Below, in pieces: positions 1 to 64,000 of a stretch of 64,000 nucleotides of DNA (its first letter is position 1; the number at the start of each line of letters is the position of its first letter). The DNA is taken from contig JASEGZ010000004.1 in NCBI GenBank assembly GCA_030018935.1, positions 918 through 64,917 of the forward strand, written 5' to 3'. Under the pieces are notes generated by a model that was not told the DNA's origin, searched no databases, and saw only the letters and a list, made by a program, of their open reading frames with translations. Both the position numbers and the translations under genes were made by a program. The stretch is from Syntrophales bacterium (GTDB lineage: Bacteria; Desulfobacterota; Syntrophia; Syntrophales; CG2-30-49-12).

Positions 1-110
1 GGCCCCCTGGTCATACAGGAAACTTCCTTCTTCCTCTACCTGAACAACCTGTTTCCCAGGCAGAACTGAAGGGTGGAAATGGCAAGAGAGTTAGAGAAGG
101 AGGTTCTGCT

Positions 111-144
111 CTTGACTTACGACTTACGACGGATGACTTATGAC
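111..144. repeat. heptamer-phased intergenic repeat (GACTTAC/GACTTAT word family)
   Basis: CTTGACTTACGACTTACGACGGATGACTTATGAC followed by T6A8. The same 7-nt words recur on either strand at 17213-17245, 43145-43191 and 46890-46931. Confidence 0.7.
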
Positions 145-165
145 TTTTTTAAAAAAAAGAGGACC

Positions 166-945
166 ATGATTTTAGAAGAAATTGTAGAGGCTAAAAAAGG
201 AGAAGTCGCCAATCTAAAGAGGATCAGACCCCTTGTTGAACTGAAGGAAGCCCTCCGGGATACGCCCTGCCCCCGCAACTTCAGAGAGGCGATCTCATCC
301 TCTGACTGTTCCATCATTGCTGAGGTGAAGAGACGTTCCCCATCCAAAGGGACCCTCAGAGAAGACTTCAACCCGGTAAAGATTGCCGTCATCTATAAAG
401 AAAGCGGGGCCGCTGCCATCTCCGTTCTCACGGAGGAAAAATTTTTCGGTGGAGACAGCTCTTACCTCCTCGGTATTAAAAAAATCGTTGACCTCCCTCT
501 CCTGAGGAAGGATTTTATTATTGATCCTTACCAGATCTACGAGACGAGAGTCATCGGCGGTGACGCCCTCCTCCTCATTGCCGGTATCCTGAAAGAGGAA
601 CAATTAAAGGATTTTATTCATCTGACGGAATCGCTGGGACTTTCCCCCCTCACAGAGGCGCATACACGGGAAGAACTGGATAAGGCGCTGTCCGCCGGGG
701 CTGACATCATCGGGATCAACAACAGAGACCTGAAAAATTTTTCTACAGACCTGAAAACCAGCCTGGAACTGGTCCTTTCTATTCCCGGAGATAAGACGGT
801 GGTCAGCGAAAGCGGCATCCATACAAGAGGAGATATTGAAATCCTGATGAAGGCGGGTATTCATTGCTTCCTGGTGGGTGAGGCGTTGATGCGGGCCCAC
901 GACATGGGTGCAAAACTGAGAGAACTTCTGGGTAAGGGGGAATAA
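166..945 (+). CDS. trpC: indole-3-glycerol-phosphate synthase
   Basis: Translation of ORF 73..945 shows TrpC hallmarks (IAEVKRRSPSKG, LRKDFIIDPYQI, GINNRDLKNF, SESGI). Start moved to ATG 166 (AGAGGA upstream) because codons 73-165 are encoded by the repeat element. Followed directly by trpF. Confidence 0.9.
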   Translation: MILEEIVEAKKGEVANLKRIRPLVELKEALRDTPCPRNFREAISSSDCSIIAEVKRRSPSKGTLREDFNPVKIAVIYKESGAAAISVLTEEKFFGGDSSYLLGIKKIVDLPLLRKDFIIDPYQIYETRVIGGDALLLIAGILKEEQLKDFIHLTESLGLSPLTEAHTREELDKALSAGADIIGINNRDLKNFSTDLKTSLELVLSIPGDKTVVSESGIHTRGDIEILMKAGIHCFLVGEALMRAHDMGAKLRELLGKGE

Positions 946-946
946 A

Positions 947-1678
947 GTGACAAAGGTAAAGATCTGCGGGATCACAAACCTGAAAGACGCCTTGCATGCG
1001 GCCGATTGCGGGGCTGACGCCCTCGGTTTCATTTACTATCCGAAGAGTCCCCGGTACGTGGCGCCGGAGGTCGCCAGGAAAATTATCGAAGAGCTTCCCC
1101 CTGGAATTACGAAGGTCGGCGTTTTTGTCAATCAAGATGCCGAAGAGATTAGGGAACTGGTGGAATTCTGCGGTCTTGACATGATCCAGCTTCACGGAGA
1201 TGAATCTCCCGCCTATTGCCGTCAATTTCCGGCGTCTGTCCTGATCAAGTCCCTTTCCCTCCGAGTGGCGCATGACCTTGTAAAGTTGAGGAACTACCCT
1301 GTAAAGACGATCCTGGTTGATGCCTATGACCCTGGACTCTACGGAGGAACGGGGAAAAAAGCGAACTGGGAGCTGGCCATAAAGGTCAAGGAGACACACC
1401 CCCTCATCCTCTCCGGTGGTTTAAACGTGGACAATATACGGCAGGCCATCGAGACAGTTTTGCCCCAGGCTGTTGACATTAACAGCGGCGTTGAAACTTC
1501 ACCGGGGAAAAAAGACCCCAAAATGGTCAGGAAAATCATCGAGATCGTACGACAGACAGATTTAGACAAAAAAGGTGACCTACCAGCAGATAAAAATACC
1601 GTAAGCGTTCAGCTATCAGCCTTCAGTTTTCAGCGAAAACAGAAAGATACCAGGGGAAGTTCACAACTTCCAGGATGA
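947..1678 (+). CDS. trpF: phosphoribosylanthranilate isomerase
   Basis: GTG start 2 nt after the trpC stop. VKICGIT...DALGFIYYPKSPRYV...QLHGDE...SGGLNVDNI pattern is typical of TrpF. The last ~38 codons run into repeat element 1601-1746, so the true C-terminus is uncertain. Confidence 0.88.
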   Translation: MTKVKICGITNLKDALHAADCGADALGFIYYPKSPRYVAPEVARKIIEELPPGITKVGVFVNQDAEEIRELVEFCGLDMIQLHGDESPAYCRQFPASVLIKSLSLRVAHDLVKLRNYPVKTILVDAYDPGLYGGTGKKANWELAIKVKETHPLILSGGLNVDNIRQAIETVLPQAVDINSGVETSPGKKDPKMVRKIIEIVRQTDLDKKGDLPADKNTVSVQLSAFSFQRKQKDTRGSSQLPG

Positions 1679-1746
1679 GTTTTCATACGTATGTTTTGTC
1701 TTGACTTGTTTTACTGGTTGCTGATAGCTGACAGCTGAGCGCTTAC
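1601..1746. repeat. inverted-repeat element (GTAAGCGTTCAGCTATCAGC arms)
   Basis: Left arm GTAAGCGTTCAGCTATCAGC (1601-1620) and right arm GCTGATAGCTGACAGCTGAGCGCTTAC (1720-1746) are near reverse complements. A second copy of the same arm pair is at 14007-14102. Confidence 0.75.
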
Positions 1747-1773
1747 TTATTAATTAACTTTGGGAGGTAAATC

Positions 1774-1986
1774 ATGAAAGAAAAGGTTGAAGCTGCTCTG
1801 TCTAAGATAAAACCAATGTTGGCAGGTGTTGATGTGGTAATAAGAGAAATCAATGATGGTGTTTTGAAAGTCCAGATTTTCATGGCCAGTTGTGGAGTCG
1901 GGCTGAGCAAGGAAATGGTCATGGAAATGCTTGAAGAGCATCTTAATAAAGAGGTGCCTGAGGTTAAAGAGATAGTCGCCGTCTAA
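1774..1986 (+). CDS. NifU C-terminal (Nfu)-like small protein
   Basis: 70 aa with GGAGG-type RBS. The pattern V..AL..IKPML.G.DV....I.DGVLKV...ASCG......M.EMLEEHL...VPEV resembles the NifU C-terminal domain, but only one Cys of the CxxC is present. Confidence 0.55.
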   Translation: MKEKVEAALSKIKPMLAGVDVVIREINDGVLKVQIFMASCGVGLSKEMVMEMLEEHLNKEVPEVKEIVAV

Positions 1987-2064
1987 GCAGGTAAGGGGAG
2001 CCATTGTTCTTTTCAGACAATTCGTTATCCGGTAGAGATTGTTACATCAAGAAAAGGGGAAGGG

Positions 2065-2997
2065 ATGCATTTTGAAAGACCGGAAATTATAAGACCACCG
2101 AGTGAGTGGAAAAGCTATTTTCTTCCCTTAACTAAAGGTTGCTCCAACAATACCTGTACCTTTTGCGGTTACTACGGGTCTAAACTACAGATCAGAGAAA
2201 TCAGCGAGGTGAAGGAAGAGATCGATGCCCTATCTCTGTACATGGAGACCGGCATCTGGTTATCCGCTGTTCCTGATATTGTGTATCATATAGCCCGGAG
2301 TTGGGACGGGAAAAGGGTGTTTCTCCAGGATGGTGATGCCTTAATTTATCCCTTCCCCAAACTGAAGGAAATTCTCGCATATCTGAATGAAAAATTTCCT
2401 CATCTGGAGAGAATAGCCACTTACACTACTCCTCAAGATATTCTGAGGAGAAACCCTGACGAATTAAGAACCCTCAAGGAGCTAAAATTAGGAATTTTTT
2501 ATACCGGCCTGGAAAGTGGGTGGGATGAGGTACTCCTTAAAGTGGGTAAGGGGATAAATTCCCATCAGATAATTGAAGCGGGGAAAAGAGCCAGGCAGGC
2601 AGGCATTAATATGTCGCTGACTGTTATTTTGGGGCTGGCTGGCCTCGAAGGAAGCCGGGAACATGCCATGGAGACTGCCAGGGTTCTTTCCGAAATTGAC
2701 CCTGAATATGCTGGCGCCCTGACGTTAACCTTAGTTTCCGGTACCCCTCTATACCAGGAATGGAAAGAAGATAAATTTCACCCCATCTCTCCCTTTGAGT
2801 CTCTTGAAGAGCTGAGAACAATCATAGAAAATTCTAATTTTACTGCCTGTTTTTTCAGTTCCATGCATGCCTCAAATTATCAGGCGGTGCGGGGAAGATT
2901 ACCTCAGGAAAAGGAGAGAATGATGGGGGAACTAAATTACGCGCTGGAAAGAAGGGACCCTTCTTTACTCCGGCCTGAGTTTCTCAGAGGATTGTAA
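2065..2997 (+). CDS. radical SAM domain protein (unknown substrate)
   Basis: N-terminal GCSNNTCTFCGYY cysteine triad (C26, C31, C34) followed by a TIM-barrel-like G-rich segment (FLQDGDAL). 310 aa. Confidence 0.7.
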   Translation: MHFERPEIIRPPSEWKSYFLPLTKGCSNNTCTFCGYYGSKLQIREISEVKEEIDALSLYMETGIWLSAVPDIVYHIARSWDGKRVFLQDGDALIYPFPKLKEILAYLNEKFPHLERIATYTTPQDILRRNPDELRTLKELKLGIFYTGLESGWDEVLLKVGKGINSHQIIEAGKRARQAGINMSLTVILGLAGLEGSREHAMETARVLSEIDPEYAGALTLTLVSGTPLYQEWKEDKFHPISPFESLEELRTIIENSNFTACFFSSMHASNYQAVRGRLPQEKERMMGELNYALERRDPSLLRPEFLRGL

Positions 2998-3048
2998 AGG
3001 TAAGGATGTTCTCTCTGTTCATTTCTGTTACAAGAGGACTTGATCGTA

Positions 3049-3612
3049 ATGAAGCCCGCCATACTTGTTGTGGACATGATTAAAGATACCTTTTCCGAAG
3101 AGGATAGGAACCCGGTGGCGCCCTTTGCCAGAGAGATGATTCCGCGCATTAATAATCTCACAGATGTTGCAAGGGAGCGAAATATCCCCGTTATATTTTC
3201 CACGGACAGCTTCCTCCCCGGTGATTTCATCTTCGGGGGAAGGATGAAAGAGCACTCCCTCCGCGGCACGGAAGGCGCTGAGGTTGTTGACGATCTTATC
3301 CAGTCAAAAACAGATATTTATGTCCCCAAGCGAAGATTCAGCGCTTTTTTTAAGACAGATATTGATCAAACACTGCGTCTGCATGGAGTTGATACGGTCG
3401 TTATCACGGGGATCAACTCCCACTGGTGTGTCTTAAGCACAGCGATGGATGCACTCTCCCATGACTTCTGCGCTTACATTATAGAGGATTGCTGCGCGAG
3501 TTTCAGCAGGGAAGTTCATGAAACCATAATGAATATTTATAGAAAAAATCCGCTCCGTCCCCTTTTTCAAGTCATGAAGATGGAGGAGTTTTTGAGAGAA
3601 CTTCAAATATGA
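3049..3612 (+). CDS. isochorismatase-family cysteine hydrolase (nicotinamidase-like)
   Basis: ILVVDM..D (catalytic Asp region), KRRFSAFF, and VITGINSHWCVLSTAMDA with the catalytic Cys. Start set to ATG 3049 inside ORF 3040..3612. Confidence 0.8.
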   Translation: MKPAILVVDMIKDTFSEEDRNPVAPFAREMIPRINNLTDVARERNIPVIFSTDSFLPGDFIFGGRMKEHSLRGTEGAEVVDDLIQSKTDIYVPKRRFSAFFKTDIDQTLRLHGVDTVVITGINSHWCVLSTAMDALSHDFCAYIIEDCCASFSREVHETIMNIYRKNPLRPLFQVMKMEEFLRELQI

Positions 3613-3664
3613 GATTGCAGGGCGCCGGTAGGTGGAAAAATCAGCAGGAGGTGATAGTCATAAA

Positions 3665-4480
3665 ATGGTGACGGAGCCCAAGGATGCAGCAACTGTCATC
3701 CTCCTCCGGGAAAGTCCTAACTTTGCCGGAGGAGGTATCGAAGTCCTGATGGTCAGGCGGCACCACGATAACGTGTTTGTGCCGGGCCGTTATGTGTACC
3801 CTGGCGGCGCTCTGGATGAAAATGACTACGTCTCCGGGATGGAAAACTTCTGCCACGGCCTTGATCAAGGTAAGGCTCAACGTCTCATCGTTAATATTTC
3901 TCCGCCGGAAAAAGCCCTCGGGGCATGGGTTGCTGGAATAAGGGAGACCTTTGAGGAAGTAGGTCTCCTTCTGGCCTACGAGAGGGATGGAACCCTCGTT
4001 TCTTTCGAGGCAAAAAAACGAGCGAAAAGATTCATGACCTATCGGCAGTTGCTTGCTGAGGGGAAGATCAAGTTGAAAGAAGTGCTTGAAAATGAAGGGC
4101 TTACGCTGGCAACGAACAGACTCCACTATTTTTCCCACTGGGTTACACCGGAGTTACTTCCTATTCGCTATGATGTGAGGTTCTTTGTTTCTGAAGCTCT
4201 GGAAAATCAGGAACCCCTGCACGATGGGCTTGAACTGGTCGAACACAGGTGGATCAAGTCACAGGATGCCCTCTATGAGTATGAACATAAAAACTTCAAT
4301 CTGGTCCTCCCGACAATTATGACCCTCAGAGAGCTCTGTCAATTCAAAACCGTGGAAGAGGTTATCCGTTCCACAGAAGGGAAAAATATCCCCAGGATAC
4401 TTACAAAGATGGTGCAGAAGGGGGATCAAAGCGTGGAGATCATGCCGGATGGGTCATTCTGGGGTCCTTCTCCCCTTTAA
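3665..4480 (+). CDS. NUDIX hydrolase family protein
   Basis: Nudix-box-like G..YVYPGGALDEND...AGIRETFEEVGLLL. Start ATG 3665 (AGGAGG upstream) within ORF 3632..4480. Confidence 0.7.
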   Translation: MVTEPKDAATVILLRESPNFAGGGIEVLMVRRHHDNVFVPGRYVYPGGALDENDYVSGMENFCHGLDQGKAQRLIVNISPPEKALGAWVAGIRETFEEVGLLLAYERDGTLVSFEAKKRAKRFMTYRQLLAEGKIKLKEVLENEGLTLATNRLHYFSHWVTPELLPIRYDVRFFVSEALENQEPLHDGLELVEHRWIKSQDALYEYEHKNFNLVLPTIMTLRELCQFKTVEEVIRSTEGKNIPRILTKMVQKGDQSVEIMPDGSFWGPSPL

Positions 4481-4585
4481 GGGCTTGCCTGCTTAATCCG
4501 TTTAGGTGTTTAGACCGAAGACTAAAGGGTCATAATAGCCTTCAGCCTTCAGTCTATCCACCTAAGTAGTTACGCTTTATTTTTG

Positions 4586-4613
4586 TTGACTATTCCTTAC
4601 CATCTATGATAAT
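4586..4613 (+). promoter_or_regulatory. candidate sigma-70 promoter (TTGACT-16-GATAAT)
   Basis: TTGACT at 4586-4591 and GATAAT at 4608-4613, upstream of the DUF2520-panB pair. Sequence match only. Confidence 0.35.
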
Positions 4614-4796
4614 TAAAACCTATCCGCTTGGATCTGCAAGGACGGACTGAGACGGAATGGTCAAAAGTAATAGTTAAAATGGTATATTATGGCCTTCCGT
4701 AATCTGTGCGGAGGGCTTTTTTTTGCGGGAAGGACGGTTATCAGGACAGAAAAGAAGACGGAACACTTAACTTTTTTCAAGAAAGGATATCGCCTG

Positions 4797-5729
4797 ATGA
4801 TTGAACCAACAACCACTCAGGAAACAGGTAAAGACAGTATCGCCATTATCGGTCTGGGTAAGGTGGGCACGGCAGTTGGATTTCTCCTGCGATCTGCCGG
4901 TTACACGATTGTTGCCGTTGCCAGCCGATCCGCTTCCTCCATCGAACAGGCCCTGCCCTATACAGAGGGGAAAGCCTTTTCCAGTCTCTCCGAGGCAGCC
5001 TCGCAGGCAGAATGCATATTGATTACCACCGGTGATGATGCCATTGCCCCTGTATGCGAAGAGATAGTAAGGGGAGGAGGGGTAAAACCTGATAGCAAGG
5101 TAGTCCATATGAGCGGAGCGGGAGGCCTTGATCTCCTCGATGCGGCACGCCGGGCAGGAGCACACGTGGCAAGTATCCACCCCATTCAGACTTTCGCCGA
5201 CGTAAAAGGCGCCATAGAAAGCATACCCGGCAGCACATTCGGCATCACGGCAGATGATGAAATCAAGGACTGGTCTGTAAAAATAGTCCGGGATCTGGGA
5301 GGTATCCCTTTTTTTGTCCCTGAGGCTGACAAACCCCTCTACCATGCCGCCGCCTGCATGGCCTCGAACTATCTGGTCACCCTGATGCACACCGTGGAAA
5401 GTATTTACACCTCTCTCGGTTTGACCGGTGAAGAGGCCATTCACGCCTTCTGGCCCCTTGTCAAAGGCACCATAAAAAATATAGAAACGAAAGGGACTAT
5501 CTTGTCCCTGACCGGTCCTATATCCCGTGGTGATGCCGGCACTATCGAAAAACACTTGCAGGCCTTTCGGGAAAAGCTTCCCGCTCTCCTTCCGGCTTAC
5601 TGCGCGATGGGGATTTTGACGACAGACCTTGGCCTGAAGAAAAAAACGCTCTCTGCTGACAGTGCGGAGATCATAAAAAAATTATTAGGAGGAGGACGAG
5701 AAGATGAGCAAGCAGGAAAAGATCACTAA
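4797..5729 (+). CDS. Rossmann-fold NAD(P)-binding protein with DUF2520-type C-terminal domain (possible PanG-type ketopantoate reductase)
   Basis: [14 protein letters not shown] dinucleotide-binding loop near the N-terminus. Start set to ATG 4797. The 3-prime end overlaps the panB start by 26 nt. Confidence 0.6.
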
Positions 5730-6519
5730 GATCACCACGGCCGTTGTCCGTGAGATGAAAAAAAGTGGAGAGAAGATCACCATGTTGACAGCCTATGATT
5801 ACTCTACGGCTGCTGTTCTCGATCAATCGGGCGTAGACATCCTCCTCGTAGGCGATTCTCTGGGGATGGTTGTCCTCGGTTATGACAGTACTCTGCCCGT
5901 TACTATGGAAGATATGATCCATCATACCAGAGCGGTCTCGCGGGCCGCAAAGCGCGCCATGGTGATCGGCGACATGCCTTTCATGTCCTACCAGGTCTCT
6001 GTTGAGGATGCCCTGTACAATGCCGGTCGTTTCCTTCAGGAGGCAGGCGCCCATGGCATCAAATTAGAGGGGGGCAGAGATATGGCGGAGACCACGAGAA
6101 AAATCACCTCAGCAGGGATTCCCGTCATGGCCCATCTTGGTCTCACTCCCCAGTCCGTCCATCAATTCGGGGGTTTCAAGGTACAGGGGAAAGAAGATGC
6201 AGCGGCGAGAAGAATCTTAGAGGATGCCAAAATTCTTGAAGAAGCAGGCGCTTTTTCCCTTGTCCTGGAATGTGTACCTGCCGTCCTGGCCAAAGCCATT
6301 ACCCAATCTCTGACCATACCCACTATCGGCATCGGAGCCGGTGTTGATTGCGATGGTCAGGTCCTCGTCGTCAATGACATGTTGGGGATGTTTGAAAAAT
6401 TCACGCCTCGATTTGTCAAAAAATACGCCAACCTTAACGTACAGATGAAGAAGGCTGTCGGGAGATATATCGAGGAAGTGAGGACGAGTATTTTCCCCGA
6501 TGAGGAACATACATTATAG
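5704..6519 (+). CDS. panB: 3-methyl-2-oxobutanoate hydroxymethyltransferase
   Basis: [34 protein letters not shown] and [11 protein letters not shown] are all classic PanB blocks. Confidence 0.93.
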
Positions 6520-6538
6520 TAAAACAGGCATAGAACTT

Positions 6539-7630
6539 TTACTGCCCGTGTATAACAATGTTTGCCTTTGCCCTTAATTTTTTCACCAGGGAGGCAAAGG
6601 TTTCCTGCATTTTCTCATGTTCGAGAAAGGAAGCAATATCTTTCTTTGTCTTTTCGTCGAGATTTATGGTTTGCGGTTCATTGTGTTGTAAGACCTGGAT
6701 GATATGGTAGCCGAAATCGGTCTCGACTACGGGGCCGATGGCATCTTTTTTCTGGGAAAAAGCCGCATCCTCAAAAGGCTTAACCATTTGACCGCGTGGG
6801 ATTATACCGAGATCGCCCCCATTCTCTCTGCTGGGGCAATCGGAGTTTTTTCTGGCAAGATCGGCAAAATCAGCGCCTCCCAGCAGTTGTTGGCGCAAAT
6901 TTTCCGCCTTTGCCCTCTTTTCCACTTTGGCTTTATCGTCGTCTCCCGTTGCTTTTGCAATGAGGATATGGCGGGCATGGACAGTCTCAGGCATTTTAAA
7001 CTTGTCCTTATTCTCTTGATAAAATCTGACTATTTCCTTCTCTGTCGGTTTTACCTTGCCGCCCATGGAGGAGAGGACCATTTTGTTAATTTTAATTCCT
7101 AAACGTATTTCCTCCCGCATCTCTTTTTTGCTGATGCGGTTCTTCTCCATGATGTCCTCGATTGTAACCCCGGAAGGCAACGTGGCCTTCAGTCGCTCAA
7201 TCGCTTCCGTAACCTCTTGTTCCGTGGCACTGATCTTTTGCCTGTTCACCTCGTTCGTAAGGAGCGTGTGTAAGATAAATTCATCTATGAGCTTTTTTCG
7301 CAGACCTGTCCTTACCTGCGGGAGACGATCAGTAGGTATCTGTTTCTTGATAACCGCCAACTTATCTCTTGTTTCCCTGTCCAGTTGACCCTGGGTAAGT
7401 TTTGTACCGTCAACTTCGACCACCATGGCAGATGGCCCAGCAGGGACTGTTGAAGGAAAGATGGATGGTGGTACGGTCTGTGGGAGTGCCTGCTTCACTT
7501 CTGGCTTTTGGGGCGGAGTCTTTGCAACTTTCGGCTTTTCTTCTTTTGAGTTACAGCCGGCTATTACAAGCAAAACCAGGCAGGTAAATATGTTGATGGT
7601 AATGATGGAGCTATATTTTCGGTTTTTCAT
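6539..7630 (-). CDS. parvulin-type peptidyl-prolyl isomerase, SurA/PpiD-like lipoprotein
   Basis: Start moved to ATG 7630 (MKNRKYSS...LLVIAGC lipobox signal). C-terminal PpiC domain: ARHILI, FADLA...SDCPS...GGDLG, GYHIIQV. Confidence 0.85.
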   Translation of the reverse strand: MKNRKYSSIITINIFTCLVLLVIAGCNSKEEKPKVAKTPPQKPEVKQALPQTVPPSIFPSTVPAGPSAMVVEVDGTKLTQGQLDRETRDKLAVIKKQIPTDRLPQVRTGLRKKLIDEFILHTLLTNEVNRQKISATEQEVTEAIERLKATLPSGVTIEDIMEKNRISKKEMREEIRLGIKINKMVLSSMGGKVKPTEKEIVRFYQENKDKFKMPETVHARHILIAKATGDDDKAKVEKRAKAENLRQQLLGGADFADLARKNSDCPSRENGGDLGIIPRGQMVKPFEDAAFSQKKDAIGPVVETDFGYHIIQVLQHNEPQTINLDEKTKKDIASFLEHEKMQETFASLVKKLRAKANIVIHGQ

Positions 7631-7814
7631 GATTGTTCCTTTATGATGTAGCAAGACACACAGTAAATGATTTCTTTTCCACGAAAACACGTTAGTAAAT
7701 ACGGTTTCCTGACCGTTCTGACACCTTTCCCCAGGTATGAGGTTGTTGAAGTTAAAGAGAGATAAGAAAAATGCCCCAGTTGTATACCGGGGCATTTCAG
7801 GTTAAAAAGGTTTC

Positions 7815-8015
7815 TTATAATGGATGAACGTTTACAGCGCTTGGTCCTTTGTTACCCTGCTCGACATCAAAGCTAACCCGCTGACTCTCATGTAGTGTCT
7901 TGAACCCAGAACCTTGAATGGCGCTGAAATGAACGAATACATCGCCGCCCTCATCGTTTTCGATAAAACCATACCCCTTTTTCTCGTTAAACCATTTTAC
8001 TCTACCTTCTGCCAA
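7815..8015 (-). CDS. cold-shock protein (CspA family)
   Basis: [15 protein letters not shown] (RNP1) and VFVHFSAI (RNP2). TTG start at 8015 lies 7 nt after AAGGAGGG, and the longer ORF to 8036 would include the RBS. Confidence 0.9.
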
Positions 8016-8076
8016 CGCTACTCCCTCCTTTCTCAAATTTGTTCAAAGTTGGGCTAACTTAGCAAGAAGTAAAAAA

Positions 8077-8113
8077 AACCACCCCCGCTCTGAATATCGA
8101 GCCGGTAGTGGTT
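8077..8113 (-). terminator. hairpin plus T8 on the minus strand (likely terminator of the hydrolase gene)
   Basis: AACCAC...GTGGTT-bounded imperfect hairpin. The minus strand then reads T8 (plus-strand A8 at 8071-8078). Confidence 0.45.
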
Positions 8114-8235
8114 ATTTTTATACTGCAAAATTTCGCTACCAACTTTTCCCTACCCCGCCGCTCTCAATCTCTCGTTATAAGATGCAATCAAATAACGAGA
8201 GATTAAGCAGTCTGATTACTAATAACATCAATTTT

Positions 8236-8883
8236 TCACAAAATCAAGTAATTTTTTTTCTTTAAGAGGTATTCACGGAGACAGTCAATAATACCATTCT
8301 CTTTTCCAAAATAGAAGTGATCGGCGCCTTTCACTATCCCGAGACGACAATTGATCCGATTGGCAAGTGTTTGCAAGCGCTCGGTTGAACAAAATTGATC
8401 CCTATCACCGGAGATGATGAGGCCGATATTCTCCGGTAGCTCGGAAAAATCAAAGTCGCGGAGGTTAATGGGTGGTGATACGAGAATAACATCTGAGAAG
8501 GAGGCGTGATGGGCAAGCACTTTTAGATTCACCCACGCCCCAAAGGAATAACCGGCGAGAATCACATCCTTCTTTTCTCTCTCCTTGAGAAAATCAATTG
8601 CCCCTATCACGTCTTCCTGCTCCCCTCTTCCCTCATCATAGGCGCCTTCACTCTGTCCCACCCCTCTGAAATTGAATCTCAATGTTGAGTAACCTTTTTC
8701 ATAAAATGTTGAGGCCAGGACTTCCACGACATTATTCCTCATGCTGCCACCCATCAGCGGATGAGGATGGGAAATAACGACACCCCTGGAACCATCACCA
8801 GAGGCATAAAGTCCCTCCAGACACAGGTTGCCGACATAGAAAAAAACGTGTTCTTCTCTCATTTTGAAGATGACACCTTTCAA
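8236..8883 (-). CDS. alpha/beta-fold hydrolase
   Basis: HPHPLMGG, nucleophile elbow GYSFGAW, and C-terminal GADHFY. Start is ambiguous (TTG 8883 or ATG 8862). Confidence 0.7.
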   Translation of the reverse strand: MKGVIFKMREEHVFFYVGNLCLEGLYASGDGSRGVVISHPHPLMGGSMRNNVVEVLASTFYEKGYSTLRFNFRGVGQSEGAYDEGRGEQEDVIGAIDFLKEREKKDVILAGYSFGAWVNLKVLAHHASFSDVILVSPPINLRDFDFSELPENIGLIISGDRDQFCSTERLQTLANRINCRLGIVKGADHFYFGKENGIIDCLREYLLKKKNYLIL

Positions 8884-8916
8884 AGGCCATTCATCGTCAC
8901 CTCACTCTTGCTTCGG

Positions 8917-9200
8917 CTATACATATTTCCAGCACCGTACCGGGTGAGCGGGCGTTTTTTCCTTCAGCTCCGGCTCTTCCTGCCGACAGATCGTCATCAC
9001 ACAAGAACACCGATCAAAAAAGCGACATCCCCGGAGAAGGTTATGTAGATCGGGAACAACGCCAGGTATTACCTTCAGATAGCTGTCCCGCCCCACAATT
9101 CCGTTCATCTTCGGAATAACTTCCAGCAGGCCGACGGTATAGGGATGCAAGGGTGTGGAAAAAATATCTCCCACAGAGCCGTATTCAACAGCCTTACGGC
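8917..9200 (-). pseudogene. truncated duplicate of the oppD 3-prime end
   Basis: Encodes ...[46 protein letters not shown]...PVRCWKYV, nearly identical to the C-terminus of the intact gene at 11515-12489. DNA similarity runs from 8882-9200 to 11479-11799. There is no Walker A/B part. Confidence 0.8.
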
Positions 9201-9248
9201 TGAAATCAGCGGTGGCTGTAAGCCATCCGCTGGAGTGATTTGTTAGGC
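9191..9248 (-). repeat. attC-like imperfect palindrome
   Basis: Minus strand reads GCCTAAC-AAATCA..CAGCGG-loop-CCGCTGATTT..-GTAAGGC. The outer 7-mers resemble integron R''/R' boxes (RYYYAAC / GTTRRRY, one mismatch). ~58 nt, located right after the cassette gene stop. Confidence 0.3.
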
Positions 9249-9268
9249 GACTTTCCATTCTACAGAGT

Positions 9269-9715
9269 TCATTCTACGCCGAGGGCTTCGAGATCCGCTT
9301 GATCCTTTTTTCTACCTAATGCTTGTTTGTTACGGATGAACTCCTTCCTTCCAACGAAGTACACTACAATATCACCATAATTTCCTTGCACTCGACCAGC
9401 AGCCGCTTCCTTCCAGGATACTCCGGTGATGGAGGTCACAATATCTATCCGGACCGGCGCCACGCCAAGTTGTATCACTTTATCAGGAACTGTGAAATCC
9501 TCTGCCGTCAAACCAACAGAACCAAAACCAAATTCCTCAAGTGCTTTAAGAATCCGGTGAGCGTTCTCCGGACCAGGGCGCACAAGAATGTCCATGTCTC
9601 CTGTATACCGTGGAGCTCCGTGGTATGCGAGGGCGTGTGCGCCCACTATAAGATAATCAACTTTGTGAGCGTTGAATAATGCGAGCAGATCTCTGAAGTC
9701 TTGCTGAACTTCCAT
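9269..9715 (-). CDS. minimal nucleotidyltransferase-fold protein (cassette-borne, TA-like)
   Basis: FRDLLALFNAHKVDYLIVGAHALAYHG.PRYTGDMDILV, a G...G..R.T.D.D nucleotidyltransferase signature. 148 aa, overlaps the upstream small gene. Confidence 0.6.
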   Translation of the reverse strand: MEVQQDFRDLLALFNAHKVDYLIVGAHALAYHGAPRYTGDMDILVRPGPENAHRILKALEEFGFGSVGLTAEDFTVPDKVIQLGVAPVRIDIVTSITGVSWKEAAAGRVQGNYGDIVVYFVGRKEFIRNKQALGRKKDQADLEALGVE

Positions 9716-9842
9716 GAAGCGTCCTCCTCAAGTACTCGACGGCTCCCACGCGCTCTTCAGGGTCCTTTGATAGCCAGTAAGAAAGGTTCTCCTTTACCTC
9801 CGAAAAATCCCGTAAATTCGCTTTTTTGATGACCTTCCGCAT
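9657..9842 (-). CDS. small partner protein of the nucleotidyltransferase (unknown function)
   Basis: 61 aa if started at ATG 9842 (AGGGGGG 8 nt upstream). Its 3-prime end overlaps the NTase gene by 59 nt. No recognisable domain. Confidence 0.4.
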   Translation of the reverse strand: MRKVIKKANLRDFSEVKENLSYWLSKDPEERVGAVEYLRRTLHGSSARLQRSARIIQRSQS

Positions 9843-10022
9843 CAATGCCGCCCCCCTAAGTTTGCCTATTTTGTGATGGATTTCCATTTTGTCGCCGAAC
9901 AATTGATTATCAGGCCGATATGCCCTGACAAACCACTTATTAGATTGGATGAATTTTTTGGCAACTTTGCCCCATTCCTGTTAGCAATAAAACGTAATTA
10001 TTCTAACAGGGAATAGGAACAG

Positions 10023-10505
10023 ATGTCAACGTCAAAAAACCGTAAATTGCTTGATGAAACAAATGATATTATGCGCTTACACCATTACTCTATCCACACG
10101 GAGCGGGTATACTCCGACTGGATCAAACGATATATACGTTACCATGGAATGACCTGCCGGGACGATTTGAAGAATGGAGAAGGCAAGATTGAAGCCTTTC
10201 TGACACATCTGGCAATTGATAAAAATGTAGCTCTGTCTACGCAGAATCAGGCCATGAACGCTCTGGTTTTCCTATACAAACATGTATTGAAACAACCCCT
10301 GGACAAAGATATTAATGCGGTTCGGGCATCCAGAGAGATCAAGATTCCCGTGGTTATGACCCGGGAAGAGGTAGCCAATATCATCTTACAAAGGTGAAAG
10401 TTACACATAGACAGGATATGGAGCGGGGGTACGGCGATATACACTCATGTATTACAGCAGGGTGGACAAGGTGTGCTAAGTCCGCTCGATGATCTTGATA
10501 TTTGA
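10023..10505 (+). pseudogene. intI: integron integrase with large internal deletion
   Basis: The N-terminal 124 codons match the IntI N-domain pattern (RLHHYSIHTERVYSDWIKRYIRYHG, IEAFLTHLA, STQNQAMNALVFLY). An in-frame TGA follows at 10395. The same frame then ends TAIYTHVLQQGGQGVLSPLDDL, which is the IntI C-terminal tail. About 190 codons of the catalytic domain are missing. Confidence 0.75.
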
Positions 10506-10525
10506 AGGCCATGCGTTGAGCTTTG

Positions 10526-11491
10526 CTACCTCAAATGACAGGCCACAAAATGTCCATCATTTCTGTCTTTAAGTACCGGCTCAACTTTATCGCAGATATC
10601 TATTTTCTCAGGACAGCGGGGATGAAAGGCACATCCCAGCGGCGGATCGAGGGGGGTAGGCATGTCGCCGGTAAGGAGCTTCTTCTTTCTCTTCCTTGCC
10701 GGGTCAGGTATCGGTATAGCGGAGATAAGGACTCTGGTATAGGGATGCAGGGGATGTTCGTAGAGTTCACTGTTCCTCGCAAGTTCGACAATTTTTCCCA
10801 GATACATCACGGCAATCCTATCGCTCATGTGCCGCACCACGCTGAGATCGTGGGAGATGAAAAGATAGGTCAAACCGAAGTCTTTTTGGAGATCCTTCAG
10901 GAGATTCAATATCTGGGCCTGGATTGACACATCGAGCGCCGAAACCGGCTCATCCGCCACGATCAGTTCCGGTTTGATGGCAATGGCCCTGGCGATGCAG
11001 ATACGCTGTCTCTGACCGCCGCTGAACTCATGGGGATACCGTCCCACCTGTTCCCTGCTGAGTCCCACCACTTCCATGAGTTGTGCTATTTTTTCCTTTC
11101 GCCCGTTTCGACCAGAGAGTTTGTGAATAATAAGGGGTTCGCCGATAATGCTCCCCGCCGTCCTTCTCGGATTAAGGGAGGCATAGGGATCCTGGAAGAT
11201 AACCTGCACTTTTCGGCGAAAGTTTTTCAACAATTCGCCTGAATAGTCAAGGATGTTTTCGCCATGAAAGAAAATTTCTCCCCCCGTCGGTTCCTCAAGC
11301 CTCATGATCAGACGCCCCAGGGTGGATTTCCCGCAACCGCTTTCCCCGACAAGTCCCAGCGTCTCCCCTCCGTAGATTTTCAGATGGAGGCCATCCACAG
11401 CCCTGACCACACTACGCCGACCAGACAGAAATCCTCCTGAGATGGTAAAATATTTCTTTAGTCCCCTGATATCCAACAAAAGATCATTCAC
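10526..11491 (-). CDS. oppF: oligopeptide/dipeptide ABC transporter ATP-binding protein
   Basis: Walker A GESGCGKST, signature FSGGQRQR, Walker B LIVADEP, and the C-terminal oligopeptide-type extension (HPYT...CP). GTG start 11491 chosen, and the longer ORF would overlap oppD. Confidence 0.88.
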   Translation of the reverse strand: MNDLLLDIRGLKKYFTISGGFLSGRRSVVRAVDGLHLKIYGGETLGLVGESGCGKSTLGRLIMRLEEPTGGEIFFHGENILDYSGELLKNFRRKVQVIFQDPYASLNPRRTAGSIIGEPLIIHKLSGRNGRKEKIAQLMEVVGLSREQVGRYPHEFSGGQRQRICIARAIAIKPELIVADEPVSALDVSIQAQILNLLKDLQKDFGLTYLFISHDLSVVRHMSDRIAVMYLGKIVELARNSELYEHPLHPYTRVLISAIPIPDPARKRKKKLLTGDMPTPLDPPLGCAFHPRCPEKIDICDKVEPVLKDRNDGHFVACHLR

Positions 11492-11514
11492 CGTCCAATC
11501 GCCTCTTGCTTCGG

Positions 11515-12489
11515 CTATGCATATTTCCAGCACCGTACCGGGTGACCGGGCGTTTTTTCCTTCAGCTCCGGCTCCTCCTCTGAACAGATCGTCATCGCAT
11601 AAGAACACCGATCGAGAAAGCGACATCCCCGGAAAAGGTTATGCAGATTGGGAACAACGCCGGGTATCACCTTCAGATAGCTGTCCCGCCCCACAATTCC
11701 GTCCATCTTCGGTATGGCTTCCAGCAGGCCGACGGTATAGGGATGCAAGGGTGTGGAAAAAATATCTCCCACAGGGCCGTATTCAACAACCTTACCGGCA
11801 TACATCACAACTACAAACCGGGCCGTTTCGGCAATTACCCCGAGATCATGTGTGATCATCACCACCGAGGCGCCGACCTGGTCTTTCAGGTCGCCTATCA
11901 GGTCAATGATCTGGGCCTGTATGGTCACATCGAGGGCGGTCGTCGGCTCATCGGCCAGCATCAACCGGGGATTGCAGGCCAGGGCAATGGCGATCATCAC
12001 CCTCTGACGCATCCCTCCGCTCATCTGGTGAGGGTAATCACTGATACGTCTTTCAGGAGAAGGTATGCCTACAAGCCGAAGCATCCCGACGGCGCGCTCC
12101 AGGGCATCCTTTTTTGAGAGACCCTGGTGCAGTCTCATCGCCTCAGCAATCTGTTCCCCTACCCTGAAGACGGGGTTCAGAGAGGTCATGGGCTCCTGAA
12201 ATATCATGGAGATATCCTTGCCCCGCACCCTCTGCATCTCTTTCTCTCTAAGACGTAAGAGATCAAGTCCGTCAAACAGGACACTCCCGGAGACAATCCG
12301 GCCCGGTGGTGTCGTTACCAGTCGCATGATGGAAAGGGCCAGCACGGTCTTGCCACAACCCGACTCCCCAACAACACCCAGCGTATCGCCTTCATTAACG
12401 ACAAGGTCCACACCGTCAACAGCCCGGACGATACCACTCTGTGTCGCAAAGTGGGTACTGAGATTTTTTACTTCAAGAATTGGCCGCAT
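11515..12489 (-). CDS. oppD: oligopeptide/dipeptide ABC transporter ATP-binding protein
   Basis: [28 protein letters not shown], and the C-terminal HPYT...RCW tail. Its start overlaps the pepA stop by 17 nt. Confidence 0.9.
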
Positions 12490-13990
12490 GCCAGTCCCTC
12501 AGAAACTGGACGAACAGACGGACACCAACCCCCGAGGCGCCCTTAGGGATATAAGGTCTGTCTTTTTCCAACCACGCCGGGCCCGCAATGTCCAGATGCA
12601 CCCAGGGATAGTCCCCCACGAACTTGCTGAGGAAAGCAGCGGCCGTGATGGCCCCTCCCGCTCTTCCCCCGGAATTTTTGTAATCCGCCACATCACTTTT
12701 AATCAACTCATGATAATCATCCCAGAGCGGCATCTCCCATACCCTTTCGCCGGTAGCTTCTGCGGCGGCCCTGATCTTTCCCTTCAGGCGATCATCGGTT
12801 CCCATCATCCCGCTAACATGATCACCGAGGGCAACAACACAGGCGCCGGTCAATGTAGCGATGTCAATGACGGCAGCCGGCTTGTACTTTCCGGCATAGG
12901 TAAGAGCATCGGCCAGAATCAATCGTCCCTCTGCATCGGTACTGAGGACCTCTATGGTTTTACCGGACATTGTCCTCAGGATGTCCCCCGGCTTATAGGC
13001 CCTGCCTCCAGGGAGGTTCTCTGTTGCCGGTATCAGGCCGACAACGTTGACCGGGAGGTTCATATCAGACACAGCCATGATGGCGCCCATCACCGCTGCG
13101 CCACCCGCCATATCCGATTTCATCTCCTCCATCTTTTCCGAAGGTTTTATGGAGATGCCGCCGCTGTCAAAGGTCAGCCCCTTGCCAACCAGGGCAATGA
13201 CGGGGTCAGCCTCTCTCCCGCCACGGTATTCGAGAATAACAAATCTGGCCGGCTCGTCAGACCCCCTGGCTACGGCGAGCAGGGCGTTCATTCCCAGCTC
13301 TTTCATTTTAGGAACATCAAGGACCTCGACTTTGACATTCTTTCTCGTCAGGGCAAGCTCCTCTGCCTTACGGGCCATATCGTTCGGTGTCATTTCATTC
13401 CCCGGTGTAGATACGAGATCTCTCGTAAAATAGACTGCTCGGGAGATGGTCTCTGCCGCTCCCGCCGCCGACCTGATCACCTCACATGCATCTTCACGAT
13501 CCTCAACAATTACAAACTCCTCTATTTCCCTGATCTTATCCCGCTCCACGGTCTTGAAGGATGCGAACTGGTACAGGCCAAGGAAAACCCCTTCCACGGC
13601 GGCCTCGGTCACCCTGTCGAGAGGCTGGCCGATGGCCGTCAAATCCCCCAGATCCATGGACGTGGCAAACCCTTTCAGATTCAATTCCCTTACCTGCTTA
13701 GCCGCCTTTGAAAAAGCGCCCCTCAGTTTTTCCAGGTTAAAATCTGCCTTCTTGCCCAGACCGGCCAGGACAATTCTTCTGGCCGGGGTAAGCCCCTTCG
13801 TATATATCACCGCGATCTGAAAGAGCTTTCCCTCAAAATCACCTCCTGCGATTACATCACTGATCAGCCCGCCGGAGGACTTATCCAGGAGCTCCGCCGC
13901 ACCTCCGAGCTCCTCCTCCTCGAAATGGAAAACGACTGACGCCTCGGAAGTAAATTCCGCAAGATTTGCCTTTTTTACAAAAACTTTCAT
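12473..13990 (-). CDS. pepA: leucyl aminopeptidase (M17)
   Basis: [27 protein letters not shown] and NTDAEGRL-type [14 protein letters not shown] motifs. 505 aa. Confidence 0.93.
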
Positions 13991-14006
13991 CTTCGCCTCC
14001 TTATTC

Positions 14007-14102
14007 GTAAGCGTTCAGCTATCAGCTATCAGCAAGATAAAGAAAAGTAACGAGTTATCCATAAAACCTTTTTTTACTAAAAGCTGATTGCTGAACGCTT
14101 AT
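14007..14102. repeat. inverted-repeat element (second copy of the GTAAGCGTTCAGCTATCAGC family)
   Basis: GTAAGCGTTCAGCTATCAGCTATCAGC (14007-14033) pairs with GCTGATTGCTGAACGCTTAT (14083-14102). Lies between the response-regulator stop and the pepA start. Confidence 0.75.
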
Positions 14103-14104
14103 CC

Positions 14105-15472
14105 CTATTCAATATCAAGTTTTTTGAGCCGGTAACTTAGTGAATCAAAACTCACATGAAGTAGCTCGGCGGCCTTTGTCTTCGATCCCCGGGTTTTTTG
14201 GAGGGCCTTTTCTATCAACTGTCTTTCAAACTTTGCCACTTCCTCATTCAGATTAATACCCATCTCCGGTATCTCAAAATTAACGGCAGGTACTTCCCCC
14301 GGGGAAACATTTCTTGCCAGAAGGAGGTTTTCCGGCAGGATAATGTTGGATGTTTCCAGAGCAACACTCCGTTCGATAATATTTTCAAGTTCCCTGATGT
14401 TACCGGGAAATGGATAATCCATTAAAAGCCCCATGGCATATGCGGATATGGTCTTGATCTCTTTACCAAACTCCCGGGAATACTTCTCTATAAGATATGT
14501 TGTCAGGACAGGGATATCATCTTTTCTCTCCCTCAGAGGAGGAATATAGATCGGGATGACATTGAGACGGTAGTAGAGGTCTTCCCTGAAGGTCCCCTCG
14601 TTTACCCTTTTTTCCAGATATTGATTTGTCGCAGATACGATACGGACATCAACTTTGATATCCTCCGCCCCGCCTATCCTTCTGAAGGTCTTTTCCTGGA
14701 CGACACGGAGGAGTTTCACCTGGAGGACGAGTGGCAATTCAGCAATCTCATCAAGAAAGATCGTTCCACCCCGGGCAACCTCGAAGAGCCCTAACTTATC
14801 AACATAGGCGCCAGAAAAGGATCCTTTCATGTGGCCAAATAACTCACTTTCGAGGAGGCTCTCCGGCACGCCACCACAGTTGATAACGATAAACGGCATG
14901 TTTCGCCTCGGGCTGTTTTCATGGATGGCCCTGGCCACGAGTTCCTTACCCGTTCCGCTCTCACCGAGGATAAGGACATTGGCCGGCGTATCGGCTACTT
15001 TTTTAACAAGAGAATAAACCTTAAGCATCTCCTTGCTTTTTCCCACCATACCTCCAAAACAAACGGCATTTTCCACCCCTTTGATGAACCGGACATCCTC
15101 CCTCTTAATGCCCTTCTTATCGAGGGCATCTCGAATGATCTTCTTGAGATCCTCTATGTCAAAGTCCTTCTCGATATAGTCGTATGCTCCTTCCTTCATG
15201 GCTGTTACTGCCGTTTCACCGGATGCGTAGGCCGTAATCAGAATCACCATTGTTTCCGGGGAAATATCCTTGACCTCTTTCAGAAACGAGATACCGTCTA
15301 CCTTCGGCATCTTTAGATCGGTAATGATGAGGTCAAACCGTTCCTTTTTGCAACGGGTCATGGCCTTTCCCGCATCACCTGCACAGGTCACCTTGTAACC
15401 CTCCCTGGTCAGCATGATCTCGAGGAACTCTCTCATGCCCTGATCATCATCCACAACAAGAATCTTAGCCAC
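14105..15472 (-). CDS. sigma-54-dependent response regulator (NtrC family)
   Basis: Receiver domain (ILVVDDD...[10 protein letters not shown]), AAA+ sigma-54 interaction domain ([14 protein letters not shown]-like GSFSGA, ESELFGH) and a C-terminal HTH. GTG start at 15472 after GGAGGAG. Confidence 0.9.
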
Positions 15473-15514
15473 TTCTCTCCTCCTCTCGAAAAAGCAGCCA
15501 TTGCCCGGCAATGA

Positions 15515-17191
15515 CTAACGACCGCTCGGCAAACATACGATAAAGGTTGTCCCCCCTTTGAGGTTACCTTCGATTTTGATCTTTCCGGAATAGCTTTCGA
15601 TAATCCTGTTGACAATTGTCAGACCGAGGCCTGTTCCTCTCTCCTTTGTTGTGTAAAACGGTTCCCATATCTTTTCCAGATTATCTTCTTCGATGCCGCA
15701 TCCACTATCGGTGATACGTATCTCAAGATATTCCCTGACATCCTCAAGAAAAACATTTTTGGTTTCTACAGTCAGCCTGCCCCCATCCGACATGGACTGA
15801 ATGGCATTCAGGACAAGGTTCCAGATGACCTGTCTAATCTGTGTTTTGTTGGCAAGTATGAGGGATTGGTCAGATAATTTCTGAACAACCTCGATTCCCC
15901 CATGCCAATCCGGTGCATAATGAATGGATTCCAGGACATCCTCGATGATGTTTCTTGTCTCAATTATCTCGTAAGTACCTGACGGTGGCCTTGCTAAGAG
16001 GAGAAAATCCCTCATAAAATTTTCAAGCTGACCTTTGCCCCTCAAAATGATCTTCATGAGCCTCTCATCGGCTTCATTTAAATTAAGTTCATTTTTCAAA
16101 ACCTGAATTGAGCCACTGATTGACGCCAGGGGATTCCTGATCTCATGGGCAAGGCTGGCCGCCATCTCGCCGATAAAGGCAAGCCTTTTACTCTTTTCAA
16201 GGGCTTCCTCCATTTTTTTTATCGCCGTCAGATCCTGAAAGATCAAGATATTTCCTATTTTAGTCCCCGTATTATCCTTAAGATGTGATACAGAACAACC
16301 TAATATCAATTTCCCATTCCCTTTGCCGGGGACCGGCATTTCCACCCTTTTTTCTACCGATCCCTGCTGTTTCCCCCTGTTTTTCCATTTATCTTCCAGA
16401 TCGGAATAACCCGGAAAGACCTGATTAATATTCTTATGTTCTACCTCGGTAAAGGAAAAGCCGGTAATGTCTTCCGCTGCCCTGTTGAAGGATTTTATAT
16501 TCCCCGCGAGATCAATCGTCAATATGCCTGCATCAACGGACTCAATAATACTCCTGTACAGTAAATCTAACTGATCAAAGGCATTTTCCCTCTCTGCCAG
16601 GACGACCCTTGTTTTTCTCTCCTGTTCCACCACAAAACTTGCAAGAAAGGTAATGATGTAGAAGGACAGGACGTGGGTGAAAATCCTCGAAAAGACGTAT
16701 CCGGCGCTGAAATTGTATTCCTCGATGACGATACTAGAGAAGGGGTTAACGATGCCATAATATTCTAAATTCATTAACAGACCATAAAGAATACTTGAGG
16801 CAGAGGCTGTGATTACTCCTCCCCTTCTTGCCAGGAACAGGACTGAATATATGATGACCAGAGGATAGAAGACAGAATAGACGCTTCTTATTCCACCTGT
16901 GACATACACGAGACCTGTTATCAACATCACGTCAGCCAGGCTCTGGATGTATATATTGACCTTGAGGTTTCTGATGAACTTCAGGAGAAAAAGATAGAGG
17001 AGGGAAAGGAGGTAGGTAAGCAGGATAATGACGTAAAGGAATGAGATTGATATTTGGGGCAGAGATTCTGTCCCCTTGATCTCGATGAAAGCTGCAATCC
17101 CGAGCAGAAAGGTGACAATGGTGAGCCGCGCCAGCATCAGCCAGCGAACCCTTGTCACTAAGTTTTCCTTCTGTAACAGATGGTCGTCCAT
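15515..17191 (-). CDS. membrane sensor histidine kinase (multi-TM, PAS, HisKA, HATPase)
   Basis: About 6 N-terminal hydrophobic helices, a PAS-like segment, H-box ASLAHEIRNPL, N box LNAIQ, G boxes DSGCGI and GTGLGL. Start ATG 17191. Confidence 0.88.
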   Translation of the reverse strand: MDDHLLQKENLVTRVRWLMLARLTIVTFLLGIAAFIEIKGTESLPQISISFLYVIILLTYLLSLLYLFLLKFIRNLKVNIYIQSLADVMLITGLVYVTGGIRSVYSVFYPLVIIYSVLFLARRGGVITASASSILYGLLMNLEYYGIVNPFSSIVIEEYNFSAGYVFSRIFTHVLSFYIITFLASFVVEQERKTRVVLAERENAFDQLDLLYRSIIESVDAGILTIDLAGNIKSFNRAAEDITGFSFTEVEHKNINQVFPGYSDLEDKWKNRGKQQGSVEKRVEMPVPGKGNGKLILGCSVSHLKDNTGTKIGNILIFQDLTAIKKMEEALEKSKRLAFIGEMAASLAHEIRNPLASISGSIQVLKNELNLNEADERLMKIILRGKGQLENFMRDFLLLARPPSGTYEIIETRNIIEDVLESIHYAPDWHGGIEVVQKLSDQSLILANKTQIRQVIWNLVLNAIQSMSDGGRLTVETKNVFLEDVREYLEIRITDSGCGIEEDNLEKIWEPFYTTKERGTGLGLTIVNRIIESYSGKIKIEGNLKGGTTFIVCLPSGR

Positions 17192-17212
17192 TACTGTTTC
17201 CTGTATCAACAA

Positions 17213-17245
17213 GTCGTAAGTCGTAAGTTGTAAGTCATAAGTTAG
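17213..17245. repeat. heptamer-phased repeat (GTCGTAA x5 variants)
   Basis: GTCGTAA GTCGTAA GTTGTAA GTCATAA GTTAG. This is the reverse complement of the word family at 111-144. Confidence 0.75.
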
Positions 17246-17317
17246 TTTCCCTTACTTACATAAAAATTGAATAGACTCTTTATCCATTATATCCTCGAAT
17301 TTCTCAATCTTACTCAT

Positions 17318-17346
17318 CACTCTCGACTCCAGACTCTCGACTCAAC
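17318..17346. repeat. heptamer-phased repeat (CGACTCC/AGACTCT words)
   Basis: CACTCTCGACTCCAGACTCTCGACTCAAC. Related words occur at 61124-61151. Confidence 0.6.
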
Positions 17347-17398
17347 AAGAGAGGATATGCTATATTATTTTTGAAAATAAATCTATGGAATTTGAGCC

Positions 17399-19891
17399 AT
17401 GCAGAGACCACTCATCCCCCTTCTTATCCCCCTGATCGTGGGGATTTCCCTGGGAAATTTCATTCATCTCCCGGATTTGCCCCTGATGGTCTGCCTGATC
17501 ATGGCCATGATTGCCTCGCTGGTTGCCATGATTAAAAAATGGAAAGTCATTATCGGCCTCTCCTTGATCTTCTCTCTATTCCTGGTAGGCATTCTCAACA
17601 TAAACCTCTATCTCTATCAAGAACAGGGGCAAAGACATATCAGTAATTATCTAAGCCCAGAGAAGACCACCATTGATGGCATCATCTGTGAGAACCCGGA
17701 AGTCTCACCTCATAAGACCGAACTGGTCGTCTCCGTCGTCAGGGTAATCAAGGATAAATCCACCATTCCTGCCGAGGGGCGTGTGCTGCTAACTGTGAGG
17801 GATCGCTATCCGTTTAAATACGGGGATTTCATAAGATTCAGGACCAGGCTTAGAATGCCTCATAACTTCAATAATCCCGGTGGTTTTGACTATGAAAGAT
17901 ACCTCCGATACAGGAATATCCTGGTGCGTGGGGCGATAAGTGATCCCTCGGGCATCGTCGTCCTGAGAGAAAACCAGGGAAACCGATGGAAGACAACCCT
18001 GGAACGATTCAGGGGAAAGATAAGAAGGCTCATTCGCGAAAATTCGCCGACACCAGCAGGGGAAATCATACAGGCCATGACCCTGGGGGAACGGAAGGAA
18101 ATCCCGGAAGATGTCCGGGAAAAGTTTAACCGTACAGGCACGTCCCATATCCTGGCCATATCAGGATTCCATGTTGGGATCGTTGCCTTTCTGTCAATCT
18201 ATCTCATCAGGCTGATGATGAAGTCCTCCCCCTATCTCCTTTTGAGATTCAATGCCATCAAGGTCTCCACTTTTGGGGCCTGTGTTCCGATTGTGATATA
18301 TGCCTTCATCGCTGGGATGGGTATCTCCGTCGTCAGGGCCACCATCATGATCGTCACCTTTATGGTCGCCATACTCTTGGGTAGAGAGAGAGACCTGTAT
18401 AACACACTGGCCCTTGCCGCTTTTATTATTCTCGTTGTCTTCCCCCATTCCCTCTTTGATATTTCTTTTCAGCTTTCCTTTACGGCCGTCGCGGCGATTC
18501 TCTTTATCACCCCGAGACTTGTCCTGCTGATCCCAAAAGGCAAGCCTGAAGAGAAAGGCATCTCTTTTTCCAGGAAGGTCTTTAAAGGTATTTTCCTTTT
18601 TATCATGGTATCCCTGAGCGCCACACTCGGTACAGCGCCATTGATCGCCTTTTACTTTAACAGGGTATCGTCCATTTCTCTCCTTGCCAACATCATCGTT
18701 GTCCCTCTGCTGGGTATGATTGCCCTCCCCGTTAGCATGGCCATTATCCTGACAGCCCCGATATCGCCCACACTAACTACCGTCCTTGTCAAGATATCAT
18801 CTTTTCTTGTCAAGATTTCCGTTTCGCTTACTGATTTTTTCGCCTCCCTCCCCGGTTCATCCTTTTTCATAAGTACACCGACATTTACGGAAATGACAGC
18901 CTACTATCTTCTTCTGGTGGCCATGGTAAAACTGACCGATACCTGGAAAGAAAGGAACGGGGAAAGCAAGGAGAGGGAACCAATAAGGAAACGTTTGTGG
19001 CTTGGCTTTGCGCTTGCTGTTCTTGTTATATTCTTTGTGGTTGACGGCATCTACCTTTACGCAAAGGATATCTATACAGATGATCTTAAGGTTACATCAA
19101 TTGATGTGGGACAGGGCAGCTCAACACTCGTCCGGTTTCCCGGTGGTAAAAAGATGCTTATAGATGGCGGAGGGTTTGCCGACAATGGTTTCGATATAGG
19201 AAAATACGTCCTTGCCCCCTTCCTCCGGCATGAAAGGATAAAAAAAGTAGATACCGTTGTCCTGACCCACCCCCACCCGGACCACCTGGGCGGCCTGATC
19301 TATATTCTCGAAAACTTTGCCGTCAGGGAAGTATGGGCAAACGGTGAGGTTTCAGGGACTGACGCATATAAAGATTTCATGAAGATTATCAGGGAAAAGA
19401 AGATCCATTACCGGCTCGTGTCGGAGGAAACACCGGAGGAGAAAATCGGTAACATCCTGCTCAGGATATTAAACCCTAAACACCCGATCGTCGGAGGGAA
19501 TGATCGTTTTCAGGGATTCGATGTGACAAACAACAATGCCCTCGTTTTGAAGCTCACATACGGAAATTGCAGTTTTCTTCTGCCTGCAGACATCTCAGAA
19601 CCATCAGAGACCCGTCTTATTATAGAGGGGAAAGACATCAGGAGTCAGGTCATCTTAGTTCCCCATCATGGAGGGTTCTTGTCCAGTACATTTCCCTTTC
19701 TTGCCCGTGTCCGCCCTGAGATTGCCATTATAAGCTGCGGTGCCGACAACATCTTCCGTCTCCCCCACTCTGATGTCCTCAAAAGATACGAAATGTTAGG
19801 TGCAAAGATATACAGAACCGACAGAGACGGAGCCATTACCATTACTACTGATGGTAGGAGGTTAGAAACGAAGGTCTTCAAAGAGAGTTGA
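17399..19891 (+). CDS. comEC: DNA internalization-related competence protein ComEC/Rec2
   Basis: 830 aa. N-terminal OB/DUF4131-like region, polytopic competence domain (TGTSHILAISGFHVG) and a C-terminal metallo-beta-lactamase domain (LTHPHPDHLGG). Confidence 0.88.
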   Translation: MQRPLIPLLIPLIVGISLGNFIHLPDLPLMVCLIMAMIASLVAMIKKWKVIIGLSLIFSLFLVGILNINLYLYQEQGQRHISNYLSPEKTTIDGIICENPEVSPHKTELVVSVVRVIKDKSTIPAEGRVLLTVRDRYPFKYGDFIRFRTRLRMPHNFNNPGGFDYERYLRYRNILVRGAISDPSGIVVLRENQGNRWKTTLERFRGKIRRLIRENSPTPAGEIIQAMTLGERKEIPEDVREKFNRTGTSHILAISGFHVGIVAFLSIYLIRLMMKSSPYLLLRFNAIKVSTFGACVPIVIYAFIAGMGISVVRATIMIVTFMVAILLGRERDLYNTLALAAFIILVVFPHSLFDISFQLSFTAVAAILFITPRLVLLIPKGKPEEKGISFSRKVFKGIFLFIMVSLSATLGTAPLIAFYFNRVSSISLLANIIVVPLLGMIALPVSMAIILTAPISPTLTTVLVKISSFLVKISVSLTDFFASLPGSSFFISTPTFTEMTAYYLLLVAMVKLTDTWKERNGESKEREPIRKRLWLGFALAVLVIFFVVDGIYLYAKDIYTDDLKVTSIDVGQGSSTLVRFPGGKKMLIDGGGFADNGFDIGKYVLAPFLRHERIKKVDTVVLTHPHPDHLGGLIYILENFAVREVWANGEVSGTDAYKDFMKIIREKKIHYRLVSEETPEEKIGNILLRILNPKHPIVGGNDRFQGFDVTNNNALVLKLTYGNCSFLLPADISEPSETRLIIEGKDIRSQVILVPHHGGFLSSTFPFLARVRPEIAIISCGADNIFRLPHSDVLKRYEMLGAKIYRTDRDGAITITTDGRRLETKVFKES

Positions 19892-20017
19892 CCTTTAAAG
19901 ATGTAACCACCCATCCTCCAGTGATCCTGTGGGAGGGACTGGTTTTTTTCGCTTCTCTCCTTGTAATTGAATCAGTAGTTCTGTATATCTTTTAAAAACA
20001 TTAGGGACTTGTAAGAG

Positions 20018-20484
20018 ATGAGACAGATTGACCTCATGATCTTTGATTTTGACGGGACACTTGTCAATTCGGGGGGAGACATTGTTGCCTCGGTGAACTA
20101 TACCCTGGAGAGTCTTAAAATGCCGGTGATGGAACCGGAAGTTATTATTGGTTTCGTGGGAGATGGGGTGCAAAAACTGATCGAAAGGTCCCTCGGCCAC
20201 GATTTTCAGGATCAATTTGATAAAGCGATGGAGATATTTACGGCCTATTACGCTGAACATATGCTGGATACAACAACTTTTTACCCCGGAGTTCCTGACA
20301 TTCTTCAATATTTTCATGATAAGTTGTCATTGGCGATGGCATCAATGATATTCTCCTCGCCAGAACCACAGGGGTATTAAGTTGTGCCTTCTTAAACGGA
20401 TTGGGGCGGAGGGATGCTCTCCTTGCCCAAAGGCCTGATTTTATCTGTGAAGACCTCTCGGAATTGAGGTCATTGTTCTGCTGA
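20018..20484 (+). pseudogene. HAD-superfamily phosphatase (phosphoglycolate-phosphatase-like) with internal deletion and frameshift
   Basis: N-part has motif I (IFDFDGTLVNS) and the cap region. It stops at 20380. A different frame from 20332 encodes motif IV and the C-terminus (GDGINDILLARTTGV...FICEDLSEL), ending at TGA 20482-20484. The motif II/III region (~60 aa) is absent. Confidence 0.7.
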
Positions 20485-20499
20485 GACCCGATATTTGTC

Positions 20500-21948
20500 A
20501 TGATAAAAAAGGTAAGGGAAACCATAAAAAAATACCATATGCTCGAGAGGGGAGATATGGTAATTGTGGCAGTCTCCGGTGGGCCGGATTCTGTAGCACT
20601 TTTAAAGGCTCTGGATATTTTTTCGGATGAATATAGACTTACAATAATTACTGCCCATCTCAACCACGGGCTGAGGGGTGAGGAGTCCAATAACGATGAG
20701 AAATTTGTGCGGAAACTCAGCGAATCCATGGGCATTGAATTTGAGTGCAAATATGTGGATATTCCCTCTCTCCGGCAGGGGAGGGGAAGGTCCATAGAGG
20801 AGATTGCGAGAGAGGAGAGGTATCAATTTCTTGCTGAGATGGCCCGAAAACACCAGGCCCATAAAATTGCCCTCGGGCATCATCTCTATGATCAGGCCGA
20901 GACGGTGTTGATGAATTTCATCCGTGGCAGCGGTATGGAGGGTTTAAAAGGGATTCTCCCCGTGCGGGAGGGTATGTATATCAGACCCCTTATTGCCGTT
21001 ACCAGAGGAGAGATTGTGGGTTTTCTCGAAAAGGAGGGCATCCGATTTGTTATAGACAGTTCCAATACCCATGACCTCTATTTCAGGAACAGGATTAGAC
21101 ATCATTTGATACCGGAATTAAAGGAGCATTACAATCCTAAGATAGAGGAAAGCCTTGCCCATATGGCAGAGATCATCCGTCTGGAAGATGAGTATATGAA
21201 AACATCTCTAAAGGAGGTTCTGTCAGGATGGGAGGTCGGTGAGGGCAATGGGGAGGAGGTTAGGATTAACATTCCCGAATTTTTCGTGCTCCACGAGGCT
21301 GTACAGAACCGGGCAATAAAGACTCTCCTCCAGCGATTTTCCCCATCGGGAGGCGGCATTGGCTATGTTCATGTCAAATCAGTGACAGATTTGCTCCGTA
21401 GTGGTTGTCCTCACGGCTGTTTGCATCTTCCCTTTAACATTAAGGTAAGGCGTGAGTATGATTTGCTTGTCATCTCCAGACGAAAGAGATCGGAGGGCAA
21501 GCTCATGCGGGAATTATCAGGTGATTACGATCTCTGTTTTAGTTCTCCTGATGCGGACATCGGCCGGTTTTCTTATGATGTTGCGATACCCGGCAGGGTT
21601 GAGATCCTTGAACTGGGTATGACGATGGTGTTTGATATTGTAGATAAACCTCTTAACGGTATCTATTTTAATGGGGAAAAGATCGCCTACATGGACTTGG
21701 AAGCGATAAAATTTCCGCTGGTCATAAGAAATTTAAGGCCGGGAGACAGGATCCAACCTCTCGGTATGGAGGGGACAAAAAACTTAAAGTGTTACTTTAT
21801 TGATGAAAAGATTCCCCAGTGTGAGAGAAGAAGAATCCCCTTGTTGGTTGATGATCAATCTGTGCTATGGATTGGGGGAATGAGGTTAAGCGAGCGGGTA
21901 AAAATCACCGATAAAACGAGAAGGGTGGTGAAGGTAGAAATTGTTTGA
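20500..21948 (+). CDS. tilS: tRNA(Ile)-lysidine synthase
   Basis: PP-loop VAVSGGPDS, AHLNHGLRG, and a C-terminal TilS substrate domain. Sits upstream of ftsH as in many bacteria. Confidence 0.9.
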   Translation: MIKKVRETIKKYHMLERGDMVIVAVSGGPDSVALLKALDIFSDEYRLTIITAHLNHGLRGEESNNDEKFVRKLSESMGIEFECKYVDIPSLRQGRGRSIEEIAREERYQFLAEMARKHQAHKIALGHHLYDQAETVLMNFIRGSGMEGLKGILPVREGMYIRPLIAVTRGEIVGFLEKEGIRFVIDSSNTHDLYFRNRIRHHLIPELKEHYNPKIEESLAHMAEIIRLEDEYMKTSLKEVLSGWEVGEGNGEEVRINIPEFFVLHEAVQNRAIKTLLQRFSPSGGGIGYVHVKSVTDLLRSGCPHGCLHLPFNIKVRREYDLLVISRRKRSEGKLMRELSGDYDLCFSSPDADIGRFSYDVAIPGRVEILELGMTMVFDIVDKPLNGIYFNGEKIAYMDLEAIKFPLVIRNLRPGDRIQPLGMEGTKNLKCYFIDEKIPQCERRRIPLLVDDQSVLWIGGMRLSERVKITDKTRRVVKVEIV

Positions 21949-22030
21949 AATAATAAAAAAGTTATTATAAAAAACCTCCAAGCATAAAGTCATAACAAAG
22001 AAATTATAAGTATAAAAAGGAGAAGCAGCA

Positions 22031-23884
22031 TTGAATCCCTTACAAAAAAATATTGTGCTCTGGCTTGTCGTCAGCCTTTTATTTGTGTTTTTGTACCATC
22101 TTTTTAACCAACCGGAAAGCGTGCGGAAAGATATTATCTTCAGTGAGTTTGTAAACTATGCGCAAAAGGGACAGGTCGTCAAAGTGACGATACAGGGAGA
22201 TAACATTACCGGTGACTTGAGAGATGGGATAAGATTCAAGACCTATGCTCCGAAGGATGCAGGGATAATTCCCCTTTTGAAGGAAAAAGGCGTTCGGATT
22301 GCAGCCAAACCCGTTGATGATTCTCCCTGGTACATGACCATCCTGATATCCTGGTTTCCTATGCTCTTTCTGATCGGTGTATGGATATTCTTCATGCGCC
22401 AGATGCAAGCAGGCGGAGGCAAGGCGATGGCCTTCGGAAAAAGCAGGGCAAGGCTCGTGACGGATAAGACAAATAAGGTAACTTTTGCAGATGTTGCGGG
22501 CATTGACGAAGCAAAGGCGGAACTGGAAGAGATAATTGACTTTTTAAAGGATCCCAAGAAATTTACGAGATTGGGGGGGCGGATACCCAAAGGGGTGCTT
22601 CTCGTAGGGGCGCCCGGCACGGGAAAGACCCTGTTGGCCAAGGCAATTGCCGGTGAGGCAGATGTCCCTTTTCTCAGTATCAGCGGCTCCGATTTCGTCG
22701 AGATGTTTGTCGGGGTGGGGGCGTCACGTGTAAGGGACCTCTTCACCCAGGGGAAGAAAAGCGCCCCCTGTATTATTTTTATTGACGAGATAGATGCCGT
22801 GGGGAGACACAGGGGCGCCGGACTGGGCGGTGGACACGACGAAAGGGAACAGACCCTTAATCAACTCCTCGTTGAAATGGACGGGTTTGAATCGGCGGAA
22901 GGGGTGATTCTCGTGTCAGCGACCAACAGACCGGATGTCCTTGACCCCGCCCTGTTGAGACCGGGACGTTTTGACAGGATGGTAATTGTTCCCCTTCCCG
23001 ATGTCAAGGGGAGAGAGAAGATATTTGAGGTGCATGCGAGAAAGACGCCCCTTGCCGATGACGTGGATTTTAGTGTCATTAGCCGGGGAACGCCTGGCTT
23101 TTCAGGGGCCGATATAGAAAACCTGATCAATGAAGCTGTCCTGAATGCGGCAAGGCTGGATAAAGATAAGGTTACCATGAGTGACTTCGAGTACGCCAAG
23201 GACAGGGTCCTCATGGGTACAGAGAGAAAGAGCATGGTGATCAGCGATGAGGAAAAGAGGAACACGGCCTACCATGAATCGGGACATGCCCTCGTGGCAA
23301 GGTTGTTGCCGGGGACTGACCCGATCCATAAGGTGACGATCATCCCCCGGGGGAGGGCGTTGGGTCTAACCCAGCAGTTGCCGATAGACGAGAAACACAC
23401 CTATCCGAAGAAATATCTGGTGAATAATATTGCCATTCTTTTAGGTGGCAGGGCAGCGGAAGAACTGGTTTTAGAGGACTTTACCACTGGTGCAGGAAAC
23501 GACATTGAACGGGCGACGGATCTGGCCAGGAAGATGGTTTGTGAATGGGGGATGAGCGAGGAAATGGGGCCCTTGAGTTACGGGAAAAAGGAGGAACAGA
23601 TCTTTTTAGGGCGCGAATTTGCAACGCATAAAGATTACAGCGAAGAAACGGCGGAAAAAATAGACAGAGAAATAACCCGGATTGTTTCTGATTGTTACGA
23701 AAATGCAAGGAAACTTCTGTCAGATAATATGGACATTCTGAATAAGCTGGCTTCGGAGTTACTCGAAAAAGAGGTCTTAAACGCCCAGGAGATTGATGCC
23801 ATCGTGGGGATCAAAACATCCGATGGTTCAAAGAGGTCAGCGATCGGTAAAGTGCGTATGCGTAAGAAGGACTTGAAAATTTGA
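22031..23884 (+). CDS. ftsH: ATP-dependent zinc metalloprotease FtsH
   Basis: Two TM segments, GPPGTGKT-type [23 protein letters not shown] region, and the zinc site HESGHAL. TTG start after AAGGAGAA. Confidence 0.95.
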
Positions 23885-23892
23885 TAAGAGAT

Positions 23893-24750
23893 ATGAATAC
23901 CACGGGTGATTCCTTTATTCTCAAGACCTGGAAACGGGAGATGACCATCGGGGATCGCACATGGATCATGGGGATCATCAATGTGACACCCGACTCCTTC
24001 TCTGATGGAGGGTGTTTCCAATCACCGGAGGAGGCTGTTGAATCTGGTGTCCGGATGGTCGAGGAAGGGGCAGATATCGTTGATGTAGGCGGTGAATCTT
24101 CCAGGCCCGGAGCAGAGCCGGTCTCCCTAAAAGAAGAGTTGAGAAGAGTGATCCCGGTAATAGAGGGTCTTGTTAAAAGGGTCACCGTTCCCATTTCCGT
24201 GGATACCACCAAGGCGGAGGTGGCTAGGGAGGCTGTTGCCTCCGGGGCAGAGATAATCAATGATATCAGCGCCATGAGATTTGATGATCAGATGCCTGTA
24301 ATTGTGGCGGCCACCGGAGCGGCTGTTATCCTCATGCATATGAAGGGAACACCGAAGGATATGCAGAAGGGGGACTTGACTTACCGGTCTCTTCTGCCTG
24401 ACATTACTGAATTTCTGAGAGTGAGAATGGAAAGGGCAAAATCCGCGGGCGTAGAACTTGAGCGTATGATGATTGATCCAGGTCTCGGTTTCGGAAAAAC
24501 GGCAGAGGACAATATGAAACTGCTGAGGTACCTTTCCGCGTTTAAGGTACTGGGAAGGCCGATTGTAACAGGGGCATCACGAAAGTCATTTATCGGTAAA
24601 GTAATAGGTGGCGAACCCCATGATCGTCTGGAGGGAACAGCCGTGGCGTTGACTGTTGCCATCATGAACGGGAGCCATGTCGTGAGGGTGCATGATGTTG
24701 GGGCCATGAAGAAGGTCGCGGCAATGGCTGATGCGATACTCAGGGCGTAG
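23893..24750 (+). CDS. folP: dihydropteroate synthase
   Basis: IMGIINVTPDSFSDGG, DVGGESSRPG, SVDT, INDISA and GASRKSF blocks. The start is uncertain within 23881-23893. Confidence 0.92.
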   Translation: MNTTGDSFILKTWKREMTIGDRTWIMGIINVTPDSFSDGGCFQSPEEAVESGVRMVEEGADIVDVGGESSRPGAEPVSLKEELRRVIPVIEGLVKRVTVPISVDTTKAEVAREAVASGAEIINDISAMRFDDQMPVIVAATGAAVILMHMKGTPKDMQKGDLTYRSLLPDITEFLRVRMERAKSAGVELERMMIDPGLGFGKTAEDNMKLLRYLSAFKVLGRPIVTGASRKSFIGKVIGGEPHDRLEGTAVALTVAIMNGSHVVRVHDVGAMKKVAAMADAILRA

Positions 24751-24816
24751 GAGGGGATAGGACTATGGATTGAAGAGAGCGAGGACTCCCAACCAGTTGA
24801 GAACCTACCTAATAAG

Positions 24817-24980
24817 AGGAAGATTTCCTTGATACCCTTCTGCAAAGGTCCAGAAGGCCGCCTCCATACCGTGAAGATGTAGCACAGATCACGGAGGGGA
24901 TTTTCTGTGTTCGTCGTATACTTGAAGGTGGAACGGACCTACGATGCATTCAGAAACTTTTAAGATATAAGAGTTTAGAG
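24817..24980 (+). pseudogene. tyrosine recombinase/integrase remnant (frameshifted fragments)
   Basis: One frame gives ...CKGPEGRLHTV... (GKGxKxRxVP-like). Another gives ILEGGTDLRCIQKLLRYKSLE, the conserved LLExGxDLRxIQxLLGHxSLxTT box preceding the catalytic Tyr. There is no intact ORF. Confidence 0.4.
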
Positions 24981-25146
24981 GTGATAGGTGACAAAAATTG
25001 CCAAGAGGAAGGGGGATTCTGGGGGCTCACCCAGAATCGGAATATACGAAATACATTCGTTTATACCCCCAAAATTGAGGGGATATACGAAGTAAGTGCA
25101 TCAACAACGAAGTTAGCTGCAATTTGTCGCCTAAGGAGAAAACGTA

Positions 25147-26490
25147 ATGAATGAAGAAGCAAGTCAACTAAATGAACTTGAGTTCGATGAATCACAAGAG
25201 GAGGAAAACGAACAACTCCCATTTGAAAGAAAGATTTATACTGACAAAGGCGACCCTGAAGTGGAATCTCTTCATGGGAAATACAAGAGAGGGAAGCTTG
25301 ATATACAGCCGGATTTCCAAAGGTATTTTGTTTGGGACACAAAAAAGTCCAGCCGACTAATAGAATCTGCTCTATTAGATATACCCCTACCAGTCATATA
25401 TCTATCTGAAGAACAAGATGGTAAGGAATACGCTATTGATGGGCAGCAAAGGTTAACTGCCTTTTTCTCTTATATTGACGGTAAGTTTCCAGATGGGCGA
25501 GATTTCAGGTTGAATGGCTTAAAGGTCTTCACAGAACTTAATCGTAAGTCTTTTAAAGAAATTGATGACAAATTACAGGACAAGATAAGGTATTGCAAAA
25601 TCCATGCAATAACATTCAAAAAAGATTCGGACATAAATCTAAAATTTGAAATATTTGAGAGGCTGAATACCGGGGCTGTCTCCTTAAATGATCAAGAGCT
25701 ACGAAATTGTATATACAGGGGTCCATACAACGATTTATTGAAGGAGCTTTCGCAAGACATTGATTTTTTAAATCTTTTGGGCTTAAAGAGTTACGAGAAA
25801 AGAATGAGAGACATTGAGCTTGTCCTCCGGTTCGCCTCCTTTTTTCATTCAACCTATCTCAACTATAAGCCACCGATAAGAAAGTTTCTTAACGACGACA
25901 TGGAGAAACACCAATTCATAAGAGCAAAAGAAGCTTCCGAGCTAAAAAATGCCTTCAAGAATGCTGTGATGATAATCAAATCACTTTTTGACGATCACGC
26001 ATTCAAAAGATTCTACAAGGGGACCGACAAGAATCCAAACGGTTATTGGGAGCCCAAGAAGTTCAATGCCTCCTTATATGATATTTTAATGTATAGCTGT
26101 GGTAGAGAGGACAAAAACAAGATTTATCAGAATTTAGATTCTGTTAGGGAAGCGCTTATTGATCTTATGACAAAAGACCAAGAATTTATAGATTCGATAG
26201 AACTCTCAACGAGCAGCGTTCAAGCCGTTACGAAACGATTTGATAAATGGAGGCTTACACTTCAAGAGATAATTGGCATTGCCCAGAAAGAACCTCGTTG
26301 CTTTTCTTTGAACTTAAAGAAAGAACTTTACAAAACCCCTACTTGTGAGATCTGCAAACAAGAGATACATAATATTGACGATGCAGCGATTGATCATGTT
26401 GAACAATATTGGAAAGGTGGGATGACAATTCCTGAAAACGCCCGACTAACACATAGGTACTGCAATTGGGCAAGACGAAGAAAAGATTAA
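25147..26490 (+). CDS. DUF262 (ParB-like NTPase/nuclease fold) protein with C-terminal HNH nuclease, GmrSD/BrxU-like
   Basis: N-terminal IQPDFQRYFVW...ESALLDIPLPVIYL...AIDGQQRLTAF and FERLNTGAVSLNDQELRN (DUF262 motifs). C-terminal CEIC...DHV...N..L.H..CN (HNH). The gene is visibly AT-richer than its flanks. Confidence 0.8.
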   Translation: MNEEASQLNELEFDESQEEENEQLPFERKIYTDKGDPEVESLHGKYKRGKLDIQPDFQRYFVWDTKKSSRLIESALLDIPLPVIYLSEEQDGKEYAIDGQQRLTAFFSYIDGKFPDGRDFRLNGLKVFTELNRKSFKEIDDKLQDKIRYCKIHAITFKKDSDINLKFEIFERLNTGAVSLNDQELRNCIYRGPYNDLLKELSQDIDFLNLLGLKSYEKRMRDIELVLRFASFFHSTYLNYKPPIRKFLNDDMEKHQFIRAKEASELKNAFKNAVMIIKSLFDDHAFKRFYKGTDKNPNGYWEPKKFNASLYDILMYSCGREDKNKIYQNLDSVREALIDLMTKDQEFIDSIELSTSSVQAVTKRFDKWRLTLQEIIGIAQKEPRCFSLNLKKELYKTPTCEICKQEIHNIDDAAIDHVEQYWKGGMTIPENARLTHRYCNWARRRKD

Positions 26491-26491
26491 T

Positions 26492-26610
26492 CGGCAACAA
26501 ACATGCAGATAACAACGGCACAAACGCATTCTTCAAAAACCCTATCGGCTTCGTCTGTGCCGCACACGGTTATTGTTATTGTACATGTGCTGAACAATTG
26601 CCGACTTTTT
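26492..26610 (+). terminator. long imperfect palindrome plus T-run after the DUF262-HNH gene
   Basis: Left arm 26492-26522 (CGGCAACAAACATGCAGATAACAACGGCACA) pairs imperfectly with 26556-26603 (TGTGCCG...CAATTGCCG), followed by CTTTTT. Could equally be a recombination site. Confidence 0.35.
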
Positions 26611-26629
26611 GGTTGGAAGGAACTGAATC

Positions 26630-26929
26630 TTGAAATATCGTATCGAATATTCTCCTGATACCGAAGAACATTTTCGATTCCTGATAAAACGTCAGCAAGT
26701 GACTGTACTGGACACAGTGGAAAAACAACTTCAATATCAGCCTAATGTCGAGACAAGAAACCGTAAGCCTATGCGACCTAATCCATTTGCTCCTTGGGAA
26801 TTAAGAATCGGAAATCTTCGTGTTTATTATGATATTGAAGACAAGCCTGAGCGTGTTGTCTATATACGTGCTGTTGGAATCAAGGAAAGGAATAATGTTA
26901 GAATTGGAAAAGAGGAGATAAAGCTATGA
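26630..26929 (+). CDS. type II toxin, RelE/ParE family
   Basis: 99 aa. PWELRIGNLRVYYDIEDKPERVVYIRAVG is the typical RelE/ParE core. TTG start, with a 4-nt overlap (ATGA) with the downstream antitoxin gene. Confidence 0.75.
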   Translation: MKYRIEYSPDTEEHFRFLIKRQQVTVLDTVEKQLQYQPNVETRNRKPMRPNPFAPWELRIGNLRVYYDIEDKPERVVYIRAVGIKERNNVRIGKEEIKL

Positions 26930-27204
26930 AAACCGTTGAAGTCTCAAAAGCAACCTTACCACTTGCAGATTACACAAAAAAGGTAAAAAAAGAACCTGTA
27001 ATTATTACTCGTGAGGGGAAACCTGTGGCAGCCTTGGTGGGTATCAGCAATGCAGACATCGAGACCGTTTCTCTTAGCAATAACCCAAAGTTTCTTAATC
27101 TAATTGAGCGGTCACGGGCAAGACAAAAATCTGAGGGTGGAATTTCCACAGAAGAAATGCGTTGTCGGCTGGAGAAACAAAAACGTTTGGCACACGTCCG
27201 ATAA
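26926..27204 (+). CDS. type II antitoxin, Phd/YefM family
   Basis: 92 aa. N-terminal KEPVIITREGKPVAALVGI is the Phd/YefM fold signature. Confidence 0.7.
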   Translation: MKTVEVSKATLPLADYTKKVKKEPVIITREGKPVAALVGISNADIETVSLSNNPKFLNLIERSRARQKSEGGISTEEMRCRLEKQKRLAHVR

Positions 27205-27258
27205 CAGAGCACAAACGGCTAAAGGCCCAAACAATGCAACCCGCAAAAGGATTGAGAA

Positions 27259-28788
27259 ATGGTTTTGGCAGAGCTATTGATGAGGAATGTGAGGAATAAT
27301 CCCCATAAGAGAGCAATGGTCTGTAGGGAGACTCGAATTTCCCTTACCTATGGGGAGTTTAACGCAAGGGTAAACAGCCTGTTAAACGGTCTTTGTGATC
27401 TGGGGGTGAAAAAGGGAGATCGTGTGGCCGTCCTCTATCACAACTGCCACCATTATGCGGAGCTGTTTTTCGCCCTCGTAAAAGGTGGAATGGTCTTAGT
27501 CCCCATAGACTTCAGACTGAAGGAAAAGGAAATCTCTTTTCTCCTCAATAACTCCCAGGCCAGTATGGTAGTGGTGGGAGAGGATTATATAGAGGTGCTT
27601 CCTTCCCCGGTGGATATCCCGACCGTCAGGGGCCTTATCTGTATAGGAAAGGCCCCTGACGGGATGGAGGATTACGAATACCTGATCTCCTCCCATCCTC
27701 CCTGGGAACCACGGGTAAATGTGGAAGAGAAGGATCTGGCAACCCTCTATCATACCAGCGGGACCACAGGAGTTCCTAAAGGGGTGATGATGACCCACAA
27801 AAATCTCATCTCCATCGCCACCAATACGTTGATCGCCTTTCGGATAACTCCCGATGATATAACCCTCCATACTTCTCCCTTTTCCCATGTGGCGCCTATT
27901 TGGCCGTTATTGATCCATTTCTATATGGGAGGGAGCAATGTTTTATTAAAAAAATTCGCTCCCCAGGATGTCCTTGAGGCCATCGAGGAGGAAAGAATAA
28001 CTACATGGAACTCGGTGCCGGTAATGATTATTCAACTCTTGAACTATCCGGATATTCACCGGTACGATCTCAGCAGTCTCCGCTGGATATCCTACGGAGC
28101 TGCCCCCATGCCTGTGGAGATATTAAAGAGGGCGCTTACCCTTTTGGGTCCCATTCTTATCCAGGTATATGGATTAACCGAGGCCTACCCCGTTACCCTC
28201 CTGCCGCGTGAGGACCATATCCTTGAGGGTCCGGAGGAGAAGCTGAGGAGACTGGGGTCCTGTGGAAGGGAATTGATCAACTGTGAGGCAAGGGTAGTTG
28301 ATGAAAGGGGAGAAGATGTTGCTCCTGGTGAAATAGGAGAGATAATAACTAAGGGAGACCACGTGATGGAGGGTTACTGGGGTCTGCCGGAAGAGACTTC
28401 CGCAACCATAAAAGATGGGTGGTTGTATACCGGTGATCTGGCCACCGTAGATGCGGAGGGATATATTTATATTGTGGACAGGAAGAAGGAAATCATCATC
28501 AGCGGCGGGGAAAACATCTCCCCCCGCGAGGTGGAGGAAGTGATCTACATGCATCCTTCGGTATCGGAGGTAGCGGTGATCGGCGTTCCGGATGAAAAGT
28601 GGGGGGAGGCGGTCAAGGCATTGGTAGTGTTAAGGGAGGGGAAGAAGGCTACCGCCGAGGAGATAATAGATCTCTGTAAGAACAACCTGGCAGGCTTTAA
28701 AAAACCCAAGGCGGTAGAATTTCTGATTTCCCTGCCACACACACCCAGCGGTAAGGTGTTGAAAAGAGAGCTAAGAGAAAGATACTAA
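27259..28788 (+). CDS. AMP-dependent acyl-CoA synthetase/ligase
   Basis: AMP-binding motif LYHTSGTTGVPKGV, YGLTE, TGDLATVDAEGYIYIVDRKKE, and C-terminal PSGKVLKRELR. Confidence 0.88.
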   Translation: MVLAELLMRNVRNNPHKRAMVCRETRISLTYGEFNARVNSLLNGLCDLGVKKGDRVAVLYHNCHHYAELFFALVKGGMVLVPIDFRLKEKEISFLLNNSQASMVVVGEDYIEVLPSPVDIPTVRGLICIGKAPDGMEDYEYLISSHPPWEPRVNVEEKDLATLYHTSGTTGVPKGVMMTHKNLISIATNTLIAFRITPDDITLHTSPFSHVAPIWPLLIHFYMGGSNVLLKKFAPQDVLEAIEEERITTWNSVPVMIIQLLNYPDIHRYDLSSLRWISYGAAPMPVEILKRALTLLGPILIQVYGLTEAYPVTLLPREDHILEGPEEKLRRLGSCGRELINCEARVVDERGEDVAPGEIGEIITKGDHVMEGYWGLPEETSATIKDGWLYTGDLATVDAEGYIYIVDRKKEIIISGGENISPREVEEVIYMHPSVSEVAVIGVPDEKWGEAVKALVVLREGKKATAEEIIDLCKNNLAGFKKPKAVEFLISLPHTPSGKVLKRELRERY

Positions 28789-28847
28789 AAGTAAGACCCT
28801 TTGACCGAGGTGCATCCTCGGTCAGCTATTGGCTACAGGGTAGAAGA

Positions 28848-29225
28848 ATGATATACGGTATAGGCATTGATTTTGTTGAAGTTAGCAGGATGGAGAAGAT
28901 TCTTAAAAGATGGGAGGAACGATTTACTAACAGGGTGTATTCTCCGTTGGAGATTGATTACTGCAAAAAACGGGCTTTTCCGGCCATGCATTATGCGGCG
29001 AGGTTCGCTGTCAAGGAATCCTTCCTTAAAGCGGCGGGCGTCGGCTTGTGGATGGGAATAAGATTAAAAGATATTGAAATACTCAACAACAGGGAGGGTA
29101 GGCCGGAAATAAAACTCCATGAAAAGGCAAAAGAAATCCCGCAAGACAATGGTATAACCGCTATTTATATAAGCCTGTCCCATACAGCGGTGCTGGCAGT
29201 TGCTATGGTTATCCTGGAAAGGTGA
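28848..29225 (+). CDS. acpS: holo-[acyl-carrier-protein] synthase
   Basis: MIYGIGIDFVEVSR..., FAVKESFLKA, ISLSHT. 125 aa. Confidence 0.9.
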   Translation: MIYGIGIDFVEVSRMEKILKRWEERFTNRVYSPLEIDYCKKRAFPAMHYAARFAVKESFLKAAGVGLWMGIRLKDIEILNNREGRPEIKLHEKAKEIPQDNGITAIYISLSHTAVLAVAMVILER

Positions 29226-29306
29226 GTGTGAAGTTTGAAGTGAGCTAAAGTGCCTAAAGTTACAGAAAAATCAAAAACTTTAAGCGCTTTAAACTTTAGG
29301 CGCTTT
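29226..29306. repeat. low-complexity hairpin repeat (AAGT/AACTTTAGGCGCTTT words)
   Basis: GTGAAGTTTGAAGTGAGCTAAAGTGCCTAAAGTT pairs with tandem AACTTTAAGCGCTTT / AACTTTAGGCGCTTT. Starts immediately after the acpS stop. Confidence 0.65.
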
Positions 29307-29325
29307 CCCGGTTTATCCGTGTTAG

Positions 29326-29811
29326 GTGATGGATAAAACTCATGTTAAGCTGATTTCTGAAGATCCGCAGGAAACGTTCTCTCTCGGCAAGGTATTAGGA
29401 GAGAACTTGCATGCGGGAGATGTCGTTGCCCTTGTTGGTGAGCTAGGGGCGGGAAAAACATGTCTTACACAGGGTATCGCAAGGGGGCTTGGCGTACCGG
29501 AATGTTATCAGATTACAAGTCCCACATTTACCCTGATCAATGAATATCCGGGGAGGTTTGTCCTCTATCATCTGGACATGTATCGTCTGTCGGGGGTTGG
29601 GGATCTGGAGGAGTTAGGGTATGAGGAATATTTCGGGGGAGATGGTGTCCTCGTCATTGAGTGGGCGGAAAAGATAAGTGCAATCCTTCCCGACGAGACC
29701 TTGTTTGTTTCTCTTACTTATCTGGATGAAAATAAACGGGAAATTGATATTTACGGTGGGGTGAACAGGATAGCTCTCATTTTGGCTGCCTTAAAAGAGG
29801 GAGGTTTTTAG
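29326..29811 (+). CDS. tsaE: tRNA t6A37 biosynthesis ATPase TsaE
   Basis: LVGELGAGKTCLTQGIARGLG, SPTFTLINEY, HLDMYRL. Confidence 0.88.
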   Translation: MMDKTHVKLISEDPQETFSLGKVLGENLHAGDVVALVGELGAGKTCLTQGIARGLGVPECYQITSPTFTLINEYPGRFVLYHLDMYRLSGVGDLEELGYEEYFGGDGVLVIEWAEKISAILPDETLFVSLTYLDENKREIDIYGGVNRIALILAALKEGGF

Positions 29812-29814
29812 CTC

Positions 29815-31035
29815 ATGGCCCTGGTAGTGCAAAAATATGGAGGTGCCTCCGTTGCTGATATTGAAAAGATAGAGAGTGTTGCCCGGAGGGTGATCAAGGC
29901 AAAAGAGGCAGGAAACGATGTGGTGGTAGTTTTATCGGCTATGGCCGGTGAGACAGACAGGCTTATACAGATGGCCTATAGCGCGGCTGGTGAGCCTGAT
30001 GGGAGGGAATACGATGCCCTTATTTCCATGGGAGAACAGATCACCGTCACCCTCTTAGCTATTATTTTGAACAGGATGGGTTACAGGGCCAGGTCCTTTC
30101 TCGCTTTTCAGGTGAAGATCATAACCGATCAGGCGCACAAGAAGGCCCGGATTCTCAGGGTGGAGACGGAAGCCATAAAAAATGAACTCAAAAAAGGAAC
30201 CATTGTTGTTGTGGCGGGATTTCAGGGTGTTGACCGGGAAAACAATATTACAACCCTCGGGCGGGGGGGATCCGACACGAGCGCCGTTGCTCTAACAGCG
30301 GCGCTGAATGCCGATGTATGCGAGATATTTACGGATGTTGATGGCATTTATACAACGGATCCCAGTATTTACAATAGGGCAAGGCGCTTGAACAAGATTT
30401 CCTATGACGAAATGCTGGAAATGGCAAGGGCAGGAGCAAAAGTGCTCCAGCCTCGCTGTGTAGAGCTGGCCAAAAAATATGAGGTTCCCATATATGTAGA
30501 GTCTTCATTTACCGACGAGGGGGGAACGCTGGTGACTAAGGAGGATGGGGATATGGAGAGAGAGGTGGTGTCTGGAGTAACGTATGATCGGGACCAGGCC
30601 AAGATTACGGTGGTTCACGTTCCGGATAGGCCTGGTGTGGCCGCGCGTTTATTTACGCCCATTTCAGAGCACAACATCGTCATTGATATGATCATTCAAA
30701 ATGTAAGCCTTGAGGGGTATACCGATCTAACCTTTACAGTTTCAAAAAAAGATGCCAATGAAGCGTATAGGCTGATTAGGGAGGTGGCAAAGGATGTGGG
30801 GGCAGACAGGGTAGAAGTAGATGAGAATGTAGCAAAGGTGTCCGTCATCGGCGTGGGAATGATCAGTCATTCCGGTGTTGCGGCAAAGATGTTTGGCGCC
30901 CTTGCCAGTGAAGGAATCAATATCATGATGATCAGCACCTCTGAAATAAAGATCTCGTGTGTTGTGCAGGCAAAATATACCGAACTTGCCGTCACGGTTC
31001 TTCACGATGCCTTTGGATTGGAGCAAAAATCATAA
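29815..31035 (+). CDS. lysC: aspartate kinase
   Basis: [43 protein letters not shown], and two C-terminal ACT domains. Confidence 0.93.
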
Positions 31036-31042
31036 GATTATC

Positions 31043-31609
31043 ATGTCCATCACCGACAGACAGCTTGACGGATCAATTGTCCTCGTTGCGATTGCATCTT
31101 TCGTTTATATTGCAGTCTCCCTCCTTGCCCGGTACCCTTCTCATGGTACCTCCATTCCTTACAGCGATGGAGGTTCATGCCCTGTAATAGCTGAGCTGAC
31201 CGGTGACACGGATCACAGGGGAATCTATTTCGTACCTGAAGATACAACGATTTCCGATTTTTTGAAGATTGCCGAAGTAGAAAATATAAGTGATCTTGAG
31301 AAGAAAACCGTTAAACTGTCAACCGGTGTGGCGGTTACAATAAATGCAGGCAATCAGTTAAGCATGGGGAAAATGGGTGCGGCCAAGAGACTGCTCCTCG
31401 ATATCCCTATTGACATTAATCTGGCCTCCCCTGAGGATCTTATGCTTGTCCCCGGCATTGGTGAGAAGACGGCACAACGGATCATTCATCTCAGAGAAAC
31501 CTCCGGAAGATTACAGGGGCTTGAGGATTTGATGAAGATACCGGGGATCAAAGAAAAAAGATTGGCCCGGATAAAAAAGTACCTCTATGTTGAGGGTGTG
31601 GAGAACTGA
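31043..31609 (+). CDS. comEA: ComEA-like DNA-binding competence protein (TM anchor, SLBB-like region, helix-hairpin-helix)
   Basis: Start set to ATG 31043 (MSITDRQ...), followed by an N-terminal TM helix. C-terminal INLASPEDLMLVPGIGEKTAQRII...LMKIPGIKEKRL HhH pair. Confidence 0.8.
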   Translation: MSITDRQLDGSIVLVAIASFVYIAVSLLARYPSHGTSIPYSDGGSCPVIAELTGDTDHRGIYFVPEDTTISDFLKIAEVENISDLEKKTVKLSTGVAVTINAGNQLSMGKMGAAKRLLLDIPIDINLASPEDLMLVPGIGEKTAQRIIHLRETSGRLQGLEDLMKIPGIKEKRLARIKKYLYVEGVEN

Positions 31610-31613
31610 TCTC

Positions 31614-32216
31614 TTACCTGCTTTTACCGCTGTATTTATTGAAATAATTCAAAACTCGCTGGATATATGTCTGGGTCTCCTCGTAGGGGGGGATGGAGTT
31701 GTTATATCGGGCCACAGCCCCTTCACCGGCATTGTAGGCGGCCAATGTTAGGGGCAGGTCCCCGTTAAAAAGATTTAAGAGATAGCGTAAATACCGGACA
31801 CCGCCTTCAATGTTATTTTCGGGGTGGAGGGAATCTTGTACTTCCAGAGAGGAAGCTGTCGCGGGCATGAGCTGCATTAAACCTCGGGCCCCCACGGGGG
31901 ATACGGCCCGGGGGTTAAAGTTTGACTCTGCCTTAATAACAGCCTTGATTAGAGCGGAATCAACATTATACTTCTTAGCCGCTTTTGTGATCAGATGATC
32001 ATACCTCTCCACATCCTGTCCCAGGTTGAATTGCACACGCTTTTCTTTTAAGACGAGAACATATTGGGCATTGACATCTGTGGGAACGTTGGTTAGGTGG
32101 ATAACACCTTCTTTATCTATGTATTTATAGATGTCGGTGAGGGGAAGAGAAGGAAAAACAAAATTTATTATCAGCAACAACAGAATAAAAAGCATAGTGG
32201 TTTTTTTCTGAGTCAT
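31614..32216 (-). CDS. lytic transglycosylase (SLT domain) with N-terminal signal/anchor
   Basis: AVIKAESNFNPRAVSPVGARGLMQLMPATA and AAYNAGEGAV, the SLT family 1 motifs. Confidence 0.85.
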   Translation of the reverse strand: MTQKKTTMLFILLLLIINFVFPSLPLTDIYKYIDKEGVIHLTNVPTDVNAQYVLVLKEKRVQFNLGQDVERYDHLITKAAKKYNVDSALIKAVIKAESNFNPRAVSPVGARGLMQLMPATASSLEVQDSLHPENNIEGGVRYLRYLLNLFNGDLPLTLAAYNAGEGAVARYNNSIPPYEETQTYIQRVLNYFNKYSGKSR

Positions 32217-32253
32217 TCCTGAAAACCCCCCTATTTTTTATTTTTCATTGTCC

Positions 32254-32282
32254 TTGACATAGACATTTTATGGTGTTAATGT
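32254..32282 (+). promoter_or_regulatory. candidate sigma-70 promoter for tRNA-Pro (TTGACA-17-TAATGT)
   Basis: TTGACA at 32254-32259 and TAATGT at 32277-32282, ~25 nt upstream of the tRNA 5-prime end. Confidence 0.45.
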
Positions 32283-32306
32283 TCTCCGACTTTAAAATAT
32301 CATTGT

Positions 32307-32384
<78 letters not shown>

Positions 32385-32505
32385 TAGAAGCTGGATACAG
32401 TTTTCCTTTAAATTTATGCCTTAATAAGTTCTCCTGCTTTAATGAGTTCTCCAAAGTGTTAAATAAGTCCTTCACCCATTTGTTTTCTTCTGTAACTGTC
32501 GTAAG

Positions 32506-32970
32506 TTAGCCCCTTGAGGGGAGAGCCATTGTAGCCTTGCCCGGAGTTGTTTTTTCCCCCTTGGCGTTTTCTACCCAGATATCGCAATCTACGAAATGTT
32601 CGTTACCTTCAATATATTTCCTCGTGACCGTGCCCTTGCACCACCAGGTATCCCCCTCCTGAGGTTCCTCCATGGTCTTCATTCGCCGGGGCCAGTCCAC
32701 GGCTCGGAATTGACAGGATAACTTCTTCAAGAAGCCTTGTTCCCCGATCCAGTCAGTCATAAGCTGGCATAGCCAGGCACGCTTGAGTTGACCATGGACA
32801 TAGGCCCGCTCCAACCCCTGGGAATCGGCGAATGCATCCTCATAGTGTGCCGGATTGAAATCCCCTGATGCCCCCGCCCATTTTACCAGCATTTGAGTGG
32901 TGGGAATCTTGGGTAACGGGGTTACTTCTTTACCTGCTTCCACATCTTCCCAGTATATTTCCTTGGCCAT
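32506..32970 (-). CDS. MaoC-like hotdog-fold (R)-hydratase subunit
   Basis: GASGDFNPAHYED...VHGQL hydratase-motif region. Its C-terminal half aligns with the C-terminal half of the fused protein at 40168-41286. Confidence 0.75.
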   Translation of the reverse strand: MAKEIYWEDVEAGKEVTPLPKIPTTQMLVKWAGASGDFNPAHYEDAFADSQGLERAYVHGQLKRAWLCQLMTDWIGEQGFLKKLSCQFRAVDWPRRMKTMEEPQEGDTWWCKGTVTRKYIEGNEHFVDCDIWVENAKGEKTTPGKATMALPSRG

Positions 32971-32991
32971 TTTTTCACCTCCAGAAATAGA

Positions 32992-33459
32992 TTAGCTACA
33001 GACCAGGGTCGAGCGCACGTTAGCTACCCGATCGCCATTTTGATTAATATAAGTTGTTTCGGTAACGGCAAATATCAATTTACCTGCCTTGCCCTCACGC
33101 TCGTAAACATCAGCAATTCTCCCTGTGGCTGCCAGGATATCGCCAGCACGCACAGGGAGCAGAAACTCGAACTCGGACCCACCATCTAAGAGACGTTTAT
33201 AGCCGGCCTTCATTATAGCCTCCAACAGTTCTTTCCGGACTCCGCTAAGGCGGGGACGTGATTTTACAGGCCAACCAAAGAAACCGGGAGGGCATATAAT
33301 CGTCCCGTGTTTTGAGGTCCTGGTATATTCCTCATCGTGATAAATAGGGTTGGGGTCGCCTATGGCCTCGGCGTATCTTTTTATTGCTCCCTTTTCCACT
33401 TCCATGAGATAGGGTTCATCTGTTTTGCCGATGAACTTTTTCAACTCTTCTATAGCCAC
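32992..33459 (-). CDS. hotdog-fold dehydratase subunit (MaoC N-terminal/FAS1-like type)
   Basis: AIKRYAEAIGDPNPIYHDEEY...PPGFF pattern. Sits 21 nt upstream of the MaoC-like partner, suggesting a heteromeric hydratase. Confidence 0.72.
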   Translation of the reverse strand: MAIEELKKFIGKTDEPYLMEVEKGAIKRYAEAIGDPNPIYHDEEYTRTSKHGTIICPPGFFGWPVKSRPRLSGVRKELLEAIMKAGYKRLLDGGSEFEFLLPVRAGDILAATGRIADVYEREGKAGKLIFAVTETTYINQNGDRVANVRSTLVCS

Positions 33460-33813
33460 CTTACTCCTCCTTTGGAAAATAAAAAGTTACGGAGAATAAT
33501 CCTCTTTTTACGTTCCCTTCGGTCTCCAGGCTTTGCTCTGGGAAGCCAATTACCAGAAGCATATTCTCTTGTCAAGGTTTTTAACCCTCCACGTCTTTTC
33601 AAGCGGTCCAGATATGCTATCGAGAAGTTCTTTTAGAATTGACTTTTCCTCTTTCAGGGTTTATTTCTAACAAAAATTGGAAGAAGGGAAAAAGGGGAAT
33701 CCAATTACCTGTAAAAGAAGCCTGGAGTAGGTAAGATACTACAGCGAATGTAGCTATTTAGCTTTAAGCTCCCAGCTTTCAGTGCGCTTGGTGCATATAC
33801 GAAATAATTGCCG

Positions 33814-33842
33814 TTGACAATCAGGGAGGAAATGGATATATT
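33814..33842 (+). promoter_or_regulatory. candidate sigma-70 promoter for tRNA-Leu/tig (TTGACA-17-TATATT)
   Basis: TTGACA at 33814-33819 and TATATT at 33837-33842, ~20 nt before the tRNA-Leu 5-prime end. Confidence 0.5.
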
Positions 33843-33862
33843 TTGTCGTAGATTTCTACTTT

Positions 33863-33946
33863 GCGAGAGTGGCGGAACTGGAAGACGCACTGGACTTAGG
33901 ATCCAGCCCGCCTATGCGGATAGGGGTTCGAGTCCCCTCTCTCGCA
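33863..33946 (+). tRNA. tRNA-Leu (anticodon TAG)
   Basis: Acceptor GCGAGAG/CTCTCGC, anticodon stem CTGGA/TCCAG with loop CTTAGGA, long variable arm, T-arm GGGGTTCGAGTCCCC. CCA is not encoded. Confidence 0.9.
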
Positions 33947-34000
33947 TCAATCTTTGGGAGGTCTTTTGGTAAATGTGTTCGGGAAGGAGAATTAATTATT

Positions 34001-35338
34001 GTGAGCGAGGTGGATGTGGCTGTAAAAGTTGAAGAGATCAGTCCTGTCAAAAAGAAGATTTTGTTTGATATTCCCTGGATGGATGTAAAAAAGGAACTGG
34101 ATGCAGTCTATCGTAATGTAGCTAAGTCAGCTAAAATCAAGGGGTTTAGACAGGGAAGGATTCCCAGAGAGGTTTTGGAGGTTTACTATAAGGAATCTGC
34201 GGAAGGTGAAACAATATCGAATCTACTCAAAAAATTCTATCGGGGGGCTCTCGAAGAGGAGGATATCATCCCGGTAACTCAGCCCCATATTGATCAAGGG
34301 GGGATTGAAAAAAATAAGAACTTTACCTTTACAGCAACCGTCGAGGTGGAACCTGTTATCGAACCGAATGACTACACCGGTCTGGAACTGGAGATGGAGG
34401 GACTCGACATTACAGAAAGGGATGTTGAGGAGAGACTCCAGCAAATCAGGCAAATGTTCGCCAGTCTCGAAGAAGTGGGAGATGACAGAGGAGTTATGGA
34501 GGGTGATTTTACAACCCTTGATTTTGAAGGAACAGCCGAGGGAGAACCACTCAAGGGACTGAAGGCGGAAGATTATACTCTGGAAGTTGGCTCTAAGACG
34601 TTTTTACCCGGTTTTGAGGAGCAGTTGATAGGGATGAAAAGGGGAGAGCCAGGGCAAATCCGGATCAAATTCCCCGATGACCATCATATTGAGCATTTAG
34701 CAGGAAAAGAAGTTATATTTTCTGTAAACTTAAAAAGCATAAAGGAAAAGAAATTACCCGAGCTGGATGAAAACTTTATTCGTAATTTTGATAAGTTTGA
34801 ATCCATGGAAGAACTCAAAGAGGATATCCGGAAATCATTGGAAGAGGAGAATAAAGTTAAGGCCGATCTGGCCTTGAAAGACCTTGTTGTCAGCAAACTT
34901 CTGGAAGCTAATGAATTTGAAGTACCGCCTTCATTTGTAGAAGGTCAGATCTTTTATATGATGGCCGATACACAGCAAAGGATGATCCTCAGCGGGATGG
35001 ATCGTAAAGAAGCCGCTGAATTGAGTTTGCAGTTTCGTGACCATTTCAGAGATGAAGCGACCACAATTGTCAAATCCGGGTTTCTTTTGAAGAGTATTGC
35101 CCGGAAAGAGTCTCTTACCGTTGATGAAAAAGAGGTCGAAGACCATCTCAGGGATATGGCTCGTGAGCATGCCAAGGAATACGAATCTTTGCGGGAATCT
35201 TACGAAAAAAACGGTAGGATTGATTATATAAGAAATGAAATTCTTAATAAAAAAGTGTTTGATTTTATAAAGGGAACATCAAAAATAACAGTTGTCAAAA
35301 AGACAGAGACTAAAAAAGAGGAGAAAGAAAATATATGA
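34001..35338 (+). CDS. tig: trigger factor
   Basis: GTG start 34001 (GGAGA upstream). The longer ORF from 33869 would overlap tRNA-Leu. Has the N-terminal ribosome-binding GFRQGRIPR motif, a central FKBP-like domain, and sits in the conserved tig-clpP-clpX-lon order. Confidence 0.9.
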
Positions 35339-35919
35339 CTCTGATCCCCATCGTGGTCGAGCAGGATGGGAGGGGTGAGCGGGCCTTTGACATCTATTCA
35401 AGGCTTTTAAAGGAGAGGATCATCTTTCTCGGGACACCCATTGATGATGATGTGGCAAATCTCATCATTGCCCAGATGCTGTACCTCGAATCGGAAGATC
35501 CCGACAAGGAAATCTTTTTCTATCTGAATACTCCGGGGGGGCTGGTGAGTTCCGGACTGGCGATTTATGATACCATGCAGTATATTAAACCCCCCGTCTG
35601 CACCGTTTGTATGGGGCAGGCAGCCAGTATGGGCGCTCTCCTTCTTGCTGCCGGTGAGAAGGGAAAAAGGTATTCCTTACCCCATTCGAGGATACTCATC
35701 CATCAACCGCTCGGTGGTTTTCATGGCCAGGCCACGGATATTAATATTCAGGCGCGTGAGATCTTACGCTTGAAAGAGGAATTAAACACTATCCTTGCTG
35801 AACTGACCAATCAACCCCTTGCAAAGGTCGAGGCAGATACAGAGAGGGATTACTACATGACAGTTCTTCAGGCAAAGGAATATGGAATCATTGATGAAAT
35901 AATTGCAAAAAAGACGTAA
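35335..35919 (+). CDS. clpP: ATP-dependent Clp protease proteolytic subunit
   Basis: [13 protein letters not shown], catalytic [12 protein letters not shown] (Ser), and IHQPLGG (His). Confidence 0.95.
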
Positions 35920-35942
35920 CACTCTCAGGAGGAGTTTCTCTG

Positions 35943-37202
35943 ATGGCCAAGAAGGGTAGGGATTATCAAGGTGGACAGATGCTTTTCTGTTCTTTTTGCG
36001 GAAAGACACAGAGTGAAGTCAGAAAATTAGTCGCGGGCCCCGCGGCATATATCTGTGACGAATGCGTAGAACTCTGTAAGTGTATTATTGAGGAAGAATG
36101 CGATACACATGATGTCGGGCAGTATAAAGATACCTTTCCCAAACCAAAGGTTATTAAAAAATTTCTTGATCAGTACGTCATCGGTCAGGAGAAGCCTAAA
36201 AAGGTGCTCTCCGTAGCTGTCTATAACCATTACGGACGTTTGTTTTCGAATCTTGACATGGATGCGGTTGAAATCCAGAAAAGCAATATCCTGTTAATCG
36301 GGCCTACTGGCTCGGGGAAGACTCTCCTGGCAAAGACCCTCGCCAAGATATTGAATGTCCCCTTTACCATAGCCGATGCAACGACTTTGACCGAGGCCGG
36401 GTATGTGGGAGAGGACGTGGAAAATATAATCCTGAGCCTTCTTCAGAATGCCGATTATGATGTGGAGAGGGCTTCAAGAGGAATTGTCTATATAGATGAA
36501 ATTGATAAGATCGCAAAAAAATCGGGGAATCCTTCCATTACAAGAGACGTATCCGGTGAAGGCGTCCAGCAGGCCCTTTTAAAGATCATAGAAGGCACCA
36601 TGGCAAGCATACCGCCAAAAGGAGGAAGAAAGCATCCACAGCAGGAATTTATCCAGGTGGATACAATAAATATACTATTCATCTGCGGTGGGGCATTCAA
36701 TGGTCTCGAAGATATTATTGCCAAGCGGATCGGCGCCACTTCTATGGGGTTTGGCGCCGACATTAAGAGTAAGCAAGAGAAGAAGATTGGTGAATTATTG
36801 TCAGAAGTACAGCCGGAAGACCTTTTGAAATATGGGTTGATACCGGAATTTATCGGCAGGTTACCGGTGATTGCCACTTTGAATGAGTTGGACCAGGATG
36901 ATATGATAAAGATTTTAGTTGAACCCAAAGATTCTATTATCAAACAGTACAAAAAAATATTTGAATTTGAAAATGTAAAACTGAAATTTACGGACGGCGC
37001 CCTAAGGGCAATAGCCAAATTGTCCATGGAACGGAAATCAGGAGCAAGGGGGCTGCGATCAATCCTGGAAAATGCCATGCTGGATATTATGTATGATATT
37101 CCCTCTCGACAGGATGTGAGGGAGTGTGTTATCAGTGAAGATGTTATTCTGAACAGGGAACGGCCTATTCTGCTTTACGAGGCAAAATCTGAAACGGCTT
37201 AG
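35943..37202 (+). CDS. clpX: ATP-dependent Clp protease ATP-binding subunit ClpX
   Basis: Zinc-binding CSFCGK...CDEC, Walker [21 protein letters not shown], and the IGF-like loop region. Confidence 0.95.
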
Positions 37203-37211
37203 GAAACGGTA

Positions 37212-39662
37212 TTGGGAACGTTTGATTTCATTAAAGACAGAGAAAAAGAACAAAAGATATCGGTCATTCCCCTTTTGCCATTGAGGGATGTGGTTGTATT
37301 TCCCCATATGATCGTGCCTCTCTTTGTGGGAAGGGAAAAGTCCATTGCCACCCTCGAATCTGCTATGAAACAAGAGAAGGGCCTATTCCTGGCGGTACAG
37401 AGGGATGCGCAGAAGGACAATCCGACGGAAGATGATATCTACCGTGTGGGTACAATCGGGACTATAATTCAGCTTTTGAGGCTTCCCGACGGAACGGTTA
37501 AGGTTCTTGTGGAAGGAAAGAAACGGGGGGTCATTAAAGAATACCTACCCGACGAAGAGAACTTTTCCGTCAGAGTTCAAGAGATGGAAGACATTGATGA
37601 TCAGGATGCGGTAAAGACAGAAGCCTTAATGAGAGGCATAAGGGAGGTTTTTGAAACTTACGTAAAGCTCAGCAAGAAAATACCGGTAGAGATGGTTGGT
37701 GCCATGGCATCTATACAAAATCCTTCAAGGATGGCGGATGTTGTTGTATCCCATACCAATATCAAGCTCGAAGACAAGCAGAAAGTCTTAGAGATATGCA
37801 ATATCGCCGACAGGCTGGAAACAATCTACAGGTTAATCTTTGGAGAGGTGGAGATCCTGGAGGTTGAGGAAAAGATCAAGAAACGGGTCAAAAAGCAGAT
37901 GGAAAAGACCCAGAAGGACTACTACCTGAATGAACAGATGCGGGCCATCCAGAAAGAGATGGGTGAGAAGGATGATTTCAAGAATGAGATTGCAGAACTC
38001 GAAAAAAGGTTGAAGCAGAAAAAATTATCAGAAGAAGCCCATAAGAAAGTCAAGCAGGAAATTAAAAAATTGCAGATGATGGCCCCTATGTCGGCGGAGT
38101 CTACGGTAGTCAGAAATTATATAGACTGGTTATTGGATTTGCCATGGTCTGAAAAGACAGACAATAAATACACCCTAAAAGAATCAGAGGCGATCTTGGA
38201 AGAAGACCATTACGGTCTAAAGAAAGTAAAGGAGCGGATCCTCGAGTACCTTGCCGTACAGACTCTGGTGCAAAAAAATAAGGGATCTATCCTCTGTCTT
38301 GTCGGTCCCCCGGGTGTAGGTAAAACCTCTGTCGCCAAATCGGTTGCCCGGGCAACCAACAGAAAGTTTGTCAGAATGTCCTTGGGTGGCGTCAGAGACG
38401 AGGCCGAGATCAGGGGTCACAGAAGAACCTATATCGGCGCTTTACCGGGAAAGATCATTCAGTTATTGAAAAAAGCGGGTGCCAATAATCCGGTCTTTTG
38501 TCTGGATGAGGTTGATAAATTGAGTTCCGATTTCCGGGGAGATCCTTCCGCGGCCCTTCTCGAGGTACTTGATCCGGAACAGAACAATACCTTTAACGAT
38601 AATTACCTCGAAGTTGATTATGACCTTTCCGATGTCATGTTCATTACGACGGCCAATGTCTTGCAAACGATACCTCCTCCTCTCCAGGACAGGATGGAAG
38701 TGATTCGCATTGCAGGTTATACGGAACCGGAAAAGTTGAACATTGCCAGAAAGTTTCTCGTTGCCAAGGAGATGGAGGCCAATGGTCTTACGAAGGACAA
38801 CATCTTCTTCTCGGATGGCGCCTTGCTGGCTATTATCAGAAAATATACAAGGGAGGCAGGTGTCAGGAACCTCGAAAGAGAAATTGCCTCCATATGTAGA
38901 AAGATAGCGAGGGAGATCGTCACGAATGGTGACGGGGGACAGATTAAGATCACCTCCCGGGTTATTCAAAAATACCTGGGAGTACCACAATTCAGATACG
39001 GGGAAACGGAAGGAAAAGATGAAATCGGGCTGACTATTGGTCTGGCATGGACGGAAGTGGGTGGAGAACTCCTTACCATTGAGTCTTCACTCATGAGAGG
39101 AACAGGTAAGATGATATTGACCGGAAAATTAGGGGATGTAATGCAAGAATCCGCTCAGGCGGCTCTGACTTACGTCCGTGCGAGGGCAGAACAGTTCGGT
39201 TTGCCGGAGAATTTTTATAAGGAAACGGACATCCATGTGCACGTACCGGAGGGCGCCATACCGAAGGACGGGCCATCGGCAGGTATTGCCATGGCTACAT
39301 CCATAGCTTCTGCCTTTATAAAAAGAAAAGTTCGTGCGGATCTGGCCATGACCGGTGAAATTACCCTGAGAGGGAGGGTGTTACCCATAGGTGGTTTAAA
39401 GGAGAAACTTCTCGCCGCTCACCGGGGAAATATAAAGACAGTTATCATTCCCAAAGACAATGAAAAGGATCTGGCTGATGTTCCTGCCAATGTTTTAAAG
39501 GCATTGGAAATTCTCTTTGTTGACCATGTTGATGAGGTTTTGAAATGGGCATTCCTTCCCGAGGAAGAAACGAGAGAGAGCGAAACGTGTGAGGAGGAGA
39601 GATACATGCCGGTCCCCCCTGTTATCAGCACACCTCAGATTCCGACGAATGTCTATACCTAA
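37212..39662 (+). CDS. lon: ATP-dependent Lon protease
   Basis: LON N-domain ([12 protein letters not shown]), AAA+ GPPGVGKTS, and protease domain [11 protein letters not shown] with the catalytic Ser. TTG start, so the start is uncertain. Confidence 0.95.
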
Positions 39663-39696
39663 CCCGGACAAGCCGGAACCAAAAAGGTCAGAAAAA

Positions 39697-39808
39697 GTTC
39701 AAATGTCAAAGCTCAAAGTTCAAATGAATGTCAAATGACTCAATATCAAAAGATTTATCCCCTTTGTCATTTGAGCTTTGGGCTTCATTTGTCATTTGAG
39801 TTTTGAAC
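39697..39808. repeat. large heptamer-phased hairpin repeat (TCAAATG/TCAAAGC words), probable lon terminator
   Basis: Left arm GTTCAAATGTCAAAGCTCAAAGTTCAAATGAATGTCAAATGAC (39697-39739) and right arm GTCATTTGAGCTTTGGGCTTCATTTGTCATTTGAGTTTTGAAC (39766-39808) are imperfect reverse complements. Begins 35 nt after the lon stop. Confidence 0.75.
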
Positions 39809-39899
39809 TTAAAATTTTCTTGCCAATTTGCGCACAATTTCATTCATAAGAGACTAAAGTAAATACTTGAGGAGTCAGGAGCCAGAATCCAGAATAAAG

Positions 39900-39975
39900 G
39901 GGCGGGTAGCTCAGTCGGGAGAGCGCCACGTTTACACCGTGGATGTCACAGGTTCGAGTCCTGTTCCGCCCACCA
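39900..39975 (+). tRNA. tRNA-Val (anticodon TAC)
   Basis: Acceptor GGGCGGG/TCCGCCC, anticodon stem CCACG/CGTGG with loop TTTACAC, T-arm CAGGTTCGAGTCCTG, encoded CCA. Confidence 0.9.
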
Positions 39976-40067
39976 TGGAAATAAGAAGCCTTTCTTGTTA
40001 GAAAGGCGATTCATGGTTTCACTGATGGCAGTGATGAAAAAGGTTTTTCAAAAGGGATAGGTATTTC

Positions 40068-40144
40068 GGGGTCGTAGTTAAGATGGTTATAACGCCGGCC
40101 TGTCACGCCGGAGGACGTGGGTTCAAGTCCCATCGGCCCCGCCA
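40068..40144 (+). tRNA. tRNA-Asp (anticodon GTC)
   Basis: Acceptor GGGGTCG/CGGCCCC, anticodon stem CCGGC/GCCGG with loop CTGTCAC, T-arm GTGGGTTCAAGTCCCAT, encoded CCA. Confidence 0.9.
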
Positions 40145-40167
40145 TAATTTCATGATCCGCTACATTC

Positions 40168-41286
40168 CTATACACGAGAGGGAAGAAGAACCGAAGCCAT
40201 TCCATACATAGTGGTTTGTCCTCTTTGATTCTCGGCCCTGCAATCTATATCAACCAGATGTTCATCTGCTTCTATGTACTTCTTTACAACCCTTCCTTTT
40301 AACCACGTAGTGTCCCCCACCAAATTGAATGCACGAAGGTCGGCATGCATCTTTCTTAGAAAACCATCGTCACCCATCCAGTTAGTGAGCAAGTTTCCCA
40401 ACCAGCAAATCCTTTGCGGGGCATAATCATAAGCGCCAGTAATGCCGACTTCACCAGCTCTTGTATGTTCCATATGTACTAACTCCGGGACATCAATGAT
40501 ACCAGTCTTAGAATCTATCATCCCTATCGCTGGATGGCGCTTTTGATATTCATAGAAGACTTCATTGGCATATCTGATATATATTGATCCAGCCCCTATG
40601 AGAAAGGCAATATTGTCCCTTGGACTAAGAGGTCCTTTGACGACAGGTGTAAGCTCATTCCCAACATTAACATCTTCCCAGTAGCGTGGATTTGCCCCTC
40701 TTATCTCTTCTCTTTCAATATTATCATAGATTTTCCTTAATTCCTTATGTGTGTATTGAGCCCTCTGGATATCCTTATATTTCCCCCCCTTACCGGCCGC
40801 CGCCCTCTCGGCAAGGACGCTCCAACCTACAGCTTTCGCCACGACTTGTCCGCACTGGTTTTTAAAGATAGTCTCATCCGTACTTATAAAGGTCTGTCCT
40901 GCCATACGACTCTTCTTCTCCTCCACAGAAAGGAGAGTAACCTCAAAAGTAAAACTATCCCCTTCATATATTGGCTTGTACCATTCCCAGGTATTACCTG
41001 AACCCCAGGCATGTATCCCTGGCATCATACCCCCCTGACCAAAGGGCCAATATATACTGTAGAGGAAGCACGGTGGGGCAATTAAGCGTCCCCACTTTGT
41101 TTTCTCCGCGTAACTCTCGTCTCTGTAAAGAGGATTTCTATCCCCTGTTCCATTACAGAAGTGTCTAATAGCATCTTTACATGCTATTGTATTAAACCAT
41201 GGCTCCGTAGGTTTCAATGTCTTTCCAATCCTGCTCCTTGCCCTCTCGAGCATTGCGGGAGTCACTGAAGCATGTTTTTGGGACAT
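40168..41286 (-). CDS. double-hotdog (fused N-terminal dehydratase-like plus MaoC-like) enoyl-CoA hydratase family protein
   Basis: 372 aa. The N-half (AIRHFCNGTGDRNPLYRDESY...PPCF) parallels 32992-33459. The C-half (NLLTNWMGDDGFLRK...KGRVVKKYIEADEHLVDIDCRAENQRG) parallels 32506-32970. Confidence 0.75.
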   Translation of the reverse strand: MSQKHASVTPAMLERARSRIGKTLKPTEPWFNTIACKDAIRHFCNGTGDRNPLYRDESYAEKTKWGRLIAPPCFLYSIYWPFGQGGMMPGIHAWGSGNTWEWYKPIYEGDSFTFEVTLLSVEEKKSRMAGQTFISTDETIFKNQCGQVVAKAVGWSVLAERAAAGKGGKYKDIQRAQYTHKELRKIYDNIEREEIRGANPRYWEDVNVGNELTPVVKGPLSPRDNIAFLIGAGSIYIRYANEVFYEYQKRHPAIGMIDSKTGIIDVPELVHMEHTRAGEVGITGAYDYAPQRICWLGNLLTNWMGDDGFLRKMHADLRAFNLVGDTTWLKGRVVKKYIEADEHLVDIDCRAENQRGQTTMYGMASVLLPSRV

Positions 41287-41428
41287 TTCCTAAATTTCCT
41301 CATCTATGTTCCCCAGCTATACTCCTCTATCCCCTGGACGGTAAGGTACTTACGGTTCATCTCCATTGGATTTTAACCTCACCCCCATGCTTTTTCTCTT
41401 AAAACCACACTTCCACTTCTCCTTGGCT

Positions 41429-41457
41429 TGGTTCATCCCCACGCACGTGGGGAACAT
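41429..41457 (-). repeat. solitary type I-E-like CRISPR repeat
   Basis: TGGTTCATCCCCACGCACGTGGGGAACAT. Its reverse complement has the I-E repeat architecture GTTCCCC-N-GGGGAT(G/A)AACC(G/A), with a 6-bp stem and a 4-nt loop. It is a single copy with no cas genes in the window. Confidence 0.4.
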
Positions 41458-41644
41458 GAGATCACTTTGGTTCAAAACAGGTATTGTTTACAGTATTACC
41501 CAAAACCATGTGTTTATCAAGAGGGAAAAACCCTGTGTCATTTAAACTTTACTGCGACAGCGCCATGAAGGGGAATTTTATGGAAAGGCCAATGATCAGT
41601 CTGAACATAACGTTGGGAAAAGAAGCGCTAACGAGTAGAAAAAC

Positions 41645-41673
41645 TTGACAACCCGCCTTCCTTTTTCTAAACT
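41645..41673 (+). promoter_or_regulatory. candidate sigma-70 promoter (TTGACA-17-TAAACT)
   Basis: TTGACA at 41645-41650 and TAAACT at 41668-41673, ~95 nt upstream of the CoA-transferase gene. Confidence 0.35.
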
Positions 41674-41766
41674 CCATTTCGCAAAAAGCAATGACTCAGC
41701 GGCAGCTTGTTTGCTGCCCAAGCAGGAAATAAATGAGTTTGTCCATTATTTTAATAAGAGGAGGTA

Positions 41767-43104
41767 TTGCCCTTGGATTGGCAGGAAGAGTATAGCAAAA
41801 GGATGATCTCGGCCGAGGAAGCGGTCGCAATGGTAAAACCCGGTGATGCGGTGGCATTCACCGCGGGTCGTGAAGCCTACGCTATAGGTTTAGCTCTCGT
41901 TTCCAGGGTAGTGGAGTTACAGGGCCAAGGCGTGAAGGTCTTCGTTCCAACGCCAGGATACGATTTCGGTTGGTATGACCCCGGCTGGGAGGATTTCTTT
42001 GATTTAACCATCATGATGGCTACGGCCACTTGCCAGGAGGCCATTGATGAAAGGAGGATTGACTTCAATTTCGGGACCATAATCCCCTTTCACATGAACG
42101 AGGATATAATGGAACCCGATATCCTCCTCACCGAGGTATCGCCTCCCGATGGGAAAGGGTTTTGCAGCTTCGGGCAATCGCTATGGAACAAAAAAAGACA
42201 TGTCAGGGCGGCCAAGCTGGTAATCGCTGAGGTAAATGCGAACCTCATCAGAACCTATGGTGATAATTTTATCCATGTCTCGGAGATAGATTACTTTGTG
42301 GAGCATGTCTCCTCGGGGGCAACCCCCGGCGCCGGCTCGCTTGCCGGGAGGAAGAAAAGGGCGCCCGAACCCTATATAAAAGACATCGCCGGATATGTGG
42401 GCTCCATAATGAAGGACAGAGATACCTTTCAAATTGGCGTCGGAAGAACTACGGAACTTTTAGTCCAGCATGGTCTCCTTGATGGCAGACAGGACCTGGG
42501 CTATCATTCCGAAGCCACTCCTCCAAGGATCATTACCCTGGTTCGGGAAGGGATGATAAACGGGAAATATAAGACCCTTAATACCGGTAAGGTGACTGTT
42601 ACCTCTCTTGGGGGTGGCACCAAGGAGGAGATGGAGTGGGCCAGCGATAATCCAATATTTGAATTGGTAGATGTAGCCTACCTTGAGGATATCAGGGTTA
42701 TTGCCGCCCATGATAACATGGTAGCCATTAACCAAGCCCTGGCTATAGAGTTGACAGGGCAGATCACCGCTGAGGGTTTGGGCACACGGCAAGTTAGTGT
42801 CGCCGGGGGGCAGATTCCCTTCGTCTTCGGCGCCTTGCTTTCCAAAGGAGGGCGTTCCATCACCGTCCTGCCGTCAACGGCGAGAGTCGGCGATAGGATT
42901 GCCTCCCGCATTATGCCCACCTTGCCCGAGGGAACACCGATAACTACCCTGCGGAACTGTGCCCAGTATGTAGTTACCGAATATGGGATTGCCAATCTTT
43001 GGGGTAAATCGGTGAGACAGAGAGCGGAGGAACTCATCTCGATAGCTCACCCTGATTTCCGCGCCGAGCTCAGGGAGGCAGCAAAGAAACGCTTCTGGGC
43101 ATGA
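41767..43104 (+). CDS. acetyl-CoA hydrolase/transferase-family CoA-transferase (4-hydroxybutyrate / succinyl-CoA:acetate type)
   Basis: 445 aa. N-terminal W..EY..K..SAEEAV..VKPGD, and a conserved GGQIPF / EYGIANL-type C-terminal region. Alternative TTG start at 41773 has better RBS spacing. Confidence 0.82.
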   Translation: MPLDWQEEYSKRMISAEEAVAMVKPGDAVAFTAGREAYAIGLALVSRVVELQGQGVKVFVPTPGYDFGWYDPGWEDFFDLTIMMATATCQEAIDERRIDFNFGTIIPFHMNEDIMEPDILLTEVSPPDGKGFCSFGQSLWNKKRHVRAAKLVIAEVNANLIRTYGDNFIHVSEIDYFVEHVSSGATPGAGSLAGRKKRAPEPYIKDIAGYVGSIMKDRDTFQIGVGRTTELLVQHGLLDGRQDLGYHSEATPPRIITLVREGMINGKYKTLNTGKVTVTSLGGGTKEEMEWASDNPIFELVDVAYLEDIRVIAAHDNMVAINQALAIELTGQITAEGLGTRQVSVAGGQIPFVFGALLSKGGRSITVLPSTARVGDRIASRIMPTLPEGTPITTLRNCAQYVVTEYGIANLWGKSVRQRAEELISIAHPDFRAELREAAKKRFWA

Positions 43105-43144
43105 TGATAGCTCTTACTGGTCAACCCCGGAAGCAAAGATAGAT

Positions 43145-43191
43145 GAGTCGTAAGTCATAAGACTGACGACTGACGACTGATGACTGACAAG
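43145..43191. repeat. heptamer-phased repeat (GTCGTAA / GACTGAC words)
   Basis: GAGTCGTAAGTCATAAGACTGACGACTGACGACTGATGACTGACAAG, between the CoA-transferase stop and the next gene's RBS. Confidence 0.7.
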
Positions 43192-43209
43192 TGAGGAGGT
43201 AAAAGTTTT

Positions 43210-44349
43210 ATGGAAGAGATGATGAAGGAGTTTTTTAGTTACACTTCGGATCCTTATCGTGCCATCTCGGAATGGAAGGAGGCCAGTAAAAAGAAGGTCG
43301 TCGGGGTTTTCCCCATGTGGATACCGGAGGAGATAATCCATGCCTCGGGGATGCTCCCCGTGGTGATGTGGAGGAGTAACGAGGCCGTCACGTGGGGATA
43401 TGCCCATGTGCCCTCCTATAACTGCCCGATGAATAAAAGCGTGGTTGATGATGCCGTCAAGGGAAAGTTGAAATTCATGGACGGCATGGTCTTCTTGAGG
43501 GAATGCCTGCAATCTCAGGAAGTGCCGTACATTATCGAAAATAATGCCTGCCCGCCTTTTGAAGAATATCTCTACCTCCCCCCCATATACCACGGGGATA
43601 AGGCATCAAAGGGATTCACCAGGGACGAATTTGAAAAACTCAGAGCCGGTCTGGAAAAGTTCGGCGGGGAAAAGATTACAGATGAGAAACTGAAGGAGAG
43701 TATCCGCATCTATAACCGGAATCGTTCGTTACTGAGAAGGCTTTACGAGATAAGAAGGAAAAAGCCCGGAATTTTGAAGGGAAAGGATATCCTCAGGGTA
43801 GTATGGGCGAGCATGCTGATGCCGAAAGAGGAGCACAGTAAATTGCTTGAGAAACTGGTCTCCGAACTGGAAAAAGACGGGCACGCACCGGCAAAAGGAA
43901 AAAAAGTCTTCCTCTCCGGGTGTCTTTGTATCCATCCCCAGCTTGAACTCCTGGATATGATAGAGGATCTCGGAATGTCCGTTGTGGATGACGACATATA
44001 TGTAGGATACAGATACTTTGCAAACGATGCAGAGGTGACAGATGATCCTATGGGGGCGCTGGTGGAACGCTACTTTATTAAGACGCCTGTAGACCCGGCA
44101 AGGGGAGAGGTGGAGTTGCACTGGGGGGATGAATTGGTAGAGAAGGTGAAAAAGGTGGGTGCAGACGGCATTATTACCCTGCTGACTAAATATTGCCCCC
44201 CCCATCTCTGTTATTATCCTGATATCAAGGTGAAGTTGGCGGATGCCGGCATACCCGAGGTGCTTATAGAGGTAGAACATGAAATTATATCGTTGGAGGG
44301 CATAAAGACAAGGTTGCAATCGTTTAAAGAAATAATAGGAGGTGTTTAA
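43210..44349 (+). CDS. 2-hydroxyacyl-CoA dehydratase / benzoyl-CoA reductase BcrC-HgdB-family subunit
   Basis: 379 aa. Family-typical layout: N-terminal VVGVFPMWIPEEIIHASG, conserved Cys in YNCP and KYCPPH, and C-terminal DGIITL... Confidence 0.72.
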   Translation: MEEMMKEFFSYTSDPYRAISEWKEASKKKVVGVFPMWIPEEIIHASGMLPVVMWRSNEAVTWGYAHVPSYNCPMNKSVVDDAVKGKLKFMDGMVFLRECLQSQEVPYIIENNACPPFEEYLYLPPIYHGDKASKGFTRDEFEKLRAGLEKFGGEKITDEKLKESIRIYNRNRSLLRRLYEIRRKKPGILKGKDILRVVWASMLMPKEEHSKLLEKLVSELEKDGHAPAKGKKVFLSGCLCIHPQLELLDMIEDLGMSVVDDDIYVGYRYFANDAEVTDDPMGALVERYFIKTPVDPARGEVELHWGDELVEKVKKVGADGIITLLTKYCPPHLCYYPDIKVKLADAGIPEVLIEVEHEIISLEGIKTRLQSFKEIIGGV

Positions 44350-44351
44350 AG

Positions 44352-45620
44352 ATGAGCGTGGAATATAAACTAAACAGGCTTGACACTTCAGGAGTTGGTC
44401 CCCTCGTTGACAAGCATTGGAGGGAGCTTAGAGAAGCTAAGGAAAAAGGAATGAAGGTGGCGTGGTCTTCTGGGCCACTGTTTGTATATTCATATGCCAC
44501 TCCCAATATGGCATCCCATTTTATGGCCGGCTATGCCGCTTATTGCGGGGGGAGAAAGATGGGAGACGAGGTGCTCGAAGCTGCTGAGAGGTACGGGGAA
44601 CTTAGAGATACATGTTCTTATCATCGCCTTCATACCGGTATGGCGGCGATGATTGCAAATAAATGGCCGGTGACAGATCCAAGGGTGATTCTCCCTCTTC
44701 CTGATTTGTTGATTTCAGGACGGTTTTGTACCGAGATGTCTCATTATATGGAGGCAATCCACCGGAGGTTTGGCACAAAAGCCGTAATCATAGAATTACC
44801 TGTGGCCCGTAAGAAAGAGGATTTGCCGAGGATAGAGAAGTACGTAACAAATCAGATAAAGGAGACCCTCATACCGGCCATAGAAAAGACAAGCGGCAGC
44901 AAGTTTAATGAAGAGAATATGAGAAATATCTTCAGAGCATGGAAAGAAGACCTGATAATTCGGAATAAATGTTGGGAATTTCTCAAGAGAAAGCCTGCCC
45001 TCTGGACATTGTGGGATTATGGTGTCAGCATCGCCCCCATATTTTATGCCATGGGAAAACCGGAGAGCCACGAGTACTACGTTAATCTCTTAGCACAATT
45101 AGAAGAAAGGGCGGCCAAGAATATCCCCGCAGTTCATCCTGATGGGGAGAAATACCGTCTGTACTGGGATGGCTGGCTTCCCTGGGCATTTCTGGGAAAG
45201 TTTCTCCGTTTGATGGTCCCCCATGGAGCGATCCCGATCACCGGGAGGTACCCGTGGGAATTTTTCCCTTACCCTGAAGATATAAATCCCGAAGCCGATG
45301 ATATTATCCACGAGTGGATCAGGTTGCTCTATACCAGCCCCAACACGCTGGGATACCATGATGGCCCATGGGGAGGGGAAGAGCACGTGGAGAAGCTTAT
45401 CCAGGAATATTCCTGTGATGGGATGCTCTTCTTCTCATCCAAGACCTGCCGCCTCTGGAACCTGGGACAACAGGAAATCATAAACAAGGTGGAAAGGAAA
45501 TACGGTATCCCAGGAATTGTCATCGAAGGAGACATGATAGATTCGACGATGGTCTCTGAAGATCAGTTAAGAACGAGGATAGAGGCATTGCTGGAAACGA
45601 TTGATGCGAGAAGGAGATAA
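44352..45620 (+). CDS. 2-hydroxyacyl-CoA dehydratase / BcrB-HgdA-family subunit
   Basis: 422 aa, starting 2 nt after the partner gene. Conserved Cys contexts DTCSYHR, GRFCTEM and SKTCRLW are typical of this Fe-S dehydratase/reductase family. Confidence 0.72.
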   Translation: MSVEYKLNRLDTSGVGPLVDKHWRELREAKEKGMKVAWSSGPLFVYSYATPNMASHFMAGYAAYCGGRKMGDEVLEAAERYGELRDTCSYHRLHTGMAAMIANKWPVTDPRVILPLPDLLISGRFCTEMSHYMEAIHRRFGTKAVIIELPVARKKEDLPRIEKYVTNQIKETLIPAIEKTSGSKFNEENMRNIFRAWKEDLIIRNKCWEFLKRKPALWTLWDYGVSIAPIFYAMGKPESHEYYVNLLAQLEERAAKNIPAVHPDGEKYRLYWDGWLPWAFLGKFLRLMVPHGAIPITGRYPWEFFPYPEDINPEADDIIHEWIRLLYTSPNTLGYHDGPWGGEEHVEKLIQEYSCDGMLFFSSKTCRLWNLGQQEIINKVERKYGIPGIVIEGDMIDSTMVSEDQLRTRIEALLETIDARRR

Positions 45621-45623
45621 TCT

Positions 45624-45654
45624 GTGTGGGGCGGGTTTGAAACCCGCCCCACAC
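45624..45654. terminator. perfect hairpin between convergent operons
   Basis: GTGTGGGGCGGGTT-TGA-AACCCGCCCCACAC (14-bp GC-rich stem), sitting between stop 45620 (+) and stop 45674 (-). No long T-tract. Confidence 0.6.
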
Positions 45655-45673
45655 TGCCCCCTACCTAAACAAA

Positions 45674-46861
45674 TTATCCCTTTTCGTTCCCTAAGATCAC
45701 TACACAGGATACGCTGGGATGCCCTCCCAAGGTATGGGCCAGTCCCCTGTTTGCCTTTTTAATTTGGCGTTTCCCGCATTTGCCCTGAAGCTGCTTATAT
45801 ATCTCATAACACATCCTCAGGCCGGAGGCCCCGATGGGGTGTCCGAAACACTTCAAACCACCGTCGGTATTGACGGGAAGTTTTCCCTCCAGGGTGAATG
45901 TCCCCCCTTCGATATCTTCCCTTGCCCGTCCCCTCGGGGAAAAACCCAAATCCTCGTAGATAAGCAGTTCCGTAATCGTGAAACAATCGTGCACCACTGC
46001 CAGGTTGATTTCCTCCCGCGGATTCTCTATCCCCGCCTGTTCATAGGCCTGTTTGCTTGCGTTCTGTGTGGCGGCAAAGGTCGTCCAGTTGAATTCCGGT
46101 TCAAAGTGAGGGGCAATGGAGTTTTGTGCCAGTCCAATACCTTTGACGTATATCGGATCGTCACGGAATCTTTTTGCTATCTCGGCATTGCAGATGATGG
46201 CCGCAGCGGCGCCATCACTATTGCCACAGCAGTCATAGAGACCCAACGGTGAAGAAATAATGGGTGCATTTAAGACCTGCTCCAACGTTATTTCCGCCTG
46301 GAAATGTGCCTTTGGGTGCATACTCCCGTTGTGATGATTCTTTACCGCAATCATGCCGATAGCCCTTTTGCCCTCCTCATAGGAGAGGCCATACTCATGG
46401 AAGTACCTGTTGGCAGCGAAGGCGAAACTGCTCGGTGCGGTCCTTCTGACCTCCATCACCGGGTGCACTCCCCTGCCTGCCCCCAGGCCAGGAAATCCGC
46501 AGTCCTTTAACTTTTCAAACCCAAGGGCCAGGACGATATCGTACATCCCCGCCGCCACGCCGAAACATGCATTACGAAACGCCTCATGTCCTGTGGCACA
46601 CCAGTTCTCCACCCGGGTAACCGGTATTTGGTGAAGTTTCAGTGGTTCCGCCAGAGCGAGGCCGCCCATTCCTACCCAGTGGGAAGTGGTAGTTCCCACC
46701 CAGGCGGCCTGGATCTCCTTCGGATCTATACCGGCGTCCTCATAGGCCTCGTAGGCGGCCTCAATGATCATATCCTCCGGTCCCTTGTCCCAGTTCTCAC
46801 CAAATTTACAACACCCCATGCCAATAATGGCCACTCTATCTCTAATTCCTTCTTTTCTCAT
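45674..46861 (-). CDS. SCP-x/archaeal-type thiolase (DUF35-partnered acetyl-CoA C-acyltransferase family)
   Basis: VAIIGMGCCKFGE, active-site C in WCATGHEAF, and C-terminal GHPIGASG and LGGHPS blocks. 395 aa. Confidence 0.85.
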   Translation of the reverse strand: MRKEGIRDRVAIIGMGCCKFGENWDKGPEDMIIEAAYEAYEDAGIDPKEIQAAWVGTTTSHWVGMGGLALAEPLKLHQIPVTRVENWCATGHEAFRNACFGVAAGMYDIVLALGFEKLKDCGFPGLGAGRGVHPVMEVRRTAPSSFAFAANRYFHEYGLSYEEGKRAIGMIAVKNHHNGSMHPKAHFQAEITLEQVLNAPIISSPLGLYDCCGNSDGAAAAIICNAEIAKRFRDDPIYVKGIGLAQNSIAPHFEPEFNWTTFAATQNASKQAYEQAGIENPREEINLAVVHDCFTITELLIYEDLGFSPRGRAREDIEGGTFTLEGKLPVNTDGGLKCFGHPIGASGLRMCYEIYKQLQGKCGKRQIKKANRGLAHTLGGHPSVSCVVILGNEKG

Positions 46862-46889
46862 ATTCTAACCTCGTTTTTGATAAATTCGA

Positions 46890-46931
46890 ATGACCTATGA
46901 CTTACGACTTATGACCTATGACTTACGACTT
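46890..46931. repeat. tandem 21-nt (3 x 7) repeat ATGACCTATGACTTACGACTT x2
   Basis: Two exact 21-nt units built from 7-mers ATGACCT/ATGACTT/ACGACTT. Lies between the HMGCS-DUF35 stop codon, which it touches, and the thiolase start. Confidence 0.8.
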
Positions 46932-48324
46932 ATAATCCAATCGGACGGCATTTCCAATAGTAATTGTAAAAACCGGCCTCCTCATGAAATCGTCTATAGA
47001 TCATCTCCACAGGGGCCTCTATCTTTATCTCCTCAGGTTCGCAATCGGTCATCAGACAGTAGATACGGGCCCCGACTTCAGTTTCTACAATTGTTTGGAT
47101 GGTTGGCGGATTCGGTCCACCGGCCAGGTTATCGAGAGAATATGAAAAGACCTTTCCTTTCTTACCGGATAGGGGAAACTCCTCAAAGTTATCCTTGCTC
47201 TTACAGGAATAACATACCCGTTGAATGGGAAAAGTTATTAAGCCGCATACATTGCATTTACTTCCATGCAAAGCGGCAGACCATTTTCTTGTCCTCCACA
47301 TTACAGAGGCAGAGGGGAAGAGACGTATAAGCTCCTGAGGTGTCTGCACCAATCCACGAAAGGCGAGATATTTCTGGTAACTAAGCTCCTTACCCGCCTC
47401 GAGGGTCAATCCTGTTACTGAGGAAGCGTCTCTTTCCCCCATTTCAAGCAGAAGGGTATCGCTTCCACTGCCAAAGTTTGCCCAGAGGATCGTCTCGCCT
47501 GGTTTTGCCGCGGCAAGGGCAGAAGCGAGCATCATTAAAGCCTGGGCAGAGCCGGTATTCCCTGTCCTGTCCACCAGAGAATCCTGTATCTGTTCCGGTT
47601 TAAACCCCAATTTCTTTGCTACCCGCTGGTGGCTTGTTCCCTCGGGACTGTACATGACCAATTTATCTACTCTGTCGGCCTGCAGATTATTTCTCTCCAT
47701 GATGGCAGTTATGGAATGAGTTATATCCTTCTCATAACCCATCTGGACGATAAAACGATCCTCCCATGTCTTCACAAAATTGTCCTTATCCATTCTCCAT
47801 ACGTCGGTAATATCGTTCCAGGCCGAATAAGAATCTTTGATATGGCAGATTATATCTGAATCTCCAAGGAGGACCGCTGCCCCCCCATCCCCCATAATAC
47901 CCTCCAGAGGGGAACGGGGAAGGGTAGGGCGACAATCGGCAGTGACGACAAGAATATCTCCCAGGCCTGCTTTTACCGCATCTATAGCAGCAATCAAGGC
48001 ATTCGTACTTGACCTTGTTGAACCCCCAAAATCACCGGTACGAATGCCAGGGGAAAGATCGAGCACCCCTGCGCAGATAGCGGCACATTGTTTCTCCCAA
48101 TACGGAGCGGTAGTAGAGGCAAAGTAAAGCCCTTTTATCTTATCCCTGTTTTCCTGCTGCAAACACTTAAAACCGGCCTCGATCGCCATGGTGACGCTAT
48201 CTTCGTCAAAATTGGCCACCCGCCTCTCTCCTTTTCCCGCTTTAGCGCCCCAGGCCATGCCGATTGTCTTTCTGCTCAAACGGTAATAGGGGAGATGAAC
48301 TGCAATCTTTTTAATTCCAACCAT
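46930..48324 (-). CDS. HMG-CoA-synthase-like condensing enzyme fused to a C-terminal DUF35 zinc-ribbon/OB-fold domain
   Basis: The N-terminal ~345 aa has a thiolase-superfamily HMGCS-like pattern (KIAVHLPYYRL..., TADCRP, NTGSA). The C-terminal part has CNVCG...CYSC (zinc ribbon) followed by an OB-like segment. Confidence 0.72.
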   Translation of the reverse strand: MVGIKKIAVHLPYYRLSRKTIGMAWGAKAGKGERRVANFDEDSVTMAIEAGFKCLQQENRDKIKGLYFASTTAPYWEKQCAAICAGVLDLSPGIRTGDFGGSTRSSTNALIAAIDAVKAGLGDILVVTADCRPTLPRSPLEGIMGDGGAAVLLGDSDIICHIKDSYSAWNDITDVWRMDKDNFVKTWEDRFIVQMGYEKDITHSITAIMERNNLQADRVDKLVMYSPEGTSHQRVAKKLGFKPEQIQDSLVDRTGNTGSAQALMMLASALAAAKPGETILWANFGSGSDTLLLEMGERDASSVTGLTLEAGKELSYQKYLAFRGLVQTPQELIRLFPSASVMWRTRKWSAALHGSKCNVCGLITFPIQRVCYSCKSKDNFEEFPLSGKKGKVFSYSLDNLAGGPNPPTIQTIVETEVGARIYCLMTDCEPEEIKIEAPVEMIYRRFHEEAGFYNYYWKCRPIGL

Positions 48325-48365
48325 AAAAAACGCCTCCTTTTTTTCATAAAACTTTTGACAATATC

Positions 48366-49946
48366 TTAAAGAGGGATATTCCCATGCTTCTTCCAGGGTC
48401 TTACTTCTTCTTTATTTGCAAAGCAGGCTAAGGCGTTTGATAATTGCGGTCTTGTATCGCGGGGGTCTATTATATCTTGGATTAATTGCCGCGCTCCAGC
48501 ATGATATAAGTTATTATATTTCTGGACGAATTCTTCTATCCTCTTTTTTCGAACCTCTTCGCGATTTTCCGCAGTCTTTAATTCCTTTTCATAAATGGTA
48601 TTAACGGCGAGTTCTGGGTCTAAGAATCCTACTTTTGCCGTCGGCCAGGCAACTGTTAAATCTACTCCCATCGGTCCTGTGCCCATGACGAATTCAGCAT
48701 AACCGGAACACTCCCCTACATAAATAGTAATCTTAGGGACAGTAGCCTCACAGATAGCGTAGGGAACCTTTGCCGCATGTCGTTCCAATCCTAACTCCTC
48801 TTGCTCTTTGCTGGGAAGAAAACCTACGCTATCTACTAAGAAAATTAGAGGAATATTAAACGCGTCACAGAACCTGATAAATCTCGCCATTTTATCCGAG
48901 GAATCCCTATCTATAGCGCCCTGCATTACTTGAGGATTATTGGCCACTATTCCAACTGTCTGGCCACTTAGGCGGGCGAGACCTATAATTGCGTTTTTTG
49001 CATAAACTGGCTTTATCTCGAAGAAATGACGGTTATCTATGAGACGATAGATGATTTCATACATATCTCTCTTTTCAGCAAGGTTCAACAGCTCCTCATC
49101 TCTCCGGGTGGAAGGGTCGCCAGTATCAATGATAGGTGGTCGTTCTCTATAGTTCGATGGCAGAAAACTCAAAAGCTCTCTGGTCTTTCCTATTCCCTCT
49201 TCATCAGAATCAACGACCAAATCAGAAGTGCCACTTATTTCAGCATGAACCTCAGAGCTTCCAATATCTGCATAAGTCACCACCTCTCCTGTAACATCTT
49301 TAATTGCCGGAGGAGAACAAAGAGCCATGAAAACTTCAGGACTTCTACGCATGATCAAGAAATCTTTTAGTATGGGCGAATAGGAAGAACCTGCGAATTG
49401 CGGCCCCAGCAGTAAAGCGATCTGTGGTATTACCCCTGATGCCCAGGGAGGGGAATACATAAAGCTTCCTGTTTCACCTATTCCGTAGCCACTAATGGGT
49501 GCCCTAAACGTAGGTTCACCCATCATGTCTTGTATCCTTATCCCGGCACTATCCACTATTCCCACATAAGGGATCATCATTTTGGTAGCTGTGTCAATTG
49601 CTTTGGTTACTTTGCTATGCTGCACCGCAGATTGCGTCCCGCTCATTTCGGTAAAATCATGGGCGTATGCATAGACCCAACGCCCATGTACTTTGCCAAA
49701 ACCGATAACCACTGCATCGCCAGGAAGGGATCGGGCATCAATATCATCAAAGCCTGTCCTCATAGGCTGAGCCCATAACTCTGATTCATGGAAGGTTCCT
49801 GAATCAAAGAGCAACTCGATCCTTTCCCTGGCTGTTAGCTTCCCCTTTCCACGCTGTCTCTCTATTTCCTTTGGCCCGCCTCCTAACTTATTCTTCTCCC
49901 TCTCCTGTTCTATTTCCCTGATTTTTTCTCTTATTTTTCCCTCCAT
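48366..49946 (-). CDS. acyl-CoA carboxyltransferase (PccB / MmdA / GcdA family)
   Basis: GKLTARERIELLFD.GTF.E, GDAVVIGFGKVHGR, FTEMSGT, and the second-half carboxyltransferase domain. 526 aa. Confidence 0.88.
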   Translation of the reverse strand: MEGKIREKIREIEQEREKNKLGGGPKEIERQRGKGKLTARERIELLFDSGTFHESELWAQPMRTGFDDIDARSLPGDAVVIGFGKVHGRWVYAYAHDFTEMSGTQSAVQHSKVTKAIDTATKMMIPYVGIVDSAGIRIQDMMGEPTFRAPISGYGIGETGSFMYSPPWASGVIPQIALLLGPQFAGSSYSPILKDFLIMRRSPEVFMALCSPPAIKDVTGEVVTYADIGSSEVHAEISGTSDLVVDSDEEGIGKTRELLSFLPSNYRERPPIIDTGDPSTRRDEELLNLAEKRDMYEIIYRLIDNRHFFEIKPVYAKNAIIGLARLSGQTVGIVANNPQVMQGAIDRDSSDKMARFIRFCDAFNIPLIFLVDSVGFLPSKEQEELGLERHAAKVPYAICEATVPKITIYVGECSGYAEFVMGTGPMGVDLTVAWPTAKVGFLDPELAVNTIYEKELKTAENREEVRKKRIEEFVQKYNNLYHAGARQLIQDIIDPRDTRPQLSNALACFANKEEVRPWKKHGNIPL

Positions 49947-49975
49947 TTCACACCTCGCTAAGGGGATAACTGATA

Positions 49976-51511
49976 TTACAAATTGATATTCTCGTGCTTC
50001 CTCGGCGGTCTTCCTTCTTTTTTATCGGCTGTGCTTTTTAATGCTCTGATAATAGCCTGTCTTGTTAAGCGCGGATCAATGATGTCCTCGTTTGTCTCAG
50101 AAGAAAACCTCTGTACCTGCACTTCCATTACCTCAGTTCCTCTGCGCTTTATTTCCGCCGCTTCTTCAGGGGTTTTCGCTCGCTTTATCCTGCCCAAATA
50201 AACGACAGAGGCGAGCGCGGCAGCTCCCATTACTCCACGCTCTACAGTAGGCCACGCTAAATAGCGGTCTGCCTTAGTGAAATTCACCGGCATAACTAAC
50301 TGTGCCCCGCCATAAAGTTTCCTTACAATTACATTGATCTTAGGGACGGTAGCTTCTGAGGTGGCATGTATCACCATAGTGCCATGACGAAGGATACCTT
50401 TACGTTCCTCAACAGCACTGGGTAAAAACGCAGGACAATCAGAAAAATATACTATTGGTATATTAAAGGCATCACAAAATCGAGTAAAGCGAGCATGCTT
50501 ATCTGCGCTATCGGTATCTTCACATCCTCCTTTCCAACCTGAGTTATTCGCTATTATTCCTGCAGTTTGCCCATTAAACCGGGCAAAACCCACGCTTAAA
50601 TTTCGTGCGTAATCTCTGTTAACTTCAAAATAATAACCGTTATCTACCGCCCTTTTAATTACTTCACGGGTATCAAACCACTTACTCAGGTCAGCCGGCA
50701 CTACTTCGAGGATATCTTCCATCACCCTATCAGGGTCATCTCCAGTCTCAACAATGGGAGGCATTTCCTCGTTATTTGATGGCAAAAAGCTTATTAATTC
50801 TCTACATTTTTCCAAACAATCACCTTCATCTCTTGCCAGCACACTACAGCATCCGCTTCTCCCTGAGTGCATTTTAGCATCGCCTATCTCCCGGCCAGTA
50901 ACCAGCGGGGGTGGGGGAGCCACGTGCATATAGCTTGTCCCTCTGACCATGAAAACAAAATCTGTTAGGACAGCCGATAATGCGGCAGGCCCGACGCAAG
51001 GACCCATTACAAGCGAAACCTGAGGAATTACCCCCGAGGAAAGGGTCTGGAAACGCATCATCAAACCTGGAGTAAAATGACTGTGAGCATGAACTAAGTT
51101 TTGTATTCTCATCCCTTCCGAGTCATACATCCCTATTATAGGACATCTTTCCTTAAGGGCCTTCTCCATTACGGTAACTATTTTCCTGATATGGTTTTCA
51201 GCCATAGTGCCGCCTAAAACGGTAGCATCCTGCGCCCAAACGAAGACAGGTCGCCCGTTTATTTCCCCTTGCCCCACAATCACAGCGTCTCCAGGAGCAT
51301 CTACCTCATCAATATCAAAACCTGTTTTGTAGGCCGAACTCCAAAGATCTATTTCCTGAAAACTGCCCTGGTCTAGAAGCTTCTCTATTCTTTCCCTCGC
51401 AGTGAGTTTACCCTGCTGGTGGACCTTCTCTATCTCGGAAGGTCCACCTCCCCATTTCAACCTTTTGATCGTTGCTTCTCTTTCTTCCCATTTATCCCTT
51501 AAAGTGACCAT
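49976..51511 (-). CDS. acyl-CoA carboxyltransferase (PccB / MmdA / GcdA family), paralog
   Basis: GKLTARERIEKLLDQGSFQE, GDAVIVGQGEINGRPVFVWAQD, LGGTM. 511 aa. It is clearly diverged from the downstream paralog. Confidence 0.88.
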   Translation of the reverse strand: MVTLRDKWEEREATIKRLKWGGGPSEIEKVHQQGKLTARERIEKLLDQGSFQEIDLWSSAYKTGFDIDEVDAPGDAVIVGQGEINGRPVFVWAQDATVLGGTMAENHIRKIVTVMEKALKERCPIIGMYDSEGMRIQNLVHAHSHFTPGLMMRFQTLSSGVIPQVSLVMGPCVGPAALSAVLTDFVFMVRGTSYMHVAPPPPLVTGREIGDAKMHSGRSGCCSVLARDEGDCLEKCRELISFLPSNNEEMPPIVETGDDPDRVMEDILEVVPADLSKWFDTREVIKRAVDNGYYFEVNRDYARNLSVGFARFNGQTAGIIANNSGWKGGCEDTDSADKHARFTRFCDAFNIPIVYFSDCPAFLPSAVEERKGILRHGTMVIHATSEATVPKINVIVRKLYGGAQLVMPVNFTKADRYLAWPTVERGVMGAAALASVVYLGRIKRAKTPEEAAEIKRRGTEVMEVQVQRFSSETNEDIIDPRLTRQAIIRALKSTADKKEGRPPRKHENINL

Positions 51512-51526
51512 TTATTTTCTCCTTCT

Positions 51527-53980
51527 TCATGCGGCAAGCTCCTGCTCAGTTCTGGCGATAATCTGATCTTGAAGCCCCTTCTCTAAATCAACGAAGTAAG
51601 CGCTAAAGCCAGCTACCCGGATTACTAAGTCCCCATACTCTTCCGGATTTTGCTGGGCATCAATGAAAGCTTCCCTATCCAGAACATTGAATTGGATATG
51701 GTGAATCCCTAAATCAACGAAGGTGCGAAGGTAGGAAGCAAAGACATCTTTATATTCCTCAGTTAGATACTGAGGGGTAAATTTTTGATTAAGTAGATGG
51801 GTCATAGTCCCCTTATGGTCTATCTTAGCCACAGAGTTGAGGACCGCCGTGGGACCTTTCTTGTCTGTGCCAATCTCAGGGGAAATCGTCCCATCATTGA
51901 CGTTTTGACGGTCTTTCCTCCCATCAGGAGTGGCCCCAAGAAGCCCACTATAGGCAAAATAGGTAGCGCCCCCTGTGCCATCCTCAAGCCAGTCTCCGCC
52001 CCAAATGTTCTTAAAGCTCCTGATAACCTGCGTAGTTCTTGAGTAGATATCCCTTGCCAGCGAATCAACATAATCATCATCGTTGCCGAATTTGGGGGCA
52101 TTGATGAACATCTGGCGTAGCTCTTCTTTCCCTTCCCAGTTGTTTTTCAAGGCGTCTATAAGTTCATCCATAGTAACCTTTTTCTCATCGAAGATGAGTT
52201 TCTTTATGGCGGCTAAGGAATTAACCAGGGTTATTTGCCCCACAGGTTGAATAATCGTATTAGGAAAGAATTTATAATGCCGGCAATCCTTAGCATTTTC
52301 AATACAACCGTCGAGCAAGGCGGAAAGGAAAGGCTGATATAAATATTTCCCATCCAGAACATCCACCAGGTTACAAATAGCAATATGTCTCTCCATAAAA
52401 AATCTTAACTGGGTGAGATAGGCTTGTATCACATCCTCTATGGAGGTCCAGGTGCGTGGATCACCGCTATCAACACCCCACTTCTTACCGCTGAATTTAT
52501 TCCACCCCTGATATAGGGCATACTCTAAGTGTTTGGGTAAAACTTCATAGCCCCCCAGGGCGCGACAACCTAAAGGCTTGCCCGGAATGGCCCATCTCAT
52601 GCACCCTTCAGTGGAGTAATCGAGGGCGTCCTCATGGGAAATACCAAAGCTTTCAAGGTAGGGAATCATCATTTCGTCGTTGAAGAAAGAGTAAATGCCG
52701 GCATTTATCCGTTGTGAGTCAGCGATCTTATATAGGAATTGCGTTGGAGTATCCCTGTGAAGCCTTATCGCCAGTGCCGGCTGAGCTAACTTTGTCGTAT
52801 TAGCCGCATCCATGGCTAAATAGGTCATCTCATTGGTGACATCTTTTCCCTCACGGGTCTGCCCTCCCAGGGTCAAAACCCGCGCCGTCATTAAGGTCAT
52901 GCCACCACCCGCCTGCACCGGAGGGACCAATTGTCCTTCCTCATTCATCTTGAGGAAGAGGTGCTCTACCAGTTCCTGGGCCTCGAGCCTGGTAAACCTC
53001 TTCTCCTCTTCTACATCCTTCCTGTAGAAGGGATACATAATCTGGTCAAATCTATCCCCTCCTCCAGGCGTCTGCAGGTCAAGTATGCGAGTAACAAGGA
53101 ATATAAACCAGTAGCACTGGAGAACTTCATGGAGAGTTCGGGCTGGATTTGCTGGCACCTGCTCCCACACCCGAGCCATCTCCTCCAACTCCTTCTTCCT
53201 CTTGCCATCCGTCTCCCTCTGCGCCTCCTCTGTTAACTTCTCTGCCCACCTTTGCCCATATCTAATGCCTGCCTCTAAAGATATTATAACTGCTTGAAGA
53301 AACTGCTTTTTATCCAGATAATCGGCGGCAAGGTATTCATCTGGATTTGAATCAAGTTTTTTTAGCCTCTCCTTTGCCTCCTCTAATATCCCCTTCAGTC
53401 CCCATTTAAATACCTTTTCGTAATTAGCTACTCCGGTGCGCCCACCGTGCAGCCAGGACATAGCTCCATGGTTATTGTAAAACCAGTAAGGTAGCACTTC
53501 GGGAGGGAGCAATTGTCTTTCCATCCCATGCACCGCTTTATTTGAGAAGTACTTATGAATTTCATGAAGTTCCTGCCTCTCCTCGTCGCTGAGCAGGGTT
53601 TTATAGTCCGTATCGAGGGCTTTATCCAGCCACCTCCACCAAAGCTCAGGATAGGTGACCACACTATCGGGCTTACCATTAATATTCCCCACGATCCGTT
53701 CATCAGGGAGGATGTACAGGGTCATATTATCTAAAAGCTTGGCTAAGCCCCTCGCTCTTTGAAGCACTGGTGGTTCCCCTAATGCCTCAGCTTCCTTATA
53801 TCCCATGGCGACTAAGCGTGCCCTCTCGATATCAAGTGTTATACCTTCACGATAAGGGATGCGCGCTACATCCTTTTCCCCAGCCAATATCCTCCCTTTA
53901 CCCCTCATAGCCTTACTCCAATAGGCTCTTCGCTTTCTCATCTCCTCTGTAATTCTCTTTTCAGTTTCTACCTGGGCCAT
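51527..53980 (-). CDS. glycyl radical enzyme (PFL2/dehydratase-like family, specificity unknown)
   Basis: 817 aa. N-terminal ERARL...LYILPDERIVGN, Cys loop STEGCMRW, KFGNDDDYVD, GATPDGR, and the C-terminal glycine-radical motif VIRVAGFSAYFVDL...QDQIIARTE. Confidence 0.92.
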   Translation of the reverse strand: MAQVETEKRITEEMRKRRAYWSKAMRGKGRILAGEKDVARIPYREGITLDIERARLVAMGYKEAEALGEPPVLQRARGLAKLLDNMTLYILPDERIVGNINGKPDSVVTYPELWWRWLDKALDTDYKTLLSDEERQELHEIHKYFSNKAVHGMERQLLPPEVLPYWFYNNHGAMSWLHGGRTGVANYEKVFKWGLKGILEEAKERLKKLDSNPDEYLAADYLDKKQFLQAVIISLEAGIRYGQRWAEKLTEEAQRETDGKRKKELEEMARVWEQVPANPARTLHEVLQCYWFIFLVTRILDLQTPGGGDRFDQIMYPFYRKDVEEEKRFTRLEAQELVEHLFLKMNEEGQLVPPVQAGGGMTLMTARVLTLGGQTREGKDVTNEMTYLAMDAANTTKLAQPALAIRLHRDTPTQFLYKIADSQRINAGIYSFFNDEMMIPYLESFGISHEDALDYSTEGCMRWAIPGKPLGCRALGGYEVLPKHLEYALYQGWNKFSGKKWGVDSGDPRTWTSIEDVIQAYLTQLRFFMERHIAICNLVDVLDGKYLYQPFLSALLDGCIENAKDCRHYKFFPNTIIQPVGQITLVNSLAAIKKLIFDEKKVTMDELIDALKNNWEGKEELRQMFINAPKFGNDDDYVDSLARDIYSRTTQVIRSFKNIWGGDWLEDGTGGATYFAYSGLLGATPDGRKDRQNVNDGTISPEIGTDKKGPTAVLNSVAKIDHKGTMTHLLNQKFTPQYLTEEYKDVFASYLRTFVDLGIHHIQFNVLDREAFIDAQQNPEEYGDLVIRVAGFSAYFVDLEKGLQDQIIARTEQELAA

Positions 53981-54114
53981 TTTGCTAACCTCCTTTTTTG
54001 AAACTTAAGAACCTTCAGTCACTTAGAACAAAGTCCCATGCCGCTTTCCCATTGAATTAGAATAGCATACCGATTTTCCGCAATAATACAACTCTTGTTT
54101 GCCATGCAAGAGAT

Positions 54115-55272
54115 TCAAAGAGAATCATTTATCGTGCCATTTAACACGGCCCTTGCAGTATGCACTCTCGCGATCTGATTTGTCCCTTCCATATAATGAG
54201 AAGATTTTATGTCTCTCATTATTCTCTCTAATGGATGATCCATCATATATCCATGCCCGCCTAAGACATCCATCGCATAATTAGCCACCTCAAGTGCCTT
54301 CTCAGTGACAAAACATTTAGTAAGCGCGGCAAATCCTGGAGTTCTCTCCTTTTTCTTTGGATCGTCCATCATAGAAGCAACTCGGTATAACAGAGAGCGA
54401 GAAGCCTCTATACGTATAGCCATTTCCGCAAGCAGCATCTGAACTGCCTGGAATTCAGATATCTTCCTGCCAAAGGCTACTCTCTCCTTAGCGTATCTGG
54501 TGGCGTAATCCAAAGCGGCTTCAGCTGCACCGAATGCCGTAGAAGCGACATAAAGGCGAGTGGGATTTATTGCCTCAAATCCCAATTTCATTCCCTCCCC
54601 TTCACCACCTAGCAGATTCTCCTTTGGCACCCGGACATCTGTTAAAGAAATGTCTGCTGTTGGTCCACAATGCTTCCCCATTTCTTCATTTATTCTCTCT
54701 ATATTTACTCCTTCTGTTTTCCTATCTACCACAAATGCTCCTATTCCATCTAACCCTTTTTCTGGACTCAATTTGGCAAAAAGAACATAGAAATCTGCCA
54801 CTCCCCCTTGTGTGACAAAACATTTTCCTCCGTTTATAACATATTCATCTCCTTCTAAAACAGCCTTTGTTCTTATTGCTCCCACATCACTCCCCGCATC
54901 AGGCTCAGTTATGGAGAAGGCGGGGAATTCACCATCAGCTAACCTCTTGAGATATTTCTTCTTCGCTACTTCATTCTTTGATCCCTTAAAGCAATTCACT
55001 ACCGATGACGGCGCCCCTAACATATAACCCACCACTATACTTGCTTTAGAAAGCTCCTCTATGCCTAAGCAGTTCATAAGAACACTGTCATATCCTCCAT
55101 ACTCTTCAGGAAGGGGCAGCAAATGGAATCCGTGATCTATCAGCATTTTGGCGACATCGAAAGGGAAATCCCCAATTTTATCTATTTCCCCCATCTTCGG
55201 CTCTATTTCCTTGGATACTATCTTTCTAATTGCTTGCTGCACCATCCTTTGTTCTTCGGTAAGTTCATACAT
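54115..55272 (-). CDS. acyl-CoA dehydrogenase
   Basis: Start ATG 55272 (GGGAGGTG upstream). ELTEEQ..., FSITEPDAGSD, and a C-terminal catalytic-Glu region YMEGTNQI. Confidence 0.9.
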   Translation of the reverse strand: MYELTEEQRMVQQAIRKIVSKEIEPKMGEIDKIGDFPFDVAKMLIDHGFHLLPLPEEYGGYDSVLMNCLGIEELSKASIVVGYMLGAPSSVVNCFKGSKNEVAKKKYLKRLADGEFPAFSITEPDAGSDVGAIRTKAVLEGDEYVINGGKCFVTQGGVADFYVLFAKLSPEKGLDGIGAFVVDRKTEGVNIERINEEMGKHCGPTADISLTDVRVPKENLLGGEGEGMKLGFEAINPTRLYVASTAFGAAEAALDYATRYAKERVAFGRKISEFQAVQMLLAEMAIRIEASRSLLYRVASMMDDPKKKERTPGFAALTKCFVTEKALEVANYAMDVLGGHGYMMDHPLERIMRDIKSSHYMEGTNQIARVHTARAVLNGTINDSL

Positions 55273-55322
55273 ACTTCCTCTACACCTCCCCTTCTTACTT
55301 AACTTTCTCAAATTTAATTTTT

Positions 55323-56483
55323 CTATCCCTCACCTCTCGGTAGATTCAACCCTATTCTTGCGATGGTATTTCGCTGAATTTCTGAAGCTCCTGCCGAAAT
55401 ATTGCGGCGGGCTGCATGGCGATAGAGACGCTCTATTCTTCCCATAAGGGGGGCCGAGGGGGAACCTTTCTGTAATTGACCGCAGGGTCCCATAATTTCC
55501 ATCGCCGTATTACTGAACCTCCTCATAAATTCGGTCATATATACTTTGACCATGGGCGCCTCCCAATTTGGGGCCATCTTATTCTCTATCAGCCATATCA
55601 CACGGTAGGCAATAAGATACAACGCCTGTAACTCGGTGGCCAGTTGGGCCACATGCTGTTGAACGAGAGGATCTTTGCCAAGCCCCTGATCTTTAATGTA
55701 GCCGACAAATTCTTCAAAGATACGTCGCAGCTCTCCCATGGGTAAAATCCTCTCGTAGGAAAGGGCAGTCAAGATATAATAAAACCCCCGGTTTTCTTCA
55801 CCGACCAGATTCTCTACCGGAACCTTAACATCATCATAAAAGACCTCGTTGCTCCTCTCACCATCCATAACCCATAAGGGGCGCACCGTGATACCCGGAG
55901 TCTTCATATCAACAATCAAAAGGGATATCCCTTTATGTTTGGGGACAGTGGGGTCTGTCCTGACGGCGAGCCATACATATTGAGTAAAATGGCATCCCGT
56001 GTTAAAAGTCTTCTGTCCATTTACGACGTAAAAATCCCCTTTTTTCTCCGCCCTGATCTGCAGATTGGCCAGGTCTGAGCCGGCTTCCGGCTCTGTGTAC
56101 CCCAGGGCAAAGTCAATCTCCCCCCTGGCTATCCTGGGAAGGTACTCTCTCTTCTGTGCCTCACTTCCGGAATGAAGCAGCATAGGTCCTACAATCGTAA
56201 CACCGCAAAGACCTAATGGTAAAGCTCTGTGGTACGACACTTCATCGGTGAGAATAAACTGCTGCCAGCGGGTGGCACCCATTCCTCCATATTCTTCTGG
56301 AAAAGCAGGAGCCAACCACTTTTTCTTGCCCAGCCTGCGCATGAGTTCCCATGTATGTGGCCCTATCCCTATCTCTGTCCCCCTTTCCACCTCTTCAATC
56401 ATCTCCTCGGTTACCTCTGCATCCAGGAAATGACAAACCTCTTCTCTAAATCTCTCTTCTTCCGGTGAAAAACGAAAATCCAT
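55323..56483 (-). CDS. acyl-CoA dehydrogenase
   Basis: Start ATG 56483. GYTEPEAGSDLA, and a C-terminal SAGASEIQRN region. Confidence 0.88.
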   Translation of the reverse strand: MDFRFSPEEERFREEVCHFLDAEVTEEMIEEVERGTEIGIGPHTWELMRRLGKKKWLAPAFPEEYGGMGATRWQQFILTDEVSYHRALPLGLCGVTIVGPMLLHSGSEAQKREYLPRIARGEIDFALGYTEPEAGSDLANLQIRAEKKGDFYVVNGQKTFNTGCHFTQYVWLAVRTDPTVPKHKGISLLIVDMKTPGITVRPLWVMDGERSNEVFYDDVKVPVENLVGEENRGFYYILTALSYERILPMGELRRIFEEFVGYIKDQGLGKDPLVQQHVAQLATELQALYLIAYRVIWLIENKMAPNWEAPMVKVYMTEFMRRFSNTAMEIMGPCGQLQKGSPSAPLMGRIERLYRHAARRNISAGASEIQRNTIARIGLNLPRGEG

Positions 56484-56515
56484 CCCAATCACCTCTTTCT
56501 TATTTTCAAGTTAAG

Positions 56516-57652
56516 TTAGTTAAGTCCCATTTCCCTGGCCACTATCCCCCGTTGAAAGGTGCCGTTACCTAAGGATAGAGCTGCCGCCTTGGCACGTCGG
56601 AAATAAAGTTGCATGTCGTGCTCTTTAATTAAACCCGTACCACCATGTATCTGCTGGCCTAAGGTGGTAATGTTGATATAGGCATCACTGATAAACGCCT
56701 TCGCCATTGCTATTTCCTTTTCACAGGGGATTCCCTCACTTAGCATCCATGCCGCATAGTAGGCAAGGTAACGAGAACAATCAAGATCAATGGCCATATT
56801 GGCACAGTGGTGTTGGATAGCCTGGAAGCTTCCTATGGGACGATTAAATTGCACCCGCTGTTTGGCATAATCTACTGTCATTTCCAGAACCTTTTGCGCC
56901 CCGCCGACCATCTCCGCACATTTAGCCAGAGCGGCTCGCTGCAATGTCCTTTCTAAATCTGCCGTACTCTGCTCCCCGTCGCCAAGGAGGTTTTCTGCAG
57001 ATACCTTCACATTATCAAATTTTATTTCAAACAGCTTATCCCCTGAAATGGTCATAAGAGGAGTAATGGATATACCAGGGCTTTCTTTATCTACGAGGAA
57101 AAGTCCCATAGCAGGACTCCCATTTTTTTCTCCCTTACCTCTTGTAACACAAACCATCCAGTCGGCAATATGGGCATCAGGTACACAGAGTTTGATACCA
57201 TTTAGAGAGAAAGTATCTCCCTCCCTTCTGGAAGTCATCTCGATCTTTGCTACATCGGAGCCCGATTGAGGTTCAATTATAGCCATGGTTCCCAGGGATT
57301 CACCGTTATTTATAGCAGGAAGCAGCCTTTTCTTCTGCTCTTCGTTACCGATATTAAGGATACTCTGTGCCCCCAGGAGGATAGTGGAAAAGAACCAGCT
57401 CGGTGCGCACGCTCTTCCCATTTCTTCCAGAAGCACCGCAAGATCAAGGAAATTACCTTCACTGCCACCATATTCAGATGGGAATATTAAACCCAGCCAG
57501 CCCATCTCTGCCATCTTCCGCCAGAGGGGAGGGGAAAATTCCCTCTTCCCTTCCTCTATCTCCCGTACCAGGCTTGTTGGACACTCTTTTGCCAGAAAAT
57601 TCCGGGTAGTTCTCTTTATTATCTCCTGTTCTTCATTCAAGGATAGATTCAT
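56516..57652 (-). CDS. acyl-CoA dehydrogenase
   Basis: LNEEQE..., AIIEPQSGSD, QIHGGTG. 378 aa. Confidence 0.88.
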   Translation of the reverse strand: MNLSLNEEQEIIKRTTRNFLAKECPTSLVREIEEGKREFSPPLWRKMAEMGWLGLIFPSEYGGSEGNFLDLAVLLEEMGRACAPSWFFSTILLGAQSILNIGNEEQKKRLLPAINNGESLGTMAIIEPQSGSDVAKIEMTSRREGDTFSLNGIKLCVPDAHIADWMVCVTRGKGEKNGSPAMGLFLVDKESPGISITPLMTISGDKLFEIKFDNVKVSAENLLGDGEQSTADLERTLQRAALAKCAEMVGGAQKVLEMTVDYAKQRVQFNRPIGSFQAIQHHCANMAIDLDCSRYLAYYAAWMLSEGIPCEKEIAMAKAFISDAYINITTLGQQIHGGTGLIKEHDMQLYFRRAKAAALSLGNGTFQRGIVAREMGLN

Positions 57653-57796
57653 TTTTTATCTCCTTTCCATAAACTCCAAAGTTTTTAAGTAAGAAATCCC
57701 ATTTCTACGCAAAGTTAATTTAAGTTATATCCCGGCTTCCGGAAACTATTGTGTAACTCGTTGATTTGATTTAGCATCGCTTTTCATTTTTATGGA

Positions 57797-58114
57797 CTAC
57801 ATGATCATTTTCGGCATTTTGAGTTGCATTTTGCTTATCAGTTCTCTCTGTTGCGCGTTGAGCTTAACCGGCTTCCGTGCTGTTTTGCCCGAAAGCTCCT
57901 CTATGCCTAAGCAGTTCATAAGAACACTGTCATATCCTCCATACTCTTCAGGAAGGGGCAGCAAATGGAATCCGTGATCTATCAGCATTTTGGCGACATC
58001 GAAAGGGAAATCCCCGATTTTATCTGTTTCCCCTATCTTCGGCTCTACTTCCTTGGATACTATCTTTCTAATTGCTTGCTGCACCATTCTTTGTTCTTCG
58101 GTAAGTTCATACAT
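57797..58114 (-). pseudogene. truncated duplicate of the 5-prime end of the acyl-CoA dehydrogenase at 54115-55272
   Basis: The first ~75 codons plus the 5-prime UTR (57891-58160) are near-identical to 55049-55321. The rest (GKTARKPVKLNAQQRELISK...) is unrelated. Confidence 0.8.
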
Positions 58115-58200
58115 ACTCCCTCTACACCTCCCTTTTTTTAACTTTCTCAAATTTAATTTTAAGTGATATATTTAGCTTTACCCATCCTTTGAGATCTGCT

Positions 58201-59370
58201 TCAAATAGACCTCCCGCCGATACTCTTCCGGGCAGATAAATAGTCCTCAATTATTACCCTTCCCAGATTATCCGAAGAGGTAAAGAAGACACGACCCGCA
58301 TTAATTTTAGCCAGTTGAGAGGCAAAATCTTTCAGCCCTGGTTTTTCCCCCAACATTATTATATTCAGGGTAATGTCTTCCCTTCTGTATTGGAGGGCTT
58401 CTTTTTTTACACCGGGTGCCGCTTTTTCAAATCCCACATACTTGCCATTTTCCGTATTAGGTTCGGTATCTGTAATAAGGTATACTTGTTTGTTTCCCCT
58501 TTCATTGCACAGAGCCCTCCTGCCGGCCAGTAGAGCGGCCTTTATATCTGTAGTGCCACCTAAAAGATTTATATTTAAGATATCCCAGTAGGATATTTCC
58601 TTGATCTGCGAGGAGTAAACGATAACCTTTAAAGTGTCGCCCGGTCTTTTTGTCCTCGCCAGAGCCAGACAGGTGCTGATGGCCGCATCTCTTTTCTCCT
58701 CACCCATGCTTCCGCTTTCATCAATCAATAAGGCCATGCTGATTTTACTTTCGTTGTTTTTCTCAAAAACCTCAAAGTCTTCCCGTTCTAAGGAAATAGG
58801 AGACTTTCTTCCTCTATGAGCATCGGAGATATTCTTTTCCGTTAATGCCTTTCTCTTTAGAGAATTAAGAAGTGTTTTTTGAATATCAACAGATCCGTAG
58901 GCATCGCCATACTTATATTTCCTCGTAGATAAGGCCAATTCCAGACCATAGCCCACCTCTTTTACTTTATAGGTGCCGGCTTCCCTTTTTTTCATCAGAT
59001 TTTCCAAATTGACCCTTGCTATATCTGCCAGTTTTTGACCGCCTTTTTGAGTTATTATCACCTGACCTTTTTCCAGTTTTAGATCGCCCTGCTCAACATA
59101 CCTTTCCAGGCAACCCTCTACATCTGCCGGTAGAATCCCATCGGCAAGATTTTCATAGCCACCCTCCACTTTAATATGATCCCCCGGTTCTTCACCCCTC
59201 ACCCTTTTCTTGACATGTTCGAGCGTTTTATCCCTGATGCTCCCCTTGCCGCCGTCCCTGAGATACTTGAGTAAATCTCTTACGGTGCGATTTTTAGAAT
59301 AGGCAAGCTCCTGCAAAATCTTATCCTGTTCCTCTTTCTGTTCAAACATGCATCTCTGGCAGAGTTCCAT
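58201..59370 (-). CDS. von Willebrand factor A (vWA) domain protein, ChlD/BchD-like partner
   Basis: C-terminal vWA domain with MIDAS LLIDESGSM, ...GGTTD..., ...ITDTEP. Its start abuts the stop of the upstream AAA+ gene (TAAATG junction). Confidence 0.8.
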   Translation of the reverse strand: MELCQRCMFEQKEEQDKILQELAYSKNRTVRDLLKYLRDGGKGSIRDKTLEHVKKRVRGEEPGDHIKVEGGYENLADGILPADVEGCLERYVEQGDLKLEKGQVIITQKGGQKLADIARVNLENLMKKREAGTYKVKEVGYGLELALSTRKYKYGDAYGSVDIQKTLLNSLKRKALTEKNISDAHRGRKSPISLEREDFEVFEKNNESKISMALLIDESGSMGEEKRDAAISTCLALARTKRPGDTLKVIVYSSQIKEISYWDILNINLLGGTTDIKAALLAGRRALCNERGNKQVYLITDTEPNTENGKYVGFEKAAPGVKKEALQYRREDITLNIIMLGEKPGLKDFASQLAKINAGRVFFTSSDNLGRVIIEDYLSARKSIGGRSI

Positions 59371-60894
59371 TTATCCTCTCCCCTTTGCCCAGCCGATCAT
59401 CGCCGGGGTAAAAATCCTGCCTTTGATTTCCTCTTCCGCTATTAGATTGCCGTGTAAGGCCGTATTTAAAACAGTCTCAAAAGCTGAATAGTTATATTGT
59501 TCCAGGGTTTCCTGGTCAGCGGCAGCCGGTTCCGTAAAGACTTCCTTCTCCCGTTCATTGAGCAACTCACCCTTTACCTTTTCCATTCCCACCATTTCCA
59601 TTTTCTTTATAACCCGGTTTAATTCCCCATATTTCTGAAGTTTAAGGGTGAGATTTTTAATTTCTTCAGAACATAAGATAACCTGCCTTATATCCTTCGC
59701 CAGTCTTTCCCTGTCACATTCTGCGAGGATAGAAAATCTCAGATTTTCAAAGGCGTTCCACAGTAAATCTTCGCTTACCTCATCGGTACGCTTAAAACTC
59801 TCCTCAGGATTTTCGAAGTCTATCAAATCAGGTTTCAATTCTATGCGACCGCGCAAGGCCAGCTTTAATCCAGCAACGGCATCCTGCAGATACCCCACTT
59901 TTCTATTTTCCAGTTCAGCACTGGCATAGGTATGGTCGAGCGCCCTGTAACTCCCCCTGAGACTTGTCCTTCTGTCTAACAACCCACATTTGCGGCTGTG
60001 ACTTATACTTTCATTCAAAAGATGCATTATCCACCAGGGTAGTACTACCTTCCTTTCATTCTCTTTCATGTTTATCTTCTGGGGGAGGCAATCCTCTTCT
60101 CTTCCCATATCCTGTAAGTAGTTCTCGGTTTTAAATTTTTCTCGCAGCATAATCTCCATTTCTATCTCTTTAGTGGGCAGGGGCATATAGATCAGTTCTA
60201 ACCTGTCTAAGAGGGGACGTGGAACCTCATTAACATGGGAAAAACCCTGCGGATTGCCAGTAGCCACGAGGACAATATCAAGAGGATGCTCCCAGTTGTA
60301 CTCTTCGAGGATGGCTTTCTTCTCCTCCAGGATAGGGTGTAACAGAACCTGAACCTTGGTTCGAATAGCCGGCAATTCATCAATAAATAAGATGCCCCGA
60401 TTAGCCCTGAAGATACCTGTGGCGGCAAAGGCCATGGCATCCGTTGGGCTTCTGCCCTGGACTATGGCCTGAATATCTACCAGGCCCAGTAATTTTGCTT
60501 CATCAGTATAGTCATTGCCCTGAATGCGGGAAAATCTACGTTCACCCGCTACCAGCTCATATTCTCTTACCGGATCTTCAATGCATCTTGGACATAATAA
60601 ATGAGCAGGCCACTTCGGATCATCATTATAAGGGCAATTTTTTATCCTCGGGATGGGAGATAAAAGCCTGGTCAAAGATTTGGCTAACCTTGTTTTCCCT
60701 GTCCCCTCTTCAGAAACCAGATAAATGTTGTAGCCGGAAAGTAACGCCCGTAGAACATCTCTTTTTGTTTCCTCCCGGCCTTGAATGTCCGGCAGTATCT
60801 CTTCTCCTTTCTTAATTTTCTGTAAAATGGAAGCCCTGAGTTGATTTACTACGGAAACTGGCTGGTAGCTGTCCAGATTAAATCTACTTTTCAC
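59371..60894 (-). CDS. ChlI/BchI-like AAA+ ATPase
   Basis: Walker A EEGTGKTRLA, Cys-rich insert NCPYNDDPKWPAHLLCPRC, Walker B GILFIDELP, and sensor region ATGNP...PLLDRL. This layout matches Mg-chelatase subunit I-type ATPases. GTG start after AAGGGGGA. Confidence 0.8.
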   Translation of the reverse strand: MKSRFNLDSYQPVSVVNQLRASILQKIKKGEEILPDIQGREETKRDVLRALLSGYNIYLVSEEGTGKTRLAKSLTRLLSPIPRIKNCPYNDDPKWPAHLLCPRCIEDPVREYELVAGERRFSRIQGNDYTDEAKLLGLVDIQAIVQGRSPTDAMAFAATGIFRANRGILFIDELPAIRTKVQVLLHPILEEKKAILEEYNWEHPLDIVLVATGNPQGFSHVNEVPRPLLDRLELIYMPLPTKEIEMEIMLREKFKTENYLQDMGREEDCLPQKINMKENERKVVLPWWIMHLLNESISHSRKCGLLDRRTSLRGSYRALDHTYASAELENRKVGYLQDAVAGLKLALRGRIELKPDLIDFENPEESFKRTDEVSEDLLWNAFENLRFSILAECDRERLAKDIRQVILCSEEIKNLTLKLQKYGELNRVIKKMEMVGMEKVKGELLNEREKEVFTEPAAADQETLEQYNYSAFETVLNTALHGNLIAEEEIKGRIFTPAMIGWAKGRG

Positions 60895-61123
60895 GAACTT
60901 ATCCCCCTTAAATTTTACGACTTAGAGCAAGAAGTCAGAAGATCGGACGCAAGAGACCGCCGCTATAACGCGGGGCCACGGAAGCGCCGCTTGTTGTTTC
61001 CACCAAGTAATTGCTTTTCTACATTTTAACAGGATTGTATGAAAAAGTCGAAACCGAAAAAAATCTTAATTCGCACTTGGAGCTTAAGAAGTCTAGAGTC
61101 TGAAGTTAAGTAAAGGTTCTGCT

Positions 61124-61151
61124 CACGACTCCTGACCCCCGACTCTCGACC
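61124..61151. repeat. heptamer-phased repeat (CGACTCC/TGACCCC/CGACTCT words)
   Basis: CACGACTCCTGACCCCCGACTCTCGACC, in the divergent intergenic region. Related to 17318-17346. Confidence 0.55.
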
Positions 61152-61355
61152 TAAGAAGAATTTTGCAGAATTAAAAATTTCATGATAAGAGTAGTAAACT
61201 ACCTTCACTCGAACAATTCGAAAATCTTTTAAATCATCGTCTCAAATAACGAAAGGGGGGATTTTAATTAAAGGGGATGCGGTAGTAATAAGTAATTCCA
61301 AAAGGGAAGGTTGTTTCATTTAACATTTAAGGAAATAAGAAAGGAGGAAGGTACG

Positions 61356-62924
61356 ATGGGAGAGATAATTCCAAAACTGGGGACGATTTCATTTGAGGAC
61401 CAGGCAAAAAAGGCCAGGCCTTACGATTGGGGATTTGGTTGTACACCCAGGGTTGCTAAACTAAGGGACGATTGCTATTCAAAGGCGGTAATAATAAAAG
61501 ATTGGGCTGATGTTGTTAGTGGATTGGGTGTGGTCAGCTTCCGAAAGGATGTAAGACTCGATGTTGATAGGGCAAGGATTGTTACGAAGGCTTTTAAAGA
61601 AACTGAAGGGAAACCGGTTGTATTACGAAAGGCAGAAGTTATGTCCAGGTTATGTGAAGAGATGCCCATCTTTATTAAACCGGGAGAGCTTATTGTGGGG
61701 GATCCTAATAGTGCACCCGATGAGGTGAGGTGGTATCCTGAAATTTCCGTATCCTATATACCGGAGTCATTGGAAACCGGCTTTAAGCATATGGTAACGC
61801 CCGAAGAGAAAAAAGAGATACTCGAGGAGATTTATGATTACTGGAAAGACAAATCACAGGAATGTTTAGTAGAGTCGGTTCTGCCAAAAGAGGTATCGCC
61901 GTTTGTACATCGCTCTCCAACTAACCCATGCTTTTTTGCAGATCTCTGGAATGCCGGACGGACATTGATGGACTATGATTACGAAAAAATTTTCCAGGGA
62001 GGTGTCAAAGGAAGGGTTGAAAAGGCAGAAGCAAAACTTAAGGAATTGGAAAGTAAATCCTTTGAAATGCATCCTGCTGATTATATCCATAAGAAGAATA
62101 CCTGGGGAGGTATGATTAAATGTGGAAAGGCGCTGATCAGATTTGCCCAAAGATATGCTGAACTTGCCAGGGAACAGGCGCAAAAAGAGCAGGACCCAGT
62201 TCGCAAAAAGGAATTAGAAGAGATTGCAGCCGTTTGTGAGTGGGTCCCGGCAAATCCCCCCCGTACTTTCCAGGAAGCGCTCCAGTTTTTCTGGTTTAAT
62301 GAGGTAGTTGGCAGGTTTCTTGCGATACCCGGCAATGGTTCGGGGTGTAGACTTGACCAGGTATGGTGGCCTTACTATGAGAAAGATATGAAAGAAGGAA
62401 AACTCACCAGGGCTAAGGCATTAGAGATGATAGAATGCTGGATGCTGAAAGTTCAGGAGGTAGGCAACTATATCGAACATCCTCAAACCTTCTCCCTGAC
62501 GGCTGGCACTGATGTACTCTATACGGCCAATATTGGCGGTTCGAGGCCTGATGGAAGGGATGCATCAAATGATCTGACCTGCCTGGTCCTGGAAGCAATG
62601 GCCGACGTTCGGATCAATCAACCTCCTGTCATGTTCCGTTATCACCGTAATGTAAATCCTGATGTAATAGAGAGGGTTATTGAACTGATCCGGGCTGGGA
62701 CCGGTCATCCGGCAATTTTTAATGAGGAACTACTGGAGAGGTGGGCATTGATGCGTGGTTATTCTCTTGAAGATGCCAAGAGGACCCAGGCGGCGGGGTG
62801 TGTGGCCATGACTTGTACAGGCAAACCTCTTTCTTCAGGTTTTTTCCCGGTAATAAGTTTTTTAGGCGCGCCCAAGATGATGGAATATGCCCTTTACCAG
62901 GGGAAAGATGCCTTTAGCCAGTAA
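61356..62924 (+). CDS. glycyl radical enzyme, N-terminal fragment (carries the catalytic Cys loop)
   Basis: Start ATG 61356 (AAAGGAGGAAGG upstream). DRARIV...IFIKPGELIVGD, and Cys loop AAGCVAM (Cys codon 62799-62801). Ends at TAA 62922 at a position that aligns with the middle of the 817-aa paralog. Confidence 0.85.
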   Translation: MGEIIPKLGTISFEDQAKKARPYDWGFGCTPRVAKLRDDCYSKAVIIKDWADVVSGLGVVSFRKDVRLDVDRARIVTKAFKETEGKPVVLRKAEVMSRLCEEMPIFIKPGELIVGDPNSAPDEVRWYPEISVSYIPESLETGFKHMVTPEEKKEILEEIYDYWKDKSQECLVESVLPKEVSPFVHRSPTNPCFFADLWNAGRTLMDYDYEKIFQGGVKGRVEKAEAKLKELESKSFEMHPADYIHKKNTWGGMIKCGKALIRFAQRYAELAREQAQKEQDPVRKKELEEIAAVCEWVPANPPRTFQEALQFFWFNEVVGRFLAIPGNGSGCRLDQVWWPYYEKDMKEGKLTRAKALEMIECWMLKVQEVGNYIEHPQTFSLTAGTDVLYTANIGGSRPDGRDASNDLTCLVLEAMADVRINQPPVMFRYHRNVNPDVIERVIELIRAGTGHPAIFNEELLERWALMRGYSLEDAKRTQAAGCVAMTCTGKPLSSGFFPVISFLGAPKMMEYALYQGKDAFSQ

Positions 62925-62928
62925 AAGC

Positions 62929-62963
62929 GGGATTGGGGCCAGAGCCCCAATCCCTTTATTTTT
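62929..62963 (+). terminator. intrinsic-terminator-like hairpin inside the split glycyl radical enzyme
   Basis: GGGATTGGGGC-CAGA-GCCCCAATCCC followed by TTTATTTTT, then AAAGGAGG (62965-62972) and ATG 62982. Confidence 0.6.
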
Positions 62964-62981
62964 GAAAGGAGGATAAATTCC

Positions 62982-63935
62982 ATGGAAAGACCGAAAACCA
63001 AAGATCCGAGGGAGATGAAATCAGGCGATGAATTACTCGATGCTATATGTGAGCAATTAGACTTCTACACAAAAATAGCTGTTCTTTCTCATAATATAGG
63101 TCATCAGGTAATCATGGATCATAACGCAGATCCTCTTAATTCTTTGATGCTCGATGAGACTTTGGAGCGTGGTGATGATCTGTATAAGTATAATCTGGAG
63201 TTTGACAGCGAGCCCCAGTTAATCTCATTAGGTTTTGTAAATGTCGCTGATTCACTGGCAGCCATCCAAAAACTGGTTTTTGAGGAGAAGAAATATACGA
63301 TGGATGAGCTTCTTTGCGCACTGAAATCAAATTGGGATGGTTATGAAGAGATGCGTCAGGATTTCCTTAATGCTCCCAAGTACGGCAACGACGATGACTA
63401 TGTTGATGAGTGGGCGGTAAAGGTAAAAAGGAGAATGTACGAAACTGTTCACAACATTAAAGATGCATGGGATAACCCCTGTATCATAGATGGAAGTTCG
63501 GTAATTGCTTATCAGGCAATGGCTTTAGGCATTGGAGCCACACCCGACGGCAGGATGATGTCCGATATTATGGCTGATGGTAGCTTTTCGCCTGCGGCGG
63601 GCGCTGACAAGAAAGGTCCTACAGCGGTACTTAACTCCGTGGGCAAGGTGCCTTTTCTCCATACCGGCCTCTTTAACCAGCGCTTTATGCCGGCATTTCT
63701 TGAGGGAGAGAACAAAAAACTCTTCGCTGAATATTTGAAAGAATGGTATGAAAAGATGACTATCCCCCATATCCAGTTTAATGTAGTTAACTCTGAAACT
63801 TTAAGAGATGCCCAGCAAAATCCGGAAAAGTACCCCGATCTCCAGGTAAGAATCGCAGGCTATAGCGCTTACTTTATTGATATACCAAAGGAGACGCAAG
63901 ACAGCATCATTTGCAGAACGGAGCATAGCTTTTAA
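62982..63935 (+). CDS. glycyl radical enzyme, C-terminal fragment (carries the glycine radical domain)
   Basis: KYGNDDDYVD, GATPDGR, KKGPTAVLNS, and VRIAGYSAYFIDI...QDSIICRTE. Aligns with residues ~500-817 of the paralog at 51527-53980. Confidence 0.88.
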   Translation: MERPKTKDPREMKSGDELLDAICEQLDFYTKIAVLSHNIGHQVIMDHNADPLNSLMLDETLERGDDLYKYNLEFDSEPQLISLGFVNVADSLAAIQKLVFEEKKYTMDELLCALKSNWDGYEEMRQDFLNAPKYGNDDDYVDEWAVKVKRRMYETVHNIKDAWDNPCIIDGSSVIAYQAMALGIGATPDGRMMSDIMADGSFSPAAGADKKGPTAVLNSVGKVPFLHTGLFNQRFMPAFLEGENKKLFAEYLKEWYEKMTIPHIQFNVVNSETLRDAQQNPEKYPDLQVRIAGYSAYFIDIPKETQDSIICRTEHSF

Positions 63936-64000
63936 CTTCAGATTAAGTCAATTAACCCTATAATCTTCTTGATCTTAGAGAATAATAGTATAGCGTGTGG

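Follow-up and report, generated by a model that had tools for sequence, protein, structure and literature searches.

Heptamer-armed intergenic hairpins in a groundwater Syntrophales genome resemble gene-less copies of a PF05635 cassette

We conclude that the heptamer-armed hairpins found at roughly 350 loci in this genome are a variant of a known, poorly explained repeat type and not a new system, because they look like stripped-down copies of a little-studied selfish cassette with a PF05635 gene. The explanation that we favor, with moderate confidence, is that they are miniature derivatives of a selfish element in which a small PF05635 gene is flanked by two inverted arrays of 7-nt words. PF05635 is the 23S-rRNA intervening-sequence protein, an Avd-like four-helix bundle. 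The dominant hairpin family in the genome, family A or (AAGTCRT)n, is represented by one full copy that carries the gene and by at least 23 copies that lack it.

RESULTS

The host is an uncultured groundwater bacterium of the Syntrophales, and its spacers hold many small heptamer-armed hairpins. We analyzed a 64,000-nt stretch of its genome (the window), for which an earlier note had described runs of 7-nt words in the spacers. Such runs exist, by TRF and by sequence, at all the sites that the note listed. TRF reports period 7 at 114-146, 1604-1634, 1720-1738, 4537-4552, 14015-14033, 17211-17242, 17319-17343, 43161-43188, and 46899-46932; the 21-nt tandem at 46890-46933 is exact (x2.1), and 29275-29306 is a 16-nt x2 repeat. 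The runs at 61124-61151 and 39866-39895 are visible in the sequence but are weaker and fall under the TRF threshold.

The periodicity census that the note had proposed showed an excess over shuffled sequence and a lag-7 signal that is limited to noncoding DNA. TRF reports 433 period-7 rows genome-wide versus 45 in a third-order Markov shuffle (approximately 10-fold). A strict lag detector finds 118 arrays of period 7 and at most 8 of each other period from 4 to 15, except for period 14 (17 arrays), which stands out because 14 is twice 7; period 14 excepted, period-7 arrays are at least 15 times commoner than those of any other period. The autocorrelation peak at lags 7, 14, and 21 is restricted to noncoding DNA (0.2895 versus a baseline of approximately 0.26; coding DNA, 0.2467), and apparent period-7 matches within open reading frames (ORFs) are two-copy chance repeats or lie at ORF ends. 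Over-representation of 7-nt units and their intergenic confinement, the two features of heptanucleotide tandem repeats (STRR/LSSR) that we looked for, were thus both found. Contrary to the note, the phasing is not unusual: heptanucleotide arrays are over-represented in many bacteria, and each sampled relative that has arrays has them with period 7 only. Assembly artefact, against which the note had cautioned, does not account for the arrays, because another species of the genus has them too, as do groundwater metagenome contigs of independent origin.

TCAG occurs in 32% of distinct words versus 5% expected (29% without family-A-like words). We claim no universal core, because the words are related by descent and the arms in other genomes use unrelated words. 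A candidate core for all words, nTCAnnn, was accordingly dropped.

The focal element is a gene-less foldback of 117 nt (39694..39810, forward strand) that is defined by its fold, its conserved termini, and a second copy on C16. Its left arm is built of TCAAATG, TCAAAGC, and TCAAAGT words and its right arm of their complements. The left terminus is AAGTTCAAATGTCAAAG (39695-39711), and the right terminus, which ends at 39810, is ...TTTTGAACTT. A period-7 array is reported by TRF at 39694-39724, and the 42-nt arms (39694-39735 versus 39777-39818) are 71% complementary. RNA folding, which the note had suggested as a check, gives -49.2 kcal/mol for 39663-39830 (z = -5.39; 0 of 200 shuffles as good), and the element folded alone gives z = -5.7.

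The inserted block that holds this element also contains the last codons and the TAA stop (39660-39662) of lon, the gene for LonA protease (37212..39662, forward strand; Pfam Lon_C, LON_substr_bdg, and AAA, and a three-way alignment). The Lon C terminus reads ...NVYT* here, ...NVYTNG* in the same-family genome G002, and ...NGYSTDK* in the same-genus genome G001, these two being the nearest relatives. The stop codon comes from a small module, CCTAACCCGGACAAGCCGGAACCAAA, with a CCGG-N5-CCGG mini-hairpin (39658..39683, forward strand; blastn against the own genome and alignments), which occurs again after the stop codon of another gene on C16 and by itself on C77. An AT-rich tail (39811..39850, forward strand) is common to the C16 copy and completes a 193-nt repeat (39658-39850), of which the second copy, identified by blastn against the own genome, is C16:1185-1382 at 89.6% identity. 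Adjoining the tRNA gene is a half-array of GGAGTCA, GGAGCCA, and GAATCCA words (39857..39895, forward strand). By blastn against the own genome it is one arm of a different hairpin family, with matches on C34, C70, C57, C19, and C23 and a complete hairpin of the GGAGTCA-word family at C19:49003-49150. The conserved right border of the insertion is tRNA-Val(TAC) (39900..39975, forward strand), with tRNA-Asp on its 3' side (40068-40144).

Spacer lengths in the two relatives show gain or loss of the block between close relatives. The lon-tRNA-Val spacer, 244 nt long here, is reduced to 45 nt (G001) or 55 nt (G002) in the relatives, and neither copy of the focal repeat matches anything in G001 or G002. 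Groundwater contigs in two runs join 39607 to 39899, an empty-site-like form. One metagenome contig joins 39684 to 39811 and skips 126 nt (18 x 7); we treat this joint as weak because one side spans only 27 nt. One metagenome contig has TTTGAAC inserted at 39801, as does the C16 copy, and arm lengths change in 7-nt steps.

The comparison of orthologous spacers, again as the note had advised, gave presence or absence relative to G001 and G002 at four loci of the window. An IS66-type miniature inverted-repeat transposable element (MITE), GTAAGCGTTCAGC...GCTGAGCGCTTAC, with TCAGCNN-phased arms (1601..1746, forward strand), marks a synteny breakpoint relative to both genomes; the trpF ORF (947-1678) enters it at 1601 and continues for 25 codons, which bears out the spurious C terminus that the note had suspected. 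A second IS66-type MITE (14007..14099, forward strand) is a precise insertion relative to both genomes, with an 8-bp target duplication, CCTTATTC/CCCTATTC. At 17214..17341 (no strand assigned), a 128-nt insertion that is not in G001 is flanked by the direct repeat TCAACAAG; its left arm has GTCGTAA words and its right arm CGACTCC/AGACTCT words. This combination of family-A-like arms and a 7-8-bp duplication suggests that a DDE transposase can move such hairpins. A hairpin of AACTTTAGGCGCTTT units (29226..29306, forward strand) separates acpS from tsaE, which lie approximately 10 nt apart in G002 and 42 nt apart in G001; G001 has more than 35 copies of the AACTTTAGGCGCTTT family, whose ends elsewhere are GCTGAACGCTTAC. 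An AGCCTTC-word hairpin of approximately 65 nt (4512..4576, forward strand) belongs to a set with more than 15 copies in G001, and the orthologous spacer in G002 is approximately 78 nt shorter.

Family A and its words are present at further sites. A family-A hairpin of AAGTCRT and then GACTGAY words (43145..43191, forward strand) lies between a CoA-transferase stop codon and the next ribosome-binding site, and a G001 contig ends at this site. A (GACTTAY)n array in a 5' leader (46890..46933, reverse strand) occurs in G001 too, 14 nt (2 units) shorter. A (GACTTAC)n array (111..146, forward strand) lies directly 5' of the real trpC start. It falls within a spurious 5' extension of ORF 73-945, as the note had recognized, because the IGPS domain begins at residue 34.

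The note's broader description, a noncoding, mobile, hairpin-forming intergenic class that spans the genome, is borne out by insert/empty-site differences, 8-bp duplications, and conserved termini in many contexts. Its label for this class, REP/MITE-like, holds in one part: the MITE designation fits the IS66-type elements that end in GTAAGCG, whereas the REP designation fails, since the REP of the RAYT (REP-associated tyrosine transposase) encoded here is GGGGTCAGGTCT. The GTAAGCG-ended elements with 8-bp duplications are IS66-type MITEs, a separate class with subterminal arms that are also 7-nt phased. There are 33 GTAAGCG...CGCTTAC pairs of 50-430 nt genome-wide, at least 10 of which have 8-bp flanking repeats that match at 7-8 of 8 positions. 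IS66 inverted repeats begin with GTAAGCG and yield 8-bp direct repeats (PMC11946415, PMC3281130).

These observations raise the question of whether the focal element belongs with the TCAGCTA family as an ordinary MITE of IS66 or another DDE transposase, moved in trans, with its phasing a by-product of slippage. The hallmark ends and duplications of the 33 pairs, the precise insertion relative to G001, and the duplication at 17214-17341 would all fit, as would the sharply conserved 17-nt terminal inverted repeats of the focal family. However, the focal ends, AAGTTCAAATG.../...TTTGAACTT, lack the GTAAGCG termini that are present at 1601-1746 and 14007-14099, and no target duplication or conserved target was seen around 10 complete copies of the focal family, whereas the GTAAGCG family has the 8-bp duplication. 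No gene for the IS66 transposase, DDE_Tnp_IS66 (PF03050), was found in the 96%-complete assembly, which is weak evidence because insertion sequences are often unassembled in MAGs. Further, no transposase-sized insert lies between the focal termini in 40 metagenome loci, where the only larger cargo is a PF05635 gene. We therefore consider it unlikely that the focal element is such a MITE.

Those metagenome loci also provide the link from the focal element to PF05635. An exact match to a 23-mer from the focal left end is present in 40 metagenome contigs whose flanks are unrelated. There, the elements are 98-130 nt long, with AAGTTCAAATGTCAAAG/CTTTGACATTTGAACTT ends and variable interiors, and every one folds (z from -2.4 to -6.8). 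In contigs L266 and L246, focal termini and words bracket PF05635 ORFs (57 and 51 bits). Gene-carrying copies of the TCAAATG family were found in metagenome contigs only and not in this genome, and the family is linked to PF05635 through the termini that it shares with these contigs.

For family A the full-length form is in the genome itself. On C84, an intact PF05635 gene (123 bits) lies exactly between TAAAACATTAGTC(GTCRTAN)n and (GACTTAY)nGACTAATGTTTTT, and gene-less copies fuse the two inner ends as GTCAAAAGAC 23 times (mirror control, 0). This is the one intact PF05635 copy for hundreds of hairpins, a disparity that weighs against the reading that we favor. No convincing duplicated 8-mers were seen in 25 family-A copies with AAAACATC ends, and no pairs of left and right termini were found within 450 nt at one mismatch or fewer.

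PF05635 genes are also generally flanked by inverted short-period arrays in other organisms. In other genera of the Syntrophales, 9 PF05635 loci were examined, and at 8 the gene sits between inverted short-period arms with locus-specific words. Against the reading that we favor, the domain is present in only 14 of 41 Syntrophales genomes. Among 120 windows around (AAGTCRT)n arrays from other phyla, there are 6 PF05635 ORFs, versus 1 in a 1.02-Mb control. The arrays lie on both sides of the ORF in L145, L084, L059 (where they are direct), and L096; in L131, one array is directly 3' of it. The PF05635 protein of this genome is most similar to proteins from other phyla that come with the same arms (45% and 43% identity versus 25-39%), which, from 17 sequences, is only a hint that protein and arms are inherited together.

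It could be argued that no mobile element is involved and that these are STRR/LSSR-type repeats that grew by in-place slippage, with hairpins made by local inversion-duplication. Period 7 is the sole long short-period class in all sampled relatives, lengths differ between relatives in unit steps, many arrays are one-armed and highly uniform, and the literature ascribes heptamer excess to polymerase slippage (PMC4679880, PMC4692102). Slippage does not readily explain identical termini of 17-23 nt in 40 unrelated contexts, a 193-nt repeat that is 90% identical at two loci, presence or absence of whole elements with target duplications, or the same arms around the same gene family across phyla. 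We regard this origin as improbable.

Most surviving copies follow a stop codon and precede the next ribosome-binding site, oriented with transcription, and the element often donates the stop codon of the upstream gene (of 57 upstream ORFs, 22 terminate within the array). The note had correctly placed elements directly after stop codons and also within operons. AAGTCRT is on the sense strand 49 times versus 11, an orientation that puts the PF05635 gene of the full copy in sense, and the bias is kept with and against GC skew (36:7 and 13:4). A replication-strand cause of the orientation bias was ruled out, because the bias tracks genes and not GC skew.

The stereotyped position and the strand bias might instead reflect host selection of the hairpins as cis-regulatory RNA or DNA elements (intercistronic stabilizers, modulators of translational coupling, or arrays bound by a host protein), their mobility being incidental. 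The TAACTGA repeats of Beggiatoaceae have been proposed as posttranscriptional sites (PMC4679880), and the right arm of family A is (TGACTGA)n. The elements are missing from the orthologous spacers of the nearest relatives, and the genes concerned have housekeeping roles, so there is no evident conserved regulatory need. In addition, words vary locus by locus, no Rfam match was found in the window beyond its four tRNAs (hence none at the hairpins), and selection against harmful insertions, or descent from gene-carrying cassettes that lay in sense, would explain the bias equally well. We give host selection little credence. Nor does the terminator role that the note had offered find support: terminator and promoter scans at 39694-39810 gave nothing above shuffle expectation, the consensus scan placed no terminator at the hairpin, the stem is AT-rich, mismatched, and followed by AAAATTTTC, unlike the short GC-rich stem and T-run of an intrinsic terminator, and most copies sit inside operons before a ribosome-binding site.

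The search for a RAYT that the note had recommended did find a gene, of 292 aa, on C52 (NF047646, 88.6 bits; cutoff, 80), and a second Y1_Tnp gene. If the hairpins were REP/REPIN sequences mobilized by this Y1/HUH transposase, their form and the absence of target duplication would fit single-strand transposition, and the gene itself is flanked by short-period arrays. Yet its own inverted repeat, GGGGTCAGGTCT/AGACCTGACCCC, is not a heptamer hairpin and is conserved around orthologues in G001, G019, G037, and G015. As dispersed inverted pairs, GGGGTCAGGTCT reaches 46 copies in G023 and 38 in G015; here, it has 1 exact copy, so the RAYT is not flanked by a genome-dispersed repeat, and no heptamer family carries it. 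Of 41 genomes, 29 have a RAYT homologue, whereas (AAGTCRT)n arrays occur in this genus only. Mobilization by RAYT is thus largely refuted and, in our judgment, very improbable. If the elements have a dedicated partner protein, as the note had speculated, a possible candidate is the PF05635 protein rather than RAYT.

DISCUSSION

Heptanucleotide repeats have been known since 1990 (as STRRs), and their place as the most strongly over-represented class among the long simple repeats in bacteria has been recognized since 2007. To our knowledge, neither an origin nor a function for them is accepted. The genome studied here allows a clean test: a single PF05635 cassette is intact, its two inner arm ends are joined in dozens of copies that lack the gene, and some insertions are fresh relative to a sister species. 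By the derivation that we favor, gene-less copies would arise from the cassette by internal deletion, as MITEs do from insertion sequences; individual gene-less copies may stem from deletion in situ or from transposition. The 7-nt unit may reflect slippage that the replication machinery favors, perhaps along with the cassette protein.

Heptanucleotide arrays are described as an over-represented class of long simple-sequence repeats in many bacteria (Mrazek 2007, as cited in PMC4679880 and PMC4692102). In Xanthomonas, 70-75 pairs of heptamers (GGGAATC) are convergent and able to form stem-loops (PMC4692102). Like these pairs, the GGGGAYT arrays of Nostoc, the STRRs of heterocystous cyanobacteria, and the LSSRs of Mrazek 2007, the arrays here are tandem, intergenic, over-represented 7-nt units with lengths that differ between close relatives. 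Unlike them, they comprise many word families (not one or three) and have conserved, defined termini, insert/empty-site evidence, and a gene-carrying form. A further parallel with Xanthomonas is that, among solved PF05635 structures, the one closest to the protein of this genome (XCC0516, 2GSC) comes from Xanthomonas campestris. No published link between heptamer repeats and PF05635 was found in the literature that we searched.

The TAACTGA direct repeats of marine Beggiatoaceae, Cyanobacteria, and Bacteroidetes (MacGregor 2015) are likewise heptamers that lie forward and directly upstream of start codons. They share a patchy cross-phylum spread, in the same phyla as (AAGTCRT)n, and a word related to that of the family-A right arm. 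The BOGUAY repeats are nearly all direct (169 direct sets and one indirect). Here, one word family comes in sets of 2-6 copies, and inverted pairs with conserved termini dominate.

A precedent for a PF05635 cassette is the intervening sequence of 23S rRNA with an S23p/PF05635 ORF (Coxiella burnetii and Leptospira), in which the ORF also lies in the loop of a long terminal-repeat stem. The inverted repeats that border such intervening sequences pair into a stem of 28 bp, which RNase III cleaves (PMC4990558), and the sequences have been called selfish, as we propose for the cassette. They reside in helix 45 of 23S rRNA, whereas the elements here lie between protein-coding genes or before a tRNA, have arms of tandem heptamers, and have lost the ORF in most copies. 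By analogy only, the long imperfect stems in mRNA may act as RNase III-type processing or stabilizing hairpins rather than as terminators. The genome encodes RNase III (rnc), and if the stems are its substrates, operon mRNAs would be cut at many junctions. A look through public sequencing runs turned up none of RNA for this organism.

Two other known systems overlap in part. The TCAGCTA and AACTTTAGGCGCTTT families resemble IS66-family MITEs in their GTAAGCG termini, 8-bp duplication, length (50-250 nt), noncoding character, and tens of copies (PMC11946415); the focal TCAAATG family and family A have neither such ends nor the duplication. REP/REPIN-RAYT systems also consist of short intergenic palindromes that often follow stop codons, and a bona fide RAYT with its REP is present here and across the order. 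This REP is distinct from the hairpins and is not dispersed in this genome, and the short-period arrays beside the RAYT are generic rather than of the heptamer families.

A bolder proposal, which we hold to be doubtful, is that the PF05635 protein (Avd-like and probably pentameric) is the partner of bacterial heptamer repeats, recognizes the 7-nt-phased arrays at its own flanks with each subunit reading one unit, and helps them to spread or expand, so that the hairpins in many phyla would be nonautonomous progeny of one ancient type of cassette that moves from phylum to phylum with its arms. We know of no demonstrated nuclease, transposase, or DNA-binding activity of PF05635 proteins. For an Avd-like RNA route, a reverse transcriptase was sought in the 96%-complete assembly and not found.

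The practical consequences of the elements are real but modest. Arrays break MAG assemblies, as at contig ends of G001, and the elements lead to false ORF extensions (trpC) and mark a synteny break. They also replace the true ends of housekeeping genes, as Lon is shorter by 2-3 residues and TrpF bears an added tail of 25 residues.

Period-7 arrays are abundant and lie outside coding sequences

The heptamer hairpins of this genome are real, abundant, and mobile, and they are a variant of the known class of heptamer repeats with convergent pairs. The window is part of contig C50. Across the whole genome (2.07 Mb in 90 contigs, 48% G+C, 96% complete), TRF returned 433 period-7 rows, compared to 45 in a third-order Markov shuffle, and periods 14, 21, and 28 were also in excess. 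A stricter lag detector retained 118 period-7 arrays and at most 8 at each other period from 4 to 15, except for period 14 (17 arrays). Autocorrelation peaks at lags of 7, 14, and 21 occur only in noncoding DNA; arrays that seem to lie within open reading frames (ORFs) are either two-copy chance repeats or located where a crude ORF map extends the end of an ORF too far. The view taken in the earlier note, that such words are concentrated between genes with a 7-nt periodicity beyond chance, is thus borne out, and its other sites were all recovered, including the exact 21-nt ×2 repeat at 46890 to 46933.

Merging of overlapping rows gave 421 arrays in 351 clusters, 64 of which hold at least two arrays within 100 nt, typically inverted partners whose folding yields long stems mismatched at one position in each unit. 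In sampled DNA, period-7 arrays number 57 per Mb here, 53 in a genome of the same genus (G001), 10 in one of the same family (G002), and 0 to 20 in four other genera; none of period 5, 6, 8, or 9 was found in any of these samples. At its similar density, the G001 sample (L196 to L215) has a different word spectrum, in which TCAGCCT and GGGGTCA dominate.

The hairpin downstream of lon is an insertion

The element between lon (37212 to 39662) and tRNA-Val (39900 to 39975) is an imperfect palindrome at 39694 to 39810. Its 42-nt arms (39694 to 39735 and 39777 to 39818) are 71% complementary, and the left one consists of successive TCAAATG, TCAAAGC, and TCAAAGT words (period 7, 4.4 copies by TRF). 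As RNA, the spacer from 39663 to 39830 folds with −49.2 kcal/mol (z = −5.39), a stability equaled by 0 of 200 shuffles. A terminator scan at the hairpin makes it unlikely that the element acts as a terminator, one of the roles proposed for it earlier.

The distance from lon to tRNA-Val is 244 nt here, compared to 45 nt in G001, which is about 91% identical across lon, and 55 nt in G002. Besides the 117-nt foldback, the inserted block comprises a small module (CCTAACCCGGACAAGCCGGAACCAAA), an AT-rich tail, and a GGAGTCA-type half-array adjoining the tRNA. The TAA stop of lon is located within the inserted module, and the Lon C terminus reads NVYT here, NVYTNG in G002, and NGYSTDK in G001. A 193-nt repeat (39658 to 39850) has a second copy on contig C16, 89.6% identical, in the same orientation and likewise directly after the TAA of an unrelated gene; neither copy was matched in G001 or G002. 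Among groundwater metagenome contigs from four runs, a 7-nt TTTGAAC insertion is seen at 39801, and two runs contain joints from 39607 to 39899 that resemble an empty site. In the groundwater contigs the hairpin is several-fold in excess in depth and has many different loose ends. In metagenome contigs from four runs, tRNA-Val is also joined straight to tRNA-Asp with 78 to 91 nt skipped; the spacer between the two tRNAs (39976 to 40067), which holds a GCCTTTCT...AGAAAGGC hairpin, thus varies among related populations as well.

An exact 23-mer of the left end of the focal element occurs in 40 metagenome contigs. The flanks diverge directly before AAGTTCAAATGTC, and complete copies, 98 to 130 nt long, are closed by AAGTTCAAATGTCAAAG/CTTTGACATTTGAACTT; the interior is variable, and every copy folds, with z between −2.4 and −6.8. 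The majority follow a stop codon and precede the next ribosome-binding site, and neither target duplication nor a conserved target was seen around the copies in these contigs. In two contigs (L266 and L246), the focal termini and words enclose an ORF of PF05635, the 23S rRNA intervening-sequence protein family (57 and 51 bits; cutoff, 33.8).

The dominant family shares its arms with a PF05635 cassette

The (AAGTCRT)n family accounts for 76 of the 118 strict arrays. On the sense strand, an upstream stop codon is followed by TAAAACATCAGTC(RTAAGTC)n, an AAAA center, and (GACGTAT/GACTGAT)m GACTGATGTTTTA, with a ribosome-binding site 2 to 8 nt past the right end in many copies. Orientation follows transcription: in co-directional spacers AAGTCRT is sense in 49 cases and antisense in 11, a bias kept for genes both with (36:7) and against (13:4) the GC skew. 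As the unit has a TAA every 7 nt, three units stop all three frames, and for 22 of the 57 upstream ORFs the stop lies within the array. Between stop codon and ribosome-binding site the elements show a sense bias, and they often donate the stop codon.

The one intact PF05635 gene of the genome (contig C84; 120 amino acids [aa], 123 bits) exactly abuts an arm of this family on each side, TAAAACATTAGTCGTACGTC...ATAAGTC...GTCAAACACATTAG-ATG on the left and TAG-GACATACGACTTAC...GACTTATGACTAATGTTTTT on the right. It is co-directional with its neighbors, and the TAA of the upstream gene overlaps the left terminus. Gene-less copies have the inner ends joined as GTCAAA|AGAC (GTCAAAAGAC occurs 23 times; its mirror control, 0 times), and their prevailing orientation is the one that would place the PF05635 gene in sense. 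Gene-carrying and gene-less forms have their arms in common. Upstream of the intact gene (C84:14364-14680; L282:1203-1520), the left arm and first 38 nt of the gene are repeated three times in tandem as 90-nt units; C42:3885-3940 holds a further fragment of left arm and gene start, and there are truncated PF05635 remnants at C6:8565-8711 and C42:25515-25598.

PF05635 is present in 14 of 41 Syntrophales genomes. At 8 of 9 loci in other genera of the order, inverted arms built from 7-nt (sometimes 8-nt) units flank the gene, with locus-specific words (GGGGTCA, CAGTRAA, GGAGTNA, TTAAGNA, CAGTTGT, and others), and the next gene starts after the right arm. The exact sequence (AAGTCRT)3AAGTC, for which our own arithmetic gives a chance expectation of about 0.002, was found in at least 120 stretches, with Bacteroidota, Cyanobacteria, Gammaproteobacteria, Acidobacteriota, and Patescibacteria among the sources. 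These windows contain six PF05635 ORFs, compared to one in a 1.02-Mb control; AAGTCRT/GACTTAY-type arrays flank the ORF on both sides in L145, L084, and L059 and lie directly 3′ of it in L131. The recurrence of the same arrays beside PF05635 ORFs in several phyla suggests that cassette and arms move jointly between phyla. The protein encoded here is 45% and 43% identical to same-arm proteins of other phyla and 25 to 39% identical to other-arm proteins of its own order, a hint that it may be slightly closer to the former. The (AAGTCRT)n stretches (L056 to L175) often form hairpins or adjoin other heptamer arrays (CGTAAAT, CCCTATCA, CGGAATC, GAAGACA, and others), and the phyla they come from overlap with those in which TAACTGA repeats have been reported. 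The family resembles Avd, the accessory protein of DGRs (PMC10053308), and the entries of its closest solved structures (2GSC and 2RLD) each contain five chains. Its link to heptamer hairpins appears to be unpublished.

A RAYT and IS66-type MITEs are separate from the heptamer hairpins

The earlier note had proposed a REP/MITE-like class and a search for REP-associated tyrosine transposases (RAYTs). Such a gene is indeed present (C52:5609-6600; L001:1380-2440), encoding 292 aa (88.6 bits to the NCBIfam model; cutoff, 80) behind a sigma-70-like promoter (TTGACA-17-TATGAT). Its flanks carry GGGGTCAGGTCT/AGACCTGACCCC, an inverted repeat also found at the orthologues in G001 and three other Syntrophales genomes (G019, G037, and G015), and it is bracketed by GGGGTCAGGTCTTTT and AAAAGACCTGACCC, with its TGA stop inside the right repeat. 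In other Syntrophales, the 12-mer GGGGTCAGGTCT is dispersed as a REP/REPIN (46 copies in G023 and 38 in G015), often in inverted pairs about 49 nt apart; here it has one exact copy (reversed control, 0 to 1). Among 41 genomes, RAYT homologues are found in 29, and (AAGTCRT)n in this genus only. We therefore reject the RAYT as partner of the heptamer hairpins, given its different flanking REP, the single exact copy here, and the mismatched distribution. GGGGTCA, one of the dominant units in the G001 sample, is identical to the initial 7 nt of this REP, and 7- to 9-nt arrays (CAAAATC and CTAATTC) lie outside the repeats that bracket the RAYT gene.

The TCAGCTA family (1601 to 1746 and 14007 to 14099, both beginning with GTAAGCGTTCAGC) is a second, IS66-type MITE class. 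Of 33 terminus pairs genome-wide, at least 10 have 8-bp flanking repeats matching at 7 or 8 of 8 positions, and comparison with G001 shows the copy at 14007 to 14099 to be precisely inserted, with the duplication CCTTATTC/CCCTATTC. The GTAAGCG-type ends and 8-bp duplications are like those of IS66 elements, whose inverted repeats start with GTAAGCG (PMC11946415; table in PMC3281130); an IS66 transposase was not found in the assembly (96% complete). Other insertions are the AACTTTAGGCGCTTT family (29226 to 29306; ending in GCTGAACGCTTAC elsewhere, with >35 copies in G001) and a 128-nt insertion at 17214 to 17341, whose arms are GTC-phased and whose duplication is TCAACAAG. In trpF (947 to 1678), the PRAI domain covers the protein up to residue 199 of 243. 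With no stop codon ahead of the MITE at 1601, the ORF continues for 25 codons inside the element until it meets a TGA, and TrpF probably carries a MITE-encoded tail. Synteny breaks at this MITE (1570 to 1761): the trpC-trpF side and the right side match different contigs in G001 (C216 and C168) and G002 (C16 and C6), and the matches continue past the break.

Turnover and possible mechanism

Elements are inserted and lost, and their lengths change in 7-nt steps. The whole-unit length differences between orthologous arrays fit the published view that slippage favors heptamers (Mrazek 2007, as cited in PMC4679880 and PMC4692102); the cassette protein may also contribute to the 7-nt unit, alongside slippage. 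We infer that gene-less copies would be deletion derivatives and that selection would retain only copies that spare operons. By analogy, the long imperfect stems in mRNA may behave like the RNase III-cleaved stems of rRNA intervening sequences (PMC4990558); rnc is encoded in this genome.

Contig C5 of G001 begins (position 1) exactly at the end of the array at 43145 to 43191 (window position 43191), and many array matches in G001 are near contig ends; heptamer arrays thus appear to fragment short-read MAG assemblies.

What the first reader, a model, noticed from the sequence alone, without database searches (positions are those of the whole stretch)
45674..63935. Two paralogous glycyl radical enzymes embedded in a long CoA-ester operon: candidate undescribed anaerobic activation pathway
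Seen in the sequence:
- Eleven co-directional minus-strand genes run from 60894 down to 45674, with spacers of roughly 0-145 nt.
- In order they are a ChlI-like AAA+ ATPase, a vWA protein, a truncated ACAD copy, three full acyl-CoA dehydrogenases and an 817-aa glycyl radical enzyme (GRE). These are followed by two carboxyltransferase paralogs, an HMGCS-like/DUF35 fusion and an SCP-x-type thiolase.
- A second, paralogous GRE is transcribed divergently from 61356.
- A convergent operon (41767-45620) adds a CoA-transferase and a 2-hydroxyacyl-CoA-dehydratase-like pair. A double-hotdog hydratase sits at 40168-41286.

Established knowledge, from memory:
- The GREs that feed beta-oxidation-like CoA routes are the fumarate-adding X-succinate synthases.
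- Those come with small beta/gamma subunits, an adjacent activase and a MoxR-type ATPase (BssE).
- The 1,2-eliminase GREs (glycerol/propanediol dehydratase, CutC, HypD, IslA) sit in quite different loci.

Inference:
- Neither GRE here has flanking 50-100-aa ORFs, and no activase lies in the window.
- The accessory set (carboxyltransferases, HMGCS-DUF35, three ACADs, ChlI/vWA) does not match any characterised GRE locus I can name.
- This may be a GRE-initiated catabolic route for an unidentified substrate that ends in CoA thioesters.
Basis: partly seen in the sequence, partly recalled or inferred. Interest (0 to 1): 0.8.

Follow-up and report, generated by a model that had tools for sequence, protein, structure and literature searches.

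The report
Two orphan glycyl radical enzymes, one split
A Syntrophales genome places side by side two uncharacterised oxygen-sensitive radical enzymes: one always travels with a pair of carboxyl-transfer enzymes, and the other is naturally split into two genes and partnered with an ATP-driven chaperone pair, an arrangement the 2026 review of this enzyme family does not describe.

Summary

1. The "second GRE" is two genes: GRE2-N (61356-62924, carrying the Cys loop) and GRE2-C (62982-63935, carrying the glycyl radical domain). This split recurs in at least six lineages. Both halves have dN/dS of 0.02-0.18, so it is not a pseudogene.
2. The "missing activase" is an effect of the window's edge. 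In a sister strain (94 % DNA identity up to base 64000), two GRE activases and a conserved 176-aa ORF follow directly.
3. The eleven-gene "operon" is a mosaic. The AAA+/vWA pair belongs with split GRE2. A 248-nt duplicate of ACAD3 marks a rearrangement scar.

GRE1 belongs to a large, uncultured-only clade (Dehalococcoidia, Desulfobacterota). Its invariant Cys loop, C-M-R-W…R, fits no characterised class. Its recurrent neighbours are two PccB-type carboxyltransferases, an activase and acyl-CoA beta-oxidation genes.

The substrate remains unknown.

The parts
61356..62924 (+). GRE2-N: 522-aa N-terminal piece of a split glycyl radical enzyme (dimerisation helices, first half-barrel, Cys loop AAGC482VAM)
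   Evidence: PFL-like Pfam match to profile positions 18-463 only. A 522-aa ortholog is present in L004-L008 and L105-L107. dN/dS is 0.07-0.18.
62925..62981 (+). Spacer between the two GRE2 genes: terminator-like hairpin at 62929-62954 followed by a T-run, then Shine-Dalgarno gaaaggagg at 62964-72
   Evidence: The Shine-Dalgarno sequence and the ATGGAAAGACC start are conserved in all close relatives. The spacer's length, sequence, stop codon and reading-frame relation are not.
62982..63935 (+). GRE2-C: 317-aa C-terminal piece (second half-barrel plus glycyl radical domain, motif RIAG)
   Evidence: Pfam PFL-like profile positions 471-628 plus Gly_radical. Five clusters of exactly 317 aa at 82-97 % identity. 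dN/dS is 0.02-0.10.
59371..60894 (-). ChlI/MoxR-like AAA+ ATPase, partner of split GRE2 (Walker A GTGKT, Walker B DE, invariant Cys cluster C87/C101/C104)
   Evidence: Pfam AAA_5 and Mg_chelatase. AF2 model pLDDT 83; best folds are BchI/ChlI, then MoxR-type ATPases including RavA. Adjacent to the split GRE in L004/5, L105-107 and L110/111.
58201..59370 (-). vWA protein with an intact MIDAS motif (D217-E-S-G-S), partner of the AAA+
   Evidence: Pfam VWA/VWA_2. PF27098 is recorded for the orthologs. MIDAS is conserved in four lineages.
57797..58150 (-). ACAD3 5' duplicate: a 117-aa fragment, non-functional remnant at the junction between the two modules
   Evidence: 95 % identical to ACAD3 residues 1-88. 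A 248-nt direct repeat, 55049-55296 and 57891-58138, at 97 % identity.
56516..57652 (-). ACAD1, resembling the PimD small subunit of pimeloyl-CoA dehydrogenase
55323..56492 (-). ACAD2, resembling the PimC large subunit of pimeloyl-CoA dehydrogenase
54115..55311 (-). ACAD3, resembling acryloyl-CoA reductase, cyclohexanecarboxyl-CoA dehydrogenase and non-decarboxylating glutaryl-CoA dehydrogenase
51527..53980 (-). GRE1: 817-aa intact GRE of the 'CMRW' clade (C460, M461, R462, W463, R473, G791)
   Evidence: Pfam PFL-like plus Gly_radical. The motif is invariant in 120 of 120 family members. AF2 model pLDDT 88, canonical GRE fold.
49976..51511 (-). CT1: PccB/MmdA-type carboxyltransferase
   Evidence: Orthologous partner of GRE1-family genes in L018, L019, L020, L021 and L047.
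48366..49946 (-). CT2: paralogous carboxyltransferase, 39 % identical to CT1
   Evidence: Paired with a CT1-like gene in L018, L019, L021 and L047.
46930..48324 (-). Fusion of an HMG-CoA-synthase-like condensing enzyme with a DUF35 OB-fold domain
   Evidence: Homologs lie near GRE1 in L046/L047 and near a genuine AssA in L030.
45674..46861 (-). SCP-x-type thiolase
41767..45620 (+). Convergent operon: family-I CoA-transferase plus a 2-hydroxyacyl-CoA-dehydratase/BcrBC-like pair
   Evidence: HGD-like genes also neighbour GRE1-family genes in L022 and L024.
40168..41286 (-). Double-hotdog (MaoC/FAS1-DH) hydratase
   Evidence: A 62 % homolog lies within 10 kb of the GRE1 homolog in L002.

Best explanation
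The region joins two separately inherited glycyl-radical modules in a Syntrophales genome.

MODULE A (58201 to beyond 64000) is a self-contained split-GRE system. GRE2-N supplies the dimer helices, the first half-barrel and the catalytic Cys. GRE2-C supplies the second half-barrel and the glycine that stores the radical. The two polypeptides must assemble into one ten-stranded barrel. A ChlI/MoxR-like AAA+ ATPase and its vWA-MIDAS partner are encoded alongside. Just past the window's end, by homology with the sister strain, come two GRE activases and a conserved 176-aa protein.
Inferred: an activase installs the radical on GRE2-C, and the AAA+/vWA pair assists assembly, activation or exchange of the pieces.

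MODULE B (45674-57652) is an acyl-CoA operon. Its conserved core is GRE1 plus two PccB-type carboxyltransferases.
Shown: GRE1 belongs to a large uncharacterised clade with an invariant two-arginine Cys loop, and one of those arginines aligns with the fumarate-binding Arg of benzylsuccinate synthase.
Inferred: GRE1 performs radical C-C (or C-H) chemistry on a carboxylate-bearing substrate, possibly a dicarboxylate or dicarboxylyl-CoA. The product or precursor is then handled as a CoA thioester, through alpha-carboxyl transfer or decarboxylation of the methylmalonyl-CoA type and through beta-oxidation. This resembles the route downstream of X-succinate synthases, but without their small subunits. 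The substrate is unknown.
For: SPLIT GRE2.
- The two ORFs and their junction are described.
- The same 522 + 317 aa arrangement occurs in L004-L008, L035-L037 and L105-L107. More distant split relatives are L108/109 (533 + 323 aa) and L110/111 (531 + 321 aa), broken in the same loop.
- Stop codons, spacer lengths and frame relations differ between loci, while the Shine-Dalgarno sequence and start are conserved.
- dN/dS is 0.02-0.18, with dS above 1 in all comparisons except the window versus its closest relative.
- The break lies in a coil after the Cys hairpin. This is the half-barrel seam described in PMC13450708 section 4.1.

ACTIVASES.
- Both genes downstream in L105 reach TIGR02494 at 355-356 bits against a cutoff of 174.
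- L035, the part of that contig that overlaps the window's end, aligns to the window at 94 % nucleotide identity up to base 64000.

AAA+/vWA.
- The pair is adjacent to the split GRE in four lineages and two gene orders.
- The AAA+ has a ChlI/MoxR fold, and the vWA has an intact MIDAS motif.

MOSAIC STRUCTURE.
- In the sister strain, module A lies between leuBCD and Band7/NfeD, with no ACAD/GRE1 operon.
- DNA similarity to relatives stops at the module borders.
- The ACAD3 duplicate marks a scar.

GRE1 CORE.
- CT1-like plus CT2-like plus a GRE1-family gene occur together in L018, L019, L021 and L047. An activase is adjacent in L018, L019 and L047. L020 has one CT.
- Census of 144 neighbour ORFs in 19 loci: Carboxyl_trans 9, Radical_SAM 9, ACAD 8, MaoC 5, ECH 4, SDR 4, thiolase 3.
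- The CMRW…R motif is present in 120 of 120 members.
- R473 aligns to TutD R508 by hhalign.
- The CTs are of the PccB/MmdA/12S type.
- A genuine AssA locus (L030) shares the thiolase plus HMGCS-DUF35 pair.
Against: - No activase, AAA+-dependent step, protein complex or substrate has been observed. All functional statements rest on sequence and gene context.
- The window's own DNA past 64000 could not be retrieved.
- About three quarters of GRE1-family loci show no carboxyltransferase within 5.5 kb. One locus has four tandem paralogs among housekeeping genes.
- CT genes next to the 90 %-identical GRE1 in L047 are only 45-53 % identical to the window's, so the pairing is analogous rather than strictly orthologous.
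- No biotin carrier, biotin carboxylase, mutase or ETF gene was found near GRE1.
- The R473-R508 equivalence comes from profile alignment; MAFFT offset it by three columns.
- A fused GRE2-like protein (P0274) and an AAA+ homolog (P0439) appear to share one contig, so AAA+/vWA may not be specific to split forms.
Confidence: 0.6

Rival explanations
1. GRE2 is a dead gene: a nonsense mutation split it, and the two ORFs are decaying remnants. A variant of this idea is that an assembly error created the split.
For: There is an in-frame TAA, and in the window the two ORFs are in the same frame. A terminator-like hairpin follows the stop.
Against: The same break is found in more than ten independent assemblies and at least six lineages. 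Both halves are under strong purifying selection, with saturated dS in most comparisons. The Shine-Dalgarno sequence and start codon of the C gene are conserved while the spacers have diverged. The catalytic Cys and Gly motifs are intact in every copy.
Confidence: 0.03
2. Stop-codon readthrough or another recoding event joins the two GRE2 ORFs into one full-length protein.
For: In the window and in L006 the C ORF is in frame with the N ORF. In the window no further stop lies in the 57-nt spacer.
Against: In L035/L036/L105 and L004 the C ORF is in the +1 frame relative to the N ORF. In L006 the TAG stop is followed directly by TAA. In L108 and L110 the spacers are 157 and 103 nt and the C ORF is out of frame. 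A conserved Shine-Dalgarno plus ATG argues for independent translation initiation.
Confidence: 0.03
3. GRE1 is a fumarate-adding X-succinate synthase that works without beta and gamma subunits and activates an unknown hydrocarbon. The carboxyltransferases and beta-oxidation genes process the resulting substituted succinate.
For: GRE1 shares Cys-Met and the Arg508 equivalent with TutD and MasD. BSS-alpha gives the highest query-normalised TM-score, 0.90. Its neighbours form a Bbs-like set: ACAD, hydratase, SDR and thiolase-DUF35. A genuine AssA locus has the same thiolase/HMGCS-DUF35 pair. From memory: a carboxyltransferase is proposed to act downstream in alkylsuccinate degradation.
Against: XSS-conserved S495, P496, Y197 and W613 are replaced by R, W, G and I/L/V. 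GRE1 scores lower against TutD and MasD (366-368 bits) than against glycerol dehydratase (460 bits), whereas a real AssA scores 485 against TutD and 349 against GDH. No small Fe-S subunit ORFs are present, and none reach the census list. No mutase lies nearby. The pocket positions are mostly Gly or Thr rather than hydrophobic.
Confidence: 0.2
4. GRE1 and/or GRE2 are ordinary 1,2-eliminases or dehydratases (of the glycerol/diol, HypD, CutC or IslA kind) with a new small-molecule substrate, and the CoA genes nearby are coincidental.
For: The best sequence matches are HpsG, HypD and GDH for GRE1 and CutC for GRE2. JGI pipelines name relatives 'choline trimethylamine-lyase'.
Against: The Glu of the CXE motif, which hydrogen-bonds the substrate and is retained by all eliminases and isomerases (PMC13450708), is Arg in GRE1 (120 of 120) and Ala or Asn in the GRE2 family. 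Scores are about half the equivalog cutoffs. Carboxyltransferase and ACAD neighbours recur across phyla.
Confidence: 0.1
5. The eleven genes are one co-evolved operon in which AAA+/vWA serve GRE1 (as BssE is proposed to serve BSS), and GRE2 is merely a neighbour.
For: The genes are co-directional and tightly spaced, and no strong minus-strand terminator lies between them.
Against: AAA+/vWA accompany split GRE2 in loci that lack GRE1 and the ACADs. None of the 19 GRE1-family neighbourhoods brings an AAA_5/Mg_chelatase family into the census list, and no strong AAA+ match occurs in a GRE1-family locus. A duplication scar lies at the junction.
Confidence: 0.04

Closest known systems
X-succinate synthases / GRE hydroalkylases (BssA/TutD, MasD/AssA, LSS)
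   Same: GRE fold. Cys-Met at the catalytic loop and an Arg aligning with the fumarate-binding R508 (GRE1 only). Downstream handling as CoA thioesters by ACAD, hydratase and thiolase-DUF35. An AAA+ ATPase is encoded in the locus (BssE in bss, AAA+/vWA here).
   Different: No beta/gamma(/delta) Fe-S subunits. The C-M-S-P motif, Y197 and W613 are not conserved. Sequence scores are lower than to eliminases for GRE1. GRE2 lacks the Arg. The ATPase here is a 507-aa ChlI-like protein with a vWA partner and is tied to GRE2.
CXE-type GRE 1,2-eliminases and isomerases (glycerol/propanediol dehydratase, HypD, CutC, IslA/IseG, HpsG, YbiW/PflD, HplG)
   Same: Best overall sequence and profile matches. Single large catalytic subunit of about 800-840 aa. 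Activase of the TIGR02494 type.
   Different: The substrate-contacting Glu of CXE is replaced by Arg in GRE1 and by Ala or Asn in the GRE2 family. Scores are about half of every equivalog cutoff. The genomic context is acyl-CoA metabolism, not aldehyde processing or microcompartments.
PFL with its spare-part protein GrcA/YfiD
   Same: The only known case in which the glycyl-radical-bearing part of a GRE is supplied as a separate polypeptide that docks onto the rest of the enzyme.
   Different: GrcA is a small stand-alone glycyl radical domain that rescues a damaged full-length enzyme. GRE2-C is 317 aa, comprising a whole half-barrel plus the glycyl radical domain, and it is the only copy, so the enzyme is obligatorily two-chain.
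AAA+/vWA-MIDAS remodelling pairs (Mg-chelatase ChlI/ChlD; from memory also MoxR-type CbbQ/CbbO, NorQ/NorD, CoxD/CoxE, RavA/ViaA)
   Same: ChlI/MoxR-type AAA+ fold with intact Walker motifs, encoded next to a vWA protein with an intact DxSxS MIDAS motif.
   Different: Only about 20 % identity to ChlI. It has an extra C-terminal helical domain of about 150 aa and an invariant Cys cluster. The client would be a GRE, which has not been described for such pairs.
Methylmalonyl-CoA decarboxylase / propionyl-CoA carboxylase beta / transcarboxylase 12S carboxyltransferases
   Same: CT1 and CT2 align end to end at 440-458 bits with PccB, MmdA and 12S structures.
   Different: They form a conserved pair of 39 %-identical paralogs next to a GRE. 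They fall below the TIGR01117 cutoff (503-517 bits against 999). No biotin carrier, biotin carboxylase or pump subunits lie nearby.

Membership tests
PFL-like glycyl radical enzymes (superfamily) | PFL-like barrel domain plus a C-terminal Gly_radical domain with the RVxG-type glycine motif | tested here: met
   GRE1 hits PF02901 at 530 bits and PF01228 at 98 bits, with motif RVAG. GRE2-N plus GRE2-C together cover both domains, with motif RIAG.
PFL-like glycyl radical enzymes (superfamily) | Catalytic Cys on a hairpin loop between the two half-barrels; ten-stranded barrel fold | tested here: met
   GRE1 C460 and GRE2 C482 align with TutD C493. The GRE1 AF2 model has pTM 0.91 and TM 0.85-0.90 to all solved GREs. 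The GRE2 fold was not modelled.
PFL-like glycyl radical enzymes (superfamily) | Cognate radical-SAM activase (TIGR02494 type) | tested here: inconclusive
   None lies in the window. Two lie directly downstream in the sister strain L105, and one or two in every other GRE2 relative that has downstream flank except L108 and L110. GRE1 relatives L011, L016-L019, L027 and L047 have an adjacent activase. The window's own downstream DNA could not be obtained.
X-succinate synthases | Cys-loop C-M-S-P and the fumarate-binding Arg (TutD R508) | tested here: not met
   GRE1 has C-M-R-W, with the Arg equivalent present (61 of 61). The GRE2 family has C-V-A/N-x, with Phe, Ile, Met or Leu at the R508 position.
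X-succinate synthases | Small Fe-S beta and gamma subunits encoded beside the alpha subunit | tested here: not met
   No Cys-rich small ORFs flank GRE1 or GRE2. No BssC_TutF family appears in the neighbourhood census list. orf176 has only 2 Cys.
X-succinate synthases | Clade membership: scores higher to XSS than to other classes | tested here: not met
   GRE1 scores 368 to TutD and 366 to MasD, below 460 to GDH. GRE2 scores 411 to MasD, below 439 to CutC. The control AssA (L030) scores 1290 to MasD, 485 to TutD and 349 to GDH.
GRE 1,2-eliminases and isomerases | CXE motif (Glu two residues after the catalytic Cys) | tested here: not met
   GRE1 has Arg (120 of 120). The GRE2 family has Ala or Asn. 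The motif definition is from PMC13450708.
GRE 1,2-eliminases and isomerases | Reaches a curated equivalog score (HpsG, HypD, CutC, HpfG) | tested here: not met
   The best is 524 bits against a cutoff of 1000 (HpsG). The PFL2-3 subfamily model gives 515 against 678.
Formate lyases (PFL/TdcE) | Two adjacent catalytic cysteines | tested here: not met
   Both window GREs have a single Cys preceded by Gly. Only the fused relatives L038a/b have Cys-Cys.
GRE decarboxylases (HPAD type) | Glu two residues after the catalytic Cys (HPAD Glu505), a second catalytic Glu (Glu637) and, for HPAD, a small Fe-S subunit | tested here: not met
   The position two residues after the Cys is Arg in GRE1 and Ala in the window's GRE2. 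No small Fe-S subunit ORFs are present. NCBIfam decarboxylase models score 276-338 bits for GRE1 against cutoffs of 1100-1150. The Glu637 equivalent was not mapped.
GrcA/YfiD spare-part proteins | Small stand-alone glycyl radical domain that supplements a full-length GRE | tested here: not met
   GRE2-C is 317 aa including half of the barrel, and no full-length GRE2 copy exists in these loci.
ChlI/MoxR AAA+ with vWA partner | H2-insert-clade AAA+ fold with Walker A/B, adjacent to a vWA-MIDAS protein | tested here: met
   Walker motifs are invariant. The fold matches BchI/ChlI and MoxR-type ATPases including RavA. The DESGS MIDAS motif is conserved. The two genes abut.
Biotin-dependent acyl-CoA carboxylase / decarboxylase carboxyltransferase subunits | Carboxyl_trans domain of the PccB/MmdA type, together with biotin carrier and biotin carboxylase or pump subunits | tested here: inconclusive
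   The domain is met, at 422-423 bits, with PDB matches of the PccB, MmdA and 12S type. No biotinyl or carboxylase family was found among the window ORFs scanned or in the census list.

The most novel reading that the evidence does not exclude
The CMRW-clade enzyme GRE1 is a B12-independent radical enzyme that acts directly on dicarboxylyl-CoA or methylmalonyl-type thioesters. One example would be a glycyl-radical counterpart of the carbon-skeleton mutases (succinyl-CoA <-> methylmalonyl-CoA or an alkyl homologue), handing its product to the paired PccB-type carboxyltransferases. This would extend the known pattern of GREs duplicating adenosylcobalamin chemistry (diol dehydratase, ribonucleotide reductase) to mutases, in corrinoid-scavenging Dehalococcoidia and syntrophs.

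Consistent observations: the constant pairing with methylmalonyl-type CTs; the absence of a B12 mutase from the 25 commonest neighbour families; two invariant arginines; a Gly-rich and presumably roomy pocket; and PimCD- and glutaryl-CoA-dehydrogenase-like ACADs.

No result tests this directly.
Probability: 0.07. Interest if true: 0.92.

Novelty: new variant of a known kind. Interest (0 to 1): 0.66.

Why it matters
Glycyl radical enzymes carry out some of the hardest anaerobic reactions, yet the 2026 review of the field states that whole clades remain unassigned. It describes every PFL-like GRE as having a single large catalytic chain.

This locus offers two concrete targets.

1. **A naturally split GRE.** It is cut exactly at the seam between the half-barrels, kept under purifying selection, and encoded with a ChlI/MoxR-type AAA+/vWA pair and two activases. 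This is a ready-made system for asking how the radical domain is presented to the activase, whether damaged radical-bearing halves can be exchanged (the review's open question of spare parts beyond PFL), and what BssE-like ATPases do.
2. **A large clade found only in uncultured organisms.** It occurs in Dehalococcoidia, Desulfobacterota and Nitrospinae MAGs from aquifers, hydrothermal sediments and tar biofilms. It has a diagnostic C-M-R-W…R loop and a recurrent carboxyltransferase partnership, which points to an undescribed radical step in subsurface carbon turnover.

The motif and the gene trio give simple markers for mining and for choosing expression targets.

Tried and rejected
- **Exact-sequence look-ups.** Look-ups of GRE1, GRE2-C, P0260 and the 100 %-identical AAA+ P0422 found no contig. 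The window's continuation could therefore not be read, and sister-strain contigs were used instead.
- **Radical-SAM ORF 2065-2997.** Tested as a candidate activase and rejected: only weak MnmL/YtqA-type hits.
- **Large ORFs 37212-39662 and 17399-19891.** Suspected to be further GREs; they are Lon and ComEC.
- **L038/L039.** I first read these as tandem split GREs, because tblastn used separate N and C queries. ORF tracing showed they are fused, about 880 aa each, and I corrected this.
- **Atu/Liu-type (gamma-carboxylation, isoprenoid) reading of the two CTs.** Rejected: they match the PccB/MmdA type at 440-458 bits and the MCC/GCC type at only 155-190 bits.
- **Glutaconyl-CoA decarboxylase reading.** No such structure matched at E < 1e-40.
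- **ORM2 'Magic' benzene cluster (PMC13101534).** It contains no GRE.
- **Limonenylsuccinate synthase (PMC12583861).** It is a conventional alpha-beta-gamma XSS, 61 % identical to BssA.
- **PDB entry 9rco ('glycyl radical protein').** It is a propanediol dehydratase.
- **Fold comparison of GRE1.** It does not discriminate between classes; all give TM 0.85-0.90.
- **The 93-aa Gly_radical ORF in L006.** It is unrelated to GRE2 and derives from AssA.
- **Promoter scan.** Fewer sigma-70-like sites than in shuffled sequence, so it was uninformative.

Full report
**1. Observation.**
On the minus strand, in order, lie:
- a ChlI/MoxR-like AAA+ ATPase (59371-60894);
- a vWA protein (58201-59370);
- a 117-aa ACAD fragment (57797-58150);
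- three ACADs (56516-57652, 55323-56492, 54115-55311);
- an 817-aa GRE (51527-53980);
- two carboxyltransferases (49976-51511, 48366-49946);
- an HMGCS-like/DUF35 fusion (46930-48324);
- an SCP-x-type thiolase (45674-46861).

Spacers are 0-144 nt. The convergent CoA-transferase/HGD-like operon and the double-hotdog hydratase are also present. The rest of the window is mostly housekeeping: trp genes, pantothenate synthesis, SurA, Opp-type ATPases, a sigma-54 two-component pair, ComEC, TilS, FtsH, FolP, trigger factor and Lon. Public names of near-identical proteins place the window in a Syntrophales/Syntrophaceae MAG.

**2. First correction: GRE2 is two genes.**
The "second GRE" has a TAA stop at 62922-62924. 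A 57-nt spacer follows, containing the strongest terminator-like hairpin of the region (62929-62954) and a Shine-Dalgarno sequence. Translation restarts at ATG 62982. The N gene (522 aa) ends 37 residues after the catalytic Cys. The C gene (317 aa) carries the rest of the barrel and the glycyl radical domain.

This is not damage, for four reasons:
- Five protein clusters of exactly 317 aa at 82-97 % identity exist.
- Contigs L004-L008, L035-L037 and L105-L107 all show a 522-aa gene followed by a 317-aa gene.
- Across these loci the stop codon (TAA or TAG), the spacer length (57-79 nt), the spacer sequence and the frame relation (same frame or +1) all differ. Only the Shine-Dalgarno sequence and the start of the C gene are conserved. 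Conserved readthrough is excluded for the same reasons.
- Nei-Gojobori dN/dS is 0.07-0.18 for the N gene and 0.02-0.10 for the C gene, with saturated dS in all comparisons except the window versus its closest relative.

Two more distant lineages, about 57 % identical, are also split in the same loop: L108/109 (533 + 323 aa) and L110/111 (531 + 321 aa). A third sub-clade (L038/L039) is fused. So the fission is either ancient with one re-fusion, or it happened twice at the same site.

By alignment to the GRE1 model, the break lies in a coil of about 24 residues between the helix after the Cys hairpin and the next long helix. The 2026 review gives the GRE topology as first half-barrel, Cys loop, second half-barrel, glycyl radical domain. 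The cut is therefore at the seam between the Cys loop and the second half-barrel. The same review describes no split GRE, and says spare-part proteins are known only for PFL.

**3. Second correction: the activase.**
The window ends 65 nt after GRE2-C. Contig L105 comes from a sister strain; its segment L035 aligns to the window at 94 % DNA identity up to base 64000. Its order is:

leuB-leuD-leuC <- vWA <- (AAA_14/DUF4143 insert) <- AAA+ | GRE2-N, GRE2-C, activase A, activase B, orf176 | Band7/NfeD, UDG, CoaBC

Both activases pass the TIGR02494 cutoff, at 355-356 bits against 174. L004/5 and L006-8 have one activase plus orf176 in the same place. The only radical-SAM ORF in the window (2065-2997) is not a GRE activase. 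orf176 is highly conserved and soluble, has two Cys and no Pfam or NCBIfam match.

**4. Third correction: a mosaic, not one operon.**
- The AAA+/vWA pair accompanies the split GRE in four lineages and in two gene orders: divergent upstream in the window, L004/5 and L105-107, and co-directional downstream in L110/111. It co-diverges with the GRE: AAA+ 51-88 % and vWA 36-81 % identical.
- In the sister strain nothing resembling the ACAD/GRE1 operon adjoins it.
- The 88 % DNA match of L046/L047 to the window covers only the GRE1 gene, 51543-54091.
- The "truncated ACAD" is a 95 % copy of ACAD3's first 88 residues. It is one arm of a 248-nt direct repeat at 97 % identity that brackets ACAD1-ACAD2, which marks a recent rearrangement.

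The AAA+ has invariant Walker motifs and a Cys cluster. Its model (pLDDT 83) is closest to BchI/ChlI and then to MoxR-type ATPases including RavA. The vWA protein keeps a DESGS MIDAS motif.

One caveat: a fused GRE2-like protein (P0274) and an AAA+ homolog (P0439) are listed on contigs of identical length, so the pair may serve the whole GRE2 family.

**5. What the GREs are not.**
- GRE1 and GRE2 are 39 % identical to each other.
- Against NCBIfam both reach about half of each equivalog cutoff.
- Against PDB sequences, GRE1 scores 460 (GDH), 423 (IseG), 421 (HypD) and 366-368 (TutD, MasD). GRE2 scores 439 (CutC), 411 (MasD) and 390 (GDH).
- Controls from fetched loci behave as class members should: an AssA (L030) scores 1290 to MasD, and a dehydratase (L034) scores 704 to GDH.
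- The GRE1 model (pLDDT 88) superposes on all classes at TM 0.85-0.90 and 28-33 % identity.
- Cys-loop signatures: eliminases and isomerases have CXE, PFL has CC, and XSS have C-M-S-P with Arg at Cys+15. GRE1 has C-M-R-W with Arg at Cys+13, in 120 of 120 family members. GRE2 has C-V-A-M with Phe at the Arg position.
- Profile-profile alignment pairs GRE1 R473 with TutD R508. XSS-conserved Y197, S495, P496 and W613 are G, R, W and I/L/V in GRE1.
- No small Fe-S subunit ORFs flank either gene.

**6. What travels with GRE1.**
The family has more than 400 members at E < 1e-50. All named ones come from MAGs: Dehalococcoidia, Desulfobacteraceae, Syntrophales, Adiutricales and Nitrospinae. Their names are generic or clearly automatic.

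Among about 20 distinct loci:
- A CT1-like plus CT2-like pair sits beside the GRE in the window, L018, L019 (both Dehalococcoidales), L021 (Desulfobacteraceae) and L047. An activase is adjacent in L018, L019 and L047. L020 has one CT.
- A Pfam census of 144 neighbour ORFs gives Carboxyl_trans 9, Radical_SAM 9 (7 with Fer4_12), ACAD 8, MaoC 5, ECH 4, SDR 4 and thiolase 3.

The CTs are of the PccB/MmdA/12S type, which acts at the alpha-carbon, and are 39 % identical to each other. ACAD1 and ACAD2 resemble PimD and PimC, and ACAD3 resembles glutaryl-CoA and cyclohexanecarboxyl-CoA dehydrogenases. A genuine AssA locus shares the thiolase/HMGCS-DUF35 pair.

The association is not universal. L015 has four tandem paralogs among housekeeping genes. 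The CTs next to the 90 %-identical GRE1 of L047 are only 45-53 % identical to the window's.

**7. Mechanism.**

*Shown:*
- two intact catalytic sets (Cys and Gly);
- a conserved two-gene GRE under selection;
- dedicated activases in relatives;
- a conserved AAA+/vWA-MIDAS partner;
- a conserved GRE1 + CT + CT core;
- a distinctive two-arginine loop.

*Inferred for module A:* GRE2-N and GRE2-C assemble into one barrel, and an activase radicalises Gly293 of GRE2-C. The AAA+/vWA pair acts on the complex, by analogy with ChlI/ChlD and MoxR-vWA systems. It may open the complex for activation, or exchange a spent C piece; this last idea is speculative.

*Inferred for module B:* GRE1 binds an anionic, carboxylate-bearing substrate through R462 and R473 and performs radical C-C or C-H chemistry. 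Its product or precursor passes through methylmalonyl-type carboxyl transfer and beta-oxidation. XSS-like hydroalkylation without small subunits is the most concrete version (about 0.2). A B12-independent mutase-like reaction is the most novel reading that is not excluded (about 0.07).

**8. Novelty and verdict.**
Literature searches found no description of a split PFL-like GRE, of an AAA+/vWA-GRE pairing, or of the CMRW clade. The 2026 review describes none of them. Both features are new variants of a known enzyme kind, supported here by comparative genomics only. The most surprising element, the split GRE, was missed.

Noticed in passing
window 62929-62954: The strongest terminator-like hairpin of the 19-kb region (11-bp stem, 8 GC pairs, then a T-run) sits between GRE2-N and GRE2-C. 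It is kept with minor changes in the sister strain (L035/L105) but is absent from the spacers of L004 and L006. It might tune the N:C expression ratio.
   Followed up: partly
window 55049-55296 and 57891-58138: A 248-nt direct repeat at 97 % identity: the 5' part of ACAD3 is duplicated upstream of ACAD1. The copies bracket the PimD/PimC-like ACAD1-ACAD2 pair, as if that pair had been inserted recently.
   Followed up: yes
window 2065-2997: A 310-aa radical-SAM protein lies between the trp genes and an isochorismatase. It is not a GRE activase. Its weak best hits are MnmL/YtqA, an MCR glutamine methyltransferase and HpnJ. Its function is unknown.
   Followed up: partly
window 8917-10397: A 113-aa fragment carrying only the oligo_HPY C-terminal region of an Opp-type ATPase, an unannotated 148-aa ORF, and a 124-aa integrase N-terminal fragment lie next to two intact Opp ATPase genes. 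This looks like the remnant of an integration event.
   Followed up: no
window 25147-26490: A GmrSD-N/HNH protein (type IV restriction-like) lies alone between folP and an acyl-CoA synthetase.
   Followed up: no
window 27259-28788 and 32506-33459: More acyl-CoA genes are scattered upstream of the locus: a long-chain-type acyl-CoA synthetase that passes the NF004837 cutoff, and a pair of MaoC/HadA-like hotdog proteins.
   Followed up: no
L006 4808-5089 (-), with 8050-8214 and 8315-9331: A 93-aa Gly_radical ORF lies beside a split GRE. Its last 52 residues are 90 % identical to the glycyl radical domain of an AssA/MasD-type enzyme, and its first 40 residues match AssA residues 98-137. It sits near a Cys-rich BssC/AssC-like ORF and a MoxR ATPase. 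It is either an internally deleted assA or a GrcA-like spare part for an X-succinate synthase; the 2026 review says spare parts are known only for PFL.
   Followed up: partly
L038 883-3534 and 3443-6112; L039: Two tandem fused GRE2-family paralogs (about 880 aa, 76 % identical to each other) carry Cys-Cys at the catalytic loop, as formate lyases do. In L039 an activase follows them.
   Followed up: partly
L015 (= L001) 5054-14965: Dehalococcoidia UBA2777 has four tandem GRE paralogs (810-818 aa) flanked by arginine, folate and nucleotide genes; the one queried is 67 % identical to GRE1. No activase or CoA genes lie within 10 kb.
   Followed up: partly
L105 5269-6438 (also L106, L107): In the sister strain a 389-aa AAA_14/DUF4143 ORF is inserted between the AAA+ and vWA genes, which abut in the window.
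   Followed up: no
L047 4348-6760: A DruA-like ORF and an IS66-family transposase separate the thiolase/HMGCS-DUF35/SDR block from the 90 %-identical GRE1 ortholog, consistent with mobility of these modules.
   Followed up: no
window 59371-60894 (residues C87, C101, C104): The AAA+ family has an invariant Cys cluster (CPYNDDPKWP…LLCPRC) inserted after Walker A, which may be a small metal-binding element.
   Followed up: no
L010, L022 and protein P0596: One Nitrospinae MAG (RIFCSPLOWO2_12_FULL_45_22) carries two GRE1-family genes (68 % and 55 % identical) and a fused GRE2-family gene (its cluster is 51 % identical to GRE2-C). The two orphan families therefore co-occur in a genome outside Syntrophales.
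   Followed up: partly

Follow-up and report, generated by a model that had tools for sequence, protein, structure and literature searches.

The barrels of ribonucleotide reductases (RNRs) and glycyl radical enzymes (GREs) are homologous. A divided catalytic chain has been described for the split class Ia RNR of Aeromonas phage Aeh1, NrdA-a/NrdA-b (Friedrich et al, 2007; Crona et al, 2010, PMC3045599). The GRE catalytic unit is a single polypeptide of 80–100 kDa, and the fingerprint motif that contains the radical glycine is quoted as RVxG[FWY]x6-8[FL]x4Qx2[IV]x2R (PMC13450708). Literature searches on split GREs (gene split, fission including pyruvate formate-lyase, two separate genes) found no description of one; a 2025 paper on a limonene GRE deals with an unrelated enzyme of the BSS type. 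Here, we report a pair of ORFs in a 64,000-nucleotide stretch of Syntrophales DNA (the window), which probably represents a natural and evolutionarily stable GRE fission, with a two-piece enzyme made from two cistrons of one operon.

Two adjacent ORFs contain the parts of one glycyl radical enzyme

The ORFs at 61356–62924 and 62982–63935 together make up one complete GRE. The first-pass annotation of this DNA had read them as a GRE split into a Cys-loop and a glycine-radical polypeptide, and all its sequence-level statements hold, including the placement of the cysteine codon and the RIAGYS glycine on separate ORFs. The features of the gene pair are the following.

61340–61347, plus strand: SD of the N-piece gene (AAAGGAGG), read from the sequence, 8 nt upstream of the ATG at 61356
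61356–62924, plus strand: N piece of the split GRE, 522 aa (Pfam PFL-like 18–463 of 647, E = 2e-110)
62799–62801, plus strand: TGT codon of the catalytic Cys482, motif GCVAM (column invariant, 82/82 family members)
62922–62924, plus strand: TAA stop closing the N piece; the unsplit sister gene L013 has CAA (Gln) at this position of the alignment
62925–62981, plus strand: intercistronic spacer, 57 nt, aligned as DNA with the 28-codon linker of unsplit L013
62929–62963, plus strand: intrinsic-terminator-like hairpin and T-tract, from folding; lineage-specific
62965–62984, plus strand: SD (AAAGGAGG) and ATG of the C piece, a conserved module in split loci
62982–63935, plus strand: C piece of the split GRE, 317 aa (Pfam PFL-like 471–628 and Gly_radical 5–106 of 106)
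63858–63860, plus strand: GGC codon of the radical glycine within RIAGYS (Gly293 of the C piece, Gly815 in fused numbering; column invariant)

The N-piece ORF ends in ...EYALYQGKDAFSQ-TAA and the C-piece ORF begins with MERPKTKDPREMKSGDELLDAICEQ, its SD at 62965–62972 lying 9 nt upstream of the ATG. The radical-glycine fingerprint RIAGYSAYFIDIPKETQDSIICR fits the GRE motif with conservative V to I and L to I replacements. The PFL-like barrel, the glycyl radical domain, the fingerprint and the finger-loop cysteine of the GRE superfamily are all present; the single polypeptide, however, is replaced by two ORFs (522 and 317 aa), each with its own SD and ATG, and this is conserved in relatives. 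Because the Pfam matches cover PFL-like 18–463 and 471–628 and the full Gly_radical domain, almost nothing is missing from the enzyme. This upholds the earlier claim of essentially no loss relative to an intact 817-aa paralog in the window (51527–53980, minus strand), which aligns across the split junction. Its identity is only 37% to the N piece and 45% to the C piece, and thus it is not a recent duplicate. An exact look-up of the window C piece in the contig index gave no record.

The possible membership in described GRE classes was examined from active-site residues. In MasD, the Arg at Cys+15 binds fumarate. This Arg (structure 9o8u) is aligned to Phe in the window and no BssB- or BssC-like gene adjoins the split GRE in the window; an X-succinate synthase was rejected. 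The GRE 1,2-eliminases are defined by Glu two residues past the Cys (GCVE), the residue also represented by E491 mutant structure entries. A 1,2-eliminase (glycerol/propanediol dehydratase, CutC, HypD) was likewise rejected, as the window has GCVAM where CutC has CVE at the aligned position, and none of the equivalog models came near its cutoff for the window GRE.

The break falls in a variable loop of the predicted fold

The AlphaFold prediction of the fused chain from its single sequence was unusable (pLDDT 33.8) and was replaced by one using an alignment of 82 sequences. The resulting fused model has the full GRE fold with pLDDT of 91.8 and pTM of 0.92, and its TM scores with full-length GRE structures were 0.84–0.87, with 1r8w, 4pkf and 5a0u at 0.86–0.87. 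In the predicted secondary structure, the N piece spans the N-terminal helices and the first half-barrel and continues through the finger loop of Cys482 into one further strand and helix; Cys482 is at the tip of a predicted beta-hairpin (477–487; strands E477–480 and E484–487). The other four barrel strands of the prediction are in the C piece, together with the glycyl radical domain. The break point lies in a hypervariable, low-confidence loop of ~22 residues between helix 505–514 and helix 537–569. Among 81 homologs, this loop has the highest entropy (2.7–3.5 bits) and falls into several length classes, and pLDDT drops there to 69–77. The alignment and the model mark it as a permissive site.

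Accessory genes are shared with unsplit relatives

Two genes on the opposite strand precede the gene pair.

58201–59370, minus strand: VWA-domain partner of the AAA+ ATPase (Pfam VWA_2, VWA)
59371–60894, minus strand: AAA+ ATPase, MoxR/ChlI-like, divergently transcribed (Pfam AAA_5, Mg_chelatase)

A MoxR-type AAA+ gene is also found in bss and ass operons. Homologs of the AAA+ gene adjoin split and unsplit family members alike, which makes it a family-level accessory gene, and the VWA gene co-occurs with the GRE in L001, L005, L017, L028 and L056. The AAA+/VWA pair and a 176-aa protein were rejected as split-specific assembly factors, as they also flank unsplit relatives. A GRE activase is located directly downstream in the orthologous loci L001, L007, L010 and L064 (TIGR02494, E = 1e-104); it is visible only in orthologous loci because the window ends at 64000, 65 nt past the C piece.

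The split is conserved in diverged lineages

The arrangement of 522 + 317 aa was found in at least five diverged lineages at 79–96% amino acid identity and in several independent datasets. It is present in L010, L064, L065, L001–L003, L007–L009, L011 and L012, where L010 is the MAG Syntrophaceae bacterium CG2_30_49_12, with 94% identity for the N piece and 96% for the C piece. The N-piece orthologs of L010, L001, L007, L012 and L078 are likewise 522 aa long; the C piece of L078 runs off the contig end with 145 aa visible. The C-piece homologs P0001–P0005 are exactly 317 aa. Clusters at ≥90% contain 16 members each for N and C, and the listed members of ≥300 aa (C) or ≥500 aa (N) are all 317 or 522 aa except one of 306 aa. 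P0243 is present on 26 contigs. The split architecture was seen in MNZP01000025, Ga0100397, Ga0210016, Ga0209345, ERZ23495241, ERZ23495476, ERR3365594 and CSMAG MAGs. When the N piece was searched with phmmer against 1.84 billion cluster representatives, only one protein of the N-piece type (P0193, the representative of clade A) was found among the best 150 matches, and thus the fission is rare across GREs.

A neighbour-joining (NJ) tree, the only type of tree built (822 columns, 100 bootstraps), gave 100% support each to split clade A, to clade A together with the unsplit L013, and to a second split clade B. Clade B joined a large unsplit clade at 97%, and the grouping of clades A and B together had 0%. 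Clade B is split at the same hypervariable loop as clade A, and two clade B members consist of three pieces. Because the NJ tree places the two clades apart, an independent fission at the same loop is suggested. The clade B loci all come from one metagenome assembled three ways, and so represent independent assembly of a single sampling.

The spacer is homologous to linker-coding DNA and the hairpin is lineage-specific

The spacer is 57, 58, 79 or 128 nt long among split orthologs. Its DNA is homologous to the 28-codon linker of the unsplit sister L013 from a Sterolibacterium MAG, and the differences between the two include CAA/TAA, AAG/ATG and GGCGG/GGAGG; the SD of the C piece corresponds to Lys-Gly-Gly codons of the linker. 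Judged by this alignment, the spacer is derived from, or ancestral to, linker-coding DNA and is not an insert relative to the closest unsplit gene. The earlier description of a "terminator-plus-RBS insert" does not agree with this homology. The unsplit Sterolibacterium gene may be a re-fusion, in which the former intergenic spacer including its SD became a protein linker. An intein or intron was rejected, as the spacer is 57 nt, contains no intein-sized ORF and is bordered by termini without extra sequence.

The first-pass account of the spacer as containing a perfect 11-bp hairpin, a T-tract, an SD and an ATG was confirmed by sequence and folding. The hairpin (62929–62954) has 8 GC pairs in its stem and a 4-nt loop, and is followed by TTTATTTTT (62955–62963). 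Its folding energy is −27 kcal/mol (z = −3.5), none of 200 shuffles folded as well, and no other terminator-like site in the 20 kb scanned is as strong. A repeated element (REP/MITE) was rejected since it occurs once in the window. A search among relatives with a 34-nt core, in which two stem positions were free to vary, matched only L010, L064 and L065 (94–96% amino acid identity), whose variant has a 9-bp stem, and the hairpin is absent from the split orthologs L001, L007, L011, L012 and L078. The hairpin is therefore not integral to the split, because it is present only in the closest relatives of the window. Of the two features that the first-pass annotation proposed to look for in related loci, the split recurs in at least five lineages and the hairpin only in the closest relatives, and the idea that the terminator generally sets stoichiometry is not borne out. 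If efficient, the terminator-like hairpin could starve the C piece in the window's lineage.

An adaptive modular design would make the glycine-bearing C subunit a functional "radical cartridge", which is activated alone, free or loosely bound, and then docked or exchanged on the N subunit, or replaced once oxygen has cleaved it; clade B would hold versions of two and of three pieces, and the terminator or attenuator would tune the N:C ratio in this lineage. The location of Gly and Cys on different chains, the fission at the same loop twice and a stand-alone 93-aa Gly_radical mini-protein near the split locus L007 are consistent with such a design, and the perfect 11-bp stem, built by several substitutions from a non-pairing ancestral sequence, hints at selection in this lineage. 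We nevertheless consider it unlikely. Of the five split lineages in clade A, four lack the hairpin, and no locus has an excess-copy C gene. The 317-aa C piece is predicted to supply four barrel strands, so that its exchange would mean pulling half a barrel apart. It scores 42–60 bits with the NCBIfam models GrcA, GrcA2 and GrcA3, far below their cutoffs of 145–170, and was rejected as a GrcA/YfiD spare part, a class of about 80–130 aa; the GrcA-like replaceable radical domain proposed at first pass is thus unsupported. Spare-part proteins are known only for formate lyases (PMC13450708).

The two halves have features of separate translation units

The element conserved between the cistrons of split loci is an SD-ATG module. 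It reads GAAAGGAGG-N9-CATGGAAAGACC in 12 split loci and GAAAGGAGG-N8-CATGGAAAGACC in the window, and a close variant, GAAGGAGG...ATGGAAAGACC, is found in L078. Recoding, by readthrough of the in-frame TAA or by frameshifting, would give instead one chain with a 19-residue extra linker. The two ORFs do share a frame in the window, where TAA is the sole stop in the 57-nt spacer, and the linker of the unsplit sister L013 is exactly of the same length. However, N and C share a frame also in L007 but not in L010, L001 or L078. The stops TAG and TAA stand in tandem in L007, the C frame of L001 contains several stops, and a strong SD and ATG are conserved instead. A stable hairpin begins 4 nt past the stop, and such a hairpin is not a known readthrough signal for TAA-A in bacteria. 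Recoding is thus very unlikely, and the sequence features of these loci indicate that the two halves are separate translation units. The recoding product would be ~860 aa, with peptides across KRDWGQSPNPFIFERRINS.

Both halves are under purifying selection

Among the split orthologs, dN/dS was 0.07–0.18 for the N piece and 0.02–0.16 for the C piece, and dS was mostly >1 (about 1–4 between split lineages). The window protein keeps 222 of the 239 columns (93%) that are ≥90% conserved in the family, and the kept fraction is 0.83–1.0 in unsplit members and 0.917 in the unsplit sister. The pair could be seen as a recently inactivated GRE decaying beside the intact 817-aa paralog of the same window, and GRE genes do break, as one three-piece relative and the interrupted GREs L095 and L108 indicate. 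Against such decay, exact ORF lengths are kept across lineages with dS >1, dN/dS is low in both halves, all invariant residues are retained, and the SD and ATG are conserved; the paralog is too distant for a recent duplicate, and the dS values rule out that the orthologous loci are one clonal sequence. A pseudogene is therefore extremely unlikely. The first-pass annotation had left the choice between a functional two-piece GRE and a very recent inactivation, naming unsplit orthologs, disabling mutations and relaxed dN/dS as signs of the latter. We found the split to recur with dN/dS of 0.02–0.18, and the two-piece GRE is strongly favoured because the split is conserved and under purifying selection, Cys, Gly and 93% of conserved columns are kept, and the activase is downstream in orthologous loci. 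A false stop from sequencing or assembly error, a general possibility in metagenome-derived sequence, has negligible probability, as the same architecture appears across independent assemblies and datasets with spacers diverged to 57–128 nt. These results together show that the split is real, old and under selection in a group of uncultured anaerobic bacteria, and is neither an error nor a dead gene.

Discussion

The stable fission into two cistrons would work as follows. Separate translation of the two cistrons of the operon would yield two chains. The 522-aa chain would comprise the helices for dimerisation, the first half of the barrel, the finger with Cys482 and an additional strand and helix, and the 317-aa chain would comprise the glycyl radical domain with Gly293 and, from the second half-barrel, the other four strands of the prediction. 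These chains would associate non-covalently to give the usual GRE fold. Once the radical-SAM activase encoded next to them had placed the radical on the C piece, the radical would be transferred across the subunit interface to Cys482 of the N piece. We infer co-transcription, assembly and activity of the two chains, the assembly being suggested by the fused model and conservation. Point changes in the DNA coding for the linker may have produced the split, or undone it later in one lineage; they concern the stop (CAA/TAA) and start (AAG/ATG) codons and a strengthening of the internal SD (GGCGG/GGAGG). The hairpin and T-tract would be a later, lineage-specific addition, at most lowering the C:N expression ratio or stabilising the upstream transcript. 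The simplest view is of a near-neutral fission that was tolerated and has persisted since neither part is dispensable. The window GRE is not a new kind of enzyme and its split may well be neutral.

GREs are otherwise described as wiring radical storage (Gly) and radical use (Cys) in one polypeptide; here the radical hand-off could cross a subunit interface, if the chains assemble as we propose. The split marks a permissive break point in the GRE barrel and could be used for segmental isotope labelling and for EPR or NMR of the Gly-to-Cys transfer. It would also allow the C piece to be offered alone, for what the activase recognises, and could be a basis for engineering split or conditionally assembled GREs. 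The locus is a nucleotide-level record of gene fission (or re-fusion) by three point changes in linker DNA, and it points to a large GRE subfamily, so far uncharacterised, that occurs with AAA+/VWA accessory genes in Syntrophales, Chloroflexota and Asgard archaea.

The window GRE belongs with the uncharacterised GREs of PFL2/glycerol-dehydratase type from Desulfobacterota, Chloroflexota and Asgard archaea (50–74% identity over the full length). Unsplit members of this subfamily (e.g., P0121, Sterolibacterium sp.) share the activase, the 176-aa protein, AAA+ and VWA, but they are single chains of 838–866 aa, whereas the window has two chains. Hetero-oligomeric GREs are known in benzylsuccinate synthase (alpha-beta-gamma), MASS and HPAD (alpha-gamma), and the window GRE is probably one as well. 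Those enzymes, however, keep an undivided catalytic alpha chain and add small Fe-S proteins as further subunits, whereas here the catalytic chain itself is divided. As in GrcA/YfiD, a separate glycyl-radical polypeptide must dock onto a partner bearing the catalytic cysteine. GrcA (~127 aa) consists of the radical domain alone and rescues a full-length PFL, equipped with a Gly domain itself, after cleavage by oxygen, in contrast to the 317-aa C piece with its part of the barrel and the N piece without a Gly domain.

The split NrdA of Aeh1 resembles the window GRE in its 10-stranded alpha/beta barrel with a Cys finger loop, in having its catalytic chain encoded by two genes, and in a break a few tens of residues past the thiyl-radical cysteine. 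The enzyme class differs. The break in Aeh1 lies between adjacent barrel strands, and in the window GRE it comes after the first strand and helix beyond the finger. In Aeh1, the insertion of the mobE homing endonuclease gene caused the split, and unique terminal tails are needed for interaction of the chains. The window GRE, in contrast, has no mobile element but 57 nt of former linker DNA, and its termini are trimmed to a few residues.

A complete GRE encoded on two ORFs

The glycyl radical enzyme (GRE) gene at the end of the window is divided between two ORFs, named here the N piece and the C piece. The following features were rechecked in the sequence, and the first-pass annotation had described the ORFs, spacer, hairpin and separation of Cys and Gly accurately.

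61356–62924 (+): N piece, 522 aa, C-terminus ...EYALYQGKDAFSQ, stop TAA
62799–62801 (+): TGT codon of catalytic Cys482, in the N piece
between 62924 and 62982 (+): intercistronic spacer, 57 nt
62929–62954 (+): hairpin with a perfect 11-bp stem, then TTTATTTTT
62965–62972 (+): SD of the C piece, AAAGGAGG, with the ATG 9 nt further on
62982–63935 (+): C piece, 317 aa, N-terminus MERPKTKDPREMKS
63858–63860 (+): GGC codon of the radical glycine inside RIAGYS, in the C piece (Gly293, or Gly815 when both pieces are numbered as one fused chain)

In Pfam, the N piece covers PFL-like positions 18–463 and the C piece covers PFL-like positions 471–628 and the entire Gly_radical domain; judged from sequence, the two would in sum make one complete GRE. 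The fused chain was modelled by AlphaFold with an 82-sequence alignment (pLDDT 91.8, pTM 0.92). The model matched 1r8w with a TM of 0.87 (query-normalised) or 0.93 (target-normalised) and the full-length GRE structures 4pkf, 5a0u, 6vxc and 9o8u with TM of ~0.86–0.87, and no part of the GRE fold appears to be absent from it. The predicted Cys finger (hairpin 477–480/484–487) is followed by strand 501–504, helix 505–514, a 22-residue coil (515–536) that holds the break (522|523), and helix 537–569. The pLDDT dips to 69–77 within this coil, which is also the top-entropy, indel-rich stretch of the family alignment over the examined residues 476–545. The known order of a GRE is first half-barrel, Cys loop, second half-barrel and glycyl radical domain (PMC13450708). 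On this scheme, the model would place the first half-barrel and the Cys loop, plus the opening strand and helix of the second half-barrel, in the N piece; the C piece would supply the remaining four predicted strands together with the glycyl radical domain.

The split gene pair is conserved and under selection

The search for C-piece homologues returned five 90%-identity clusters, each exactly 317 aa long and 82–97% identical. The gene pair was traced via the contigs behind these clusters and by scanning species-representative genomes and JGI metagenomes, and was found at the following orthologous loci (identity to the window).

L010, MAG Syntrophaceae bacterium CG2_30_49_12 (MNZP01000025): 522+317 aa; 94% (N), 96% (C)
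L064 and L065, Ga0100397 and Ga0210016: 522+317 aa
L001–3 and L066: 522+317 aa; 78% (N), 86% (C)
L007–9, L011 and L012, Deltaproteobacteria CSMAG MAGs and ERZ23495241/476: 522+317 aa; 82% (N), 83% (C)
L078: N piece 522 aa, C piece reaching the contig end with 145 aa visible; 80% (N), 79% (C)

The clusters at ≥90% identity around the N and C proteins of the window held 16 members apiece, and the listed members of at least 300 aa (C cluster) or at least 500 aa (N cluster) were all 317 or 522 aa, with one exception of 306 aa. One cluster member occurs on 26 contigs; the GenBank annotation of the members is “hypothetical protein.” Because the gene pair recurs across several lineages and the cluster lengths are uniform, a sequencing or assembly error is excluded. 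A Syntrophaceae/Syntrophales bacterium is the probable source of the window.

Pairwise NG86 estimates of dN/dS within the split clade were 0.07–0.18 for the N piece and 0.02–0.16 for the C piece, with dS of ~1 or more between lineages and 0.16–0.20 for the closest pair. The fused window sequence retains 222 of the 239 columns that are ≥90% conserved in 81 family members; the same score was 0.83–1.0 for unsplit members and 0.917 for the unsplit sister, and both Cys482 and Gly815 are invariant in the family alignment. The low dN/dS, the retained columns and the invariant catalytic residues together rule out the very recent inactivation that had been proposed earlier.

Fission at the loop occurred at least twice

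Neighbour-joining trees were computed from alignments of 783 and 822 columns, each with 100 bootstraps. The split GREs of the window and its orthologs (clade A) were monophyletic (100%), sister to the unsplit gene L013 (100%) and, together with it, nested within unsplit genes (100%). A second split group, clade B, was also monophyletic (100%) and joined a different large unsplit clade (97%). Clades A and B never grouped together (0%). On these trees, fission at this loop occurred at least twice. The clade B loci are as follows.

L005/6: 531+321 aa
L060/1: 533+323 aa
L062/3: 411+131+323 aa, in three pieces (L062, 36–2870, SD-like sequence and start codon for each piece)
L004, 2–1947: ...+125+319 aa, likewise three-piece, broken off by the contig end

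All derive from a single metagenome: ERZ27237542, SRR5248754 and Ga0209345 are apparently assemblies of the same data. L004 was absent from the trees and was assigned to clade B on sequence, because its C piece is 70–75% identical to the others and it has the second break in common with L062 (...ANIGGSKD* / MGTKDACNDLTC, at about window residues 396–400). The pieces of L062 and L004 each have a start codon of their own and an upstream AGGAGG-type SD, GAGG in the L062 middle piece. The clade B C pieces were 70–76% identical to one another and ~58% to the nearest unsplit proteins. An activase adjoins the L062 three-piece GRE on the opposite strand.

GRE genes interrupted at other sites were seen in L016 (ORF stops at 651 aa), L095 (frameshift) and L108 (in-frame stop ~29 codons upstream of the C part), which may be errors, pseudogenes or additional fissions.

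The spacer corresponds to a linker of the unsplit sister gene

L013 (P0121, Sterolibacterium sp. MAG) is the nearest unsplit gene, with 74% (N part) and 76% (C part) identity. Its linker of 28 residues, QDATRHQEGKSLEPKSIYLSKGGVDLKE, is flanked by YQG and RPxTKDPR, and the equivalent span of the window is exactly 28 codons (KDAFSQ, the stop, 18 spacer codons and M-E). In the DNA alignment, the TAA stop of the window lies opposite CAA of L013, and TCGAAAGGCGGAGTAGACCTCAAGGAAAGGCCG of L013 lies opposite TTGAAAGGAGGAATAGATCTCATGGAAAGACCG of the split orthologs (L007 version; the window deviates at a few spacer positions), which places the SD opposite Lys-Gly-Gly codons and the start codon opposite an AAG Lys codon. 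The spacer thus aligns with linker codons and is no insert relative to the sister gene, contrary to the terminator-plus-RBS insert suggested at first. The 28-residue linker was unique to L013 among 81 full-length homologues; the others fall into shorter length classes, with ~16 residues for L014, L015, L021 and L024, the nearest unsplit relatives, and fewer again for most of the rest. Either the linker lengthened ahead of fission, or a secondary re-fusion gave rise to L013, with the spacer turned linker; its overlong linker codons (L013 5929–6000) match the spacer, SD and start of the split genes, and such a re-fusion may have occurred.

The hairpin has a folding energy of about −27 kcal/mol (z = −3.5; none of 200 shuffles as stable). 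Over the final 20 kb of the window it ranks first among terminator-like sites, and it is single-copy in the window. Outside the window, the hairpin and T-tract were confined to L010, L064 and L065, with two stem mismatches, and were not found in the split orthologs L001, L007 and L078. This restriction to 94–96% relatives marks the “terminator” as young, lineage-specific and outside the split design, and the comparative data give no support to its setting the stoichiometry of the two pieces.

The N and C ORFs share a frame in the window and L007 and lie in different frames in L010, L001 and L078, with spacers of 57, 58, 57, 79 and 128 nt across the window and split orthologs. The N piece of L007 ends in tandem stops (TAG TAA). 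The module GAAAGGAGG-N9-CATGGAAAGACC is conserved at 12 split loci; the window carries it with N8 and L078 carries a close variant. These features argue for separate translation of the two pieces and disfavour recoding.

Neighbourhood and enzyme family

A GRE activase lies immediately downstream at orthologous loci, followed by a conserved 176-aa protein that had no Pfam or NCBIfam match. L010 and L064 carry two activase-like radical-SAM genes in tandem after the split GRE (328 and 314 aa; L064 3037–4968), and there the 176-aa protein and a Band_7 gene come after them. On the other side, the split GRE of the window adjoins two genes.

58201–59370 (−): VWA gene
59371–60894 (−): AAA+ gene

Both recur by split and unsplit relatives alike and are accessories at family level rather than tied to the split.

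The split GRE falls within a large and uncharacterised branch of PFL2/glycerol-dehydratase-type GREs, with at least 100 unsplit members (838–866 aa, 50–74% identity) among the matches listed and hosts including Desulfobacterota, Chloroflexota and Asgard archaea. None of the NCBIfam equivalog models was near its cutoff. Glu at Cys+2 marks eliminases and Arg at Cys+15 marks X-succinate synthases; in pairwise alignments the Cys loop (GCVAM) lacked the Glu of CutC and the Arg of MasD at these positions, and therefore fits neither pattern.

About 2 kb downstream of its split GRE, L007 carries a stand-alone 93-aa Gly_radical mini-protein (4808–5089, −), GrcA-like and under NCBIfam cutoffs, a 54-aa BssC_TutF-like gene (8050–8214, −) and an AAA_5 ATPase (8315–9331, −). 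The window also holds an intact GRE paralog (51527–53980) in a minus-strand cluster (46930–57652), with two carboxyltransferases and a thiolase-like/OB-fold protein downstream and three acyl-CoA dehydrogenases upstream; this is a setting of CoA-ester catabolism that resembles clusters for hydrocarbon or fatty-acid degradation. Between this operon and the VWA/AAA+/split-GRE cluster, a 117-aa ORF (57797–58150, −) duplicates, in truncated form, the 5′ end of acyl-CoA dehydrogenase gene 54115–55311; the 248-nt direct repeat (57891–58138 vs 55049–55296, 97% identity) with this truncated copy looks like a rearrangement scar.

Comparison with known systems

GREs are described as single chains of 80–100 kDa, with spare-part proteins known for formate lyases only (PMC13450708); split GREs are unmentioned in that 2026 review, and none was found in the other literature searched. 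When the N piece was compared, profile-free, with 1.84 billion cluster representatives, the clade A representative was the sole N-piece-type protein among the best 150. The sequence comparisons indicate a real and conserved two-piece GRE that is kept by selection and has three-piece cousins elsewhere. A fission tolerated in a permissive loop is the most likely account of the split; a replaceable radical domain, as once envisaged, is less likely and finds no support in the comparative data. The split GRE would be of use mainly for experiments on how the radical passes from Gly to Cys and on what the activase recognises.

GrcA offers only a distant analogy. The closest precedent is the class Ia RNR of phage Aeh1, in which mobE divides NrdA, a 10-stranded barrel of the GRE kind, into two polypeptides with a shared active site and full activity (PMC3045599). 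Unlike the split of the GRE, that of Aeh1 arose through a mobile element and requires special tails.
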